The notes under the pieces were generated by a model. That model did not search any database, had not been told where the DNA came from, and saw only the letters and a program-made list of their open reading frames with translations. A stretch of DNA of 64,000 nt from Chiloscyllium plagiosum (taxonomy: Eukaryota). Position 1 is the stretch's first letter. Each line of letters begins with the position of its first letter. Position numbers and translations under genes: made by a program. The DNA is taken from positions 420,367-484,366 of the forward strand of contig NC_057757.1 in NCBI RefSeq assembly GCF_004010195.1. Reading direction: 5' to 3'. Shown here one piece after another: positions 1 to 64,000 of this stretch.

Positions 1-79
1 CATACTGTAAGTAATCTAATCTAATCTAATCTCTTCTTGAATCTTCCCTCCCCAGTTCTCCAATCCATTCCTACAGTAT

Positions 80-620
80 AGAACACAAAACGGTACAGCA
101 TAGGAAGAGGCCCTTCAGCACATCATGTCAGTGCAGACCATAATACCGTTCTAAACTTATTCTGTCTACCTGCAAATGATTGTTATCCCTCTATTCTCTG
201 CCTCTTCATGTGTTTGACTAAATGCCTCTTAAATATTGCTCTTGTATCTGCTGTTACCACCTCCCCTGGCAGCATATTCCAGACACCTACCACCCTCTGT
301 TTAAAAAAAAACCTTGCCTAGCGCATCTTATTTAAACTTTCCCCCCTCACTTTAAATCCATGCTCCCTGATACTTGACATTTTCACCCTCGGAAAAAGAC
401 TCTGACTAATCCACCCTATCCATGCCTCCCATTATTTTATATACATCTATCAGGTTGCCTCACAGCCTCCAACACTCTAGCAAAAACAATCCCAGTTTGT
501 CCAACCTCTCCTTGTAGCCAATACACTCTGATTGAGGCAACATCCAGTAAGTCTCATTTGCACTTTCTTCCAAAGTCTCCACATCCTTTCTATAGTGTGG
601 AGACCAGATGCACAGAGCTG
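80..620 (-). mobile_element. CR1 LINE 3' fragment
   Basis: Minus ORF WSPHYRKDVETLE...ERLDKLGLF, typical CR1 ORF2 C-terminus, followed by 3' UTR. Confidence 0.8.
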
Positions 621-1437
621 CAAGCACTGATGAGAAAGTAGTTTCTTTCCAACTCATTTAGTCACTTCAAATTGGTCCCCCTTAATCTTCTACCCACCAA
701 GGGAATACAAGCCTACTCTGCAATTTAGTGTCATTATTTAATCCTTTCAGTACTGGATCGTTCTGGTTAATTTGCTCTGCTCCCTCTACAATGACCTTAG
801 CACCTTCCTGATGATGCAGGGTCCAGCATTTGAACCCAATAGGGTCTCCGCAGAGCTCTATATCAATAGGAATATCATTTTCCCCTGTTTGTAGTCCAGC
901 CCCCATGTGATTAAAGACCAATAGGTCAAAACTATACTTTTTGATCAAAATTACAGTGTGCCAGGGTCCTGCTATCTGAGGAGAAATTATTTAAAAAGTG
1001 GGCTTCTATACCCCCAAAAAGATAGAAGACCACGGAATGATTTGATTAAGGATTTTGTAAGGAACTGATAGGGTCAAGAAACGTTTTCCATTGGCTGGAG
1101 TTAAGGAAATGGGACAAAACCTTAAAGTCAGGGGCCAGTTTAAAAATATTTAGCCATGTAATAGTTAGCAAGTCTGTGGACCTCCACCCCACACAGAAAG
1201 CTCAATTAATAATTTTAAATTGGAGATGGATAGATTATTGCTAGACAAAGGAGTTGAAGAATATAGAATTAATACATGTGGATGGAGTTGGTATAGATTT
1301 TGGCAAAGGTCTCATTAAATAAGTAGTATCATCTTGAGGAGTTAAGTGGCCCCCTCCACTTCCTGTGTGCTGTTCATTTACTGGTCTAATATTACAAAGT
1401 GTGCCTTTTGAATGACCATGGCTTTGTTTGTTAACAG

Positions 1438-1510
1438 GCAGTGAAAGCTATTGAAAAATTTGGTGGCTGTACAGAAGATTTGCTGTTGAAATATGGCAAG
1501 AGAATTGTAG
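1438..1510 (+). CDS. ACADVL: Very long-chain acyl-CoA dehydrogenase, internal coding exon (4th from last)
   Basis: ttaacAG acceptor and GTgag donor; 73 nt; translates AVKAIEKFGGCTEDLLLKYGKRIV(D), aligning with human VLCAD [25 protein letters not shown]; phase joins next exon. Confidence 0.92.
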
Positions 1511-1879
1511 GTGAGAACAGTTGTTAAATGTGAGGTTTAAAGTTGCATGGACATTGTGATAAAAAGAGAGGCTGATATTGTATTCTTCCATAAAATTTCC
1601 ATTTTATTTTTGCTGATGGCTAGTACTCATCAGTACTGACCTTCTGACAATGCCGCCACTCCCTCTGCATTGACCCTCCAACAGTCTGCTGATCCTTTGT
1701 GCTATCCTGGTACAGTCAGCTTGGATTATCTGCTAATGTCTTTAATGAGGCTTGAACACCAACCTCGACTCAACAGGAAGAATGCCAGTGATTAAGCTAG
1801 GTTGATACAACCTCTCTGCAGAGCATTATTGGTGTACCTTGAGCAGTTTCTAACACTGTTGTTTTGTGTGATTTTACAG

Positions 1880-1952
1880 ATGAACAGTTCCTGCTGAAAA
1901 GGGTAGCAGATAGTGCCATTGACTTGTATGCCATGGTAGTTGTTCTCTCCCG
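1880..1952 (+). CDS. ACADVL: VLCAD internal coding exon (3rd from last)
   Basis: ttttacAG / GTaagt; 73 nt; (D)[23 protein letters not shown](R), close to human [24 protein letters not shown]. Confidence 0.96.
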
Positions 1953-2463
1953 GTAAGTACTTTGCAGTGAAGATGCAGTTGATTCACATGTTCATGCTTT
2001 CCTTTTTGCAAGTGCTGTGCATGACATGAAATACAGACACCACTTGCAACTATTGCTGAATTCTGGGGTGGTGAGAAGTAAATTTGGTGTGAATCCTATT
2101 TTTGAAATTTGCTTCAAAAAGACTCATGATGAGCATCTCTTCATTCAGACAGGAGAAAAATCCAGGCTTCTAAGGCAACGTGGGCTTTCAAATTCATCTC
2201 CATAATTTGAGTAGGTTACAATAATGTTACATCTTTAATGTATTAAACGATCCAAGGCACTTCAAAAGTGTATTATGAAATAGAACAAGTCATCATGAGG
2301 ATATTGGATCAACTGACGTAAAATTTGATCAAAGAGTTGGGTTTTAAGGAGCATCTCAAAAGGATGAAATTGAGGTGCAGAGGCAGAAAGGTGTAAGGAG
2401 CTGTTAGAAATTCCAGAACTTGGAGGCAACTGCAGGTATAGCACCAGTGGTGGAGCAATTAAG

Positions 2464-4319
2464 GTAGCCAGGAAAGATCTAAAGAAAGAGCTGAGAAGAG
2501 AAAGGAGGGGGCGTGAGAAGTTGCTGCCGGATAGGGTCAGAGAAAACCCTGGAGCTTTCTACAGGTATATAAGGGATAAAAGAATGACTAGAGTAAGATT
2601 AGGGCCAATCAAGGACAGGAGTGGGAAGTTGTGTGTGGAGTCAGAGGAGATGGAGAAGCGCTAAATGAATATTTTTTGTCAGTATTTACACTGGAAAAAG
2701 ACAATGTTGTTGAGGAGAATACTGAGAAACAGGCTACGAGACTACATGGGAATGAGGAACACAAGGAGGAGGTGTTAGAAATTCTGGAAAGTTTGTGAAA
2801 ATAGATAAATCCCCTGGGCTGGATGGGACTTATCCTAGGATTCTCTGGGAAGCCAGAGAGGAGATTACCGAGCCTTTGGGTTTGATCTTTATGTTGTCAT
2901 TGTCTACAGGAACAGTACCAGAAGACTGGAGGATAGCAAATGTTGTTCCCTTTTTCAAGAAGGGCAGCAGATACAACCCTGGTAATTATAGACCAGTGAG
3001 CCTTACTTTGGTTGTGGGTAAAGTGTTGGAAAAGGTTATAAGAGATAGGATTTATAATCATCTTGAAAGGAATAAGTTGTTTAGGGATAGTCAGCATGGT
3101 TTTGTGAAGGGCCTCACAAACCTTAGAGTTGAGAAGGTGACCAAACAGGTGGATGAGGGTACATCAGTTGTGGTGTATATGGATTTCAGTAAGGTGTTTG
3201 GTAAGGTTCCCCACGGTAGGCTATTGTACAAAATACAAAGACATGGGATTGATTTAGCAGTTCAGATCAGATATTGGCCAGCTGAAACAAGACAGAGGGT
3301 GGTGGTTGATGAGAAATATTCATCCTAGAGTTCAGATACTAGTGGTGTACCGCAAGGATCTGTTTTGAGTCCACTGCTGTTCATCATTTTTATAAATGAC
3401 CCGGATGAAGGTATAGCAAGGTGGGTTAGTAAATTTGCGGATGACACTAAGGTCGGTACAGTTGTGGATTGAGCCGAAGAATGTTATAGGCTACAGAGGG
3501 ACATAAGTACGCTGCAGAGCTGGGCTGAGAGATGGCAAATGGAGATTAATGCAGAAAAGGGTGAGATAATTCACTTTGGAAGGAATAACAGGAATGCAGA
3601 GTACTGGGCGAATGGTAAGATTCTTGGTAGTGTGGATAAGCAGAGAAATCTTGGTGTCCATATACAAAGATCCCTCAAAGTTGCTACCCAAGTTGATGGG
3701 GTTGTTAAAAAGCATACACTGTGTTAGCTTTTATTAGTAGAGGGATTGAGTTTTGGAACCATAAGGTCATGCTGCAGCTGTACAAAACTCTGATGCAGCC
3801 AGACTTGGAATATTGCGTGCAGTTCTGGTCACCGCATTATTGGAAGGATGGGAAAGCTTTGGAAAGGGTTCAGAGGAGACTTACTAGCATGTTGCCTGGT
3901 ATGGAGGGGAAGTCTTACAACTTGAGGGACTTGAGGCTGTTTTTGTTAGAGAGAAGAAGGGTGAGATGTAACTTAATTGAGACATACAAGATAATCAGAG
4001 GGTTAGATTGGGCGGACAGTGAGAGCCTTTTTCCTCAGATAGTATGGCTAGGACAAAGGGGCATAGCTTCAAATTGAGGGGTGGTAGATATAAGACAGAT
4101 GTCAGAGATAGTTTCTTTACTCCGTGAGCAGTAGGGGCATGAAACACACTGCCTGCAAAGTAGTAGACTCACCAACTTTACAGGCATTTAAATGCTCATT
4201 GGATAGGCATATGGACGAGAATGGAATAGTGTAGGATAGATGGACTTCGGATCGGTTTCACAGGATGGTGCAACGTCGAGGGCTGAAGGGCCTGTACTGC
4301 GCTGTAATGTTCTATGTCT
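2464..4319 (+). mobile_element. 5'-truncated CR1 LINE (decayed RT) in ACADVL intron, inserted into an older L2-like fragment
   Basis: ORF pieces KSPGLDGTYPRIL...GNYRPVSLT, KFADDTK, LEYCVQFWSPHY; AATTAAG duplicated at 2457-2463 and 4320-4326. Confidence 0.9.
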
Positions 4320-4893
4320 AATTAAGATCGGGAAGCTCGAGACCAGTGAGATGAGCGCACAGGATCCCAGAGAATTATTAGTCTGGAGAAAGTAACAGAG
4401 AACAGGGTCAAGCAAAGCCATGGAAGATTTTGGAAACAATGTCAAGAATGGCGAAGAAACAGCACAGTAGAACAGGACTTGGTGCAAGTCATGACATGGG
4501 CAGCTAACATTTGGATGATGTAAGTGTACAGAGAGTCAACCATAAAACATAGGAGCAGAAGACCTTTCAGCCCATTGAGTTTGCTCTGACATTCAATGAG
4601 ATCATGGTTGATCTGAAACTCTCAGCTCAGCTTTTCTGTTTTTTTTATCTCATTACCCTCAATCCCCTTACTGATCAGAAATCTAAAGACTCAGCGATGG
4701 AGATCCACCTGTTTCACATTTTGTCGCATCCCTTTTTGGAAATGTTGTACATGTCTTCAATATACTTAATGACTCACCCTCAACATCCCTCTGCGGCAAA
4801 GAATTCCATTGATTCACTACGCTCTGACAAAGAAATTCCACCTCATCTCTGTTTTACATGTGTGACTCCTTAATCCAAAATTATATATTTTGG

Positions 4894-6006
4894 GATGTAG
4901 GTTTGCTCGCTGAGCTATTGGTTTGATATCCAGACGTTTCATTACCTGGCTAGGTAACATCATCAGTGGCGACCTCCAAGTGAAGCGAAGCTGTTGTCTC
5001 CTGCTTTCTATTTATATCTTTCTCCTGGATGGGGTTCCTGGGGTTTGCGGTGATGTCATTTCTGTTCGTTTTCTGAGGGGTTGATAGATGGCATCTAGAT
5101 CTATGTGTTTGTTTATGGCGTTGTGGGTGGAGTGCCAGGCCTCTAGGAATTCTCTGGCATGTCTTTGCTTAGCCTGTCCCAGGATAGATGTGTTATCCCA
5201 GTCGAAATGGTGTTTTTTTTCAATGAGCCACCACACACTGCAGCATAGGCGAACTTCGGAAAACAGAGGGGAACCACCTATAGAACGTATTCAAGAAGAA
5301 CGGATACTCAAAAAATACAGTCCGCAGATTCCTCAAGAACAAACCACGACAAGCAGACCAAACATAGCCAGAAACCCTAACCACCTTTCCATACATCAAA
5401 GAAGTTTCAGAAATGACAGCCAGACTACTAAGACCCCTCAGAATCCTAGTAGCACACAAACCCACCAACACTCTCAAACAAAAACTAACAAACTTAAAAG
5501 ACCCAGTACAACCCATGAACAAAACCAACGTCATCTTCAAAGTTCCATGCAAGGACTGCCACAAACACTACGTAGGACAAACAGGAAGAAAGTTAGCCAC
5601 CAGGATACACGAACACCAGCTAGCCACAAAAAGACACGACCCTCTCTCCCTCGTAGCCCTACACACGGATGAAAAAAGACCACCATTTCGACTGGGACAA
5701 CACATCTATCCTGGGACAGGCTAAGCAAAGACATGCCAGAGAATTCCTAGAGGCCTGGCACTCCACCCACAATGCCATAAACACATAGATCTAGATGCCA
5801 TCTATCAACCCCTCAGAAAACGAACAGAAATGACATCACCGCGAACCCCATCCAGGAGAAAGATATAAATAGATAGCAGGAGACAACAGCTTCGCTTCAC
5901 TTGGAGGTCGCCACTGATGATGTTACCTAGCCAGGTCTGGATATCAAACCTACAGCTCAGCGAGCAAACCTACACCCTAAACCTCAACCTGAGCTACAAA
6001 TCTTGC
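4894..6006 (+). mobile_element. Penelope-like element: inverted pLTR + 3' GIY-YIG endonuclease region + pLTR
   Basis: NVIFKVPCKDCHKHYVGQTGRKLATRIHEH (GIY-YIG); about 4897-5220 is the reverse complement of about 5670-5973; 14-bp TSD ATTATATATTTTGG at 4880-4893 and 6007-6020. Confidence 0.92.
4930..4969 (-). ncRNA. Minimal type-I hammerhead ribozyme motif in Penelope pLTR
   Basis: Minus strand reads cca-CUGAUGA-u-GUUACCU(agcc)AGGUAAU-GAAA-CG-UC-ugg. Confidence 0.65.
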
Positions 6007-8639
6007 ATTATATATTTTGGTCCTAGATTCTTCCAATACATCTGGTTCATTAATGTCCTTTAGGGAAGGAAAATGCTATCCTTCCCTGATCTAGCCTACA
6101 TGTGGCTCCAGACTCTCAGCAATGTGGTGAACTAAGGTCACCTCTCATTCTTCTAAACTCTAATGAGTACAGGCCAAACCTACTCAACCTCGCCTCATAA
6201 AATATTCCCTCCATACGCAGGATCAGCCTAATGAGCCTTCTCTGGATACGTCCAGTACAGTTATGTAATTCCTTAGATAAGGGAATTAAACTGGTTTCAG
6301 TATTTCAGTTGAGGTCTGACTCATGCTTTGTATAGTTATAGGGAGACCTCTCTTAGTTTTATATTCAATTCCTTTTAAACTAAAGGCTAGTGTTCTATTT
6401 GGCGTTCCTACTATTTTCTGAACTTGGATATTAGATTAGATTTTTTTTTTTAAATGTGCATGGGCTCCCAAATCCCTCTATGCTGTAGATTTCTGCAGTC
6501 TTTCTCCATTTCTATAATATTGAGCTCCTGTATTCTTCCTGCCAAAGTGCATAATATCACATTTTCCCACATTACATGCCATGTGCCAAGTTTTTGTCGA
6601 CCAACTTAACCTGTCTATATCCCTCTGCAGACACTTGGTGTCATTCTCACCACTTGCTTCCTACCTATTTTTGTGACTTTTGCAAACTTGTCAACAGTTC
6701 ATTAATATACCTCATCCAGGTAATTAATATAAATCATAAATAATAGAATATGAAAGAGCAAAAAAGGGTCTGTTGCAATAGGTTTTGCCTAGAGGTAATA
6801 AAGGCAAGAATATAGAGTGCAGATGACAGGAATTAAGACAACATGAATTGTTCAATAGTATTTTCTGTATCAGAGTAGGCCAGCAGTGAATAATTATTCC
6901 AGGTGAAACAGTAAACCAAAGTCCTATTTCTTACCTCCAGTTGATGGAAAGGAATGGCAGGACAGCTCATCCCAGTGGCCTCTATCATTCAACCAACATT
7001 GTTTTACTTTTCGGAGACCTTGTTTTACATACATAGACTGCCTTTGTTTTTATTCACTTGTGGGACGTGGGTGTGACTAGTTGGGCCAGCATTTGTTGCC
7101 CATCCCTAGGTGTCACTGAGAAGATGGTAGTGAACAGCTGCCTTGAAACCCTGTGTAGTCCATGTGCTATAGGTTTCCTGATGTTACAACGGTTCTTGTA
7201 TTGCAAAACTATTTCATTGTTCGGAAAGTGCTTTGGGATGTTTTGAGGTGGTGAAAGGGGCTGTAGAAATGGAAGTCTTTTCTGTCTTCAGCTTCTAAAC
7301 TCACTGTCTTATGTTCTGCACCAGCTGTCAGATAAAACCTGATTTGCCATGTGAAGACACCTCATTGGAAATGGACCCTTTATCTCCTTTCCAACCACCA
7401 TCTCTGAGCCAGATTGTCCGCAGCACTTCCTCCCACACTTAACCAGTTTACCCTGTGGTTGACAACTTGCTGAGTGGAAATTTTTTTTTAAGATAATACA
7501 GCTTTGAGCTACTTTTAAAAACCATTCTTTTTATTTCAAAGTGCTTTTTCTGCTTGAACTTTCCGTCAGTGGAAACAACATGTGAACCCACGATAATGTC
7601 CAAGACTGAGGAAAAATGTGCAGAATGGTTCCAGGATGAAGAACTTTAGTTCATGTGGAGAGACTGAAAAGCTGGATTGTTCTCCTCCATAGAGCAGAGA
7701 AGGTCAATGAAAGGTTTAATTGAGTTATTTGGATTACTGAGAGATTTTGATAGCAGTAAGGGGAAGCTATTTCCACAGTCAGTGAATGTTGAGTGGATTG
7801 GACCGAGAAGATCAAGTGAAATGGGGGCACAGCTACATACATCAGAAGAGTAGGGCAAAGATTAGCTTAATTAAGAGAATTGCCCACAGAACTTTCTGGT
7901 TAATGGGAAGGTTCAGTTAGACAGGCTACCTGGTAAATGGAGCTGTTAGTTACTACATTAGATAAACTGAGGTTCTACATTCGAACATACACATTAGGAG
8001 TAGGAGAGGGCCATTTGGCCCTTTGAGACTGTTCAATAAGAGCAAGTATAATCTGGTTGTAGCCTCATCTCTTCATTCCTGTCTAACCCTGATAACCTTT
8101 AACTCTTTTGTTAATCAAGATTCTATCTATCCTTTTCTTAACAATAACTAGAAAATAAAACAAATAGCTCTTCTATAAGTAAATTGTTAAAGTCCACAAT
8201 AGGATTAAGAGCGCTTAGTCTGTGGAGAAAATGAGTTCATTCTTATTCCCAGTTTATATTCTAAAATATCCGTGGACATTGTTATATTAACACTGAGCAG
8301 AAGCCTGAAAAGTAGTGATGTGAATGCTGTAGAACCATATCCTGTTTGTCACTAGTTAGAAAATGTTTTTGCTTTTTGTCAGTGTTCAGTTGCGAGAAAC
8401 ATTGTTTGTGAGAATAGAATGCGCGCAAGTCTCAATCCGTGTGCCTGGCTTGAGATCAGCATATATCTGGGATGTCCTCAGAGGCCCTAACTGGAAAACC
8501 CTGCATACTGTGCGTAAGTAAGTTAGGGAGACCTTGTGTATGCAGATCTGATCAGTCACCCTCCCAAAATGGGGACAGTGAGGGGTGAATATCTGGAAAC
8601 AGATTAGTGTCAACCTCTTTTCAGCATTGAGCCACCAGA

Positions 8640-9185
8640 ATACTTATCACTAAACTGAGTTCACTTCTGATCTGGTCACTGGCCTGCAGGAAGGAGGTAC
8701 TGGCTCTGGGATTGATGCAATGCAGATTCACTAGAATGACAATAGGGTTTCAGTTAGGTGGGCAGGTTTATACAGATTTGAGTGTAGAAGATCAGGGAGT
8801 GATCTCATCAAGATGCTCAGGATTATTAAAGGGTTTCAAAGGTTCAGTGGAGTATTCCTTCCAGCGAGGGTGGCTGGGTTTGCAAATGGTGAGAGTCTGG
8901 TACAAGGGGGCAAAACCTTAAAATTCAAACTAGGCCCATTCAGGGTTTATATCAAGAAACATTTCCTGTCACAAAGGTGAGTGGAAATCTAGACTTTTCT
9001 CCCCTTAAGAAAAACTGTTTAGACTGAGACAGAATTGAAAATGTCAAGGCTAAGATTGGTATATTTTTGTTGGGTAAAGGGGTTAAAGGTTGCAGAACTG
9101 AGGCAGTTAGATCAAGTTGTTCCTCAGATCTAATTGTATAGTGTATCAGTTTGGAGGGGCTGAATGGCTTCCTTCTGTCTCTGTG
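8640..9185 (+). mobile_element. Decayed CR1 3' fragment
   Basis: QCRFTRM motif and CR1-like 3' UTR ending gagggGCTGAATGGC. Confidence 0.6.
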
Positions 9186-9295
9186 AAAGGTCTCCCTGAA
9201 ATGTTAACCCGTCTATTTACTATTCAACCGTGTTTCTGTCTTGCTTGGTCGTGCAACATCTTTGTCTAAACTATTGTCCATTTGGTCACTCACAG

Positions 9296-9371
9296 GGCTT
9301 CCCGTTCTCTGAGCCAAGGTCATGCGACTGCTCAACATGAGAAACTGCTCTGTGACACCTGGTGCATTGAG
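9296..9371 (+). CDS. ACADVL: VLCAD penultimate coding exon
   Basis: ctcacAG / GTtggt; 76 nt; (R)[25 protein letters not shown] vs human [25 protein letters not shown]. Confidence 0.96.
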
Positions 9372-10308
9372 GTTGGTGCTATCATTTGTGTCCACAGAAC
9401 TATCTTGTGCAGACGAAACCATCATCTCTGCCTTTGTCCCCTTCAAACTCAATATTCTAGTGCTCCCTCTGGCCAGCCTTCCTTCCTTCAGTCAGATCAT
9501 GGCTGACGTTTATCTTAACATTTAAATTCAGCCAATAAATCTGGAATCGAAAGCTAGTCTTAGTGATGGTGACTAGTGACTAGAATATCTGTCATTGATT
9601 GTCCTAAAAACCCTCTGGTTCACTAATGTCAAGGAAGGAAATCTGTCCAAATCTATTTTGGCCTACATGTGACTCCAGACCCAGAGCAATATGGTTGACT
9701 CTTAACTATCCTCTGAAATAAATCAGAAGTCAGGTGACGAAGGACCAGCAGTCAGAAAGCTTGCAATTTCAAATAACCCTGTTGGTCTGTAACCTGGTAT
9801 TGTGTGACTTCTGACTTTGTCCATGCCAGTCCAACACTGGTACTTCCACATCATCCTCTGAAATGGCTGAGCAAGCCACTCAATTCAAGGGCAATTAGGA
9901 ATGGGCAACAAATTCTGGTACAGCCAATGACATACTCATATCCTGAAAAAATAAAGTACCATCAAAAATCTACCAATCTCATTTAAATTTTCTAGCTTTT
10001 TTTATTGGAGGTGGTTTCAGATTTCTACTCCCCCTTTGATTAAGAAATGCTTCCTGACATCACACCTGAATGGACCTGCCTCCAAGTTTAAATTTCTGCT
10101 CCCTTGTTCTGGACCCTTCAATACTGGAACTAATGGTTTCTGTCTATCAATCTGATCAAATCCATTAATCATTTAGATATTACATTTAGATCATCCTTTA
10201 ATCTTTTAACACCAAAGCAAATACAGACCTGAATAAGTAAAGTTATCGTATTCAGTATGAAATGACTGTACATATATTACGTTAATAAACAAGGATTTGT
10301 ATTTCTAG

Positions 10309-10446
10309 GCATACGCTCGCATTATGGACAATCTGAATGCCCTCACTTCCAGCTCTGCCAAGCAGGCCTTCAAGAACATGCGGGCTATTTCTGCAGCGGT
10401 GGTGAGCAATGGTGGCATCGTGAATCCTCATCCCTTGGGATTTTAA
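10309..10446 (+). CDS. ACADVL: VLCAD terminal coding exon
   Basis: tttctAG acceptor; AYARIMDNLNALTSSSAKQAFKNMRAISAAVVSNGGIVNPHPLGF then TAA; C-terminal PLGF as in vertebrate VLCAD. Confidence 0.95.
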   Translation, partial: AYARIMDNLNALTSSSAKQAFKNMRAISAAVVSNGGIVNPHPLGF

Positions 10447-10732
10447 AAAGGGAAACCACTCTGCCTTGCCAGATCAGAATGTAAATCCACAGTCAGATCT
10501 ACTCAGGATCTAACACATCAGTCTTTAAAAATTGGAAGGTTTAATTACTGACACTGATCTCCCCTCTCCGTTTCAGACTGGGAATGCCATGATTGGTGCT
10601 GTTGCAGTTTTGAGTCCTGGAAAAGTTTTTAAGTAGCAATGCCCAAATGAATTACATTTATCCTTGCACTTGTTAACCACTAGCATTATCACTAGGGCTT
10701 TATTTAATAACAGTCTGCTTTATGGCTGACAA

Positions 10733-11062
10733 TGGCATAGTGGTAATGTAACTGGACTAGTAATCCAGAGGCCTAGACTAATGCCCTGGGGACTTGGGTT
10801 CACATCCCACCAAAGCAGCTGGAGAATTTAAATTCAGTCAGTAGTTCTGGAGTTGAATGTCGATCACAGTCGTGGTGACCGTGACAACTATCATCAATGG
10901 TTGTAAAACCCCATCTGTGTCATTTAGAGAGGATATCCGCTGATCTTACCCAGTCTGACCTACATGTGACGCCATACCCAGAGAAATATGGTTTGCTCTT
11001 AACTACCATAAGATCAGGGATATACAACTATTGTTTGAGTCAGCAACCTTGATAGCCCATGA
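10733..11062 (+). mobile_element. tRNA-derived SINE downstream of the ACADVL stop; related copies at about 9520-9950, 16950-17250(-), 20930-21280(-), 28875-29170, 31440-31730, 62040-62380(-)
   Basis: Head tggcatagtggtaatg with B-box-like gggttcacatccc; shared body motif cctacatgtgactccagac in all copies. Confidence 0.7.
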
Positions 11063-11117
11063 GAAAATGAAGGAAAAAGTATTACTGGGTACAGTCTGAT
11101 AGAGGTCTGGTTACATT

Positions 11118-11210
11118 ACCCTGCGATGTTTGAGGAGGGACAGTATATAAGGAGCTTTATTCCGTAGCTAACACTGTCCCTATACTAGGAGTGTTTGATG
11201 GGAATGTTTT
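11118..11210 (+). repeat. Degenerate copies of an approximately 65-70 bp repeat unit (ggagtgtttgatggg...ctgtatctaac); second site at about 58428-58580
   Basis: The motif gagtgtttgatggg and tatctaac/tagctaac recur at about 65-70 bp spacing at both sites. Confidence 0.5.
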
Positions 11211-14200
11211 ACAGTGCCTGACATTCATTAATGTTCTTTACAACTATTAGACAGAGAGGAGGTATAAGGTTCTGCCAGAAGCTGCAGCAGGTTCATCATC
11301 AGTATGTTGACATTGCTGCTATTATTTGAAACTTTACCTGCAGCTTGATTCTGCTAAATATGTGGGCACTTTCTTTAAAAAATCATTCAGTCGAAGGAAG
11401 CAAGTCCAACATTCATTGTCCATCCTCAGTTGCCATAATTGGCAGTGCCATTTCAATGCAAAGTCCCGATAGTGTCTTCTATCTTTGCTGAAAATTTAGT
11501 GATTAGAGTCATTATATATTTCTCACATGAACAATGCAGGTTTAATATCTGCCAGTTTAAATCAGAAAAATAAAGACAATTGAATTGGAAGCTGAATTTA
11601 CAACAAATCAACAGCTTGAACTGCAGAAATCTCTTTGCTGAAATACTTCCTGTTCTGCAAGTCTGAGTGTGCTGAGTGTGATTGGAGAGAAATAACTGGT
11701 GCCAGTGCACAGCAAGGCCTCCCTGAAAGAGCCTAATTGTTCTGTATTTTTATTGGTGTTTTAAATAGTTCTTTGCATTGCCCTGTGAACTGTAACCCAC
11801 CAGCCAAAAGCAAAAAATGGTGACTCCAGGCTTCATGGGCCAGAAGCAGCCTCGCAGCCCTCTGCCCCTGAGAGATGCTGGTCATGTTCCAATCAGCAAT
11901 GTTGTGTATTTGCTGGAACTTGCTAACAGTATTCATTCAAAATCCCTGATTGAAAAGGATTGGATCACCATTGCTGAAAGAAACTTAAATCGAGCACATC
12001 CTGCTCATGTAACTCTCACAAAGACTAAAACCAAACCCACCCCCAGATTCCCAATTGCTGCATTAACTTTAAGCCATACAGTTATAAACCAGGCAGAATG
12101 TGTTTATTATTAGGGTGCCTATGATTGTGATTTAGAGAGAGGAGTTTGGCCAGTACGTAAATTCATATGAACCTTTGTACAGAGATGTTGACAGGAATGA
12201 AGCAGGCAACAATTGCCCATCCTGTCCCCTGTTCATCAGAATAAGCTGCAGGTCATTGCCTGTTTGCCCAGGGAACCACTGGCCATATTCATCCCAGAAT
12301 TCAGATTTCCAACTGTGCGCACATAAATGCAAAAGAGTCTTATCATAAGATAATCAGGCAAAGAAACGCAGGACTAATCTGTCATTCTGGGAGCTGTTTG
12401 TAGTTTTAAAAGAATAAACAATTTATTATCCAATGCATTTTTGAGTCTGCTTTAACATGCTGTAAGTTCTATTGCCTCAATTTATCTTTTTATGGTTCTC
12501 TGATCAAAGAAGTTGCTTTCAGATTAGGGTTAAGCCTCTCCAAACACCATTCTCCATACATACCTCCCTGGCTGTGACATATTGCAACCCCTCAACCTGG
12601 CACCTCAATGGTAGACTCTGCTCAGGTTGTGCACTTAAGACTATGTCTATCACTGGACCACTTCATAAGGACAAGGGGGAGACCATTCAGTCCATCAAGT
12701 TTGTTTTGTCATTCAATGAGATCATGGTTGATTTGTCTCCTAATCTGTCTCTCAAGTCTAGCAAAAATCAAAATCACACAACACCAGCTTTTAACTTTGT
12801 ACACCCTAGTCCAACATCGGCACCTCCAAATTGTAGCAAAAATCAGTCCATCTCAAATTAAAATTATTAATTGAGCAAGCACCTACTGATCATGAGGGAA
12901 ATAGCTCTACACTTCTACCAACTTTTGAACAAAGTTTCAATGTGTTTCCTAACATGTCTCCAGAATTGTCAGTCTCTGATTTTTAGATACTCCCACCTAT
13001 CCTCTCTCACCAACAGAAACAATTCCCTCTTTCTAACCGATCTTGAATTTTTCCAAGATATTAAATTGCCTTGCAACCTTCTGCATTCCAGGGAATAAAA
13101 GAGTTTGTGTAATCTTTCTTCATAATTTAATCACTGGACAAAGGAGGGGATTTTCTTGTCTGAGAGGAAAGATTAAGGAGTTATGAAACTTTAAAGAGCT
13201 AAAATAGGCATAGTGGGCCAAATGGCCTTCTGTATGCTGTATGATTCTGTGTCACGGAATGATAGGTTGCATTCATAGCAGAAACATAGAATTTGTATAG
13301 CAGTCACTGGTGTCAAGCATCAAACTGGTGTTCAGAGTTCCCTGGTGGCAATGGGCCTCTCTCTTCCTTGCTGTATAGTGAGGCCATTTCCAAGTTTAGA
13401 ACTACATTTTCCCATCACTGTGAAATCACTTGTCCTACTTGCTGTTGTCACAGTGTGGCCTCAACACATTCACTGAACAATAGAACTACACCACTGTTCA
13501 TCGTTCATAATATCGATTCAGTACTTTCTATAGTGTGCATGTGTAGGAAAGAGTGCAATTGGGCAAATTAAGAATTGCAGAAGCCTCATGACTGCACACG
13601 TTCAGTGATAATGTACCTTCTATTTCTTTGTAGTAAATATTATTCTGGATGCTTTTGATTTTTATTCAAATAAAGTTGCTTTCTCTGCAAGTCATGTTCA
13701 AAATGCATTCCACTCGGCAACACAACTTTTGTTTTAAAAATTAATTTTTCTAGCCCTGGCTGCCACACTGTTTGAATTCATGATGTGGCAAATAATCATG
13801 GCAAAATTTCAATATTCCTTTGATTTTTATTCTTTCTGACCATAGTCTGGTGCTGTTGTAAAATGGTATTCAGAATTTAATGTGTTTGGATCATTTCATA
13901 GTTTATACTTTTAGAGACATTCCTTTCATGGTGTCAATTGGTACACTTCCCAACAATTTGCCTGTAAGCTTGTCTACTGTCACTTGTTGCGGATACTGGA
14001 TGTTCTTTCTACACAGTGACACCAAGGAGAAGAATCCGGATCAGAAGAAGCAACTGTGGCAGTCTGCACACTTATGGCAAAACTCAAAGCAACAGATACC
14101 AAAACTTCACAGTTCTTCAATTGCTGAGACATATATCTTTAAGAAATTGAAAGACTGTATCCACTGATATCCATAATTAGAGGAGTACAGATATAAGAAG

Positions 14201-14959
14201 ATTGGCAACAAATAGCCAGAGGTAATATGAGGAAAAGAAAATTAGTATTGTTATTTGGACTATGTGCCCTGTTCTCTACACACTGCAGCTGTTTCAATTC
14301 AACAAGTGACAGCCACTTGCTGGTTCATTTTTCAGTGCAGAACATTAACCAATTGCAATCAAACCTTCTGGTTTAAAACTTAAACAAAACCTGGCTGTTA
14401 ACTGTCAGTCATCGTTAATTGGTGCATTCTCCATGTCAACACATCTAACAACCACATTTTCACTTTCCATCAAACCAGTGGTACACCCCTCATGTCGTAT
14501 AAATGATTTTCCCCCTGGAAATGGTATTCTTGCAAATTGATATGAGAAAGATCAAAAGCTTTGACAAAATATTTTTTTTTTCAACAATACTCGTTGGGGG
14601 GGGGGGGGTCGGAAGTGGGAGGTGGGGTGGAATTAGGTGGCAAGCTTGGAACCAAAAACATTGAATCAATTTTGGGACTGTGGGGAAGCAATTACGTGAT
14701 TCAGTCAGGTCAGTGTGTGTAAATACTGTAATAGTCCCACATCTTACTACATATGAGCAGCCCTTTTGTAACACGAGAAGCCAGATCCACCCATGGAATG
14801 GTGCTGTCTGCATTCTAAACAATGTCCACCAGCATTTATGTAGCAACTTCAGTATAACAAAATGTGCCACGATGCTGTTGTAGTTGGAGACAGCTCTTTC
14901 AATTTGAGGGTGGTGTCTCCTCAGGTTCTGCTCTAGGTTGTATGAGTGAACATACCAAT

Positions 14960-16862
14960 TGTCAACCCACAGATCTTTGAGCATATGAAGAAGGACATTC
15001 AAACAGCATGATTCAGAATACATACAGATACATACAGATGGGGAAGGACACCGCTTTGACTGGGACAACACATCCATCCTAGGACAAGCCAAATAGAACA
15101 TAGAACATAGAAGAATACAGTGCAGTACAGGCCCTTCGGCCCTTGATGTTGCGCCGATCCAAGCCCACTGAACCTACACCAGCCCACTATCCTCCATATG
15201 CCTATCCAATGCCCGCTTAAATGCCCATAATGAGGGAGAGTCCACCACTGCTACTGGCAGGGCATTCCACGAACTCACGACTCGCTGAGTAAAGAACCTA
15301 CCCCTAACATCTGTCCTATACCTACCCCCCCAACTAACTGTCCAACTAAGTTTTCAAACAGGCAACATAAAGAACATAGGCTGAATTTTACCAGCCCAGT
15401 GAGTTGGTTTGGGAGGCAGGAGGCCTCATAAAATGGTACAGAATATATTAAGAGGGGAGAATATTGTCTTTCTGCTATCATGATTCATTAGCAAGTGGTA
15501 GTGTGGCCATGCTTACCACAAGGCCAATAAATTCAATGAAGTGAAAAATTAAGGGCCACTCCTACCCCATCAGCATTTTACTAGAATCAGGAGGTGTGCT
15601 GTTGTGCAGATAGAACAGAGAAGGTCTTTTCCCTGGGGTGGGCGAATCCAGAACTAGACAGCAAAAGTTGAGGCTTAGAGGAGAAAGATTTATTAGGGAC
15701 CTAAGGGGCAACCTTGTCACTCAGAGGATGGTGCATGTATGGAATGAGCTGTCAGAGTAAGTTTTGGAGGCTGGTACAATTACAACATTTAAAAGGCATC
15801 TGGATGGGTATATGAATAGGAAGAGTTTAGAGTAATATGGTCCAAGTGCTGGCAAATGGGACTAGATTAGTTTAGGATATCTGATTGGCATGGACGTGTT
15901 GGACCGAAGGGTCTGTTTCTGTGCTGTACATCTCTATGATACTAAGTGGAGCAGATGTCCTACCAGAAATGTACTCCAAGACATGTATTTTGAATTTTTG
16001 ATCGCAAAGAGTGAGTGACAGTCAAATACAACTTAAAGTAATTACATATTGTATAAGATAAATTATCTTCCAAACAAACTTGCAATGTTGATGGAATAAG
16101 TGAGTTACAACCATAAATTGTCCTCTCTCAAGTCACTAAATTTTTTTTAGATCCCCTACAGTGTTAAAACAGGCCCTTCGGCCCAACAAGTCCACACCAA
16201 CCCTCCAAAGAGTAACCCACCCAGACCCATTTCCCTCTGACTAATGCACCTCACACTATGGGCAATGTTATCCCTACTCCCCTTCTTGAACAAGGGAACC
16301 ACATTTGCTAGCCTCCAATCTTCTGGCACTACTCCTGTAGACAACGAGGACATAAAAATCAAGGCCAATGGCTCTGCAATCTCCTCCCTTGCTTCCCAGA
16401 GAATCCTAGGATAAATGCCATCAGGCCCAGGGGACTTATCTATTTTCACCCTTTCCAGAATTTCCAACACCTCTTCTCTACATACCTCAAAGCCATCCAT
16501 TCTACTTAATTGTGACTCAGTATTCACATTGACAATAATGTCCTGTTCCACACACATGAGAATTCCTAAAAGCATCGCATTCCAACCGGAACTCTATCAA
16601 CAAAGACATTGATTTAGACCCTATTTACCACCCTCCTGAGAAAAAGAACAAGAAATGACATCCCCACAGGAAATGATGTCACCAACCAAAGGAAGCCTAA
16701 ACACAAATTGAAAGTGTATCACTAACACCAGCGCTTCACCAGAGTCTCACTGGTGATGTTACCTAGTATGGTGACATAACATTTGAAAGCGAACATTTTA
16801 CCTCAGCAAAAAAACTTACATCCAAAACCTCAACCTGAGCTACAAATCTTCTCAAAACGCAC
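14960..16862 (+). mobile_element. Penelope 3'/pLTR fragments (14960-15092, 16551-16862) separated by CR1/SINE fragments
   Basis: tttgactgggacaacacatccatcctaggacaagccaaa continues as gagaattcctaaaagc...gagctacaaatcttctc, homologous to 5690-6005. Confidence 0.7.
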
Positions 16863-17442
16863 TGTCTCCCAATTTCTCACCATCTAGACAACTCAGAGAT
16901 TTGTCTCCACCTGTCTTCTCTAAATGGGCTATGGGATACTTTTAAAATTCATTCATGGAATAGGGCATCACTGACCAAGCCAGCATTTATTGCCCAGTGG
17001 GCAGTTAAGAGTCAACCACATTGCTGTGAGTCTGGAGCCACATGTAGGCTAGATCAGGGAAGGATAGCATTTTCCTTCCCTAAAGGACATTAATGAACCA
17101 GATGTATTTTTCCTGTCAATTGAAAAGAGATTCATGGATGTCATAAGACTCTCTATTCCATACTTTTATTGAATTCAAATTCCACCATCTGGCATGGCAG
17201 GATTCAAACCTGGGTTCCCAGAACATTACTTGGGTCTCTGGATTAACACCTCCCTCCAGAATCATAGAACATTTAACAATACGGTGCAGAACAGGCACTT
17301 CGACCCTCGATGTTGCGCTGATCTGTGAACTATTCTCAGCTCGTCCCCTTACACTGTCCCAAAATCATCCATGTGCTTATCTAAGGATTAGTTAAAACTC
17401 GCTAATGTGACTGAGTTGACTACATTAACAGGCAGGGCATTC

Positions 17443-18186
17443 AAAGTTTGTGAGAAGATTTGTAGCTCGGGTGCTCATTGTTTTGGTTCTGTTCGCCGAG
17501 CTGGGAATTTGTGTTGCAGACGTTTCGTCCCCTGTCTAGGTGACATCCTCAGTGCTTGGGAGCCTCCCGTGAAGCGCTTCTGTGATGTTTCCTCCGGCAT
17601 TTGTAGTGGTTTGTCCCTCCGCTTCCGGTTGTCAGTTCCAGCTGTCCGTTGCAGTGGTCGGTATATTGGGTCCAGGTCGATGTGCTTATTGATTGAATCT
17701 GTGGATGAGTGCCATGCCTCCAGGAATTCCCTGGCTGTTCTCTGTTTGACTTGTCCTATAATAGTAGTGTTGTCCCAGTCAAATTCATGTTNNNNNNNNN
17801 NNNNNNNNNNNNNNNNNTGGTGAGTTGTTGTCTGAGAGTGGCTGTTGGTTTGTGTGCTGTTATGAGTCCTCGTGGTCACAGTAGTCTGGCTGTCAGTTCG
17901 GAAAGGCTCTTGATGTATGGTAGTGTGGCTAGTCCTTTGGGTTGCGGCATGTCTTTCCCTTAGGCATCTGTTGATGAAATTGCGCGGGTATCCGTTTTTG
18001 GCGAATACATTGTATAGGTGCTCTTCCTCTTTTTGCAGTTCTGGTCTACTGCAGGGTGTTGTGGCCCTTTTGAATAGTGTCTTGATGCAACTTCTTTTGT
18101 GTGTGTTGGGGTGGTTGCTTTCTTAGTTCAGGACTTGGTCTGTGTGTGTGGCTTTCCTGTATACACTTGTGGTGAATTCTCCGTTC
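17443..18186 (-). mobile_element. Penelope-like element fragment with pLTR
   Basis: HEFDWDNTTIIGQVKQRTAREFLEAWHS, the GIY-YIG C-terminus; pLTR homologous to 20280-20430. Confidence 0.85.
17516..17555 (-). ncRNA. Minimal hammerhead ribozyme motif in Penelope pLTR
   Basis: gca-CUGAGGA-u-GUCACCU(agac)AGGGGAC-GAAA-CG-UC-ugc on minus strand. Confidence 0.6.
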
Positions 18187-19692
18187 GGCGTTCCACGCTC
18201 TTACCATTCTCTGCGTAAAGAACCTGTCTCTGACATCTGTCTTAAAGCTATCACCCCTCAATTTGTAGTTATGCCACCTCGTACAAGCTGACGTCATCAT
18301 CCGAGGAAAAAGACTTTCACTGTCTATTCTATCTAATCCTCTGATCATCTTGTATGTCTCTATCAAATCTCCTCTTAGACTTGTTCTTTCCAATGAGAAC
18401 AGACCCAAGTCTCTCAGCCTTTCCTCAGAAGAGCTTCCCTCCAGACTAGGCAACATCCTGGTAAATCTCCTCTGCACCTTTTCCAATGCTTCCACATCAT
18501 TCCTGTAATGGGGCGACCAGAACTGTACACAATATTCCAAGTGTGGCCGCACTAGCATTTTGTATTGTTGTAGCATGGAACTCAATCCCTCTACCTATGA
18601 TACCTAACACAACGTATGCCTTCCTAACAGCACTATCCACCTGGGTGGCAGCTTTCAAGGATCTATGTACATGGACTCCAAGATCCCTCTGCACATCCAC
18701 ACTACCAAGAATCGATCCATTGACCCAGTACTCTGCCTTCCTGTTATTCTTCCCAAAGTGCATCACCTCACATTTAGCNNNNNNNNNNNNNNNNNNNNNN
18801 NNNNNNNNNNNNNNNNNNNNNNNNNNNNNNNNNNNNNNNNNNNNNNNNNNNNNNNNNNNNNNNNNNNNNNNNNNNNNNNNNNNNNNNNNNNNNNNNNNNN
18901 NNNNNNNNNNNNNNNNNNNNNNNNNNNNNNNNNNNNNNNNNNNNNNNNNNNNNNNNNNNNNNNNNNNNNNNNNNNNNNNNNNNNNNNNNNNNNNNNNNNN
19001 NNNNNNNNNNNNNNNNNNNNNNNNNNNNNNNNNNNNNNNNNNNNNNNNNNNNNNNNNNNNNNNNNNNNNNNNNNNNNNNNNNNNNNNNNNNNNNNNNNNN
19101 NNNNNNNNNNNNNNNNNNNNNNNNNNNNNNNNNNNNNNNNNNNNNNNNNNNNNNNNNNNNNNNNNNNNNNNNNNNNNNNNNNNNNNNNNNNNNNNNNNNN
19201 NNNNNNNNNNNNNNNNNNNNNNNNNNNNNNNNNNNNNNNNNNNNNNNNNNNNNNNNNNNNNNNNNNNNNNNNNNNNNNNNNNNNNNNNNNNNNNNNNNNN
19301 NNNNNNNNNNNNNNNNNNNNNNNNNNNNNNNNNNNNNNNNNNNNNNNNNNNNNNNNNNNNNNNNNNNNNNNNNNNNNNNNNNNNNNNNNNNNNNNNNNNN
19401 NNNNNNNNNNNNNNNNNNNNNNNCCACTTCTGTCTTTGACTGGCCCTATTCCTACCCTAATCATCCTTTTATTCCTCACATGCCTATAGAAAGCTTTAGG
19501 GTTCTCCTTTATTCTATTTGCTAAAGACTGCTCATGTGCTCTCTTTGCTCTTCTTAACTCTCTCTTTAAATCCTTCCTAGCTAATCTGTAACTCTCCATC
19601 ACCTCATCTGAACCATCTTGCCTCATCAACACATACGCCTCCTTCTTCTTTGTAACAAGAGATGCAATTTCTGTTGTAAACCACAGTTCCTT

Positions 19693-20432
19693 CGTCCTGT
19701 GAGTTGTTGTCTGAGAGTGGCTGTTGGTTTGTGTGCTGTTATGAGTCCTAGTGGTCGCAGTAGTCTGGCTGTCAGTTCAGAAATGTTTTTGATGTATGGT
19801 AGTGTGGCTAGTGCTTTAGGTTGTGGCATGTCCTCATTCCGTTGTCTTAATGAAATTGCAGGGGTATCCGTTTTTGGTGAATACATTGTATAGGTGTTCT
19901 TCTTCCTCTTTTTGCAGTTCTGGTGTACTAAAGACAACGGAATGATACCCAGCATGAGCAAAACCAATGTTGTGTACAAAATCCCATGCAAGGACTGCAC
20001 AAAACACTACATAGGACAAACAGGAAGACAGCTAATAGTCCGCATCCATGAACACCAACTAGTCAACAAAACGACATGACCAGCTATCCTTAGTAGCCAC
20101 ACACTCAGATGACAAGCAACACGAGTTCGACTGGGACAACAGTACTATTATAGGACAAGCCAAACAGAGAACAGCCAGGGAATTCCTAGAGGCATGGCAC
20201 TCATCCACAGATTCAATCAATAAGCACATCGACCTGGACCCAATATACTGGCCACTGCAACGGACAGCTGGAACTGACAACCGGAAGCGGCAGATACAAA
20301 TCACTATAAATGCTGGAGGAAATGTCACAGAAGTGCTTCGCAGGAGGCTCCCAAGCACTGAGGATGTCACCTAGACAGGGGACGAAACGTCTGCAACACA
20401 AATCCTCAGCTCGTCGAACAGAACCACAGCAA
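19693..20432 (+). mobile_element. Penelope-like element with internal inversion (about 19693-19925 minus, 19926-20432 plus)
   Basis: NVVYKIPCKDCTKHYIGQTGRQLIVRIHEH on +; ATLPYIKNISELTARLLRPLG on -. Confidence 0.85.
20355..20394 (+). ncRNA. Minimal hammerhead ribozyme motif in Penelope pLTR
   Basis: gca-CTGAGGA-t-GTCACCT(agac)AGGGGAC-GAAA-CG-TC-tgc. Confidence 0.6.
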
Positions 20433-22111
20433 CCATTCAGCCCATTGAGTCTGCTGTACTATTCAATGAGATCATGGCTGATCTGGTATCTTCAACTCCA
20501 CTTTCTTGGCTTTTCCCCCATAAACCCTGAATTTCTTACTGATTAAAAATCTATCTCAGTCTTGAATTTACTTAATGTCTCGACTTCAACAGCCCTCTAT
20601 GGGAAAGAATTTACAATCCTCTGACAGAAGAAATTCCTCCTCATTTGTGTCTTAATTGTGTGTCCCCTTTTCCTGAGATTATGCCCTTTGGTCCTAGTCT
20701 CACCCACAAGATGAAACAACCCTTCTGTATTTATTGTGTCGAATGCCTTAAGAATCTTCCATGTTTCAATAAAGTCACCTCTCACTCTCCTAGTACAGGT
20801 CACACCGACTCAATCTCTTCTCATAAGATAGTCTCTCCATACCTGGTAGCTGTCTGGGGAACCTTCAGTTGTCTGCCGCCAATGCCAGTATACCTTTCCA
20901 AGATAAAGGGCCAAAGATTTTTTTTAAATGTATTCATGTGATGTGATATCAATGGCTAGGCTGGTGTTTATTGTCTATCCCTCGTTATCCAGAGGGTAAT
21001 TAAGAGTCAACCACATTGCTGTGAGTCTGGAGTCACTTGTAGGCCAGACCAGATAAGATCAGCAGTTTCCTTCCTTAAAGAAATTAGTAAACCAGATGGA
21101 TTGTTACTAACAATTGTTTAATGGTCATTATTAGCATCTTAATTCCAGTTTTTTTAAAAATGTAATCAAATTCAAATCTCAGCATAAACCATGGTGAGAT
21201 TCAAACCCAGGTCCCCAAAGCAAGACCTGCGTCTCTTGATGAATAATCTAGCAATAATACCACTGGGCCATCGCCTCCCCTGTTCAGTGTTCCACTTGTG
21301 GTCTAAGTAGATACCTACTTTTATACTTCATTTCCTTTGAAATAAAGATCAATGTTCCTCAACCAAGTCACCCCTCAGCTTACTCCATGCCATGATTTTG
21401 TTGAATAACAGGATAGGTTTGAGGGGCCAAACAGCCTACTTCTGCTCCTATTTCTTACATTGTTAAAAGATGGCCTTTCAACTCTGCAAAACTCACTCAG
21501 CATTGCACAGAGAGTGTCAGCTCAGATTGTAGGATTTGAGTATCTGGAGTAGTGCTGAAATCTGCAACCTTCCAACTCTGGCACGTAAATGCAAATTGGT
21601 AGCCATTTTTACTAAATTACAGCTGTGATCACATTGTGATTATTTGGCTGCAAATTTCTTTGGGAAGTTGCTATTGAAGTGAAAACCTTAATTATTTCAG
21701 AATCATTCTTTGTTTAGATAAGTTAACAATACTGTGAATGGGAATAGGTTTTAGTTCTTGGGATGTGACAGACTGGGTACTCCAGAATTAGTCAGCACAT
21801 TTAGGGGTGTATAGCAGAGATTGCTTACAAACCCTTTGAAGTTACTTGTAAGCTGTTTTATCACGTGTATGCTTGATAAAATGTGGAGCTGGAAAAAGCA
21901 CAACAGGCCAAGCAGCGTCAGAGGAGCAGGAGAGTCAACATTTTGGGATACCTTAAATAAAAAGAGGTTGTAATTGTAACTACCTCTGTCATTGGAAAGT
22001 GCGACTGCCCACTCTGATAAATTGTAGGTCCAATGAGTACCAGAGTAAGATGCAAATGCTCACAGGCCCTGTTTATTTCCAGGATCACTGATTGCCTGAT
22101 TCAACCATGGG

Positions 22112-22420
22112 GTAAAAACAATGACTGCAGATGCTGGAAACCAGAGTCTAGATTAGAATGGTGCTGGAAAAGCACAGCAGTTCAGGCAGCATCCAAGGAG
22201 CAGTAAGGATGCCTGCCTTGAAGAAGTTCTCCTCTCTCTACAAGAATCTCAGGGAGTCCCTCTCCCACTGCAACTCCCAGGTCATTTCCTCTGCCCTGAA
22301 GCTCTTCAACCATGTCCTGAAACAAACTCGCATCTTCTGCCTCGGAACACTTCAATCCCAGGACATCAATGTGGACTTCAACAGTTTCCTCATTTCCCCT
22401 TACCCCACCTCACCCCATTG
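22112..22420 (+). mobile_element. Penelope-like (different family) pLTR plus ORF tail fragment
   Basis: ctgcagatgctgg...cagcagttcaggcagcatcc head shared with the 131-bp element; peptide IFCLGTLQSQDINVDFNSF resembles PLE GIY-YIG C-termini. Confidence 0.6.
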
Positions 22421-23444
22421 ATTGAACCATTTGCCCAAACATCTATCTATGTATACCACCTTAATTTCTTCTTTTGCTTAACTTGCATCATGACTTTAAA
22501 TGTTAAAATGTAGATCAAAGAGATCATATCTAGAGTGCAAATGAGGCACTGAAAGATATGGCATTGATTATGATCTGAGATTTTGAAACCACATTCAAAT
22601 CTCGTTCTGGCCTTAGTTTATTTCGGATATAGCTGACTCCTGATTATCTTGTATATGGCTAAAACTGTATAGTTCAGGGGAAGAGCTCAGGAAATAATTG
22701 GACTGGGGAACACATTATTGTTACATTTGCATCATAAGTTCCTATGTTAGCATGTATAATGGGATTTATTCTACTTAAACATATCATGTTGTAATTCCTT
22801 CCTTTGTCTATGGTAATGGCATAGCTTCCAAAATAAATATGGTTCCATCTCTGTAACATCTCCTCTTTCCAATCATACCTCAGCCGATGTGCTGCTAAAA
22901 CTCTCCAGACTCAAACATTCTAATCTTCTCCTGATTAATTCCCATATTCTATAGTCCAAACATTTACTCCCAAAACACTTTGACTCTGTATTCTACTTCT
23001 CACCAAGTCTTAACTCTTGGTGCTGGTTGAACTACATTGACTCCTGCAGTGATAATGCCTCAATTTTTAAAATTCTTATCCTTGAGTTCAAATTCCTAAA
23101 TGGCCCGGCCCTATCCCTCCCTATCTTTGAACTCATGACCTGCCAACTCACAGCTGAGAATGCACTGTGGAACATGTTAAACTGGGGTCCTGTTTGGATT
23201 ATAGGAGTAGACAGAGTAGATTTACCAGGATTTTGCCTGAGCTGGACAGGGGGAATAAACTTAAGGTAAGGGGCGGGCGGGGGGGTTGGGGGCGGTGCGA
23301 ATGTTTAGAGGAGATGTGAAGGAAAACATTTTCACTGAGGGAATCTGAAACTCACTGCCTGTAAGGATAGTAGAGGCAGAAACCCTTATAACATTGAAGA
23401 AGTATTTAGATGTACTCTTATAATGCCAAGGCAAACAACACTAT

Positions 23445-23575
23445 CATTCCTGAAGAAGGGCCTGTGCCCGAAACGTCGAATCTCCTGTTCCCTGGATGCT
23501 GCCTGACCTGCTGTGCTGTTCCAGCAATAAAGTTTCAACTTTGATCTCCAGCATCTGCAGACCTCACTTTCTCCT
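23445..23575 (+). mobile_element. 131-bp non-autonomous Penelope-derived mini-element carrying a hammerhead motif; other copies at 37798-37884, 38978-39105, 46181-46360, 59810-59927
   Basis: Perfect 13-bp TSD CAAACAACACTAT at 23432-23444 and 23576-23588; interrupts a CR1 3' fragment; closely similar copies elsewhere in the window. Confidence 0.85.
23446..23481 (+). ncRNA. Minimal type-I hammerhead ribozyme motif
   Basis: ATTC-CTGAAGA-a-GGGC(ctgt)GCCC-GAAA-CG-TC-GAAT: 4-bp stem I, conserved core, 4-bp stem II, GUC cleavage triplet. Confidence 0.7.
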
Positions 23576-25436
23576 CAAACAACACTATGGGCCAAGTGCT
23601 GGAAAATGGGATTAGAATAGTTGTTTTTGACCTGTATAGACGTGAAGGGCCGAAGGGCCTTTCTCTGTGCTGTCGGTCTGTATGCCTCCATAAATATCCC
23701 AAGGACACTACTCAAAGACAAGTGAGTTGTCTTACTGTGTTAACCAGTTATTTATCTCAATGTTGCTTTGGGCTTTTGAATGGTATACCATTGTTTGTAG
23801 CAACAGTGAGTGAACTTCCAAACAGTTCAACACATGAAAAGTGTTTTGGGCCATTTCCAAAAGGAGTATTGTTAGTCCTTACAAACCACAATGGGACAGC
23901 AAAAGGGAGGCCTGTGCACTTCATCTAACCAAATGTTAAGATTAGACTGCATCTACAAAGGGGTAAAAGGATTAATGAAAGTAAGAACAAAGTAATTACA
24001 TTTATGAGTGGCACACTTTGTGAATGCTGCCAATATATACTTGATAAAATATTGAACTTGATAAAAAATATTGAACATAGTTTCTCTCACTATCTCTCAC
24101 AATTGCGATCTTCCCAGTTGCATTATAAGTTCCTATCTTAGCACATATATTAGTTAGTCACTGTTTGACCACTGATCATGGCTAGGTCTCTTTCACTTCT
24201 CATTTGTGTATTTTTTAGTCTCGTGTGGTTGGCCAGATGCGGAAGCAGCAGGAAAGAGCAAAATGATTCAATGGGCATTTGGTGTAAAGAGTTAATATCT
24301 CAACATGTAATATCTTACATTTCTATCAAAAACAGAAATAGCTGTAGAAACTCAGCAGGTCTGGCAGCAAGTGTGAAGAGAAAACAGAGTTAACGTTTCA
24401 AGTCCAGTGACCCTTCTTCAGAACTGGACTTGAAACATTTATTCTACAGATGATGCCAGACCTGCTGAGTTTCTCCCGCAATTTCCGTTCTTTTTTAAAA
24501 TTGTCAGCATCTGCAGTTCTTTGCTTTATCTCACATTTATAGTGGTGCCTTTTACCCAGTAAAATATCCCAGAATGCTTTCTGAGGGCAAGATCAAACAA
24601 TAAAGAAACTGACACCAAGCCATGAAGGAGTTATTAGAACAGGCTGGTCAAAGAGGAGGTTCTAGATGGAAAGGTTTGGGGACGGAATTCCAGAGCTTAA
24701 GACCCAGAGAACTGAAGGAATGGCTGCCGATGGTGGAACAATGAAAATGGGCAATGACCAAGGAGTCAGACAGGATAGATTCAGATTTATTACAGAGTTG
24801 TAAGGACTGGAAGAGCCTACAGAGATAGCAAAGGGCGAGGACACGGAGGGATTTGAACATGAGACTGTGAAATTTAAAATCAAGGCAATGAGTAGCTAAT
24901 GTAGGTCAGTAAGAACAGGATATTGGATGAACTAGGTGAGAGGGAGTTGCCCTCAACCCAATGGGTATTTTTTAAATGTAACATGAACATCCGCTCCGAC
25001 TGGAATCTGAACCTGTTTCTCATTTCCTCGAATCAGCCCTGCCTCTCTCTTTTGGCTTTTTAAACATGAGAAATTTTAAAAGTAAAGATTTCACTGATAA
25101 AACAGAAAAAGAAATGCATGTTCAGCACATCTTACATCCTGCTTGACAAATATTCAAAAACCTTTTTCAATCTTTGGTACTGTCAGTTTTGTTTTACACT
25201 TTTGGGTAGTAAGGCAAAACATCACTACCCAGATCACTTCCTCCCAATTCAATAATTATTTTCCTGAATATTGTGACTCCTTATGTAGTATGGGCAGCCT
25301 CCCAACTTCCACCCTCTGTAAGCTTTAATAGATCACACACCCTGTGGTCTGTATTCTAAGTGGCACAAAGCTCGGTTCATCCACCACAGCTGGTCATTTG
25401 CAGCCATACCTTCAGTGCTCTTGTCCCATGGGATAC

Positions 25437-25925
25437 CCTCAGCCCTGACACTCCCAACAGTGCCCTCTCCCTCAGCACTGACTCTCTGACAGTGCAGTGC
25501 TCCGTCAGCACTGATCCTTCGACAGTGCAGTGTTCCCTCAGCGCTGACCTTCCAACAGGGCGGCACTCCCTCAGCATTGGCCATCCGACAGTGCAGTACT
25601 CCCTCAGCACTGATCCTCCGATAATGTGGCATTCCCTCAGCACTGACACTCCGATAGTGCCCACTTCCGACAGTGAGGCACACCTTTAGCACTGACTCTC
25701 TGACAGCATGGCTGACCTTCAGCTCTGACTCTCTGACAGTACCCGCTTCCTCAGCACAGATCCTCCGACAGTGTGGCTCATCCTCAGCACTGATCATCCG
25801 GTGATGCGACACACCCTCAGCACTAACCCTCTGACAGTGGGGCACATACTCAGCAGTGACTCTCTAACAGTGGGGCACACTCTCAGCACTGACTCTCCGC
25901 TAGTGCAGCAGTCCTTCAATACCAA
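25437..25925. repeat. 33-bp minisatellite, about 15 degenerate units
   Basis: Unit consensus ctccctcagcactgaccctccgacagtgcagca; gives 11-aa periodic ORFs on both strands. Confidence 0.9.
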
Positions 25926-25926
25926 C

Positions 25927-28765
25927 GGCAGCACAGTGCCTCAGTGGTTAGCACTGGTGCGTCATAGTGCCAGGAACCCGGGTTCAATTCCACCCTCGGG
26001 CAACTTTGCGTGTGGAGTTTGCACATTCTCTCCATGTCTGCATGGGTTTCCACCAGGTGTTCCGGTTTCCTCCCACAGTCCAAAGATGTGCAAGTTAGGC
26101 AGTTTGGCCATTAGTGAAAGGAACAGGATGGTCATTATGGGGGACTATAACTTCCTCAATATTGACTGGAAATGCTATAACTCTATTACATCGGATGGAT
26201 CAGTTTTTGTCGAATGGGTACAGGAGGGTGTCCTGACACAATATGTCGAAGGGCCGACAAGAGGTTAAGGCCACACTGGATCTGGTGCTTGATAATAAAC
26301 TAGGCCAGGTGTTTGATTTAGTTGTAGGTGAGCACTTTGGATAGAGTGACCATAATTCAGTCACGTTTAGATTAGAGATGGAAAAGGATAGGATCATGCC
26401 ACAGGTCAAGAGTTATCGATGGGGGAAGGGCAATTATAATGCGATTAGGCAAGAATTAGGATGCACAGAATGGGGTAGCAAAATGCAGGGGATGCGGACA
26501 ATGGAAAATGTGGAGCTGGTTTAAGGAACAGATATTGCATGTCCTTGATAACTAGGTCCCTGTCAGGCAGGGAGGAAGTGATAAGGTAAGGGAACCATGG
26601 TTTACTACAGAATTGTTAAGCAGAAGAAGGAGGCTTATGTGTTGGTAAGAAAGCGAGTTTGAGAAGATTTGTAGCTTGATGAGACAAGATGGTTCAGATG
26701 AGGTGATGGAGAGTTACAGATTAGCTAGGAAGGATCTAAAGAGAGAGTTAAGAAGAGCAAAGAGAGCACATGAGCAGTCTTTAGCAAATAGAATAAAGGA
26801 GAACCCTAAAGCTTTCGATAGGTATGTGAGGAATAAAAGGATGACTCGGGTAGGAATAGGGCCAGTCAAAGGCAGAAGTGGAAAGTTGAATGTGGACTCT
26901 GTGGAGATCGGAGGGGTGCTAAACGAACATTTCTCATTGGTTTTCACTCAGGAAAAGGAGAATATTGTAGAGGAGAAGAATGAGATACGAGATATTAGAC
27001 AAGAAAGAATTGAGGTTAGTTAAGAAGAGGTGTTATCAATTCTAGAAGGAGTGAAAGTAGACAAATCCATTGGGCCAGATGGGATTTAATCGAGGGTTCT
27101 CTGGGAAGCTAGGGAGGAGATAGCAAAGCCTTTGGCTTTGATATTTGTTTCGTCATTGTCTACAGGTTTAGTACCAGAGGACTGGAGGATTGCAAATGCT
27201 GTGTCCTTGTTGAAGAAGGGCAGCACAGATGACCCAGGTAATTATAGACCAGTGAGCCTTACTTCTGTTGTAGGAAAGCTTTTGAAAAGGATTATAAGAT
27301 ATAGGATTTATAATCATCTAGCAAGCAACAATTTGATTTCAGATAGTCAGCATGGTTTCATCAGGTCATGTCTCACAAACCTCATTGAGTTTTTTGAGAA
27401 GGTGACCAAGTATGTAGATGAGGGAGGGCAGTTGACGTGGTGTACATGGACTTCAGTAAAGCCTTTGATAAGGTTCCACATGGTAGGCTGTTGGAGAAAA
27501 TGCAGAGGCATGGAATTGAGGGTGATTTAGCAGTTTGGATTAGAAACTGGCTTTCTGAAAGAAGGCAGTGAGTGGTGGTTGATGGAAAGTATTCAGCCTG
27601 GAGTCCGGTTACTAGTGGTGTGCCACAAGGATCTGTTTTGGGACCATTGCTGTTTGTCATTTTTATAAATGACCTAAGATGCAGGCATAGGTGGATGGGT
27701 TAGTAAATTTGCAGATGACACTAAATTCAGTGGAGTGGTGGACAGTGTGGAAGAATGTTACAGGTTGCAGGGGGACTTGGATAAACTGCAGAATTGGGCT
27801 GAGAGGTGGCAAATGGAGTTCATTGGAGCTAAATGTGAGGTGATTCACTTTGGGAAGAATAACAGGAAGGCAGAGTACTGGGTCAATGGAACGATTCTTG
27901 GTAGTGTGGATGTGCAGAGGAATCTTAGTGTCCACATACATAGATCCCTGAAAGTTGCCGCCCAGGTGGATAGTGCTGTTAAGAAGGCATACGTTGTGTT
28001 AGGTATCATAGGTAGAGGGATTGAGTTCCAAAATCGCAATGTCATGCTGTAGTTATACAAAACGCTAGTGCGGCCACACTTGGAATATTGTGTACAGTTC
28101 TGGTCGCCCCATTACAGGAAGGATGTGGAAGTATTGGAAAAGGTGCAGAGGAGATTTACCAGGATGTTGCCTGGTCTGGAGGGAAGCTCTTCTGAGGAAA
28201 GGTTGAGAGACTTGGGTCTGTTCTCATTGGAAAGAAGAAGTCTAAGAGGAGATTTGATAGAGACATACAAGATGATCAGAGGATTAGATAGAATAGACAG
28301 TGAAAGTCTTTTTCCTCGGATGATGACGTCAGCTTGTACGAGGTGGCATAACTACAAATTGAGGGGTGATAGCTTTAAGACAGATGTCAGAGACAGGTTC
28401 TTTACTCAGAGAGTGGTAAGGGCGTGGAATGCCCTACCTGCCAATATAGTTAACTCAGCCACATTAGGGAGATTTAAACAATCCTTGGATAAGCAAATGG
28501 ATGATGATGGGACAGTGTAGGGGATGATCTTAGAATAGTTCACAGGTCGGCGCAACATCGAGGGCCGAAAGGCCTGTTCTGTGCTGTATTGTTCTGTGTT
28601 CAATGTCCTAAATTGCCTATAGTGTTCAGAGATGTGCAGACCCGGTGGTTTAGCCATGGGAAATGCAAGGGTACAGGGATGGGGAATGGGTCTGGGTGCG
28701 ATGCTGTTCAGTGTGAACCCATTCGGCCGAATGGCCTGTTTCCAAACTGTAGCGATTCTATGATT
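25927..28765 (+). mobile_element. HE1-like V-SINE split by a CR1 insertion (SINE halves about 25927-26111 and 28606-28765)
   Basis: tRNA head gtggttagcact...gggttcaattcc and V-domain tgtggagtttgcacattctc; ttggccat...ctaaattgcc is continuous once the CR1 is removed. Confidence 0.75.
26112..28605 (+). mobile_element. CR1 LINE ORF2 (end of APE domain + RT), decayed
   Basis: VIMGDYNF, GNYRPVSLTSVVGK, KFADDTK, RPHLEYCVQFWSPHY; tail tgttctgtgttc. Confidence 0.92.
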
Positions 28766-31700
28766 CTACTGTCACTTCCAAGTATACAGTTCCATCCAAA
28801 TACACACATTCCCTCCCACAACTCAAGTATTGCCCTGGGACTGACAGCCTGGATTGTCACAGGGGGAGGTGTGATGTCATGGTAATGTCACTGGACTAGA
28901 CATTCAGAGACATTCCAGGCTGATTCTTCTGGGGACATGGGTTCAAATCCCACCAAGGTAGAAAGTGAAGTTTAAAATCAATAAAAATCTGGAAAAAATA
29001 GCTATCTTAACAGTGACTATGCAATCACTGATTCACTAAATCTTTCAAGGCGTTAAATCTGTCAACCTTACCTGGTCTGGATACATGTGACTTCAGCCCC
29101 ACAGCAATATGGTTGACTCTTAACTGGTCTCTGGGTCATTTGGGATGAGTAATTCATGCTGGCCCAGTGAGCAATGTATAGTCCAATTTTTTTTAAAATG
29201 TCCATGCAGTGGGATTTGAACCTTCTTGACTGAGTGGCCAGAGTTTTATCCACTAGTCCAGTGGAAATAAAGTTAGAGGTTGTAAACAGCATTAGAAAGT
29301 GAAGAGTTTAACCAGGAGAGGAAGGTGAGGAAATCAAATAAATAACATTGTGTAGCATCACAGAGGAGACATGACAAACAGAGCAACAAACAACGAAAGA
29401 GAGATATAGGATGTAGTAAACAGAGAAAAGGTCAGAAACATTAAGAATCCGATACAGACCAGGCACAGAGACAGTGGGGAGACTCGAGAGAGCGAGAGAG
29501 AGAGAGAGAGCAAAAACTGGAGGTAATCTTCTATTCCTCAGATTTCCAGGTAAAAAGGAAATTAAGGTATATGTGAATAGCATGGGAAAATAGCCTTGAG
29601 GTAGATTAGTACCATGAATTAAAATGATAGATCAGGCTTGAGGAGCTGAATGGCCAACTCCTGCTGCTATATTTAGTCTCTAGTTCTATGTAAAAACTCC
29701 AGAAAAAACACAACACAATCAAAGTTTAATGACTGGTAGAAGGCAGTAAACATTTTCCCCACAGTCAGGTTCCCTCGCAACCCAGAGACCAAATTCCCAG
29801 GAAACAGACTGCGAATTTAAAAAAAAAATCATAAAATAGGAAAACCCACAATGTTAATGAGAGCTCAACCTCAGCTAACAATTAAAGGCCAGGAGTTTTC
29901 CCAGGGTAGGGTGATATGTGTGTCTCTCTCTGTCTCCCTGTCAGGCTGTCCAAACAGTTGAGGTAATGGTGAAATTGCAGGTTTCGCTAACCAAGGCAGG
30001 TTCATGTGACTGCTAGAGATCAGCAATTCCCAGGCCTCAGAAGCCCTGGGAGATCTGGAATCAGCAGCTGTCTCCACCACAATTTAAAAAATAGAATAAG
30101 ATCATACAGTTCTGGCCCTTACTCCCTTCAAGATGTTTTCCCAGTACAATAGTGCTCATCATTTTGAACTGTAGCTTCTGTTGTGATAGCCTCTATATCA
30201 CAAGCACTTAACAAGTCGTGTTACTATTTATGATTAATAAATAATTTACAGACATGTCAAAGTCAGACTGTACTTTCCTTGCATTGCAATACGTTTCACT
30301 AAGTACTTTCATTGGGCTGTGAAATGTTCTGCAATGGCTTGAGGTGGTAAAAAGCATTGTTGAAATGCAAGAACCTCATTTTTCAGATTGCACTTTAGCT
30401 TTAGGACAAGATGCCTTTGTCTTTTCTTTCCATTTTTCTCTATTCATCTGCTGGGAGTAGAACCAAAGATTAACACAGCTAAAGAGGAAGTAATTCGGTC
30501 CATCATGGGTCTTTGAAAGAGCTGTCTGATTAGTCCCATTCCAATTTTCCCCCTGCCTTACCCTCTCCGACAGCCTAATAAAATTCTCCCTTTGAAGTAT
30601 TTATCTAATCCTCTTTCAAAAGTTACCATTCAAGATTAGGCAGCAAATTTAATCAAATACCATGAGGGATTTTAATTGAGTAAATAAGGAGAAACTGTTC
30701 CAGTGGCAGAACGGTCAAGAATCAGAGGGACACAGATTGAGGAGAATTGGCACAAAAACTCCTAAAAAAAGGTAGACATGAGCAGAAAGCTTTGTTTCGA
30801 GCAGCAGGTTGTTGCAATCCGGAGTGCATGGCCTGGAAGAGTGACAGAAGCAAATTCACAGTAAAGTTAAAAAAAGTGATAATAAATGTAAATGCTCCAA
30901 AGTGGATGAACAAAATGAACTTCATGCAAAGATGTGAAGCATTGCTTCATTGTAGTAGGGGTTCTACAAGCTAGCTTTTCAAAGAAGCTCAAAATAATAC
31001 AATGGAAAATAAACCCACATTTGTTTAAATGTTTTATAAAGTGTAGGAAGTGCTTTGTCAGAATGAGAGTATGCGACTTAAGAACAGTTTGTAGTCTCTA
31101 CGATAAGCTATGAATGGTTCTGGCGTGTTTCCAGAAGGTATTCTCACCTTTCTGTGCACTTGGACTTTTGGAGGCAAGTGTTGGGAGCACACAGTCAGAA
31201 TGTTACCTATTTTAAGCAAGAAACTGCACTGATGTACAGCCTTCAACATCCTGATATTGCTGCACAAGCAATCAACTGCTGGGCCTGGTGGTGCGTGGGC
31301 GCTGCTATGGAACCAGTAACTGAGGGTGAAAGGTGATTGATCTAAATTATTAGCATTGTTTTTCTCTCCAATGACATTACCTGACTGACTAAATATTTCC
31401 AGCATTTTCAGTTTTTATTTTAGTTTTCACAGTACTCTGTGTTAGTAATTAAAGGGCTAGTTGGACTGCTGATCCAGGAGAGAGTGAGTTCAAATCTCAC
31501 AATGCCATAACTTCAGGATTTAAATTCAGCTCACAAAATATCAGAAATGGCAAGTTGGTTACATTAACAGTGACCATGAAGCTGTATCTGGGATTGTTGT
31601 TAAAACATACTGGTTCACTAAGAATGCTGAGGGAGTGAAATCTGTATTCCCTATTCAATCAGAGATTATAGGTGACTCCAGTCCAATGTTATTAACTGAC

Positions 31701-33419
31701 TTTTAACTCTGGGTGGCCTAGGAAGCCACTTAGTTCCATAATAATGATGGGTTCTGTAAGAAGCCACATACTTTTTTTCTGGTATTACATCTGAAATGGA
31801 TGTTGGACGACTATATAACTGAAATACCAAGGGTTTTGTAACTTGAAAATCAAGTGCTATGCATTTTTGAGTTGTGTAGTACTTTACTTTTTAAATCAGT
31901 GATGAAGAAAATTTGAGACTGACTAGCAGAAGAGTCTTTTGAGTTAAGGAAATTCTGCTTGGAAACAGTTCTCTAACTGGCTGAGCTGCAGTATCAAAAG
32001 CTGTAAGTACCAGGTCAGTGAAAAGAGAAACATGCAGACCTAAAACATCTATTGCTCTCTTTCTCTCCATTTCTCCTTGGGTGAAATAAACAGAGAACCA
32101 AGAAATTTTAAAAAAGAATTCTAACAAGAAATTCACTTCATTAACTAAGGAACGACTAAAGATGTGCATGTTAGGTGGATTGGTCATACTAAACTGCCCA
32201 TCATGTTAAGGGATACGTAGGTTAGGTATGTTAGCCTTGGGGAATGCAGGGTTACAGTGATAGAGTAGGGGAATGAATCTAGATGGGATGCTCTGCGGAT
32301 GACTGGAGTGGATTTAGGCTGACCGGCCTGTTTCCACACTGTAGGGTTCTAAAATCATCATCTGGCAGACAACCATTGTGTCAACAATGCCAAAAATCAA
32401 TGAAGACAATGTGAAACAATTTAATCTATCCTTGAAATCTGGATTTGTGATCTTCAGAATTTTGTTTGCTCTGTCAACGTTTCTTTTGCACCAGCAATAT
32501 CTGTGTCAAACAGTGTGTCTTTTGTCTGTCTGTGTGTCTTTGGGGGTTCTGAAGGAGTGTAACTAAAGTTGCATCATTGTAGATTAGAAATCCTTCCTTT
32601 TTCTCCATTATTTGTTTAAGTGTATAACAATAAATAGTTATTTTCTGTTAATGATGAAACTCGGTTTGAGTTGCTTTTGTCCTGAATAGTCAATCAGGGA
32701 AATTGGTCAACTTGGTGGTCTAATTGGGTTTTAATACATTTTGTGGAACAGTGAGGACAATTATCACCGTGCTCTTCTCAAATTAAATTGTAAGTAGTTC
32801 AAGAAGGCGGTTCACCCACCACCATGCTAGGATATCAAGAAGTGCTCCCCTGACTTCTTCTAGTCCAGCCAAAGGGATCTCTTACACCCACATGACAGAA
32901 CAGTCAGGGCTCTAATTTAGTGTCTTGTCGGGTAATAAATGCTCAGACACCTTTTGGTGTGGACAATATTGATTTCTCAGACTTTTTCCTCCTCTCCAGC
33001 AGAAGCAAATAGAAATTGCAGTGTTGGGTGAAGTAGCATGCCTCCAATACCCCTCATTTGGAACCATGTAGCTGTTCATCATTGTGACCCAAGCAATAGT
33101 TTGATTGTGAGGTGGTATGGACAGGACCAATCACTCTTGGCCAACAGTGTTTTAGTTTCCAATTCTCCCCATTTCTCTCTGAAAGTTCATCATTACTCCT
33201 GCACAGCTGAGCCTACATATCCGCTATGCATCAGCTGGTACCATTCCCACCTCTTGAATCAGATACATGTGCGTTTAAGTCCCAACCCAAAGACTCAGGC
33301 ACAGATTCCAGGCAGGCACCCTCCAGTACAGAGTGACTCAGTAATACCACTACTAACTAAGCTGTTCAGATCCTAAAAGGCATTGTTGCGAGACTGAATC
33401 TGCAGCAAATGGTGAGAAC

Positions 33420-34450
33420 AACAACAAGAAAGAAAAACAAAGTTGAAGTCATTCTCATCAATCTACCTGCCACAGATGTACCTGTTCATTGTAAAGACAA
33501 AGTCCTATCTTAATGTTGAGGATTCTCTCCATGATGTTGAGTGACATGACCACAGTGCTGGATGGGATAGATTTAGAACAGATACAACAACACGAGACTA
33601 GACAAGCATGAAATACTGCAGGCCAGCAGAAGCAGCAGCGGAATTGTACTCAACCACAATCTACAACCTCATGGTCCAGCATATCCCTCATTCTACTATT
33701 ATCATCAAGCCAGGGGATTAACCCTGGTTCAATGCAGAGTGCAGAAGTGCATTCCAGGAGCATTACCAGAATTCCTAAAATGAGGCTGTCAACCCAGGGA
33801 AGCTACAACAGAGGACTACTTATGTGGCAAACAGCATAAGCAACAAGTGCTTGACAAAACTAAGTAATAATTTTGCTGATGGACCAGATCTAAGATCTGC
33901 AGGCCTGTCACATTCAACATGAATGATAGTGAACAATCAAAGAATCTAATCATTGTCCCTTGACACTCAATGATGTTATCATCACTGAATCTCTCACTAT
34001 CAACATCCTGGATGTCACCATTGACCAGAAACTGAAAAGGATCAGCCATATATATATTGTGGCTACAAGAGCAAGTCAGAAGCTAGGAATACTGCACTGA
34101 GTAACTCACTTCCTGACTCCCAAAAGACTCTCTACCATTTCTAAGGCACATGTCAGGAGTGTGATAGATTGCTCCTCACTTGGATGCCTAGATCAAGAAG
34201 TTAAGAACTCAAGAAATCTGACACCATCCAGAAGCTGCTGTCAGCCAGCTTGAAGGGCACCATATTCACAAACATTAACTCCATTCATACTACCAAACAC
34301 TGGCAACAGTATACACCATCTACAGGATGCACTGCAGAAATTAATAATACCTCCCGAGACAGCACCTGCAACAAGTCAAATGCAGCAGTTCAAAAAGGCA
34401 GCTCACCACCACTTTCTCAAGGGCAGTTAGGAATGGAGAATAAATGATGG
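33420..34450 (+). mobile_element. Old LINE remnant whose 3' tail is shared with the tRNA-SINE family
   Basis: Decayed RT-like sequence ending ggcagctcaccaccactttctcaagggcagttaggaatgg, similar to caagggcaattaggaatggg at about 9886. Confidence 0.55.
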
Positions 34451-35479
34451 GTGAGCCAGAAACACCCACGTTCCCTGAGTGAATTAAATAAGAGGCACAA
34501 AGGGCTCTGATACATCCTGAGGAGGCACGAGAAAAACACAAGTCTTACCACAATTGTGAGATCTTTACCTTTGACACCAATTTGCTTGAAGACTGTTAAT
34601 GTCTTTAAAGAATGACCTTTTATGTACATTGACCTTTGTGAGCTTGGAACCATACCAGGCCTTGAAATACCACATTCCTCCTGCTCCATTTAATTGCATG
34701 TTTGAAGATTAAGAATACTTTACTGACAGATTAATCTGCTGCGCTTTCTTTGCATTCTACAATATGCAAATTATATTCTCACACACAACTTACGTTCAGA
34801 TATAGTCCTTAAAGTAGAAAACAACTCAAGGTGCTTCACAGAATCAGAAACATTTTGCCACCAAACCACACTGAGATTTCAGAGATGTCAGACTTAAACA
34901 GCACATTAAAAGAAAGAGAGATGTAGACATTTAGGGTGGGAATTTACAAGCTTAGGGCCAAGGCAACTGAATGCATGGGTGCCAATGATGGAACGATTGG
35001 TATCAGAGGATGCTGAAGGGAGTGAATTGAATTGTACGAGTGCAAAGATCTCAGAGAGTTGTCTTGACGAGAGGAGAGCTTTTTAAAATTCAAAGCTAAG
35101 GTGCAGTTTAGGAGGTTGGAGAAGTTTAAAGAGATAAGGTGGGTTGTAGGGACCAGAACAGGTTACAAAACTAATAATTCATTGGGATTCTCATAGCTTT
35201 CTTCGGAACCTAATAGCATTGTAGGTATACTGACACCACCAGGGGACGTTGTGCATTGAAATGACGTCTGTTAGTTTATCCCTAAATAAGTGAACTAGTT
35301 GGATTTTCGCACAATACAACAGATTCATTGCTACTTTTACATGAGACAATTTTTTTAATTGAAGATTTGTTTCACAAACTGTGCCATGATGGCATTTGAA
35401 TTCAAGTTCTCTCAGTTTATTGGTCCAGCTTTTTTAAACAATAAAATGCATTTGAGTGCACTCTTACCAGTGGACAATT

Positions 35480-35960
35480 GTGCTCCCAAGACAAATACTC
35501 GGGAGGATGTTCAGCCACTTGGAGATTGCTTTTTCCTTGCCTCAGACACTTTGGACTGACAATAAGTGTAAAGAAGAGTCTTTTGTCAATCCTGGTTACA
35601 TGCTTCGAGACTGTACAATTACAAACATCAACACACCACTCTGCTCACTCCAGAGGGTTTGCTATATTGAGAGTATCCTCTCCAATAACACTACTATGGG
35701 ATGACAAAATTGATCATCACCTGGCATAAGCAAACTCAGTACTTTGACTGGTTCACTCACAGACTTTAGGCAGAACATGAGTCCTGTCAGGACAAAGATC
35801 AAAATCTGCTACGCAGTACATCACTTCTCTATCGAAGTGAAATTTGGACAACTTACCAGCATCACATATAGAGCAACAAAAGTGTTCACTCTTTCCTTCC
35901 TGTGACCTATTTGCAATATCAGGTAACAAGATAAAATTCCTGAGTCTGAGATGGGTGACT
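35480..35960 (+). mobile_element. Decayed RTE-clade LINE RT fragment (another piece at about 40640-40760)
   Basis: FGLTISVKK and DDKIDHHLA resemble RTE RT motifs FGLTISxKKT and IDxEIxxRIxKA. Confidence 0.5.
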
Positions 35961-36364
35961 GTAGTTTTGTTTATTGGTCGGTTCCTGCCTGGTTACAACC
36001 AGGAAACAGCATAGTACATCCACAATAAATACTTGCACCTTCCTCGAGTATTGTGCGCTGTCTTGGCTCCATATCTAAAGAAGGATATACTTGTGTTGGA
36101 GGCAGTCCAGCAAAGGTTCACAAAATTGGTATCTGAGATGAGAAGGTTGCTCTGTAATGAGATGCTGAGTAAATTGATTCTACATTCTGGGAGTTTAGAA
36201 AACTAAGAGGTGATTTCATTGAAATATATAAGATTCCAAAGATGCTTGGCAAGATAAGCACTTAGTTGGGAAAACATAACACTGAAACACAGGCTCAGGT
36301 AGAAGAGGTCAATCATTTAGGATGTTCTATCATTACATTTATTCAGGTCAGAGATTGAAAGATT

Positions 36365-37750
36365 ATTGATTTGGCAAATAGGGTTAAGGAGAATCCAAAG
36401 GGATTTTGTGAGCTTTATGGATAAAAGTGTAACTACAGAGAGAATAAGACCCCTCAAAGATCAGCAAGGCAACCTATATGTGGAACCGCAGAAGATGGGA
36501 GAGATACTAAATGAGTATTTTGCATCAATGTTTTCCTGCAGTGAAGGAATGGAAGATACAAAATGTGGGCAAATAGATAGTGACATCTTGAATAGATAGG
36601 GACAGGATTTACATGTACTGTATTTAGAAAACAAGGACTGATTAGGGATACTCAACATACCTTTGTGCGTGGGAAATCATGTCTCACAAACTTGACTGAG
36701 TTTTTTGAAGAAGTAATGAAGAGAATCGATGAGGGCAGGACAGTGGACATGATTTATATGGACTTCATTAAGATGTTCAACAAGGCTCCTCATGGTAGAC
36801 TGATTAGCAAGGTTAGATCACATGGAATACACGGAGAACTAGCCATTTGAATACAGAACTAGTTCAAAGGGAGAAGATGGAGGGTATTGGTGGAAGGTTG
36901 CTTTTCACCTTTTCAGACTAGAGGCCTGTGACCAGTAGTGCGCCACAAGGATCAGTGCTAGATCCACTGCTTTCCGTCATTTATATAAATGATTTGGATG
37001 TGAACATAGGAAGTATAGTTAATATGTTTGCAGATGACACCAACATTAGAGGTGGAGTGGACAGTGAAGAAGGTTACCTCAGAGGTACAACAGGATCTTA
37101 ATCAGACGGGCCAATAGAGTGGCAGATGGAGTTTAATTCAGATAAATGTGAGGTGCTGTACTTTGGAAAGGCAAATCAGGGCAGGACTTTTACACTTAAT
37201 AGTAAAGTCCTGGGAAGTGTTACTGAACAAAGAGACCTTGGAGTGCAGATTCATAGTTCCTTGAAAGTAGAGTCACACATAGATAGGATAGTGAAGAAGG
37301 TGTTTGGTATGCTTTCCTTTATCGGTCAGAGCATTGAGTACAGGAATTGGGAGTTCATGTTGCAACTGTACAGGACATCGGTTGGGCCACTTTTGGAATG
37401 TTGTGTGCAACTGGTCTCTCCTCAATCGGAACTTTAAAAGGTTCAGAAAAGATTTACAAAGATGTTGTTGGGGTTGGAAGGTTTGAGCTATAGGTGACCT
37501 TATAGAGGTTTATCAAGTCATGAGGGGCATGGACAGGGTAAATAGACAAGGTCTTTTCCCTGAGGTGGGTGAATCCAGAACTAGATGGCATACATTTAAG
37601 GTGAGAGATTTAAATGGAACCGGAGGGGCAACTTTTTCATGCAGAGAGTGGAATGAGCTGCAGGAGGAGGTGGTGGAGGCTGGTACAATGACAACAATTA
37701 AAAGGCATCTGGATGGATATATGAATAGGAAAGGGAGAGGGATATGGGCC
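36365..37750 (+). mobile_element. CR1 LINE fragment; its 3' end continues at 39338-39450 after an L1 insertion
   Basis: GKSCLTNLTEFFEEV, MEFNSDKCEVLYFGK. Confidence 0.85.
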
Positions 37751-39337
37751 TATTAACTGGTTATGTGAGGTCTGGGAGCAAGTGCTAGGAGTGGAGATTT
37801 TATTGCTGGAACAGCACAGCAGGTCAGGCAGCATCCAGGGAACAGGAGATTCGACGTTTCGGGCACAGGCCCTTCTTCAGGAAAGGCTCTCAGGTCTTCT
37901 TTGTGATTCAACTCCACTTTCCCGCTCACTACCTATATTGAGTCATAATCATAGTCATAGAGATGTACATCACAGAAACAGACCCCTTCTGTCCAATTGT
38001 CCATGACGACCAGATTTCTAAATTAATCTAGTCCATTTGCCAGCATTTGGCCCATATCCCTCCTTTTTGTAAATATATTTATTTGCAAATTTTTTTTAAC
38101 TTTACAAACATAAAATTATTGAAAAATACAATCAATAACAATATCAGTATAATAAAAACAAAAAAAACACAAATTACAATGCAACTACTGTCTACCAACT
38201 ACTAACCTACCCTATAATACAAAACAAACCCGAACACTGTGCAAAGCAACACAAAAAAACGCAAATAAAAAGCCACAAAATACAGAACAGCTATGCTTGG
38301 CACAAAGTTCCCAAACAAAGGAACATTGTGTATATACCCACATTAACTCAGGGGACTCCCTCCAGGGCCCAGGGCTTGACAAATCTAACCAGCCTGGTTC
38401 GACAAAAGCCCTAGTTAGGATAACTGACAAATCTATATCCAAGTGACACCAGTAGGGCTGCCATGTCTTATAAAAATGGTCTGTTCTGTGGTGCACCATG
38501 TTTGTAAAAATGTCCAAGGGAATGTACTCCACAATTAATTTCTGCCATCCCAGTAAGCCTGGCAGGTTCTCAGACACCCAATTCATCAGAATATTCTTCC
38601 GTGCACAGTATGCAAGAATATTAAATAGTTTCTTCCCATGCCCGTCTAAAGATGGTAAATTCAGTAGACCTAAGAGGAGAGATATCGGGTCTACTTTTAC
38701 TTCAGTCCTCAATACCCTCCCTATCTCTCCTGCCACAGCGCTCCAATAAACACGGAGCCTGTGGCATGTCTAGAAGTAATGGGTAAGAATACCTACACTT
38801 ATTTTACATTTGGGGCACACTGATGATGCCCTTTTTTTAAACTTCGCCAGACGGCCTGGTGTCAGATGAGCCCTGTGCAGAACTTTTAACTGCGTAGCGC
38901 ATGTCCTATTACAGACTGAGATCTTTCGAGTATTCTCCCATATGTTCTCCCATGTTTCAGAAGAGATCTCCACTCCTAGGAGAAAGTGAGGTCTGCAGAT
39001 GCTGGAGATCAAAGTTGAAACTTTATTGCTGGAACAGCACAGCAGGTCAGGCAGCATCCAGGGAACAGGAGATTCGACGTTTCGGGCACAGGCCGAAGAA
39101 GGGCCGAAGCTGTTCTGTATTTTGTGGCTTTTTATTTGCGTTTTTTTGTGTTGCTTTGCACAGTGTTCGGGTTTGTTTTGTATTATAGGGTAGGTTAGTA
39201 GTTGGTAGACAGTAGTTGCATTGTAATTTGTGTTTTTTTTGTTTTTATTATACTGATATTGTTATTGATTGTATTTTTCAATAATTTTATGTTTGTAAAG
39301 TTAAAAAAAATTTGCAAATAAATATATTTACAAAAAG
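37751..39337 (+). mobile_element. 5'-truncated L1-clade LINE 3' end (CCHC zinc knuckle + 3' UTR), secondarily rearranged
   Basis: KVLHRAHLTP...CPKCK...LTHYF*TC; AATAAA near the end; 14-bp TSD GAGGGATATGGGCC at 37737-37750 and 39338-39351; most of the ORF now lies on the minus strand. Confidence 0.85.
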
Positions 39338-39515
39338 GAGGGATATGGGCCAAATGCTGGCAAATGGACTAGATTAATTTAGAAATCTGGTCGTCATGGA
39401 CAATTGGACAGAAGGGGTCTGTTTCTGTGATGTACATCTCTATGACTATGATTATGACTCAATATAGGTAGTGAGCGGGAAAGTGGAGTTGAATCACAAA
39501 GAAGACCTGAGAGCC
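37885..39515. repeat. 408-bp inverted repeat (37885-38292 vs 39108-39515)
   Basis: The arms read as exact reverse complements by eye. Confidence 0.92.
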
Positions 39516-40117
39516 AAACGATCTATTCTTGCTCCCATTTCTTCTGCTATTCCAATAAACATTTTTCCTATCCTGTCTAAAGTTTGAAAATGTAGAAGAT
39601 TAGAGTGTACAAAGGATCGATATTGGATGGAACTTAATGGTCATGGCAGGGGGCATGCTCACAGCAGGAAAACTTTACTAAAGCCATTTTCAGGAGGCCC
39701 ACTGAATTAAATTCCAATTGGTTACATGTTCCTACCTTCAAACTTTCCAGTTCCTGCGAGAGATTGTTACCCCAAAATCCTAGTGCAGAGTGGATATCCT
39801 ACCTCTTGGAATTGTTGGCCAACCAGGGACAGCAGGCAGCAGGGAGCCGGCAGCGAGGGTGGGAGCAGGCAGACCAGGGCAGTGGCAGGGGCAAGGTTGA
39901 AGCTTTGTGAGGAGTGTGAGCACAGCATGGCTAGGCACTTACAGACTGTGGTGTTGAACTGTTAACTGTGTTGCTTTGTTTTTCTATTTTATTAGTAAGA
40001 ACTGCTGTAATGTTTAACCTTTTTAACTTTGTTTTGTTTATTTTGCTGCTTTGCACCAAGATTCCATACTTGGTTACTTTTGTACCTAAGGTGGTGCCAT
40101 AAGTGACGACTTGTAAA

Positions 40118-40450
40118 CAGATTACAGATTACATTACAGATTACATATTACAGATTACATTACAGTGTGGAAACAGGCCCTTCGGCCCAACAAGTCCACA
40201 CCGACCCGCCGAAGCGAACCCACCCATACCCTTACATTTACCCCTTACCTAACACTACGGGTAATTTAGCATGGCCAATTCACCTGACCCTGCATGGATG
40301 GTGGGAGGAAACCGGAGCACCCGGAGGAAACACACGCAGACACGGGGAGAACGTGCAAACTCCACACAGTCAGTCGCCTGAGGCGGGAATTGAACCCGGA
40401 TCTCTGGCGCTGTGAGGCAACAGTGCTAACCATTGTGCCACCGTGCCGCC
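40118..40450 (-). mobile_element. HE1-like V-SINE with (ATTACAG/ATTAC)n tail
   Basis: Minus strand begins ggcggcacggtggcacaatggttagcactg...gggttcaattcccgcc; V-domain present; tandem tail at 40118-40165. Confidence 0.85.
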
Positions 40451-42449
40451 AACGTTTCAATGTACTCATGTAATTACATGCAACAATAAACCAAATTCAA
40501 TTCAGCACAGCAATTTATGCAAAATGCTGCATATCTAGCATTGGCACTGAGTTCATTGGAGCTCAGCTTCACTGGGTCACTCAAATAGTTCATATGGATC
40601 CCTAGGCACTAATAACAATGCTCTGTGACTAGTTGAGCATGGAAATCCCACACCGTGGAGCATTCCAGATTTAGAAATAAAAAGAATCTGAAAGCCAACC
40701 TCAGAAATTACAAGCTGAATCCCAATGCATGGGAAAAAACCATCGTTGGACAGACCCCAATGGGAAAATCTCTGTCATTGAACGATTTTGACATTTTAAC
40801 AGAGCCAAATGCCTTCAGGACAACCAGAGCAGACTGCAAATATGCCAATGGCTCCATCCAACCTTCCAATCAATTTTATACAATATTTGCAATTAGTTAC
40901 GCAAATCAAGATTTAGGGTTTTTTTCATTCGCTTGGAGGATGGGAGCATCACTGGTTTGTCCAGCATTTATTGCTCATCCCTAATGAGCTGCCTTCTTGA
41001 ACTGCTAAAATCCATATGCTATAGGGATAACTACATGCTGTTCGGGAAGGAGTTCCAGGAGTTTGACCCAACAACATTGAAGGATGGCTATATAGGTCCA
41101 AGACAGATTGGTGAATGCCTCAGAAAGGAATTTGTAGGCAGTGGTGGTATAACATCTGAGGTGAGACACACTGTCGTAGACTGTAAACCAGTCCTTTTTT
41201 ATTGTTGAGCATACTTCTGGCAAAGCAACAGGAGAGTCTATCCTCATAACCACTGTATCAGAGCAAGCTGGGAAAATCAAGGGATTATTCATTATATAAG
41301 AGTACAGACGAATAACTAATTCTGGGAAAGTCCTCGAAGAATGACAAACATAGATCTGACCAGTATTTATCCCTCAAATAAATCAGACATGGAAGATCTA
41401 GTCTTTATCACTTGGCTGTGCATAGGATTTTGCTATGCAGTTAGCTGTCAGGTTTCTTCCAAGAAAACAGTCAGTTCAGTTCAAAGCCAATACTTCATTG
41501 TTATTGGAATGCCTTGCCCTCTCGCTGAGGTTGTGACAGTTGCAGTATAAACCTCAGTTCTTTGCTGCTGTTGTCTTTTGTTGTGAACCAGTTATATAAG
41601 GGTTAATGGACTATTACAAATGCAAAAGGATCTGTGAGTTTTCCAGCCGATGGCTGTCTGAGTTAAGCAGTCCAGAGGAAGTGTAAAAGTATATTTAGTG
41701 TGTGGTTAAAAATAGAAAGCTTTGCATCTGTTTTATATTTCCTTCATAACAGTTTGTGAGGCTTTAGAAATTACTGGCAGCTGCTTCCAACAGTTAGGTT
41801 AAAAAATGCATTTCTCAGATTTATGGAATCCAACAGCACAAGAAGAAGGAGGCCCTTTGGTCCCTCTTGTCTGTGCTGACTTTCTAAAAGAGCTTGCTAA
41901 TTAATTCCACTCTTCTCCAATGCTCAAAGCATGGTACATCTTTGGAATCAGGGGAGAAGGGGACAGAAGTGAAATTGAGTAGAAAATCAACCATGATCTT
42001 GTTCACTGGCAGATCTTACTCAAGAGGGTTGAGTGTCCTATCCTGATTCCTATTCCTAACAGTCTTATCTTCTGCCTTTTCCACATAGCCACTTCACTAT
42101 AAAGTCAATGTGATTAATCATTGCATGATTCTGCTAAGGAAGCCTTTCAGCCCATTATGGCTCTGCTAGCTTTGTCAGAACTCTCTGATTCATTCTAATG
42201 ACTCCCTGGAAGCTGTACAATGGCTGTCCCCTTTTAGCTTGAATCTGATTCAAAAGCAACATCCTCTGGAACTCAGTGGGTCTTTGTTCCTCTCTGTGAG
42301 ATCAAGACTTGACAGGCTTCAGACTGTATAGTGAGTTGCTGATCTCAGACGATGAGAGGATTGGTTTAATAATTGCATTGCTAGGATATACCACTAAATC
42401 ACTACCCAATATACACAGGGGTTGGACATCAGCCTCTGCTTTAAATATG

Positions 42450-43975
42450 ACACAAAGGGTAGTGGTAGAAGGCTATTTGAGTGACTAGAGGCTGTGTCCA
42501 GAGGTGTACCAAAGAACCAGTACTGGAACCTTTACTGTTTCTTATAAATGATAAAGATGAAAATGTGGGGGAATGTTAAGCAAATGTGCAGACGACCCCA
42601 AGATTGGTAGCATGGTTAATAGAGAAGAAGATGGTTGTAGGGTCCAGGAAGACATAGTGGGTTGGTCAGATGGGCAGACCAGTGGCAGATTGTTATTAAC
42701 CCTGGTTAGTGTGAGCTGCTGCACTTTGGAAGAAGGAAAAAGATGAGGGAGTATTTAATGAATGCTAGGACATTGAGTGGCTTACAGGAACAGAGAGACC
42801 TTGGGGTAATTATTCATGGACCCCTAAGTCGGCCGGACAGTTAGAAGATAAATGGGACACTTGCTTTCATCAGTCGTAGCATACAATATAATAGCAAGGA
42901 GATAATGTTGGAGTTCTACTGGGCATTGTTCAGGCCACAGCTGGAGTACTGTGTGCAGTTCTGGTCACCTCACTACAGGAAGGATGTGACAGCATAGAGG
43001 GGGTACAGACGAAGTTCACCGGAATGTTGCTTGGGGTGGAGAAATTGAGCTATAAATAGAGACTAGATAGGCTTGGGATTTTTTCTTCAGAGTATGGAAG
43101 ATTGAGGGGGAGCATGACTGACATGTATAAGATTATGAGGGATATGGACAGGGTGAATAGAGAGCAGCTGCTCCCCTTGGTTGAGGGGTCAATCACAAGA
43201 CAACATAACTTTAGGGTAAGGGGCAGGAGATTCAGATGGGATTTGAGAAAATAACGTTTTCGCTCAGTGTGTGGCGGGAATCTGGAATGCACTACTTGGG
43301 AAGATTATGGAGGCTGAAAACCTTACAACCTTTAAAAAATATCATAGCATTCAAGGATAAATGTCAAATGCAGGAAATTGGGATTAGCTCACCTTTAGTG
43401 GTAGACATGCTGATGTCGACTGAATGGGTCAAAGAGCCTTTTCTATACTGTATGAATGTATGAATTATGTGGGAGCGTGAAACTTGAAAGCGTTCAGAAA
43501 AGATTTACAAGGATGTTGCCAGGATTGGAGGATTTGAGCTATGGGGAGAGGCTGAACAGGGTGGGTCTGTTTTACCTGGAGCGTCAGAGGCTGAAGGGTG
43601 ACCTTATAGAGGTTTAGAAAATTATGAGGGGCATGGATAGGATAAATAGACAAAGTCTTTTCCCTGGGGTCGGGGAGTCCAGAACTAGAGGGCATAGGTT
43701 TATAGTGAGAGGGGAAGGATATAAAATAGACCTAAGGGACAACTTTTTCACACAGAGGGTGGTACGTGTATGGAATGAGCTGCCAGAGGGAGTGGTGGAG
43801 GTTGGTACAATTACAACATTTAAGAGGCATTTGGATGGCTATATGGATAGGAAACGTTTGAAGGGATGTGGGCCGGGTGCTGGCAGGTGGGACTAGATTG
43901 GGTTGGGATATCTAGTCGGCATGGACGAGTTGGACCGAAGGTTCTGTTTCCATGCTGTACATCTCTATGACTCTA
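42450..43975 (+). mobile_element. Two adjacent CR1 3' fragments (old 42450-43460; younger 43480-43975)
   Basis: LEYCVQFWSPHYRKD and MRGMDRINRQSLFPGVGESRTRGH. Confidence 0.8.
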
Positions 43976-44249
43976 ATTAGAAGCACTCATATACCGAGCT
44001 GAGAGTATCCGAACCCCACATCAGCAGTTTGTCTACTGTACGTCAGATGCATTGATGCATTTTTGGAAATAATATAATCATAGAAATGTACAATATGGAA
44101 ACAGACCCTTCGGTCCAATTCCTCCATGCTGACCAGATATCCTAACCTAATCTAGTCCCATTTGCCAACATTTGGCCCATATCCCTCTGAACCCCTTCAT
44201 ATACCCATCCAGATGCCTTTTAAATGCTGATACTTTGATGAAAAGAAAA

Positions 44250-45535
44250 CTTGAATTTCTATAGCAACTTTCACCATCTTAAGGCATTTGAAAGTACTCT
44301 ACAGACAATTAAATATCCTTTAAATGTTATTATGTTTTGTATTCATTCATGGGATCTAGGCGGCATTGGGCTGGGCACATATTTGTTTTCCATCCAAAGT
44401 CATCCTTAGGACAGTGATAGTGAGCTGCCTTCTTGTAATTGTTGAAGAGTAGGAAATGTGGCAAGCAAATTGCACACAGTGAGCTTCCAAAAAACAACAA
44501 TGTGACAATAGTGCCATTACACCTTTATTCCCTATCTGAAACTCAAATGGATTTAAAACCTAATGATAATGATATCAGCACAGACCCTCTGATAGTGCTG
44601 CAATCCCTCATTACTGAACCTCTGAGAGTGCAGCTCTCCCTCAGCACTGACCCTCTAACAACGTCCACTCCCTCAGCACTGACCCTCTGACAGTATGGTG
44701 CTCCCTCCGTAATGACTCTCTGGCAGTGCGGCGCTCCCTCAGTACTGAATCTCTGACAGTGCAGTGCTCCGTCAGTATCGATTATCCAACAAAGCAGCAC
44801 TCCCTCGGTACTAATCCTTAAACTGTGTGCTGTCTCTCTCAGTTCTGGCCGTCTGATAGTGCTTGGGCTGGAGAATTTCACTTACAAAGAGAGATTGGAC
44901 AGACTGGGGTTGTTTTTCTGAGAGCAGAGTAGATTTAAAGTGGACATGATTGAAATGTATAAAATTGTAAGGACATAGATAGGGTAGACAGGAAGAAACC
45001 TTTCCTCTTGATGAAAAATTCAATAACCAGGGTCATAAATTGAACAGAAGGGCAGAAGGTTCAGAGGAGACATGAGGAAAAACTCTTTCACCCATAAGGC
45101 AGTGGGAATCTGGACCCTATAGCCCGTAAAAGTCGTAGAGACAGAAATTCTCATAACATTTAAGAAGTGTTTAGATGTACACTAGCAATGCCAAAGCATA
45201 CAAGGTTATTGACCAAGTGCTGGAAAATGTGACGAGATCAGTAAGGTTGTTTTTGACCGGCACGGATGCAATGGGTCCAGGGGCCTTTCACTGTGTTGTA
45301 GAATTCTGACTCTATGAGTCTTTCAGTAATGACCATCCGACAGTGCAGTACTCCCTCAAAACTGACCCTCCAACATTGTAACATTCCCTCAAGAAAAGAC
45401 TCTCCAATAGTGCAGCTGTCCCTCAGTAGTGACCCTCCAACAGTGTAGTCCTTCCTCAGTACTGACCCACAGCAGTTCAGCATTCCATCTGTGCTGTAGC
45501 TAGGATTATTGGCCCAGATTATGGATTAAATCTCT
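44250..45535 (-). mobile_element. DeuSINE-like element with internal 33-bp array (44575-44860, 45320-45490) interrupted by a CR1 fragment (44862-45315)
   Basis: Tail-like sequence at about 44255-44310; array units on both sides of the CR1; head-side cccagattatg at about 45515. Confidence 0.65.
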
Positions 45536-45721
45536 AGAACATCAAATTGAGATCTTTCCTTCTGCTTTTGTTACATTTACCAATTTTATTATCCTGTTTA
45601 AAGGCCTTTAAGTGAAGGGGAGGCAGCATTCCTGGTGTTCCAGCCAACAATCCTCCTTCTGCTTTCATCATCAATCTTAATGTCAAATGCAATTTGATGG
45701 CTGCAGTGTCTTCCCAAATAG

Positions 45722-45862
45722 CATGATTTGGAAATGCCGGTGTTGGACTGGGGTGTACAAAGTTAAAAATCACACAACAACAGGTTATAGTCCAATAAAT
45801 TTAATTGGAAGCATAAGCTTTCGGAGCGCTGCTCCTTCATCAGGTGGTTGTGGAGAATAAGT
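45722..45862 (-). mobile_element. Short Penelope-type repeat (third family) with hammerhead-like core at 45812-45846; related pieces at about 9725-9853, 12765-12830, 52672-52727, 57740-57840
   Basis: Minus strand: cac-CTGATGA-a-GGAGC(agc)GCTCC-GAAA-GC-TTA; shared ggtgttggactggggtgtacaaagttaaaaatc segment. Confidence 0.6.
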
Positions 45863-46669
45863 GTGAAACTCCTCTCTGATTCCTATTCTGAGAATACTTG
45901 TAGGGAGATTGAAATGGGTTGGCATTAGGTTGTATTTTCCACATTGGAATGACTTTACTAACACAATAGATGGAAGGATGAGGTTATAGAGTTTACAGAA
46001 TAATCCTGTTTTATTAACAGAGGCAATGAATACTAAGAGAAGAAAATTACATTAAAACTTCAACCAACATTAACTCAGTCCCAAGAACTTAAACATGGAA
46101 ACATTGTCAATGTATGACTTTGAAGGAGGCATTTCAGCCTATCATGACCATGTCGGCAAAGCTGGAGCCTTGTATACAATGGGGAGAAAGTGAGGTCTGC
46201 AGATGCTGGAGATCAGAGCTGAAAATGTGTTGCTGGAAAAGCGCAGCAGGTCAGGCAGCATCCAGGGAACAGGAGAATCGACGTTTCGGGCATTCCTGAA
46301 GATTCTCCTGTTCCCTGGATGCTGCCTGACCTGCTGCGCTTTTCCAGCAACACATTTTCTACTGTGAAGAGAATGCAATTCTGTATCTTCTGCATCCACC
46401 CACGAGCCCCCCCAAAAAATAGATTTCCATTACTTAATGTTGGCAGTTGCCTTGGCTTCAAGCTCTTGTTTTCCATCTCCGTCCAATTGTCTGTACTAGG
46501 ACACTCCTAAAAGATAACCCCTTTGATAAAGCTAATGATCAGTCGTGCTAATATTTCATTTGATCAATGGCAAACATTGTCTGATAATAGCTGCTGTTGA
46601 GCACCTTGGGACATTTCATTATGTGAAAGGCTCTTTATAAATCCATAATGGAAAATGAATACACAGACC

Positions 46670-48127
46670 TGCATTTCTCTAGCGTCTTTCACAACCTCAG
46701 GACATCTAAAAGTGCTTTACAGTTTAGTCACTGCAGTAATGAAGGAAACACATTTGTCAATTGGTCTCAGCAAGATCCCACAAACTGAACACTGAGAAAA
46801 CCCAAGAACTGCCCTTCTGTTCTCCTAAATGGTGACCGAAGAATCTTTCATAACCACCTGAGAGGCCAGTCAGAGCATGACTCAACCAAAATATGTCACC
46901 AACATTAGAGTGGTACTCCCTCAGGATTGACTCTCTGAAAGTGCATCACTCCCTCAGCACTGACTCTCCGACAGTGCAGTGCTCCCTCAGCACTGACTTT
47001 CCAACTGTGCGGTGCTCCCTCAGCACTGACCCTCGACAGTGCTGAGCTCACGCAATCCTGACCCTCCGATAGTGCTGTGCACCCTTAACCCTGACCCTCC
47101 GACAGTGCATCACTCCCTCAACCCTGACCATCCGACAGTACGGTACTCCGTCAGCACTGACTGCCTGACAGTGCAGTGCTCCCTCAGCATTGACCTTCCA
47201 ATTGTGCGGCGCTCCCTCAGCACTGACCCTTGACAGTGCATCACTCCCTCAACCCTGACCCTCCGACAATACGGTGCTCCCTCAGCACTGACTGTCTGAC
47301 AGTGCAGTGCTCCCTCAGCACTGACACTCTGAAGGTGCATCACTCCCTCAGCACTGACTCTCTGACAGTGCAGTGCTCCCTCAGCATTGACCTTCCAACT
47401 GTGCGGCGCTCCCTCAGCACTGACCCTCCGACAGTGCTGTGCTCTCTCAACTCTTACCCTCTGACAGTGCATCACTCCCTCAGCACTGTCCTTCCAACTG
47501 TGCAGCGCTCCCTCAGCACTGTCCCTGCAACAGTGCTGTGCTCCCTGAACACAGATGCTCCAACAGAGTGGCACTCTCTCAGCGCTGACCCTCCAACAGT
47601 TCAGTGCTCCCACAGCACTAACCCTCTGACAGTGTGGCACCCCCTGAGCACTGATCCTCTAACAGTGCAGTACTCCCCCAGGACTGAACCTCTGATGATA
47701 CCGTGCTTCCTCAGTACTGACCCTCCCACAGTGCAGCATTCCCTCAGTAATGACCCTCCCAGTGTGGCACTCCTTCAGTACTAACCCTCTGACAATGAGG
47801 CATGCCCTGAGCACTGACCCTCTGACAGTGCAGCACTCCCCTAGGACTGAACCTCCAATGATGCAGTGCTCCTTCAGTACTAACCCTCCAACAGTGCAGT
47901 ATTCCCCCAGTAATGACCCTCCCACATACCTAAAAATGGGCACTCCTTCAGTACTCACTCTCTGACAATGTGGCGTTCCCTCAGTACTGACCCTACGATA
48001 GTACAGCAATTTCTTAGTACTGCACTGAGTGTCAGCTGTGACCCTTGTGCTTAAGTCTCTGGAGTTGGACACCAAAGCCGCAATCTTCTGACTCAGTGAT
48101 GAGTTGGCTACCTACTGAGCCATGGCT
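46670..48127 (-). mobile_element. SacSINE1-like DeuSINE with about 1.1 kb internal tandem expansion
   Basis: tRNA-like head at 48016-48127, Deu-domain-like core at 46805-46910, L2-type tail at 46670-46725. Confidence 0.7.
46912..48020. repeat. 33-bp minisatellite, roughly 33 units
   Basis: Repeated ctccctcagcactgac(c/t)(c/t)t(c/t)(c/t)gacagtgc; periodic SLSTDPPTVQC ORFs. Confidence 0.95.
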
Positions 48128-49064
48128 CTTATGGAGGTAACTCCAAAATATGTAACTTCAAAGCAAATGACACAACAATTCTCATGTGCAATTCCCTAAA
48201 GACAACAGTGACAGATTTTCAATCACCCATGCAGCATCGAACAGTTTCAATTCACAGATTACTTTAATCAGTCTCTTAAAAAAAACACAATCATACACAA
48301 ACCTTATATTACAGGAAACCAAATCATAGCAGTATTGGGACTGGCAATTTAAAAAAAAAGACATATAGCTATTTCATTGTTAATTTAGTTGTAGGCCGCA
48401 TACAAAAGTTTTCCTGCCACGTTTTGTTGCTTGATTTCCTATTTGGCAGTTTTAAGCCTAAAAATACATAAAAGTATTTACAGTATTACTGCCTCCAAAC
48501 AAAAAGGAACAGTAATATTCTCCTAATCTTTTGGGCATAGGATACAACCCAAGAAAACAGAAAATTCTGGGAGTGAGATAGTGCAGGGCAACAAGATATT
48601 TTTAACCTGAACCATTTACTCCTTTTCTCCCGTTCCATAGATGCTGCCAGTTCCGCTGCATTTTTTGTTTTAATCAGCATTTGGGTTGTCCTTTGCCAGC
48701 AGCAATTTCAACTGTTCCCAAATGTAGCTACAGTCCCATTCCCACTCTACAGTCTGTACAGTGGACTGTACATTTGGACAACAATTCCACCATTTCACCA
48801 CAATGACCACCATCTGGGCTCCTTGAAGTGCGATCAAGTTGCAGCACTTGAACTCAAGCTCACAATCAGAAAGTTGCTGAAAATTTCACTCTCCGGAGCT
48901 CAGTTTGAGCATTATCTCTGGTTCCTCGTCAGCCATTCTGTACAGATAGCAGCTCCTTTTGTTCACTGCACAATTCACCTTTGGAATCCAGTATTCCCAA
49001 AAGCTCTTTAGTTTTCACATTTTGCACTGATGCTATTTGTATTTAGGCGGGGTGCAGCATACTG

Positions 49065-49070
49065 TTTATT
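49065..49070 (-). promoter_or_regulatory. Candidate polyadenylation signal for the OR-like gene
   Basis: TTTATT on + (AATAAA on -) about 630 nt downstream of the stop codon; motif only. Confidence 0.3.
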
Positions 49071-49695
49071 TTGAGCTTTACGCCAAAAATAACCAAAGCA
49101 TTAACATCATAACATGCATTAACTCGCCACATTCCTCTTCATAGCTGGGTACCAATTAACGGTCTTTCTTCATAGTTTTCTTTATAAGTGCATGTAGTTT
49201 TCTGATTTACTGCTGTCTCCCAATCCAAAGTCCTTTGTGTAAAAAAAAATCAAACTTTCTCTTCAAATTTTTAAATCCTTGTTTTAGTCCCTCCAGGTTT
49301 TGTTTTTGGAAGAGTGCAGCAGGAGACCATTAGGTCCATCTTCCATGTCTGTGCCAGTTCTGTGAAAGAGCTAAAGGTTGAAGTGTTTTGTTCCTAATCT
49401 CCCTCCTGGACTGGATTTCCAACTATTTTTAAGTGTTTGAATTGAGAATCGAAGAAACAATGGAGACTGAGGATGGAGGAGGGGGTATTTACAGGAGACG
49501 CAAAGAAAAACTATTAGTCATCGACATTCGGTCATCGTGTTTAGTCATAATGCACAAAAATATTCAACAATAAAAGTCAGAGAGATTTTAGTGCCCTTTT
49601 CCCAAAGACTGAGAAACCTGTTTGTTGACCACACACAAGATCAGTTAGGGGTGGCAAAATTCCGTGAAAGCCCAAGAGAAATGGGTTAGGTAGAA

Positions 49696-50721
49696 CTACT
49701 CGATGCATTTTCCTGTGGTCTCCTCACTCACCAGAGTTAGCACCTCAGGACAAGTCTGGACTGAAGCTGGAGAGCTCGATTTTGTGGGCAGGAGCAGAGT
49801 CGTCCGCACCAACTCCAGAGTCCCCTTGAAGTCCCAAAGGAAGCATGGGAACTTGTGCGAAGTGAGTTCCCACAACTCCTCTTTGCGCAGGCCATAGATA
49901 ACAGGGCTGATGCACTGTGCCAGGCTGAAGAAGGCAAAGTTCAGTACCTCAAAAAGAGTCTTGGTGCTCTGATCAAGCTTCCTGGCATGAGCCACTTGTT
50001 GCAAAATGAAGTTGATGAATGTTGGGATTATGTAGACTGCCAGCTGCACCCCATGCATTAAGATGGTGCTCCGTGCCCTCTTATTGCGCCGGTTCAGCAC
50101 ACCAATACGCTTACCTTCCACCAGAATTTTGTAGTAGCTGAAGAGAATAAGGACTGTACAGATACAGATCAGCAGGATTTTAGAAGTGTGTTTCATGCTG
50201 TAGCTGGAATGAAAGTTGGAGATTGAGCAGCTCGTGAACATTTGGCTGGGTTCTTTCCTCATATGCTGGGAGACCAGGATGAGAGGGATGACAGCTGAGA
50301 CCACCCAGGTCATGCTGCTAAGAATCCAGATTTTACATGGGGTGCAGAAGGAGCTGTACTTGAGCGGGTGACAGATGGCGAAGTATCGGTCAACCGCCAT
50401 CACGGTCAGGGTCAGGAGGATGGTAGAACCGCTCATCATCAGGAACATCAGGAGGATCAGGCAACACGAGGCTGACATGGCCACCTCCAGGTAAATGAGG
50501 AGATAGAAAGTGCTGCTCAGACCAAAGTAGATCAGACCGGATACCAAAAGATGGAACAGCAAAACAAACCTAGCTTGAGATCGCAGACGGTCCTCACTCA
50601 GAATGGTGTAATCAATTACGAGATTGAAGAAAGCCAGCAGAACAAAGGAGGTGACAGAAGCAAAGACCCTGATTTTGATCAGGTGCTCCCCGTTGATAGT
50701 GCTGTTCCCCGATTCATTCAT
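49696..50721 (-). CDS. Single-exon odorant-receptor-like class A GPCR (type 2 / 'OR131-2-like'), 341 aa from first ATG
   Basis: Uninterrupted ORF (the track start at 50739 is GTG; first ATG is 50721, MNESGNST with two N-glycosylation sequons). Seven hydrophobic stretches; MAVDRYFAICHPLKY (TM3), FSYYKI (TM5), KRARSTILMH (TM6), SPVIYGLR (TM7). Confidence 0.92.
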   Translation of the reverse strand: MNESGNSTINGEHLIKIRVFASVTSFVLLAFFNLVIDYTILSEDRLRSQARFVLLFHLLVSGLIYFGLSSTFYLLIYLEVAMSASCCLILLMFLMMSGSTILLTLTVMAVDRYFAICHPLKYSSFCTPCKIWILSSMTWVVSAVIPLILVSQHMRKEPSQMFTSCSISNFHSSYSMKHTSKILLICICTVLILFSYYKILVEGKRIGVLNRRNKRARSTILMHGVQLAVYIIPTFINFILQQVAHARKLDQSTKTLFEVLNFAFFSLAQCISPVIYGLRKEELWELTSHKFPCFLWDFKGTLELVRTTLLLPTKSSSPASVQTCPEVLTLVSEETTGKCIE

Positions 50722-50849
50722 TCTCAGACGCTTAAACACATTCGAGTGTCCGACATAACAGTGTTGTGTCTCAGATCAGAGCTGTCTCGAAACTAAACAA
50801 GCCTCTCCTTCCCCTGCTGGCTGCCTGGTACTCTTGCATTCTCTTACAG

Positions 50850-50881
50850 ACACAAGACACATACACACACACACACATACA
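50850..50881. repeat. (CA)n microsatellite just upstream of the OR-like gene
   Basis: acacaagacacatacacacacacacacataca. Confidence 0.7.
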
Positions 50882-51649
50882 ACGTTTCCGTTCTGTGCCT
50901 AACCACAATGGAACAACTTTAAGCCAGAAGTTAACTCTTTCAATGTCTCATCAGCACTTTGTGTGGTTTCATTGCCAATGCTGCACCATTGATTCCAGTA
51001 ATAGCAAGTGAACTGGTGCAATAGTTTAGGCACAGGCCTTCAACCTCTGAGTTCTGGATTCAAATTTCGGCTATAGAAGTGGTTCTCAAAGTCCGTGAGG
51101 GTCCCCTGGATGGCTCATGTGGGATTGGTACAAAACACATGTCACTAATACACAATGCAATGCCATGAGGTTGTACAAGAAAACAGGCTGAAACCTTTGA
51201 CCCCATTACTTGTCTGAGCTCTCAATGGCATGATGGTCTCATAAACACCGGCAACATCAAAAGAATTTTGCAACCAAGATTTACATTATTGTTACTACAC
51301 TCAATTGTCAGTTTGAATTTTCAACACTTCTGAAGCTGAACTTGGAGCCCCAGATGAGGCTGAAGAATCCCAGCATTCTATTGGTGTATCTTCCAAAGCC
51401 GCAATATCCCTCCCACTATCTCTAACGGGTTGTTTTGCATTGAAAGCCAGCATTGTAGCAGGGAGGGTGCAGTGTAAGTAGTCTGTAGGGATTTTTGCCT
51501 CCTAAGCAGATATAAAAATGTGTCAAAACACTAGCCCATGGTTACAGAGGAAAGCTCCTGTCTTACTTATTACCTCTAAGACATACAAAATCAGTTTGAC
51601 AATACTTTCCGTGATTAGAGCACCATTCACATAGTAAGACAATGCCCTT

Positions 51650-52670
51650 CAGTCTAGGCAACATCCTAGTAAATCTCCTCTGCACCCTCTCTACAGCTTC
51701 CACATTTTTCCTCTAATGAGGCAACTAGAACTGAACACAATATTCCAAGTGTGGTCTATCCAGGGCTCTGTAGTGCTGCAGCATGACCCCGGGACTCTTA
51801 AACACAATCCCCCGCTAATGAAAGCCTACACACCACACGCCTTCTTAAAACTCTATCAGCTTGGGGGGGGGCAACTTTGAGGGATCTATGGACATGGATC
51901 CCAAGATCCCTCTCTTCCTCCACACAGCCAAGAATCTTGCCTTTAACCCTGTTTTCTGCAGTCAAATTCATTCTTCCAAATTAATCACTTCACACTTTTT
52001 CAGGTTGAACTCCATCTGCCACTTATCAGCCCAGCTCTGCATCCTGACATATCCTGTTGCAATCTACACAACTCTCCATACTATCCACCGCTCTACCAAT
52101 CTTTGTGTCATTGGCAAACTTACTAACTCACCCTTCCACTTCCTCAGCCAAGTCATTTACAAATATCACAAACAGCAGAGGTCCCAGAACCAATCCCTGC
52201 GGAACACCACTGGTCACCAAGCTCCAAGCTTGAATACTTTCCATCTACAGAGGAACCTCGATTATCCAAAGGACATGGGCAGGGAGTATTTCGTTCAGTT
52301 AATAGAATTCCGGATAATCGAATACTGGATAACACAGTTTAGCGAACATTGGAACATTGTGATCTTGCCGGATAATCCAATATTCAGATAATCGAATGCC
52401 ATATAATCGAGGCTCCTCTGTACTACCACCCGTTGGTTTCTATGGGCCAGCCATTTCTGTATCCAGTCAGCCAGATTTCCCTGTCTCCCATGCCTCCTTA
52501 CTTTCTGAACGAGCCTACCATGGGAACCTTATCAAGCTCCCTGCTAAAATCCATGTACACCACATCCACTGCTCTACCTACAACAATGTGTTTTGTCATG
52601 TCCTCAAGAATTCAATAAGATTTGTGAGGCATGACCTGCTCCTCACAAAGCCATGCTGACTATATCCAAT
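51650..52670 (-). mobile_element. CR1 RT fragment interrupted by a MITE
   Basis: Reverse complement encodes QHGFVRSRSCLTNLIEF and GVPQGLVLGP-like motifs. Confidence 0.8.
52248..52420. mobile_element. 173-bp Tc1/mariner-pogo (Tigger-like) MITE
   Basis: TIRs CAGAGGAACCTCGATTAT / ATAATCGAGGCTCCTCTG (1 mismatch); TA duplicated at 52246-47 and 52421-22; internal GATAATC repeats. Confidence 0.88.
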
Positions 52671-52727
52671 CATGATTTGGAAATGCCGATGTTGGACTGG
52701 GGTGTACAAAGTTAAAAATCATACAAC

Positions 52728-55700
52728 TGGTTGGTTAGTTGAATAAGATGATAGAGAAGTACTAACAATTGTTTAACTCATAAATTTGTATAAATTAATT
52801 AAATAAGTAGAGATGGCGAGAGATAGCTGAATTATGTGGGAGCTGGCTGATCCCATTGGGAACGGCAGTGACCACATCTGCAGCAAATGTTGGTTGCTGG
52901 AAGAACTCCAGATCAGAATTGATGATCCAGAATCTGAGCTTCAAACACTGCAGCACATCCGGGAGGGGGAGAGTTACCTGGACGCTTTGTTTCAGGAGGC
53001 AGTCACACCCGGCAGATTAAGTAATTCAAATTCAGTCAATCACGAACAACAGGGTTTGACTGTAAGTGAGGCAGGTAGGGGGATTCTGAGGTCAGGAGTG
53101 GAGGAGCCTCAGCCCTCGACCTTGTCCAGCAGGTATGAGATTCTTGCTCCCTGTATGGATGAGGAAAAGGGCTGTGGACAGGATGAGCCAGCTGACCAAG
53201 GCACCATGGTGCAGAAGGCCATTCAAGAGGGGGGAGCAAAAAGACAAGTAGTTGTTATAGGGGATTCTATAATTAGGGGGACAGATAGTATCCTTTGTGA
53301 GCCAGATCGGGAGTCCTGCATGGTGTGTTGCCTGCCTGCTGCCAGGGTGCAGGACATCTCTGAACGGCTTGAAAGGATATTGTAGCAGGAAGGGGAGGAT
53401 GCAGGTGTTGTGGTCCACGTTGGCACAACAACATAGGCAAGGCTAGGAAGGAGGACCTGTTTGAGGATTATCAAGCACGAGGAAGGAAATCGAAGAACAG
53501 GTCCTCAAAGGTCATAATCTCTGGATTACTGCCCGAGCCATGTGCTAATTGGCATAGGGATAAGAAAATTAGGGAAGTAAACATTTGGCTAAGAGATTGG
53601 TGTGGGAAAGGGGGCTTCCATTTTATGGGACATTGGCATCAGTTTTGGAACCAGGGTGATCTGTACTGATGGGATGGTCTCCACCTGAACCAATCTGCAT
53701 CCAGTGTTCTGGCGAAAAGGATAAATAGGGTGGTCACTAGGACTTTAAACTTACGAGTCGGGGCGGGGGGAGGGAAAGGGAAAGTAACAGGGAGCATGGA
53801 ATCAAATAGAAAGATATAATTCTGGTCAAACTTGAAGGGGTTCAGAAAAGATTTACAAGGATGTTGCCAGGGTTGGACAATTTGAGCTATGGGGAAAGGC
53901 TGAACAGGCTAGGGCTGTTTTCCCTGGAGTGTCGGAGCCTGAGGGGTGACTTTATTGAGGCTTACAAAATTATAAGGGGCATGGATAGGTTAAATAGACA
54001 AGGTCTTTTCCCTGGGATGGGGGAGTCCAGAACTAGAGGGCATAGGTTTAGGGTGAGAGGGGAAAGATATAAAAGGGACCTAAGGGGCAACTTTTTCACG
54101 CAGAGGGTGGTACGTTTATGGAATGAGCTGCCAGAGGAAGTGGTGGAGGCTGGTACAATTGCAACATTTACAAGGTATTTGGGTATATGAATAGGAAGGG
54201 TTTGGAGGGATATGGGCAGGGTGCTGGCAGGTGGGACTAGATTGGGTAGGGATATCTTGTCGGCATGGACGGGTTGGACTGAAGGGTCTGTTTCCATGTT
54301 ATACATGACTCTATAAGCAGCAGGTTAGCATCTGTGCAGGGTTTAAGTTCAAGACAGACTAGGAAATGAAGCAAAAAGGAAGGATAACTTAGGTAGAGGT
54401 GATGGAAATCATGAGGATAAGAAAACTAGAATTAAGCTGATTTCCCTGAATGCTCGAAGCATTCGAAACAAAGTAGATGAATTAACAGCACAAATCATCG
54501 TAAATGATTATGATGAGGTAGGCATCACAGAAACGTGCTTGCAGGGGGTTCAGGACTGGCATTTAAACATCCAACTGATTTACAAGTGATCAAAAAGACA
54601 GGGAGGCAGGCAGAGAGGAGGTTGCCCCGTTAGTTAGGAATGAAATTAAATCTATGGCATTAAATGATATAGGGTCAGATGATGTGGAGTCTGTTTGGGT
54701 GGAGTTGAGGAACCACAAAGGCAAAAAATGAGAGTTACGTACAGACCTCCCAGCAGTGGTCAGGACCAGAGGCGCAAGATGTACCAGGAAATAGATAGGG
54801 CATGTCAGAAAGGTAAGGTCACGATGATCATGGGGGACTTCAATATGCAAATGGACTGGGTGAATTATGTTGCCGGTGGATCCAAAGAAAGGGAATTCAT
54901 GGAATGCTTACAGGATGCATTTTTGGAACAGCTTTTGATGGAGCCCACAAGGGAGCAGGCTATCCTGGACTTAGTACTTTGTAACGAGCCAGACTTTATA
55001 AAAGATCTTAAAGTCAGGGAACACTTAGGAGGCATCGATTATGATATGTTGGAATTTAGTCTGCAGTTCGAGAGCGAGAAGGCAAAATCAGATGTAATGG
55101 TGTTACAGTTAATAAAGATAACTACAAGGGCTTGAGAGAGGAATTGACGAAAATTGAGTGGAAGCAGAGCCTAGTGCTGAAGACAGTAGAGCAACAATGG
55201 CAGGAGTTTCTGGGTGTAATTGAGGACACAGTACAGAGCTACATCCCAAAGAAAAGAAAGATTATCCAGGGGGGGATTAGACAACCATGGCTGATGAAGG
55301 AACTCAGGAAACGTATCACAGAAAAAGAGAGAGCCTATAAAGTGGTCAAGAGCACTGGGAAATCAGAAGATTGGGAAGACTACAAAAACAAACAAAGGAT
55401 TACAAAGAGAGAAATAAGGAGGGAGAGGATCAAATATGAAGGTAAGCTAGCCAGTAATATTAGTAATGATAGTAAAAGTTTATTTCAATACATAAAAAAC
55501 AAACAAGAGGTAAAAGTAGAGATTGAGCCACTCCAATTTAATGCAGGAAGGCTAGTGATGGGAGAAAAGGAAATAGCTGAAGAACTTAATAAATACTTTG
55601 TATCAGTCTTCACAGTGGAAGACGTGAGTAATATCCCAACAATTAAGGAGAATCAAGGGGCAGAGTCGAGTATGGTGGCCATTACAAAGGAAAAAGAACT

Positions 55701-57290
55701 TGATAAGTTAAAAGATCTATGAACTGATAAATTTCCTGGCTCGGATGGGCTACATCCTAGAGTTCTGAGGGAGGTGGCTGAGGAAATAGAGGAGGCATTG
55801 GTTGTGATCTTTCAAAAATCACTGGAGTCAAGGAAAGTCCCAGATGATTGGAAAATTGCTGTTGTAACCCTCTTGTTCAAGAAAGGATCAAGACAAAAGA
55901 TACAAAATTATAGGTCGATTAGCCTAACCTTGGTTATAGGTAAAATTCTAGAATCCATCGTGAAGGATGAGATTTCTAAATTCTTGAAAGTACAGGGTCA
56001 AATTAAAACAAGTCAGTATGGATTTAGTAAGGGGTGGTCGTGTCTGACAAACCTGTTAGAATTCTTTGAAGGGGTAACAAGTAGGTTAGACAGGGAAACC
56101 CAGTGGATGTTATCTACCTAGACTTCCAAAAGGCCTTAGATAATGTGCCTCACGGAAGGCTGCTAAGTAAGGTGAGGGCCCATGGTGTTGGAGGTGAGCT
56201 ATTGGCATGGATTGAGGATTGGCTGTCTGACAGAAGGCAGAGAGTTGTGATAAAAGGTTCTTTTTCGGAATAGCAGCTGGTGATAAGTGGTGTCCTGCAG
56301 GATCAGTATTGGGGCCCCAGCTGTTCAATTTATATATAAATGATCTGGACGAAGAGACTGGGGGCATTCTGGCAAAGTTCGCCAATGATACAAGGTTAGG
56401 TGGACATGCAGGTAGCTCTCAGGAGGCGGGGAGGCTGCAGAAAGATTTAGACAGTTCAGGAGAATGGTCCAAGAAATGGCTGATGAAATGCAATGTGAGC
56501 ATTACAAGATCTTTGGAAAAAAGAACTCAGGCAAGGACTATTTTATAAATGGTGAGAAAATTCATCAAGCCAAAGTACAAAGGGATAAGGGAGTGCTTGT
56601 CCAGAATTCTCTAAAGGTTGACTTGCAGTCCATGGTTAAGAAAGCAAATGTAATGTTGTCATTTATTTTAAGAGGGTTGGAATGTAAAAACAGTAAGGTG
56701 CTACTAAAACTTTATAAAGCTCTGGTTAGGCCCTGCTTAGAATACTGTGTCCAGTTTTGGGCCCCTATCACCTCAGGAAGGACATACTGGCACTGGAACA
56801 TGTCCAGCAGAGATTCACACGGATGATCCCTGGAAAGGTAGGCCTAACATATGATGAACGGTTGAGGATCCTGGGATTGTATTCATTAGAGTTCAGGGTT
56901 GAGGGGCAACCTAATAGAAACTTACAAGGTAATGCATGGCTTAGAAAGGGTGGATGCTGGGAAACTGTTTCCGTCAGGTGGGGATACTAGGACTCGTGGG
57001 CACAGCCTTAGACTTAGAGGGGGTCAATTTAGGACGGAAATGAGGAGACATTTCTTCAGCCAGAGAGTGATGGGCATGTGAAATTCACTGCCACAGAGTG
57101 CAGTGGAGGCTAGGATGTTAAATGTCTTCAAGGCAGAGATTGATAAATTCTTAATCTCGCAAGGAATTAAGGGATACAGGGAGAGTGTGAGTAAGTGGCA
57201 TTGAAATGCCCATCAGCCATGATTGAATGGTGGAATGGACTCAATGGCTGAATGGCCTTACTTCCACTCCTATTTCTTTTGTTCTTATGT
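52728..57290 (+). mobile_element. Near full-length decayed CR1 LINE: ORF1 (Zn finger, coiled coil, SGNH esterase) and ORF2 (APE + RT), with a nested CR1 3' fragment at about 53820-54312
   Basis: HICSKC...VVVIGDSIIRG...VCCLPAARV (ORF1); LNARSIRNK, VGITET, IMGDFN, ILDLVL, NYRSISLT, LEYCVQFWAP (ORF2); several stops and frameshifts. Confidence 0.92.
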
Positions 57291-57840
57291 TTACACTCAC
57301 ACTCAAACACATACACACACTCTCTCAGAGACACTCATAATACACACCCCCACTGCACACTCAGATGCGCACACGCGCGTGCACACACACACACACAAGT
57401 TTGTGGAGTGAATTTGTACTTGCAGAATTAAATTTTACTTTGCTCAAAAACTGCATGAATCCATGTAAGATTCTGTAAATCCATTTTTAAAATCAGTCTG
57501 ACCATTGTGGCACAGACAGCTCAGGCAGGAAGCTCACACCTTCAATACATTATCTGAACCGACATGACACCAATTTTAAAGTTCACTTGAGAATGTAACG
57601 TTTAAAAAAAGCTTTGTGATTTACATATGAAAGAACTGAAACCAACATGGTCATTCTAAAAGATGAGAGACTTAATGAACAATCCAAGTCTTTTTCAATA
57701 TATAATTTTAGTTTGCTATAAATTTTGAGTCGTACAATCTTATTCTCCACAACCACCTGATGAAGGAACACCGCTCCAAAAGCTAGTGCTTCCAAATGAA
57801 CCCTTTTGGACTATAACCTGGTGTTGTGTGATCTTTAACT
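57291..57840 (+). mobile_element. Penelope-type repeat with CA-rich tract and degenerate hammerhead core at 57754-57788
   Basis: cac-CTGATGA-a-ggaacaccgctcc-AAAA-GC-TA-gtg (GAAA mutated); homologous to 45722-45862. Confidence 0.55.
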
Positions 57841-58964
57841 ATCTCTGATCAAGCTGTGGTTTTCCAAGTAATCATAAATCCTGTCTCTCAAAATCGTCTC
57901 CAATAATTTGATACAGGTATACAGGATGATGAAAGGCATAGATAGAGTGGATGCCAGAGACGTATTCCCAGAGTGGAAATAGCTGTCACGAGGGTGCATA
58001 ATCGTAAGGTGATTGGAGGAAGGTTTAGGGGAGATGTCATCGGTAGGTTCTTTACACAGTGTGGTGGGAGTGTACAGTCAGATACATTAGGAACTTTTAG
58101 GCAACTCTTGGATAGGCACATGGAAGATAGTACAATGAAGGGTACATAGGTTAGTTTAATCTTAGAATAAGATAAAAGGTTGGCACAACATCAAGGACCA
58201 AAGGGCCTGTACTGTTCTATCTTCTAAAACAGCTCAAAGTACTATACAGGAATGATTATCAGAAACAATTTGACATTCAGCCACCGTAAGGAGATATTAA
58301 GACAGATAAAAGCTGGGGTTTAGAGGAAGTTTTTAAAAGCCTTTCAGTATGGCAATGCCCACTTGGTAAACTGAATATATTTCCATTTCTGCTATTTAAA
58401 TATGGTCTCCAAGACCCAGAGATGTGCAGGAAGCTTCATTCTCTATCTAACTCCATGGTAGAAGCTGTTCTGGAAGTGTTTGATGTGGGCAGATGAGAAA
58501 GAGCTTCCTCTGTATCTAACCCTGGGTTATACCTGCCTGGGAGTGTTTGATGGGGACAATGAGAAAAGGGTTTTACTGAGCCATGAAATCATTTGGCAAT
58601 TGCTTTCACAAGAGGAATAGTACTAAGGAAGCATTTTACTGAGGGACCACTGCATTCCCATCTGGAAGCAAACTGAGGAGTTAACATAATGATAGAAATT
58701 AAGAACTTTTCATTGTCAAATAGAATATGTTTACCAAGTTATAGAGATGTTTGAGGTCAGACAAGATCCAAATAACGCACAGGTATGCTAACACACTGGA
58801 CTGATAGATATTGGATAACAAGGCCAACATTAATTATAGAATCATAGAATTTTACAGTATTGGCCTACATTTGGCCTATATTGTCAATACTCGATCTTGA
58901 AAGAACTACCCAGCTATTGCCATTTTCCAGTTCTATCTTCGTAGCCTCTAAGTTCATCAACAAA

Positions 58965-61440
58965 GAACATTACAGAGCAAGAACAGGTCCTTTGGCCCTC
59001 TAAGCCTGCACTGATCCATATCCTCAATCTAAATCTACTGTCTATTTTCTAAGGATCTGTATCCCTTTGCTCCCTGCCCATTCATGTATCTGTCTAGATA
59101 CATCTTAAATGACGCTATCATTCCCACCCCTACATCTCCGCTGTCAATGCATTCCGGGCACCCACCACCCTCTGTGTAAAAGAACTTTCCACATATACCT
59201 CTCCTACACTTTTCCCCTCTCACTTTAAACTCGTGACACCTAGTAATTGATTCTCCCACTCTGGGAAAAAGTTTTTTGCTATTCACCCTGTCTACACCTC
59301 TCATGGTTTTATAGGCCTCAATCAGGTTCCCCCTTCTTTCCAAGGAAAATAATCCTAATCTACTCAACCTCTCCTCATATTTAGTATCCTCCATACCAGG
59401 CAACATCCCGGTGAACCTCTTCTGCACCCTCTCCAAAGCAGCCACATCCTTTTGGTAATATGGTGACCAGAACTGTACGCAGTATACTAAATGTGGCCGA
59501 ACCAAAGTCTTATACAATTGTAACATGACCTGCCAACTCTTGTACTCAATACCCCGTCCGATGAAGGAAAGCATGTCGTGTACCTTCTTGACCACTCTAC
59601 TGACCTGCGTTGCCGCCTTCAGGGAACAATGAACTTGAACACCCAGATCTCTCTGTACATCAATTTCCCCCAGGACATTTCCATTTACCATATAGTTCGC
59701 TCTGGAATTGCATCTTCCAAAATGCATCATCTCGCATTTGTCCGGATTGAATTGCATCTGCCATTCTCTGCCCAACTCTCCAATCTAGGCTCTGCTGTAT
59801 TATCTGGCAGAGAAAATGAGGTCTGCCGATGCTGGAGTCAGAGATGGAAATGTGTTGCTGGAGAAGCGCAGCAGGTCAGGCAGCATCTAGGGAACAGGAG
59901 AATCGACGTTTCGGGCATTAGCCCTTCGCAGTCCCCTTCACTACCTGCTACTCCACCAATCGTAGTGTCATCTGCAAGCTTGCTAATGAGGCAGCCTACA
60001 TACCTTCCTCCAAATCATTTATGTATGTCACAAACAACAGTGGTCCCAGCATGGATCCCTGTGGAACACCACTGGTCACAAGTCTCCATTTTGAGAAGCT
60101 CCTTTCCACTACTACTCTCTGTCTCCTGTTGCCCAACCAGTTCTCTATCCATCTAGCTAGAACACCCTGGACCCCATGCGACTTCACCTTTTTCATAAGC
60201 CTACCATGTGGAACCTTGTCAAACGCCTTACTAAAGTCCACGTATATGACATCTACATCCCTTTCTTCATCAATCAACTTTGTCACGTCTTCAAAGAATT
60301 CTATTAGGTTTGTAAAACATGACCTTCCCTGCACAAAACCATTGTCTTCCAAATTCACTTTCAAATATATATCCCATTCTCTTTGAAATCTTGTACAGAA
60401 TCTGCTTCCACCACTCTCCCAAGCAGCACATCCAATCCTAACAACTTTCTAAGGAAACAAGTGTCTCCTCATTTCACTCCAAGCTCTCTTGCCAACAATT
60501 TTAAATTAGACTCCTGGTTACTTACATACCAACTTGTGGGAGCAGAATGTTCTTCTTTACCCTGTCAAAATGGTTCATAATTTTGAACATTTCATTTAAT
60601 AAAGTCATCCCTTAAGCTTCCTGCTCTATGGAGAGTAGCCCCGATTTCTCTATTCTTTTCTTGCATCTGAAATCCCTCATTCCTGGTATCATTCTTGTAA
60701 ACCTTTTTGCACTTCCTCCAGGGCTTTAACATCTTTCTTTAAATAGAGTACCCAGAACTGAATACAATACCCCAAATGTGGTCTGACCAATGATTTGTAG
60801 AGGGGGAACATCACTTCCTTGCTTTTACACTCTATGCCTCAGTTTATAAACCCAAGGATCCTATAAGCCTTAACAATGGTTTCAACTTGCCTGGCCACCT
60901 TAAGGATTATGCACTTGAACCCAGAGGTCCCTCTGCTCCTGTATTCCCCTCAAAGTTGCACCATTGAGTGTGTATTTCTCTCTGACTTTCTTCTACCAAA
61001 CTGCATTGCCTCATGTTTTTCTGCATTGAAATTCATCTGCCAGGTGTCTGCTCATTTAGCCAATTTGTCAATATCTCTCTGAAGTCGCTCAGTGTCACCC
61101 TCGCAATTCACAATTTCCTCCAAGCTTAGTATCATCTGCAAATTTAGAGACTTTTCCCTCAATACTTATCACCAAATCATTTATATAAATCAGAAACGTA
61201 AGGATCCCAACACCAATCCATGGAGAATAGCACTTACAACATATCTCCAGTCTGAGAAATACCCAACTATACCTATCCTGTTTCCCATCTTTTAACTAAC
61301 TTCTAATCCATGCTGCCAAGGACCCATCAATCCCAAACATTTGCATTTTGCAAACCAACCTGCCATTTAGCACAGTATCAAATGCTTTCTGAAAATCCAA
61401 ATATACAACATCCACTGCGTGTGTCACCTTATTAAAGAAC
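58965..61440 (-). mobile_element. Two tandem CR1 fragments (58965-60340 younger, interrupted by the mini-element at 59810-59927; 60360-61440 older)
   Basis: 246-aa minus ORF WQMQFNPDKC...[29 protein letters not shown]...[10 protein letters not shown]. Confidence 0.88.
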
Positions 61441-62399
61441 TCAATTTTTATCTTATCTCAGATTATGGCCTTCATCATTTTTCCCACTTATTAACTGTAG
61501 CTTTTGTAAAACACAGAGCAATGTTTCTGCGTAATTTAGAATTGACAAGATTGTGTTTTTAAATGATGAAATGATGCCTTCCTGTGTACAAACGTACCCA
61601 AATGAAGTTTGTGCAAGGTAGTTGGTGTGGGGAAGTGGAAAAGTCAGTGGAGGCCATCTAGACTCAATGTTTCCTCTGAGATATTTTTGCTCATTGTCAA
61701 TGGCAGTTTCCTGTGATTGTCCGCATAACGTTCTTTACTGTTGGCAAACTTTTCACTTGGTATCACAGACCAACTCAATGTATGCAACTGCAGGGTTTTG
61801 AGAGGCACTTGCCTGAGTAGAATTAAAGGCTGATCCTATGCCCTGTCGACACTAGGAGATTGAAGAGGCAAAGCTCACACTGCTCCTTGGATAATATCAG
61901 ATAGGGTCAAACAGCACCCCCACGGTTTGCATGGCACTTGAGAATGGGTTTTCCATTGGCTCAGTGAATCAAATGACTGTGGGCTCATCTTCCACTTCAT
62001 AATCCAGGTAATTGAAGAAGCACTGGAGTTAATTTTATTTTTTCACAGTATATGAGCATTGCTATCAAGATCACTATTTGCTGCTCAGCACTTCATGTCC
62101 TTGAACTAAGTTGTGAAACCATTCAAGAGGACAGTTAAGAGCCAACTACATTGGCTGTGAGTTCGGAGTCACTTAAAAGATTAGCCGATTTACTTCCCGA
62201 AAGAACATTACTGAACCAGATGATTTTACAATAGTCAATAATAGTTTTATGGTTACTGTACTGATATTAGTTTTCGATTCAAGATTTTATAACTTAATTG
62301 AATTTGAATCCTTGTCATCAGACCATCAGTTTGTGCTTCTCGATTACTAGTCCAATAATACTAGCATCTTGCCACAATCTTCCCAAACTATTGGCGAGT

Positions 62400-62960
62400 C
62401 AGTGCTTGGGGATTACCATGCTGTTGAAGTGTGAATACTAAGGGAGCACTGCACTGTTAGACAGGAAGTACTAGGCAAGTGCCACATTATTGGAGGGTCC
62501 ATACTAAAGATGTGTTTCACCAATGCAGCATCAACACCAGAGGAATATCAAACTGTCAGAAAGATGGTACTGAGGTTGTGCCTACAGTTACAGGGTCAGG
62601 ACTGAGGGAGTATTGCACTGCCAGAGTGGCAGTACTGAGGGAATGCAGCATTGTCTGATATGATGTCTTTTGGATAAAACATTAAACGAAAGAACCCATC
62701 TGCTCTCTCAAGAGATATAAAATATCCCACTGCAACTATTTTGATGAAGAGCAGAGAAATTCGCCTTGGTGTCCTGGGCCGTGTTTATCATTGAATCAAA
62801 ATCACTGAATCAAATGATCTGATAATGATCACATTGCTGTTTGTGGGAGCTTGCTGTGCTACAGCATACCAGTGACTACATGTCAAAATGGGTTGCATCA
62901 CTGACTGTGAAGCATTTTGTGACAATCTGTGGTTGTGAAATTGGAGACACAAATATTTCA
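62400..62960 (+). mobile_element. DeuSINE (SacSINE1-like) 3' portion preceded by several degenerate 33-bp units
   Basis: gtactgagggaatgcagcattgtc then ggataaaacattaaac...gaagagcag...ggtgtcctgg (Deu-core-like) and tail ctgtgaagcattt...ggttgtgaaa. Confidence 0.7.
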
Positions 62961-64000
62961 AATTGTTTTTTTTAATCTGGTGCACTCAAGAGTGGCAACT
63001 GATGCAGAGTGCAGCATCTCAACATGATGAATCAGAACAAGATTGTTCTGTGGGCAGAGAGCAGAGAACAATGAGTAATCTGAATCAAATAAGTTCTTAC
63101 TTACTGTGAATTTATGAAAGGCCTGGCTCTTCCTTCCCAGCTACCTGTGTTGTGCAGATTGCATCTGCAGATTGGGCTTTTGTTAAAAGTGCAACTTGAC
63201 CAAATATCAAAACTATGCAGAGACAATTGCTAAGAAAAGGTACATTTCCCTTTTGAAACCCCAGCGTGTTTTTCCAACTACACTGAGGGCTATTTTGCAA
63301 GTTGCACAAGAGACTTCACCACATCTCAGAAATGTCTGAAAGTGCCTCACAAGCACTGGATTTACTGTGAAGAGTTAATGTTCTTATAATGACGTGTTGC
63401 AGCTGAGTTGAGAGAAGTGAAATGGTTCCTCTCTTTGTCCCACTCCTCAACTGGTAGGTGATATTGCCAATTACATATCCATCTGTATTTGGCTCACTAT
63501 CAGAAACAAGTCTGCCAAGTTCTTTTAGTAACAAAGTAATAACTAGCTAATTTGAAACAAAACTCACTTGAGCAAAGGTGTAAAGATTATTAACAAAAAA
63601 CTTAAAGTGTGCAAATAAATGCAGGTACTGTTCTTGAAAACTGATACATATGCACCCACAACCTCCAAGTGCAGGATAGACATAAACTTTGCAGAGTATC
63701 ATCCTGAAAGTACTTTGGCCAAATTAAAGTTAAATTAAGTAAAGAACATCACAGATTGTCCAAATGTTGGCTATATTCAGAATTACATTAGACACATGCT
63801 GTTGGCATTGGGGCGTGTTTCTGGCGAGCTGATTTTGCAGACAGTGTGACAGATTCTGAATTTTCCCTAAGGAACCCTCCACTCGGGTTGATGAAGCTTT
63901 CCAGTGGGTTTTCAATTCACAAACTTTGATGAAATGGGTTTCAGAGAAAGACAAGGGATGGGCAAAGTCTGCTGCTTCAGGTAAGTTAGCTCACTGACTT

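Follow-up and report, generated by a model that had tools for sequence, protein, structure and literature searches.

The hammerhead-like motifs in the genome of the shark Chiloscyllium plagiosum raise the question of why mobile elements with almost no DNA identity beyond a short core carry the same fold, and of what that fold does. A preliminary description of a 64,000-nt stretch of contig NC_057757.1 (positions 420,367 to 484,366; hereafter, the window) regarded the motifs as minimal hammerhead ribozymes (HHRs) of three unrelated Penelope-type families. In the present study, we conclude with good confidence that they represent minimal hammerheads of type I, carried in the pseudo-LTRs of four or more families of Penelope-like elements (PLEs), that their ancestry is likely common, and that they are predicted to cleave as dimers only, probably with an element protein. 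Cervera and De la Pena (2014, PMC4209133) had described this architecture in PLEs, with both its extra nucleotide and its palindromic stem III. Since the motif was already published, our observations add a host group and several sequence families; sharks go unnamed in the main text and supplementary file 2 of that study.

Results

Hammerhead motifs in the window

The eight motif stretches previously reported were present as described. A strict type I descriptor gave 5 matches in the window, against a mean of 0.015 and a maximum of 1 in 200 dinucleotide shuffles, and 7 of the 8 sites were recovered when mismatches in stem II were permitted. The core (C3-U-G-A-N-G-A9 ... G12-A-A-A, U16.1, and H17, in type I order) was found in 7 of the 8 sites, and the commonest variants of every family also carry it in full. 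The exception is 57754-57788, the catalytic core of which is broken because G12 is replaced by A; its stem II is also mismatched. An Rfam scan of the window with E values up to 5 returned no hammerhead family match and 7 weak unrelated matches.

"Family A" of the preliminary description comprises two subfamilies, A1 and A2, which are 66% identical over 295 nt. A1 forms a head-to-head insertion. Its left arm (4888..5222, minus strand) contains the end of the ORF, an intact HHR (4930..4969, minus strand) with a 3-bp stem I, a 7-bp stem II, and the palindrome A15.1-C-G-U16.1, and a short 3' end 45 nt past the cut site. The opposite arm (5368..6005, plus strand) carries a GIY-YIG fragment (5368-5721), a second HHR (approximately 5911-5945) from which the 3' core is deleted, and a longer tail. 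A repeat of approximately 14 nt at both outer ends of this insertion (4888-6005) may be a target duplication. In A2, an arm at 17444..18122 (minus strand) has an intact HHR (17516-17555) and a long 3' end (75 nt past the cut), and another at 19699..20433 (plus strand) has a GIY-YIG fragment at approximately 19987, an intact HHR (20355-20394), and a short 3' end (42 nt past the cut). These arms are probably partners that were later split by a LINE fragment.

Two young family B stubs retain the core. The stub at 23444..23575 (plus strand) starts 6 nt before C3 and has an intact HHR (23446-23481) with a 4-bp stem I, a long 3' end (98 nt past the cut), and a 13-bp target duplication, and that at 37790..37883 (minus strand) starts 3 nt before C3 and has an intact core (37849-37883) and a short 3' end (approximately 57 to 63 nt past the cut). 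A family C stub at 45723..45855 (minus strand) has an HHR (45812-45846) with an intact core, in which the first stem I pair (2.1-1.1) is lost and H17 is followed by ATG, in contrast to GTG in most family C copies; its long 3' end lies 94 nt past the cut, at the first ATG of the ORF. The other C copy (57442..57840, plus strand) has a 3' UTR, the broken HHR at 57754-57788, and a short 3' end (56 nt past the cut). The motif at 24393-24422, which had been called degenerate, instead retains the complete core, with 5 bp in stem II and 4 bp in stem I; it belongs to family D, the head-to-head palindrome of which (24314..24507) consists of an intact HHR (approximately 24390-24426, minus strand) and a truncated partner on the plus strand.

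An older B-type remnant at 22110..22420 places a minus-strand tail beside plus-strand sequence from the start of the ORF and the end of the endonuclease. Broken or truncated copies had been overlooked previously; besides the second A1 HHR, examples are an old family C stub with a degenerate HHR and a long 3' end (9735..9854, plus strand), a young B stub that begins within stem II, without the 5' core, and has a long 3' end (38978..39094, minus strand), an older B head-to-head pair of a long and a short arm with both HHRs broken (46180..46367), and an older B stub that begins within the core, 5 nt past C3, and has a long 3' end (59810..59927, minus strand).

All of the motifs had been reported to have one extra nucleotide and a self-complementary stem III. 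In a random genome sample of 38 descriptor hits, the extra nucleotide held in 37, and the 15.2-16.2 pair was self-complementary in 20; in 11 of the remaining 18 hits, this pair was CA or TG, the products of CpG decay. Among 13 variants, 15.2-16.2 was CG or GC in 11 and CA, by CpG decay, in the other two, and the 10.1-11.1 pair was G-C in 9 and G-U in 4. These motifs have no loop 3 and a helix III of the dimer type. Copy number was estimated by extrapolation at approximately 1.7-1.9 x 10^5, and one 40-mer of the young B subfamily occurs in 8,383 exact copies. None of the window sites formed part of a same-sense tandem of 150-450-nt units that each contain an HHR. In a random sample of 50 cores, only 2 same-strand pairs were found within 4.5 kb; they were approximately 1.5 kb apart, and at least one joined different families.

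Family identity and element anatomy

The families are Penelope-type, as proposed: in A, B, C, and D, the motif is preceded upstream by sequence of reverse transcriptase (RT), of GIY-YIG, or of both, and in each family the motif is on the same strand, downstream of the GIY-YIG end. The same-strand order of endonuclease and then HHR and tail was observed at 25 of 30 B loci and 24 of 30 C loci. RVT_1 of Pfam matched A (E=8.7e-8) and C (E=1.1e-4); for B and C, Pfam support fell short of the curated thresholds, and no match was obtained for 5 of the 8 fragments. RT and endonuclease are collinear in broken copies of A and C. In B, an RT piece and an endonuclease each lie upstream of a B HHR at different loci, and in D only the endonuclease was observed. 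A search of PDB sequences with the C RT gave no match. Apparent ORFs of 480-566 aa were rejected as assembly gaps of N.

The RTs are homologous (A and C, 30% identity over 251 aa; B and C, 37% over 90 aa), and the endonuclease ends of B and D are 57% identical over 30 aa. Because of this shared ancestry, the families may be called "unrelated" at the DNA level only. A C-X4-C-X2-C linker separates RT and endonuclease in B (locus L126) and C (locus L170) and is lacking in A. By sequence, A is classified as Penelope/Poseidon-type, based on the lack of a CX2-5CxxC linker and on an ORF start at HHR stem II as in the anole element PAc, while B and C are classified as Neptune-type by this linker. Nematis, which shares the linker, was excluded for B and C only on its host range. 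Family D resembles B.

Near-full copies of A and C carry the motif at the 5' end as well, either where the RT frame begins or immediately before it; sense copies at L330 (A) and at L364 and L371 (C) give the arrangement of a pseudo-LTR. For B, the only case with an HHR on both sides of the ORF was an internally deleted derivative. Its HHRs are spaced at 224 and 320 nt, and it has spread to approximately 39 loci. In family A, the T of the likely ATG of the frame serves as the extra nucleotide (A9-U-G10.1), and the cut site lies 28 nt downstream. The first ATG is 92 nt past the cut site in C and probably 134 nt past it in B. No sequence continuing past the tail was shared between independent loci among 162 B, 82 C, and 11 A long-ended copies; the ORF start beyond the tail was reached by walking up from the RT.

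Covariation and decay of the fold

Helices I and II show compensatory changes from one family to another, which supports the proposal that structure was kept while sequence changed. Across 13 variants, 103 of 117 stem cells were paired. Among five lineages, 41 of 45 stem cells were paired, compared with 24.6 after shuffling (0 of 20,000). The covariation score was 0.514 versus 0.198 (0 of 500), with slid controls at 0.229 or less. The set leans towards structure because a pairing descriptor picked it. Catalytic bases, and not stems alone, are conserved across lineages. U-U mismatches occur in stem I of the commonest older B variants and in stem II of A2.

Individual copies decay at CpGs while the stems covary between lineages. 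In 74 B copies, the C of stem III was altered in 26% and its G in 28%; non-CpG changes numbered 20 of 592 in the core versus 178 of 2368 in the tail. The retention of the fold amid sequence change argues for selection on the fold in master elements; selection would act on these and not on dispersed copies. A constrained dimeric fold of a real 224-nt tandem lay 5.7 kcal/mol over the free minimum. Free co-folding formed the ACGU/AGCU intermolecular helix only partly and was not counted as support because mostly swapped stem II duplexes were predicted.

Ends of the copies

Approximately half of the B and C copies are 100-130 nt long and start at one edge, and many have target duplications of 8-16 bp. 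With random sampling, 80 of 160 B copies started at positions -8 to +10, compared with 9 and 9 in the adjoining windows, and 17 of 31 C copies did so, compared with 0 and 1. Young B copies stopped at -4 to -7 in 45 of 77 cases. The 5' pile-up is a smear over -8 to +10; it was weak in A (3 of 16 copies) and D (17 of 37 copies, with 11 in the next window). The front-edge starts of B and C likely mark where the RNA of the element begins. A fixed start, "TATCA", was a selection effect of the query and was dropped in favor of random sampling. An extra G at the start was present in 11 of 27 cases, several of which were templated by the inverted arm; it was not taken as derived from a cap.

An inverted partner was present in 92 of 160 B and 22 of 31 C copies. 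There are two classes of 3' end, and 52 of 57 inverted (head-to-head) pairs combine one long and one short end. Copy ends are ragged, and inversion junctions vary between copies.

Only 2 of the 160 sampled B copies started at the cut. Among 96 cut-site matches, 46 opened with CAG. Thirty matches were inspected, 17 of them CAG cases, 13 of which were inverted-arm junctions where stem I supplied a 4-nt microhomology; 10 of the 30 were older-subfamily copies and 2 were small deletions. After removal of the 46 confounded cases, 50 cut-site starts remained versus 24 and 21 at control positions. The cut-site footprint is confounded, and therefore only a weak and indirect excess of approximately 2-fold remains. 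A single-cell polyA run, which cannot show 5' ends and is from an organism the best DNA match of which shares only half of its words, gave 407 and 2,100 reads with starts and ends not piled, and its sister run gave 0.

Discussion

The fold is best read as inherited among these families and as the published PLE min-HHR. As in that study (PMC4209133), it is of type I, without loop 3, with a palindromic 15.2-16.2 pair, an extra nucleotide that follows position 9 and precedes 10.1, a G10.1-C11.1 (or G-U) pair, and a short helix I. In both, a genome holds many sequence families, the copies are mostly single and truncated, and opposite-strand pairs lie 100-700 bp apart. In contrast, helix II has 4 bp in shark B and 7-8 bp in PMC4209133, and the shark copy number exceeds the approximately 4,000 of the coelacanth and 9,000 of Xenopus, which were obtained with a different descriptor. 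A convergence of three unrelated elements on one minimal hammerhead would accord with the scant DNA identity of A, B, and C beyond the core and with their differences in stem length, extra base (U or A), and palindrome (CG or GC). However, the RT and endonuclease domains are homologous, the motif occupies the same place in all families, and HHRs were reported across most canonical PLE clades (PMC4209133; passages of PMC8557442); we consider convergence very improbable.

Families B, C, and D could instead be non-autonomous elements of a SINE-like or retrozyme kind, independent of the protein-coding PLEs and each with its own fixed unit beginning at the hammerhead; this is also improbable, although slightly less so. 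The short copies with one starting edge and target duplications fit this reading, as does the B derivative with closely spaced HHRs. However, the sequences continue upstream into GIY-YIG (and further up into RT in C) and downstream into the ORF start, and the ragged ends and copy-specific inversion junctions do not suit a fixed unit. The continuity of the HHR sequence with the upstream GIY-YIG largely refutes this possibility for the bulk of copies. Metazoan non-LTR retrozymes, as far as described in Cervera and de la Pena (2020, PMC7229834) and Li et al. (2026, bioRxiv 10.64898/2026.07.22.740005), are short PLE-derived units with tandem type I HHRs. The B derivative, located elsewhere in the genome, is similar; unlike retrozymes, the window motifs are single or head-to-head rather than same-sense arrays and of minimal rather than canonical type.

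Helix III may form when the ACGU/AGCU palindromes of two hammerheads in one tandem transcript pair with each other, and cleavage would be slow or conditional. Published PLE min-HHRs showed no activity as monomers and only weak activity as dimers (PMC4209133). Frangieh et al. (2024, PMC11167929) reported that the HHR of the anole Poseidon element PAc cut only with protein and that the C3G/G8C double change restored cutting. PAc resembles family A in that its start codon is at stem II and the extra nucleotide is its U; in shark B and C, unlike PAc, the ATG comes after the HHR, which is part of the 5' UTR. The work on PAc was done in vitro, whereas the shark elements are known here from sequence. 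Most integrated copies appear to derive from uncut RNA because they retain sequence upstream of the cut. The many 100-130-nt stubs that begin at the front of stem I are most simply explained by reverse transcription primed 55-100 nt past the first hammerhead and running off the 5' end of the RNA. As run-off products, they would put the hammerhead right at the beginning of the transcript, where cleavage would strip the cap and, in A, the start codon. An internal TATA-less promoter was reported in the pLTR (PMC2377424).

We tentatively speculate, with less than even confidence, that the hammerhead is the first structure of the capped transcript, starting at an initiator-like A, and that its protein-assisted cleavage as a dimer is a decapping switch, by which family A would also lose its AUG, including the U that forms the extra nucleotide. 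Both target strands would be primed by a single protein dimer from two fixed sites on uncut RNA. This would yield leader stubs numbering above 100,000 as well as mirror pairs of one long and one short arm, and approximately 1% of copies would record a cut in vivo. Both strands were nicked and extended in the anole system, and the two 3' ends of PAc, approximately 35 nt apart (the "tail"), match two RT start sites (PMC11167929). The passages of Craig et al. (2021, PMC8557442) on EN+ PLEs similarly describe 5' truncation, partial tandems, an inverted 5' copy, a tail of 30-40 bp that is often restricted to one end, and a CX2-5CxxC linker present in Neptune and absent in Penelope/Poseidon. The one-long-one-short rule was counted in the shark; the front-edge pile-up is not described in those passages.

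Cleavage by the motif has to be weighed against the possibility that the fold is real and selected but serves mainly as a protein-binding, promoter, or translation-start structure, or is carried as a passenger, with cutting in vivo rare or absent. The scarcity of B copies that start at the cut and the uncut front of the stubs are consistent with this, and, for PAc, HHR mutations had no effect on insertion in vitro and no anole RNA-seq read began or ended at the cut (PMC11167929). Passages of PMC8557442 note that Naiad PLEs thrive without HHRs and raise the possibility that HHRs parasitize PLEs. Conservation of the catalytic bases as well as the stems, the excess of cut-site starts over control positions, and the protein-dependent, rescuable cleavage of the anole HHR argue in the opposite direction, and we regard a rarely cutting fold as unlikely. 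We infer that the shark motif may be a working ribozyme.

What PLE hammerheads do in vivo is a standing question in the literature. The young B subfamily offers a large fossil record of template starts and ends. The long-plus-short rule provides genomic support for the two-site, two-strand priming observed in vitro with the anole element. The hammerhead would be positioned to decap the mRNA of its own element if transcription begins at the front-edge pile-up.

Results

The preliminary description placed minimal hammerhead motifs (HHRs) at eight sites, and the sequence at each was as described. A strict descriptor, which required the core, a fully paired stem II of at least 4 bp, self-complementary positions 15.2-16.2, and UH, matched 5/8 sites versus a mean of 0.015 matches in 200 shuffles of the window. 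When stem II mismatches were permitted, 7/8 were recovered; in the remaining one, 57754-57788, G12 has become A and the motif is broken. At 45812-45846, the first stem I pair is gone. An Rfam search of the window detected none of the eight motifs.

The genome containing the window spans 3.56 Gb. Eighty 10-kb stretches, sampled at random at round coordinates on large contigs (765,617 called bases), held 65 motifs with core and stem II, 41 with the palindrome added, and 36 with at least 2 bp of stem I as well, which extrapolate to about 3.0 x 10^5, 1.9 x 10^5, and 1.7 x 10^5 genome-wide. The first 40 stretches yielded 38 matches versus 0-3 in their shuffles. One 40-mer of young family B copies occurred 8,383 times exactly. 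Published minimal HHR numbers are about 4,000 in coelacanth and 9,000 in Xenopus (PMC4209133). For axolotl, a section heading of PMC7229834 states up to 120,000, and the families listed for this species are canonical HHRs.

The families were correctly called Penelope-type, with reverse transcriptase (RT) and/or GIY-YIG endonuclease sequence found upstream of the motif. Family A has a GIY-YIG domain upstream, plus an RT (RVT_1 E=8.7e-8). The context of B and C was obtained by searching the genome with an endonuclease fragment (30 loci per family); an HHR or tail lay downstream of the endonuclease on the same strand in 25/30 loci for B and 24/30 for C. In C, the endonuclease is preceded by an RT carrying QxxGxxMG and YIDD motifs; at locus L088, part of a B-type RT precedes a B HHR, with an N gap between them. 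The endonuclease end of D, the family of the 24393-24422 site, is 57% identical to that of B over 30 aa, and their tails are similar. "Unrelated" was too strong a term for these families because the RTs are homologous (A versus C, 30% over 251 aa; B versus C, 37% over 90 aa); on sequence comparison, they are distinct yet homologous Penelope-like elements (PLEs). Since a C-X4-C-X2-C linker is present in B and C and absent from A, the linker criterion of PMC8557442 assigns A to the Penelope/Poseidon type and both B and C to the Neptune type. Pfam scores for B and C fell below the cut-off, and 5/8 fragments had no match. Nematis was set aside for B and C solely on the host range that we presume it to have.

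We sought 5' copies by walking upstream from the RT at 30 loci each for A and C. Sense-strand 5' HHR copies were found for A at L330, with a second, truncated one at L335, and for C at L364 and L371. In L330, the frame running into the RT, via two stops, opens at C3+6, and, therefore, A9, the extra nucleotide, and G10.1 form an ATG, with the cut site (after H17) 28 nt past it. The Anolis carolinensis Poseidon element shows the same overlap, with 26 nt to the cut (PMC11167929). In C, the position of the first ATG, cut+92, coincides with the long 3' ends of copies; in B, it is probably cut+134, as read from a deleted derivative and a remnant at window position 22200. Because B, C, and D have an A as the extra nucleotide, the start-codon overlap accounts for it in family A only.

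Thirteen variants, hand-picked from the commonest forms and anchored on the core, had 103/117 cells paired over nine stem positions, most of which showed three or more pair types. With one copy from each of five lineages, 41/45 cells were paired versus 24.6 in shuffles (0/20,000), which bears out the proposal that structure was kept despite sequence change, although all pairing and covariation figures are biased towards structure because the variants were found with a pairing descriptor. The covariation score of an unedited MAFFT alignment, in which three C rows were off by one column, was 0.514 versus 0.198 (0/500), and slid controls reached at most 0.229. In 74 B copies, passed by an alignment filter that somewhat favours intact cores, non-CpG core sites were changed at 20/592 versus 178/2,368 in the tail; in stem III, the C was altered in 26% of copies and the G in 28%. 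Our reading is that selection acts among master elements and that their copies then decay neutrally.

In the random sample, copies with starts from C3-8 to C3+10 made up 80/160 for B (9 and 9 in the adjoining 19-nt windows), 17/31 for C (0 and 1), 17/37 for D (1 and 11), and 3/16 for A. Of the 8,383 matches, those encountered first on contig C1 were inspected, giving 77 young B copies at 70 loci; the search pattern admitted only copies that reach -4. Stops fell at -4 (n=27), -5 (n=10), -6 (n=7), and -7 (n=1); 7 lay between -10 and -28, and 25 copies extended beyond. The 3' ends of A, B, and C form two classes about 35 nt apart. Head-to-head pairs combined one long and one short end in 41/46 cases for B and 11/11 for C (p=3e-11 versus 50:50); solo B copies had 33 long versus 35 short ends. 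At 46293-46310, the junction of an older B inverted pair fuses 9 nt from the very start of the presumed transcript directly to cut-site sequence, and is ambiguous due to a 2-nt microhomology.

Only 2/160 B copies in the random sample started at the cut. A genome-wide search, with patterns requiring three mismatches just upstream, found 96 starts at the cut versus 24 at cut+2 and 21 at cut-2. CAG formed the upstream letters in 46/96. Among 30 matches inspected, the CAG cases were mostly inverted-arm junctions, where the true start is ambiguous because stem I complementarity provides microhomology. Without these 46, the counts were 50 versus 24 and 21 (p=8e-5 under equal rates, taking no account of microhomology at target sites). 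The excess hints, weakly, at cleavage of about 1% of templates.

Other repeats and a gene-like frame accompany the PLEs. Within 37790-39515, two young B stubs flank a fragment that has 408 nt perfectly duplicated in inverted orientation (37885-38292 and 39108-39515); the fragment's translation resembles the C-terminus of an L1-type ORF2, and the arrangement is possibly a PLE-mediated capture or rearrangement. A 359-aa intronless 7TM receptor ORF on the minus strand (49696-50775; Pfam 7tm_1 E=1.4e-23, 7tm_4 E=5.8e-8) is olfactory-receptor-like. A 33-nt minisatellite family (60-80% identity) forms dispersed arrays at 25357-25966, 44575-45487, and 46883-48022, and a weak tRNA-like head on the plus strand at 10733-10810 (Rfam E=2.3) is probably part of a tRNA-derived SINE. 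The many LINE RT fragments (2756-4077, 18046-19776, 26649-28520, 54683-56826, and 59035-60448) are presumably CR1/L2-like; 18187-19629 and 26676-28433 are inverted and 95-97% identical.

Discussion

The architecture, extra nucleotide, palindrome, and covariation argument are already published in PMC4209133. We found no literature on shark PLE hammerheads specifically; the supplements of PMC4209133 and of a 2026 preprint (10.64898/2026.07.22.740005) may list sharks, and the preprint includes one chondrichthyan with retrozymes.

In the shark, we observed the position of the motif, its covariation and decay, and the distributions of copy ends. The B start edge at -4 is the first stem I base, the A of CTCATT, which we take to fit the initiator consensus. 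Stalling on the structure would be expected to leave the edge at the hairpin's 3' foot instead, and neither an AG acceptor nor a shared upstream exon was found at this edge. A Drosophila element has an internal promoter within its pseudo-LTR (PMC2377424). We propose that a tandem transcript would carry two HHRs able to pair via their palindromes and that the main template would be uncut RNA, with leader stubs arising from priming behind the first HHR and long copies from priming behind the second. The pairing of long with short ends fits the two RT start sites shown for the Anolis element, with both strands nicked and extended (PMC11167929), as well as the "tail at one end" described for PLE insertions (PMC8557442). 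Cleavage of the first HHR would strip the transcript of its cap and, for A, also of its start codon, or, together with a second cut, would free a unit-length RNA for circularisation, as proposed in PMC4209133. According to PMC4209133 and PMC6765202, minimal HHRs of PLEs show no activity by themselves and little as dimers; the anole HHR cuts with protein only and is dispensable for insertion in vitro (PMC11167929).

A young B derivative, internally deleted and non-coding, whose HHRs are spaced at 224 and 320 nt, has spread in its own right: 40 exact junction matches were found at 39 loci (among them L249, L280, and L381-L400), and the junction of ORF start to 3' UTR was identical in at least 6/19 inspected loci. 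This derivative is retrozyme-like and represents a natural candidate substrate for cis-dimer cleavage.

Follow-up and report, generated by a model that had tools for sequence, protein, structure and literature searches.

A 131-bp insert and its target site

The window analyzed here, that is, the whole stretch of 64,000 nt, comes from Chiloscyllium plagiosum (GCF_004010195.1, NC_057757.1, positions 420,367-484,366 of the forward strand). At 23445-23575 it carries a plus-strand insert of 131 bp, or 132 bp if the T at 23444, common to the insert and the TSD, is counted. The 13-mers on either side, at 23432-23444 and 23576-23588 (both plus strand), are identical and form the left and right TSD. 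Among 7 paralogous matches of the host repeat, with one locus counted twice, 6 show an overlap of the two flanks by 12-13 nt and the other one by 25 nt. This overlap indicates that both the TSD and the empty site are real, and the 131-bp unit with a perfect 13-bp TSD, described in an earlier note on this DNA, is thereby confirmed. The repeat split by the insert is older and extends approximately from 23300 to 23700, with paralogs of 72-87% identity that join across the site; we take it to be a CR1-like LINE 3' region. The location inside another retroelement was examined at the focal copy alone.

Several features succeed one another along the plus strand of the insert. An initiator-like YYANWYY match at 23444-23450, which coincides with the modal 5' end of the copies, is a predicted transcription start. 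It overlaps a minimal type-I hammerhead motif at 23446-23481, followed by an AATAAA hexamer at 23526-23531 that is missing from older subfamilies. The last 35 nt (23541-23575) form a tail between two 3' end sites at units 96 and 131, in a numbering of the end module in which unit 51 is window position 23495. Judging from the copy ends and from PMC11167929, these two sites are likely two reverse-transcription start sites. The focal copy is a monomer and has no TATA-like box upstream.

The hammerhead motif and its conservation

Stem I is formed by 23446-49 and 23478-81, the CUGAAGA core lies at 23450-56 and the extra A at 23457. Stem II (23458-61/23466-69), the GAAA at 23470-73, a CG at 23474-75 and a U-C complete the motif, and cleavage is predicted after 23477. 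Stem III of the focal motif exists solely as an intermolecular ACGU palindrome. The stems, core and extra A had thus been drawn correctly within the first 37 nt, and with the core, stems I and II and the palindromic 15.2-16.2 pair all present, the assignment to the minimal PLE (Penelope-like element) type holds as well. We infer that such a hammerhead would cleave only as a dimer or with the help of a protein. Dimeric PLE hammerheads are reportedly the subject of a 2017 paper.

Detection of the motif differed between methods. A structural descriptor recovered 59 hammerhead motifs in 498 kb, against 0 in 5 reversed/shuffled controls, the 498 kb being DNA picked around copies and hence enriched in the motif. 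Rfam, on the other hand, gave no match at gathering thresholds across the window and no hammerhead at E ≤ 10 within 23300-23700. The MFE fold of the focal motif recovers stems I and II, with a stability similar to that of shuffled sequences (z 0.10); folding z-scores are uninformative for this motif.

Comparison across families, which were collected via their downstream sequence, shows a core that is constant except at N7; loop II varies too. Stem I pairs differ among families (C-G, T-A or A-T), and stem III is CG or GC, with the palindrome ACGU or AGCU. Both stems I and II, together with the stem III palindrome, show compensatory changes as read off the family majorities. MAFFT misregistered the stems of 8 hammerheads.

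Across older lineages, the core carries 9 mismatches in 413 positions (2.2%) and the flanks 76 in 989 (7.7%, P 4e-5). Among young copies the relation is reversed, with 13/719 (1.8%) in the core and 6/1702 (0.35%) in the flanks, so that the expectation of a core better conserved than its flanks fails there. A core protected across older lineages and unprotected among young copies indicates selection on the masters, with the stubs as passengers; on this sequence comparison, the hammerhead has probably been selected in master elements. The family is young, as the earlier note had suggested. Of the 90 young arms with a length of 90 nt or more, 52 match the focal copy exactly, the sampling having favored identical sequences. 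No variant is present in more than 4 of 108 young copies, and no recurrent private variant was found.

Linkage to a protein-coding element

The insert is almost certainly a 5'-truncated end module (pLTR and tail) of a protein-coding PLE and not a stand-alone ribozyme-processed mini-element. It is 100% identical to the ends of L005 and L098, copies that extend into 3'UTR, endonuclease (EN) and RT, L098 having the RT core upstream of the unit. It also heads copies that enter the ORF, at 96% identity in L053 and 100% in L081. The same module adjoins the 3'UTR and RT/GIY-YIG ORF upstream and the 5' end of the ORF downstream, and thus stands both before and after the ORF in a pLTR arrangement with partial tandems. 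PLE RT/GIY-YIG as the inserting enzyme, proposed earlier, is supported. The idea of a separate, non-autonomous, ribozyme-processed retrozyme-like element gives way, as the unit equals the ORF-linked ends and copy 5' ends avoid the cut. A contrary case raised in the same note, that of a simple terminal repeat of an autonomous element, is in substance what the ORF-linked copies present.

The linked protein is best seen in L100:744-2132, a 463-aa ORF with Pfam matches to RVT_1 (E 1.3e-7) and GIY-YIG (E 1.2e-4) that continues into an 89% relative of the unit. It combines RT, a CX4CXXC linker and a GIY-YIG domain with CCHH. By its C-terminal EN, CX2-5CXXC linker and CCHH, the parent element is Neptune-type at the level of sequence motifs, following the criteria in the accessible part of PMC8557442. 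The best named homologs of the protein come from sharks and rays, and no named Neptune reference is among the matches listed for it. The first in-frame ATG of the ORF lies 37 nt past the end of the tail. Another ATG lies upstream at unit 51 (window 23495; L029, L053) and is retained in families A and B; the short frame beginning there overlaps the ATG of the main ORF.

The most complete picture of the body has to be assembled from several copies. L073, a TSD-flanked insert of 4.1 kb, combines the N-terminus, an inverted RT-EN piece, EN, 3'UTR and, at 95% identity, the unit. As N runs interrupt the long copies, none was recovered at full length and free of gaps, and the element architecture rests on overlapping pieces. 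In L073 (oriented 2240-2396), the ORF N-terminus contains a Pro-rich repeat of 11-residue units in tandem, where several assemblies break. The copies L035 and L036 lie beside or inside other sequence that presumably represents endogenous retrovirus genes. L080 (G000:C9:58888500-58895400, minus) was considered as a full-length copy and rejected, as it contains unrelated DNA: a 12-bp direct repeat surrounds ~4.1 kb, of which ~3.2 kb are older, unrelated repeats and the rest PLE ORF N-terminus and end module. It is a possible case of host-sequence capture, as described for rotifer PLEs.

Copies were counted via exact patterns over 3.56 Gb of genome. The hammerhead 38-mer has 11,821 exact matches, the 36-mer 3' of the hammerhead 14,628 and the tail 9,857, and near-identical arms of the end module number more than 10,000. 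Read-through upstream of the module gave 5,021 matches, to sequence common to a sibling subfamily too, and read-through downstream, from tail into body, 153. The N-terminal pattern matched 41 times and the RT-EN pattern 12 times. Among the first 30 loci of the hammerhead 38-mer, 7 extend upstream into a common pyrimidine-rich 3'UTR, and 2 of these reach the end of the GIY-YIG domain.

Ends of the copies

Ends were surveyed at all 100 exact 36-mer matches in C1:1-22.2 Mb. The anchor lies downstream of the hammerhead, so 3' ends at the cut site are invisible in this survey; the 100 arms are not fully independent, since some belong to the same insertion, one compound insertion is present in duplicate (L117/L133) and the focal reference is counted too. 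About three quarters of the arms consist of the end module alone. Their 3' ends fall at unit 96-98 (30/100) or 129-133 (50/100), two sites 35 nt apart, and elsewhere in the remaining 20. Fold-back (inverted) insertions account for 55 arms, and in all 55 a tailed arm is paired with a shorter one, 4 partners being cut back further; the TSDs of these insertions are mostly 12-17 nt as called. The fold-back pairs and the two 3' sites match the published inverted-copy-plus-tail structure of PLEs and the internal RT starts of the Poseidon element PAc (PMC11167929). The AATAAA was tried as the cause of the short 3' end and rejected, given the older subfamilies that lack it and copies without poly(A). 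One compound fold-back insertion, together with ~120 nt of common extra flank, is found both in L008/L009 and in L020, at places 3.5 Mb apart.

The 5' ends cluster at the 5' edge of stem I. More than half of the arms (54/100) begin at unit 0-8, with a mode at 2-3, while 24 begin further upstream and 22 further downstream. The 5' end rate is 10.4% per nt in the hotspot and 0.65% elsewhere, with P = 6e-36, a value overstated since the 100 arms are not fully independent. At the predicted cleavage site, only 1 of 100 arms begins at unit 34-35, and 5 at 30-35. Solo arms show the hotspot in 21 of 45 cases. ORF-bearing copies that reach the hammerhead start at unit 1-8 in 5 of 6 cases, which fits run-off, stalling or trimming alike. 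Among older sibling copies, 32 of 54 5' ends lie within -6..+3 of CUGA; family C ends are broad, with 12 of 38 in that interval.

These ends bear on whether the stubs are solo pLTRs that remained after the pLTR pair of a full-length element had recombined, a process to which rotifer solo pLTRs without TSDs are ascribed in the available text of PMC3846280. Primary insertion is indicated instead by 5' ends that vary, by the existence of two 3' sites, and by fold-back pairs and TSDs, the latter of at least 7 nt in 23 of 33 short solo arms by a crude search. Full-length copies are moreover very rare, with 12-41 internal matches against more than 10,000 ends, and we consider recombination extremely improbable.

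The same survey speaks against an independent, non-autonomous retrozyme-like element whose solo copies would serve as transcription templates, with processing by the hammerhead and mobilization in trans. The very high copy number would suit such an element, and internal priming would permit copying of any module-bearing RNA. Yet the copies contain the whole uncleaved hammerhead, and the single 5' end at unit 34-35 does not describe an RNA unit bounded by cleavage sites. Instead of the fixed ends and private master lineage of an independent element, we find spread copy starts, no recurrent private variant, a unit identical to the ORF-linked ends and a core unprotected among young copies. The focal copy itself is one hammerhead unit, where a retrozyme would have at least two consecutive ones, and lacks the upstream TATA-like box.

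Short hammerhead tandems of 194-320 bp do exist at other loci. A 224-bp tandem with one idiosyncratic junction and varied 5' ends (L031, L183, L195-L224) recurs 40 times on many contigs, which implies the spread of short tandem templates. No other piece is retrozyme-like, and the 224-bp tandem is at the same time the natural dimer substrate; probably it is part of the master's pLTR array, and at 3 of 30 loci with its junction, RT-EN sequence is joined upstream. A derivation of non-LTR retrozymes from PLE pLTRs is argued in the accessible part of bioRxiv 10.64898/2026.07.22.740005. Overall, we hold an independent element of this kind to be very unlikely. A 320-bp tandem unit also recurs (L029, L038, L086, L092).

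A promoter-like match at stem I

The modal 5' end, the A at 23446, is the A of the YYANWYY match and at the same time the first base of stem I. The labels initiator and TATA, as used for matches near stem I, follow consensus forms that we assume to apply. In families A, A2 and B, the initiator match has its A at -4, and TATA-like boxes lie 29-32 nt upstream. The box of family A is the non-canonical TTTTAT at 32 nt. Stem I of family B differs, with compensating changes; the initiator is retained, and the box, TATAAA or a variant of it, lies 29-31 nt upstream. A TATAAA is also present in families C and D, which have no strict initiator near stem I. Together, the 5' hotspot and the initiator/TATA spacing suggest an mRNA start at stem I and a run-off after 96 or 131 nt. 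This spacing, the pairing of all 55 fold-back arms and the contrast in conservation between masters and copies were added here to the earlier observations.

The insertion can be best explained by end-module truncation of a PLE, the RT starting inside an uncleaved mRNA and running off the RNA 5' end, an explanation that we consider likely as a whole. The GIY-YIG endonuclease would nick both target strands ~13 nt apart, and either nick could serve for priming at one or the other internal site. Transcription by Pol II would begin at the initiator, on the 5' strand of stem I and ~30 nt below a TATA-like box located in the 3'UTR ahead of the module. A strong-stop-like run-off cDNA of 96 or 131 nt would then result from priming in the 5' module copy. 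The resulting stubs, with no TATA-like box and a single hammerhead, would likely be dead on arrival. For the run-off step itself, which we propose from the position of the ends relative to the promoter matches, the chances appear slightly better than even. No extra cap-derived G was evident on the copies by eye. Since no AG precedes stem I, we rejected an intron with its end there, of the kind found in Drosophila virilis Penelope.

The hotspot might also arise if the same end module were derived from the 3' pLTR of long RNA and copying stopped at stem I through RT stalling, endonuclease trimming at ATT or microhomology joining. The PAc endonuclease prefers 5'-ATT-3' (PMC11167929), and the modal copy end is ATT. 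Fold-back junctions carry short microhomologies within the hotspot stretch, and the 24 arms that pass the stem I edge imply that 3'-pLTR templates are used. However, an RT that stops at stem I has already crossed the whole hammerhead, and a structural stall would be expected further 3'. In family B, for whose 5'-end test 1 copy was retrieved, the sequence is AGTT rather than ATT, and yet the consensus drops at the same edge. TATA-like and initiator matches at promoter spacing would also be left unaccounted for by stalling or trimming, and we regard this origin as unlikely.

Returning to run-off from the RNA 5' end, we tentatively offer a joint reading, to which we give somewhat less than an even chance. 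Transcription of the Neptune-type PLE would start on the first base of the hammerhead, stem I doubling as Pol II initiator, and the RT would make strong-stop-like run-off cDNA from the 5' pLTR. The thousands of shark stubs would then be fossils that map the start, and jumps from run-off cDNA would build the tandem pLTRs. Cleavage of dimers would then serve as an off-switch by taking away the first 32 nt with the cap. PLE pLTR regeneration and the role of the hammerhead are open questions in the literature considered here. Should the stubs be run-off products, the template 5' end could be read directly from the genome, PLE priming could be tested cheaply, and the ribozyme would be placed where decapping of the mRNA is possible. 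In annotation, the stubs should be masked as PLE ends and not entered as a new SINE or retrozyme family.

RNA reads came from one poly(A) single-cell run, with 656 and 115 reads on both strands, 94% of them entering unrelated flanks. No start or end pile-up was seen in these raw reads, the run being unsuited to circles; another run gave 0 reads. At L053:1277 (unit 93; window 23526-23531), 29 RNA reads exit the unit with a poly(A)-rich consensus (agreement 0.62). The AATAAA of the young subfamily may end host transcripts.

Further copies and hammerheads in the window

The four similar copies listed in the earlier note all exist, with some corrections. A short minus-strand arm of the focal subfamily at 37799-37883 is the only one of them with the whole hammerhead core, and a tailed minus-strand arm without the CUGA core lies at 38978-39094. 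The two share an inverted 13-bp duplication (37786-37798/38966-38978) and appear to be two arms of one insertion. The remaining copies belong to older siblings: a fold-back pair at 46180-46367 (46180-46292 minus, 92%, and 46301-46367 plus) and a minus-strand copy at 59810-59927 (86%) truncated inside the core. Across 37786-39094, the arms are on the same strand and 1.2 kb apart, as if a fold-back had been split and the intervening DNA flipped; a host inversion between them could not be demonstrated.

Minimal hammerheads of at least 4 other PLE families, with covarying stems, are found at 4966(-), 17552(-), 20358(+), 24421(-), 45843(-) and 57757(+). Those at 17552 and 20358 are identical, inverted and 2.8 kb apart around N gaps, and are possibly one element. 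Motif matches at 55291 and 58673 were discarded, as they look like chance.

Relation to known systems

Minimal hammerheads in metazoan PLE pLTRs were described by Cervera and de la Pena in 2014 (PMC4209133), and the present motif agrees with the accessible description: it has no helix III, a palindromic 15.2-16.2 pair, an extra base before stem II and a G10.1-C11.1 pair. In the same text, most genome-wide motifs occur singly and are attributed to truncated PLEs, pairs on opposite strands are mentioned too, and the motifs show no monomer cleavage and weak dimer cleavage. One of 9 Xenopus dimers cleaved according to the available part of bioRxiv 10.64898/2026.07.22.740005. Our exact-match counts exceed the 4,000-9,000 motifs given for coelacanth and Xenopus in PMC4209133, of which the text parts and one supplement file name no shark and leave 5' ends unmapped. 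Within a limited coverage of the literature, we found no published account of the 5' hotspot, shark PLE hammerhead stubs or PLE strong-stop DNA.

As in the EN+ PLEs covered by the accessible parts of PMC8557442 and PMC3846280, we observe 5' truncation, partial tandems, inverted 5'-truncated copies and a tail of 30-40 bp, and the C-terminal GIY-YIG, CX2-5CXXC linker and CCHH are those of the Neptune clade (PMC8557442). In contrast to these accounts, as far as they are available, about three quarters of the arms here are end-module-only, with a sharp 5' hotspot at stem I. A pLTR promoter with an Inr has a precedent in D. virilis Penelope, as given in part of PMC2377424. The closest mechanistic parallel is Poseidon from Anolis (PAc; Frangieh et al. 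2024, PMC11167929), in which the tail is bounded by two internal RT starts, cutting and extension involve both strands, the template is uncleaved RNA and no ends occur at the cut site. The PAc ORF starts in stem II and priming takes place inside the ORF, whereas here the first in-frame ATG lies beyond the tail, and the element is Neptune-type by motif.

Like non-LTR retrozymes, as portrayed in the available portions of PMC7229834 and bioRxiv 10.64898/2026.07.22.740005, the focal unit is short, non-coding and PLE-related, with a type-I hammerhead. PMC7229834 (2020) describes, in its accessible part, retrozymes with canonical hammerheads and circular RNA. The bioRxiv text reports, where available, retrozymes in one chondrichthyan and counts dispersed 'monomers', and its supplements may list the focal family for that species. 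Non-LTR retrozymes, as there defined, are tandems of at least 2 hammerhead units, whereas the focal copy has one unit, of the minimal type, between its TSDs.
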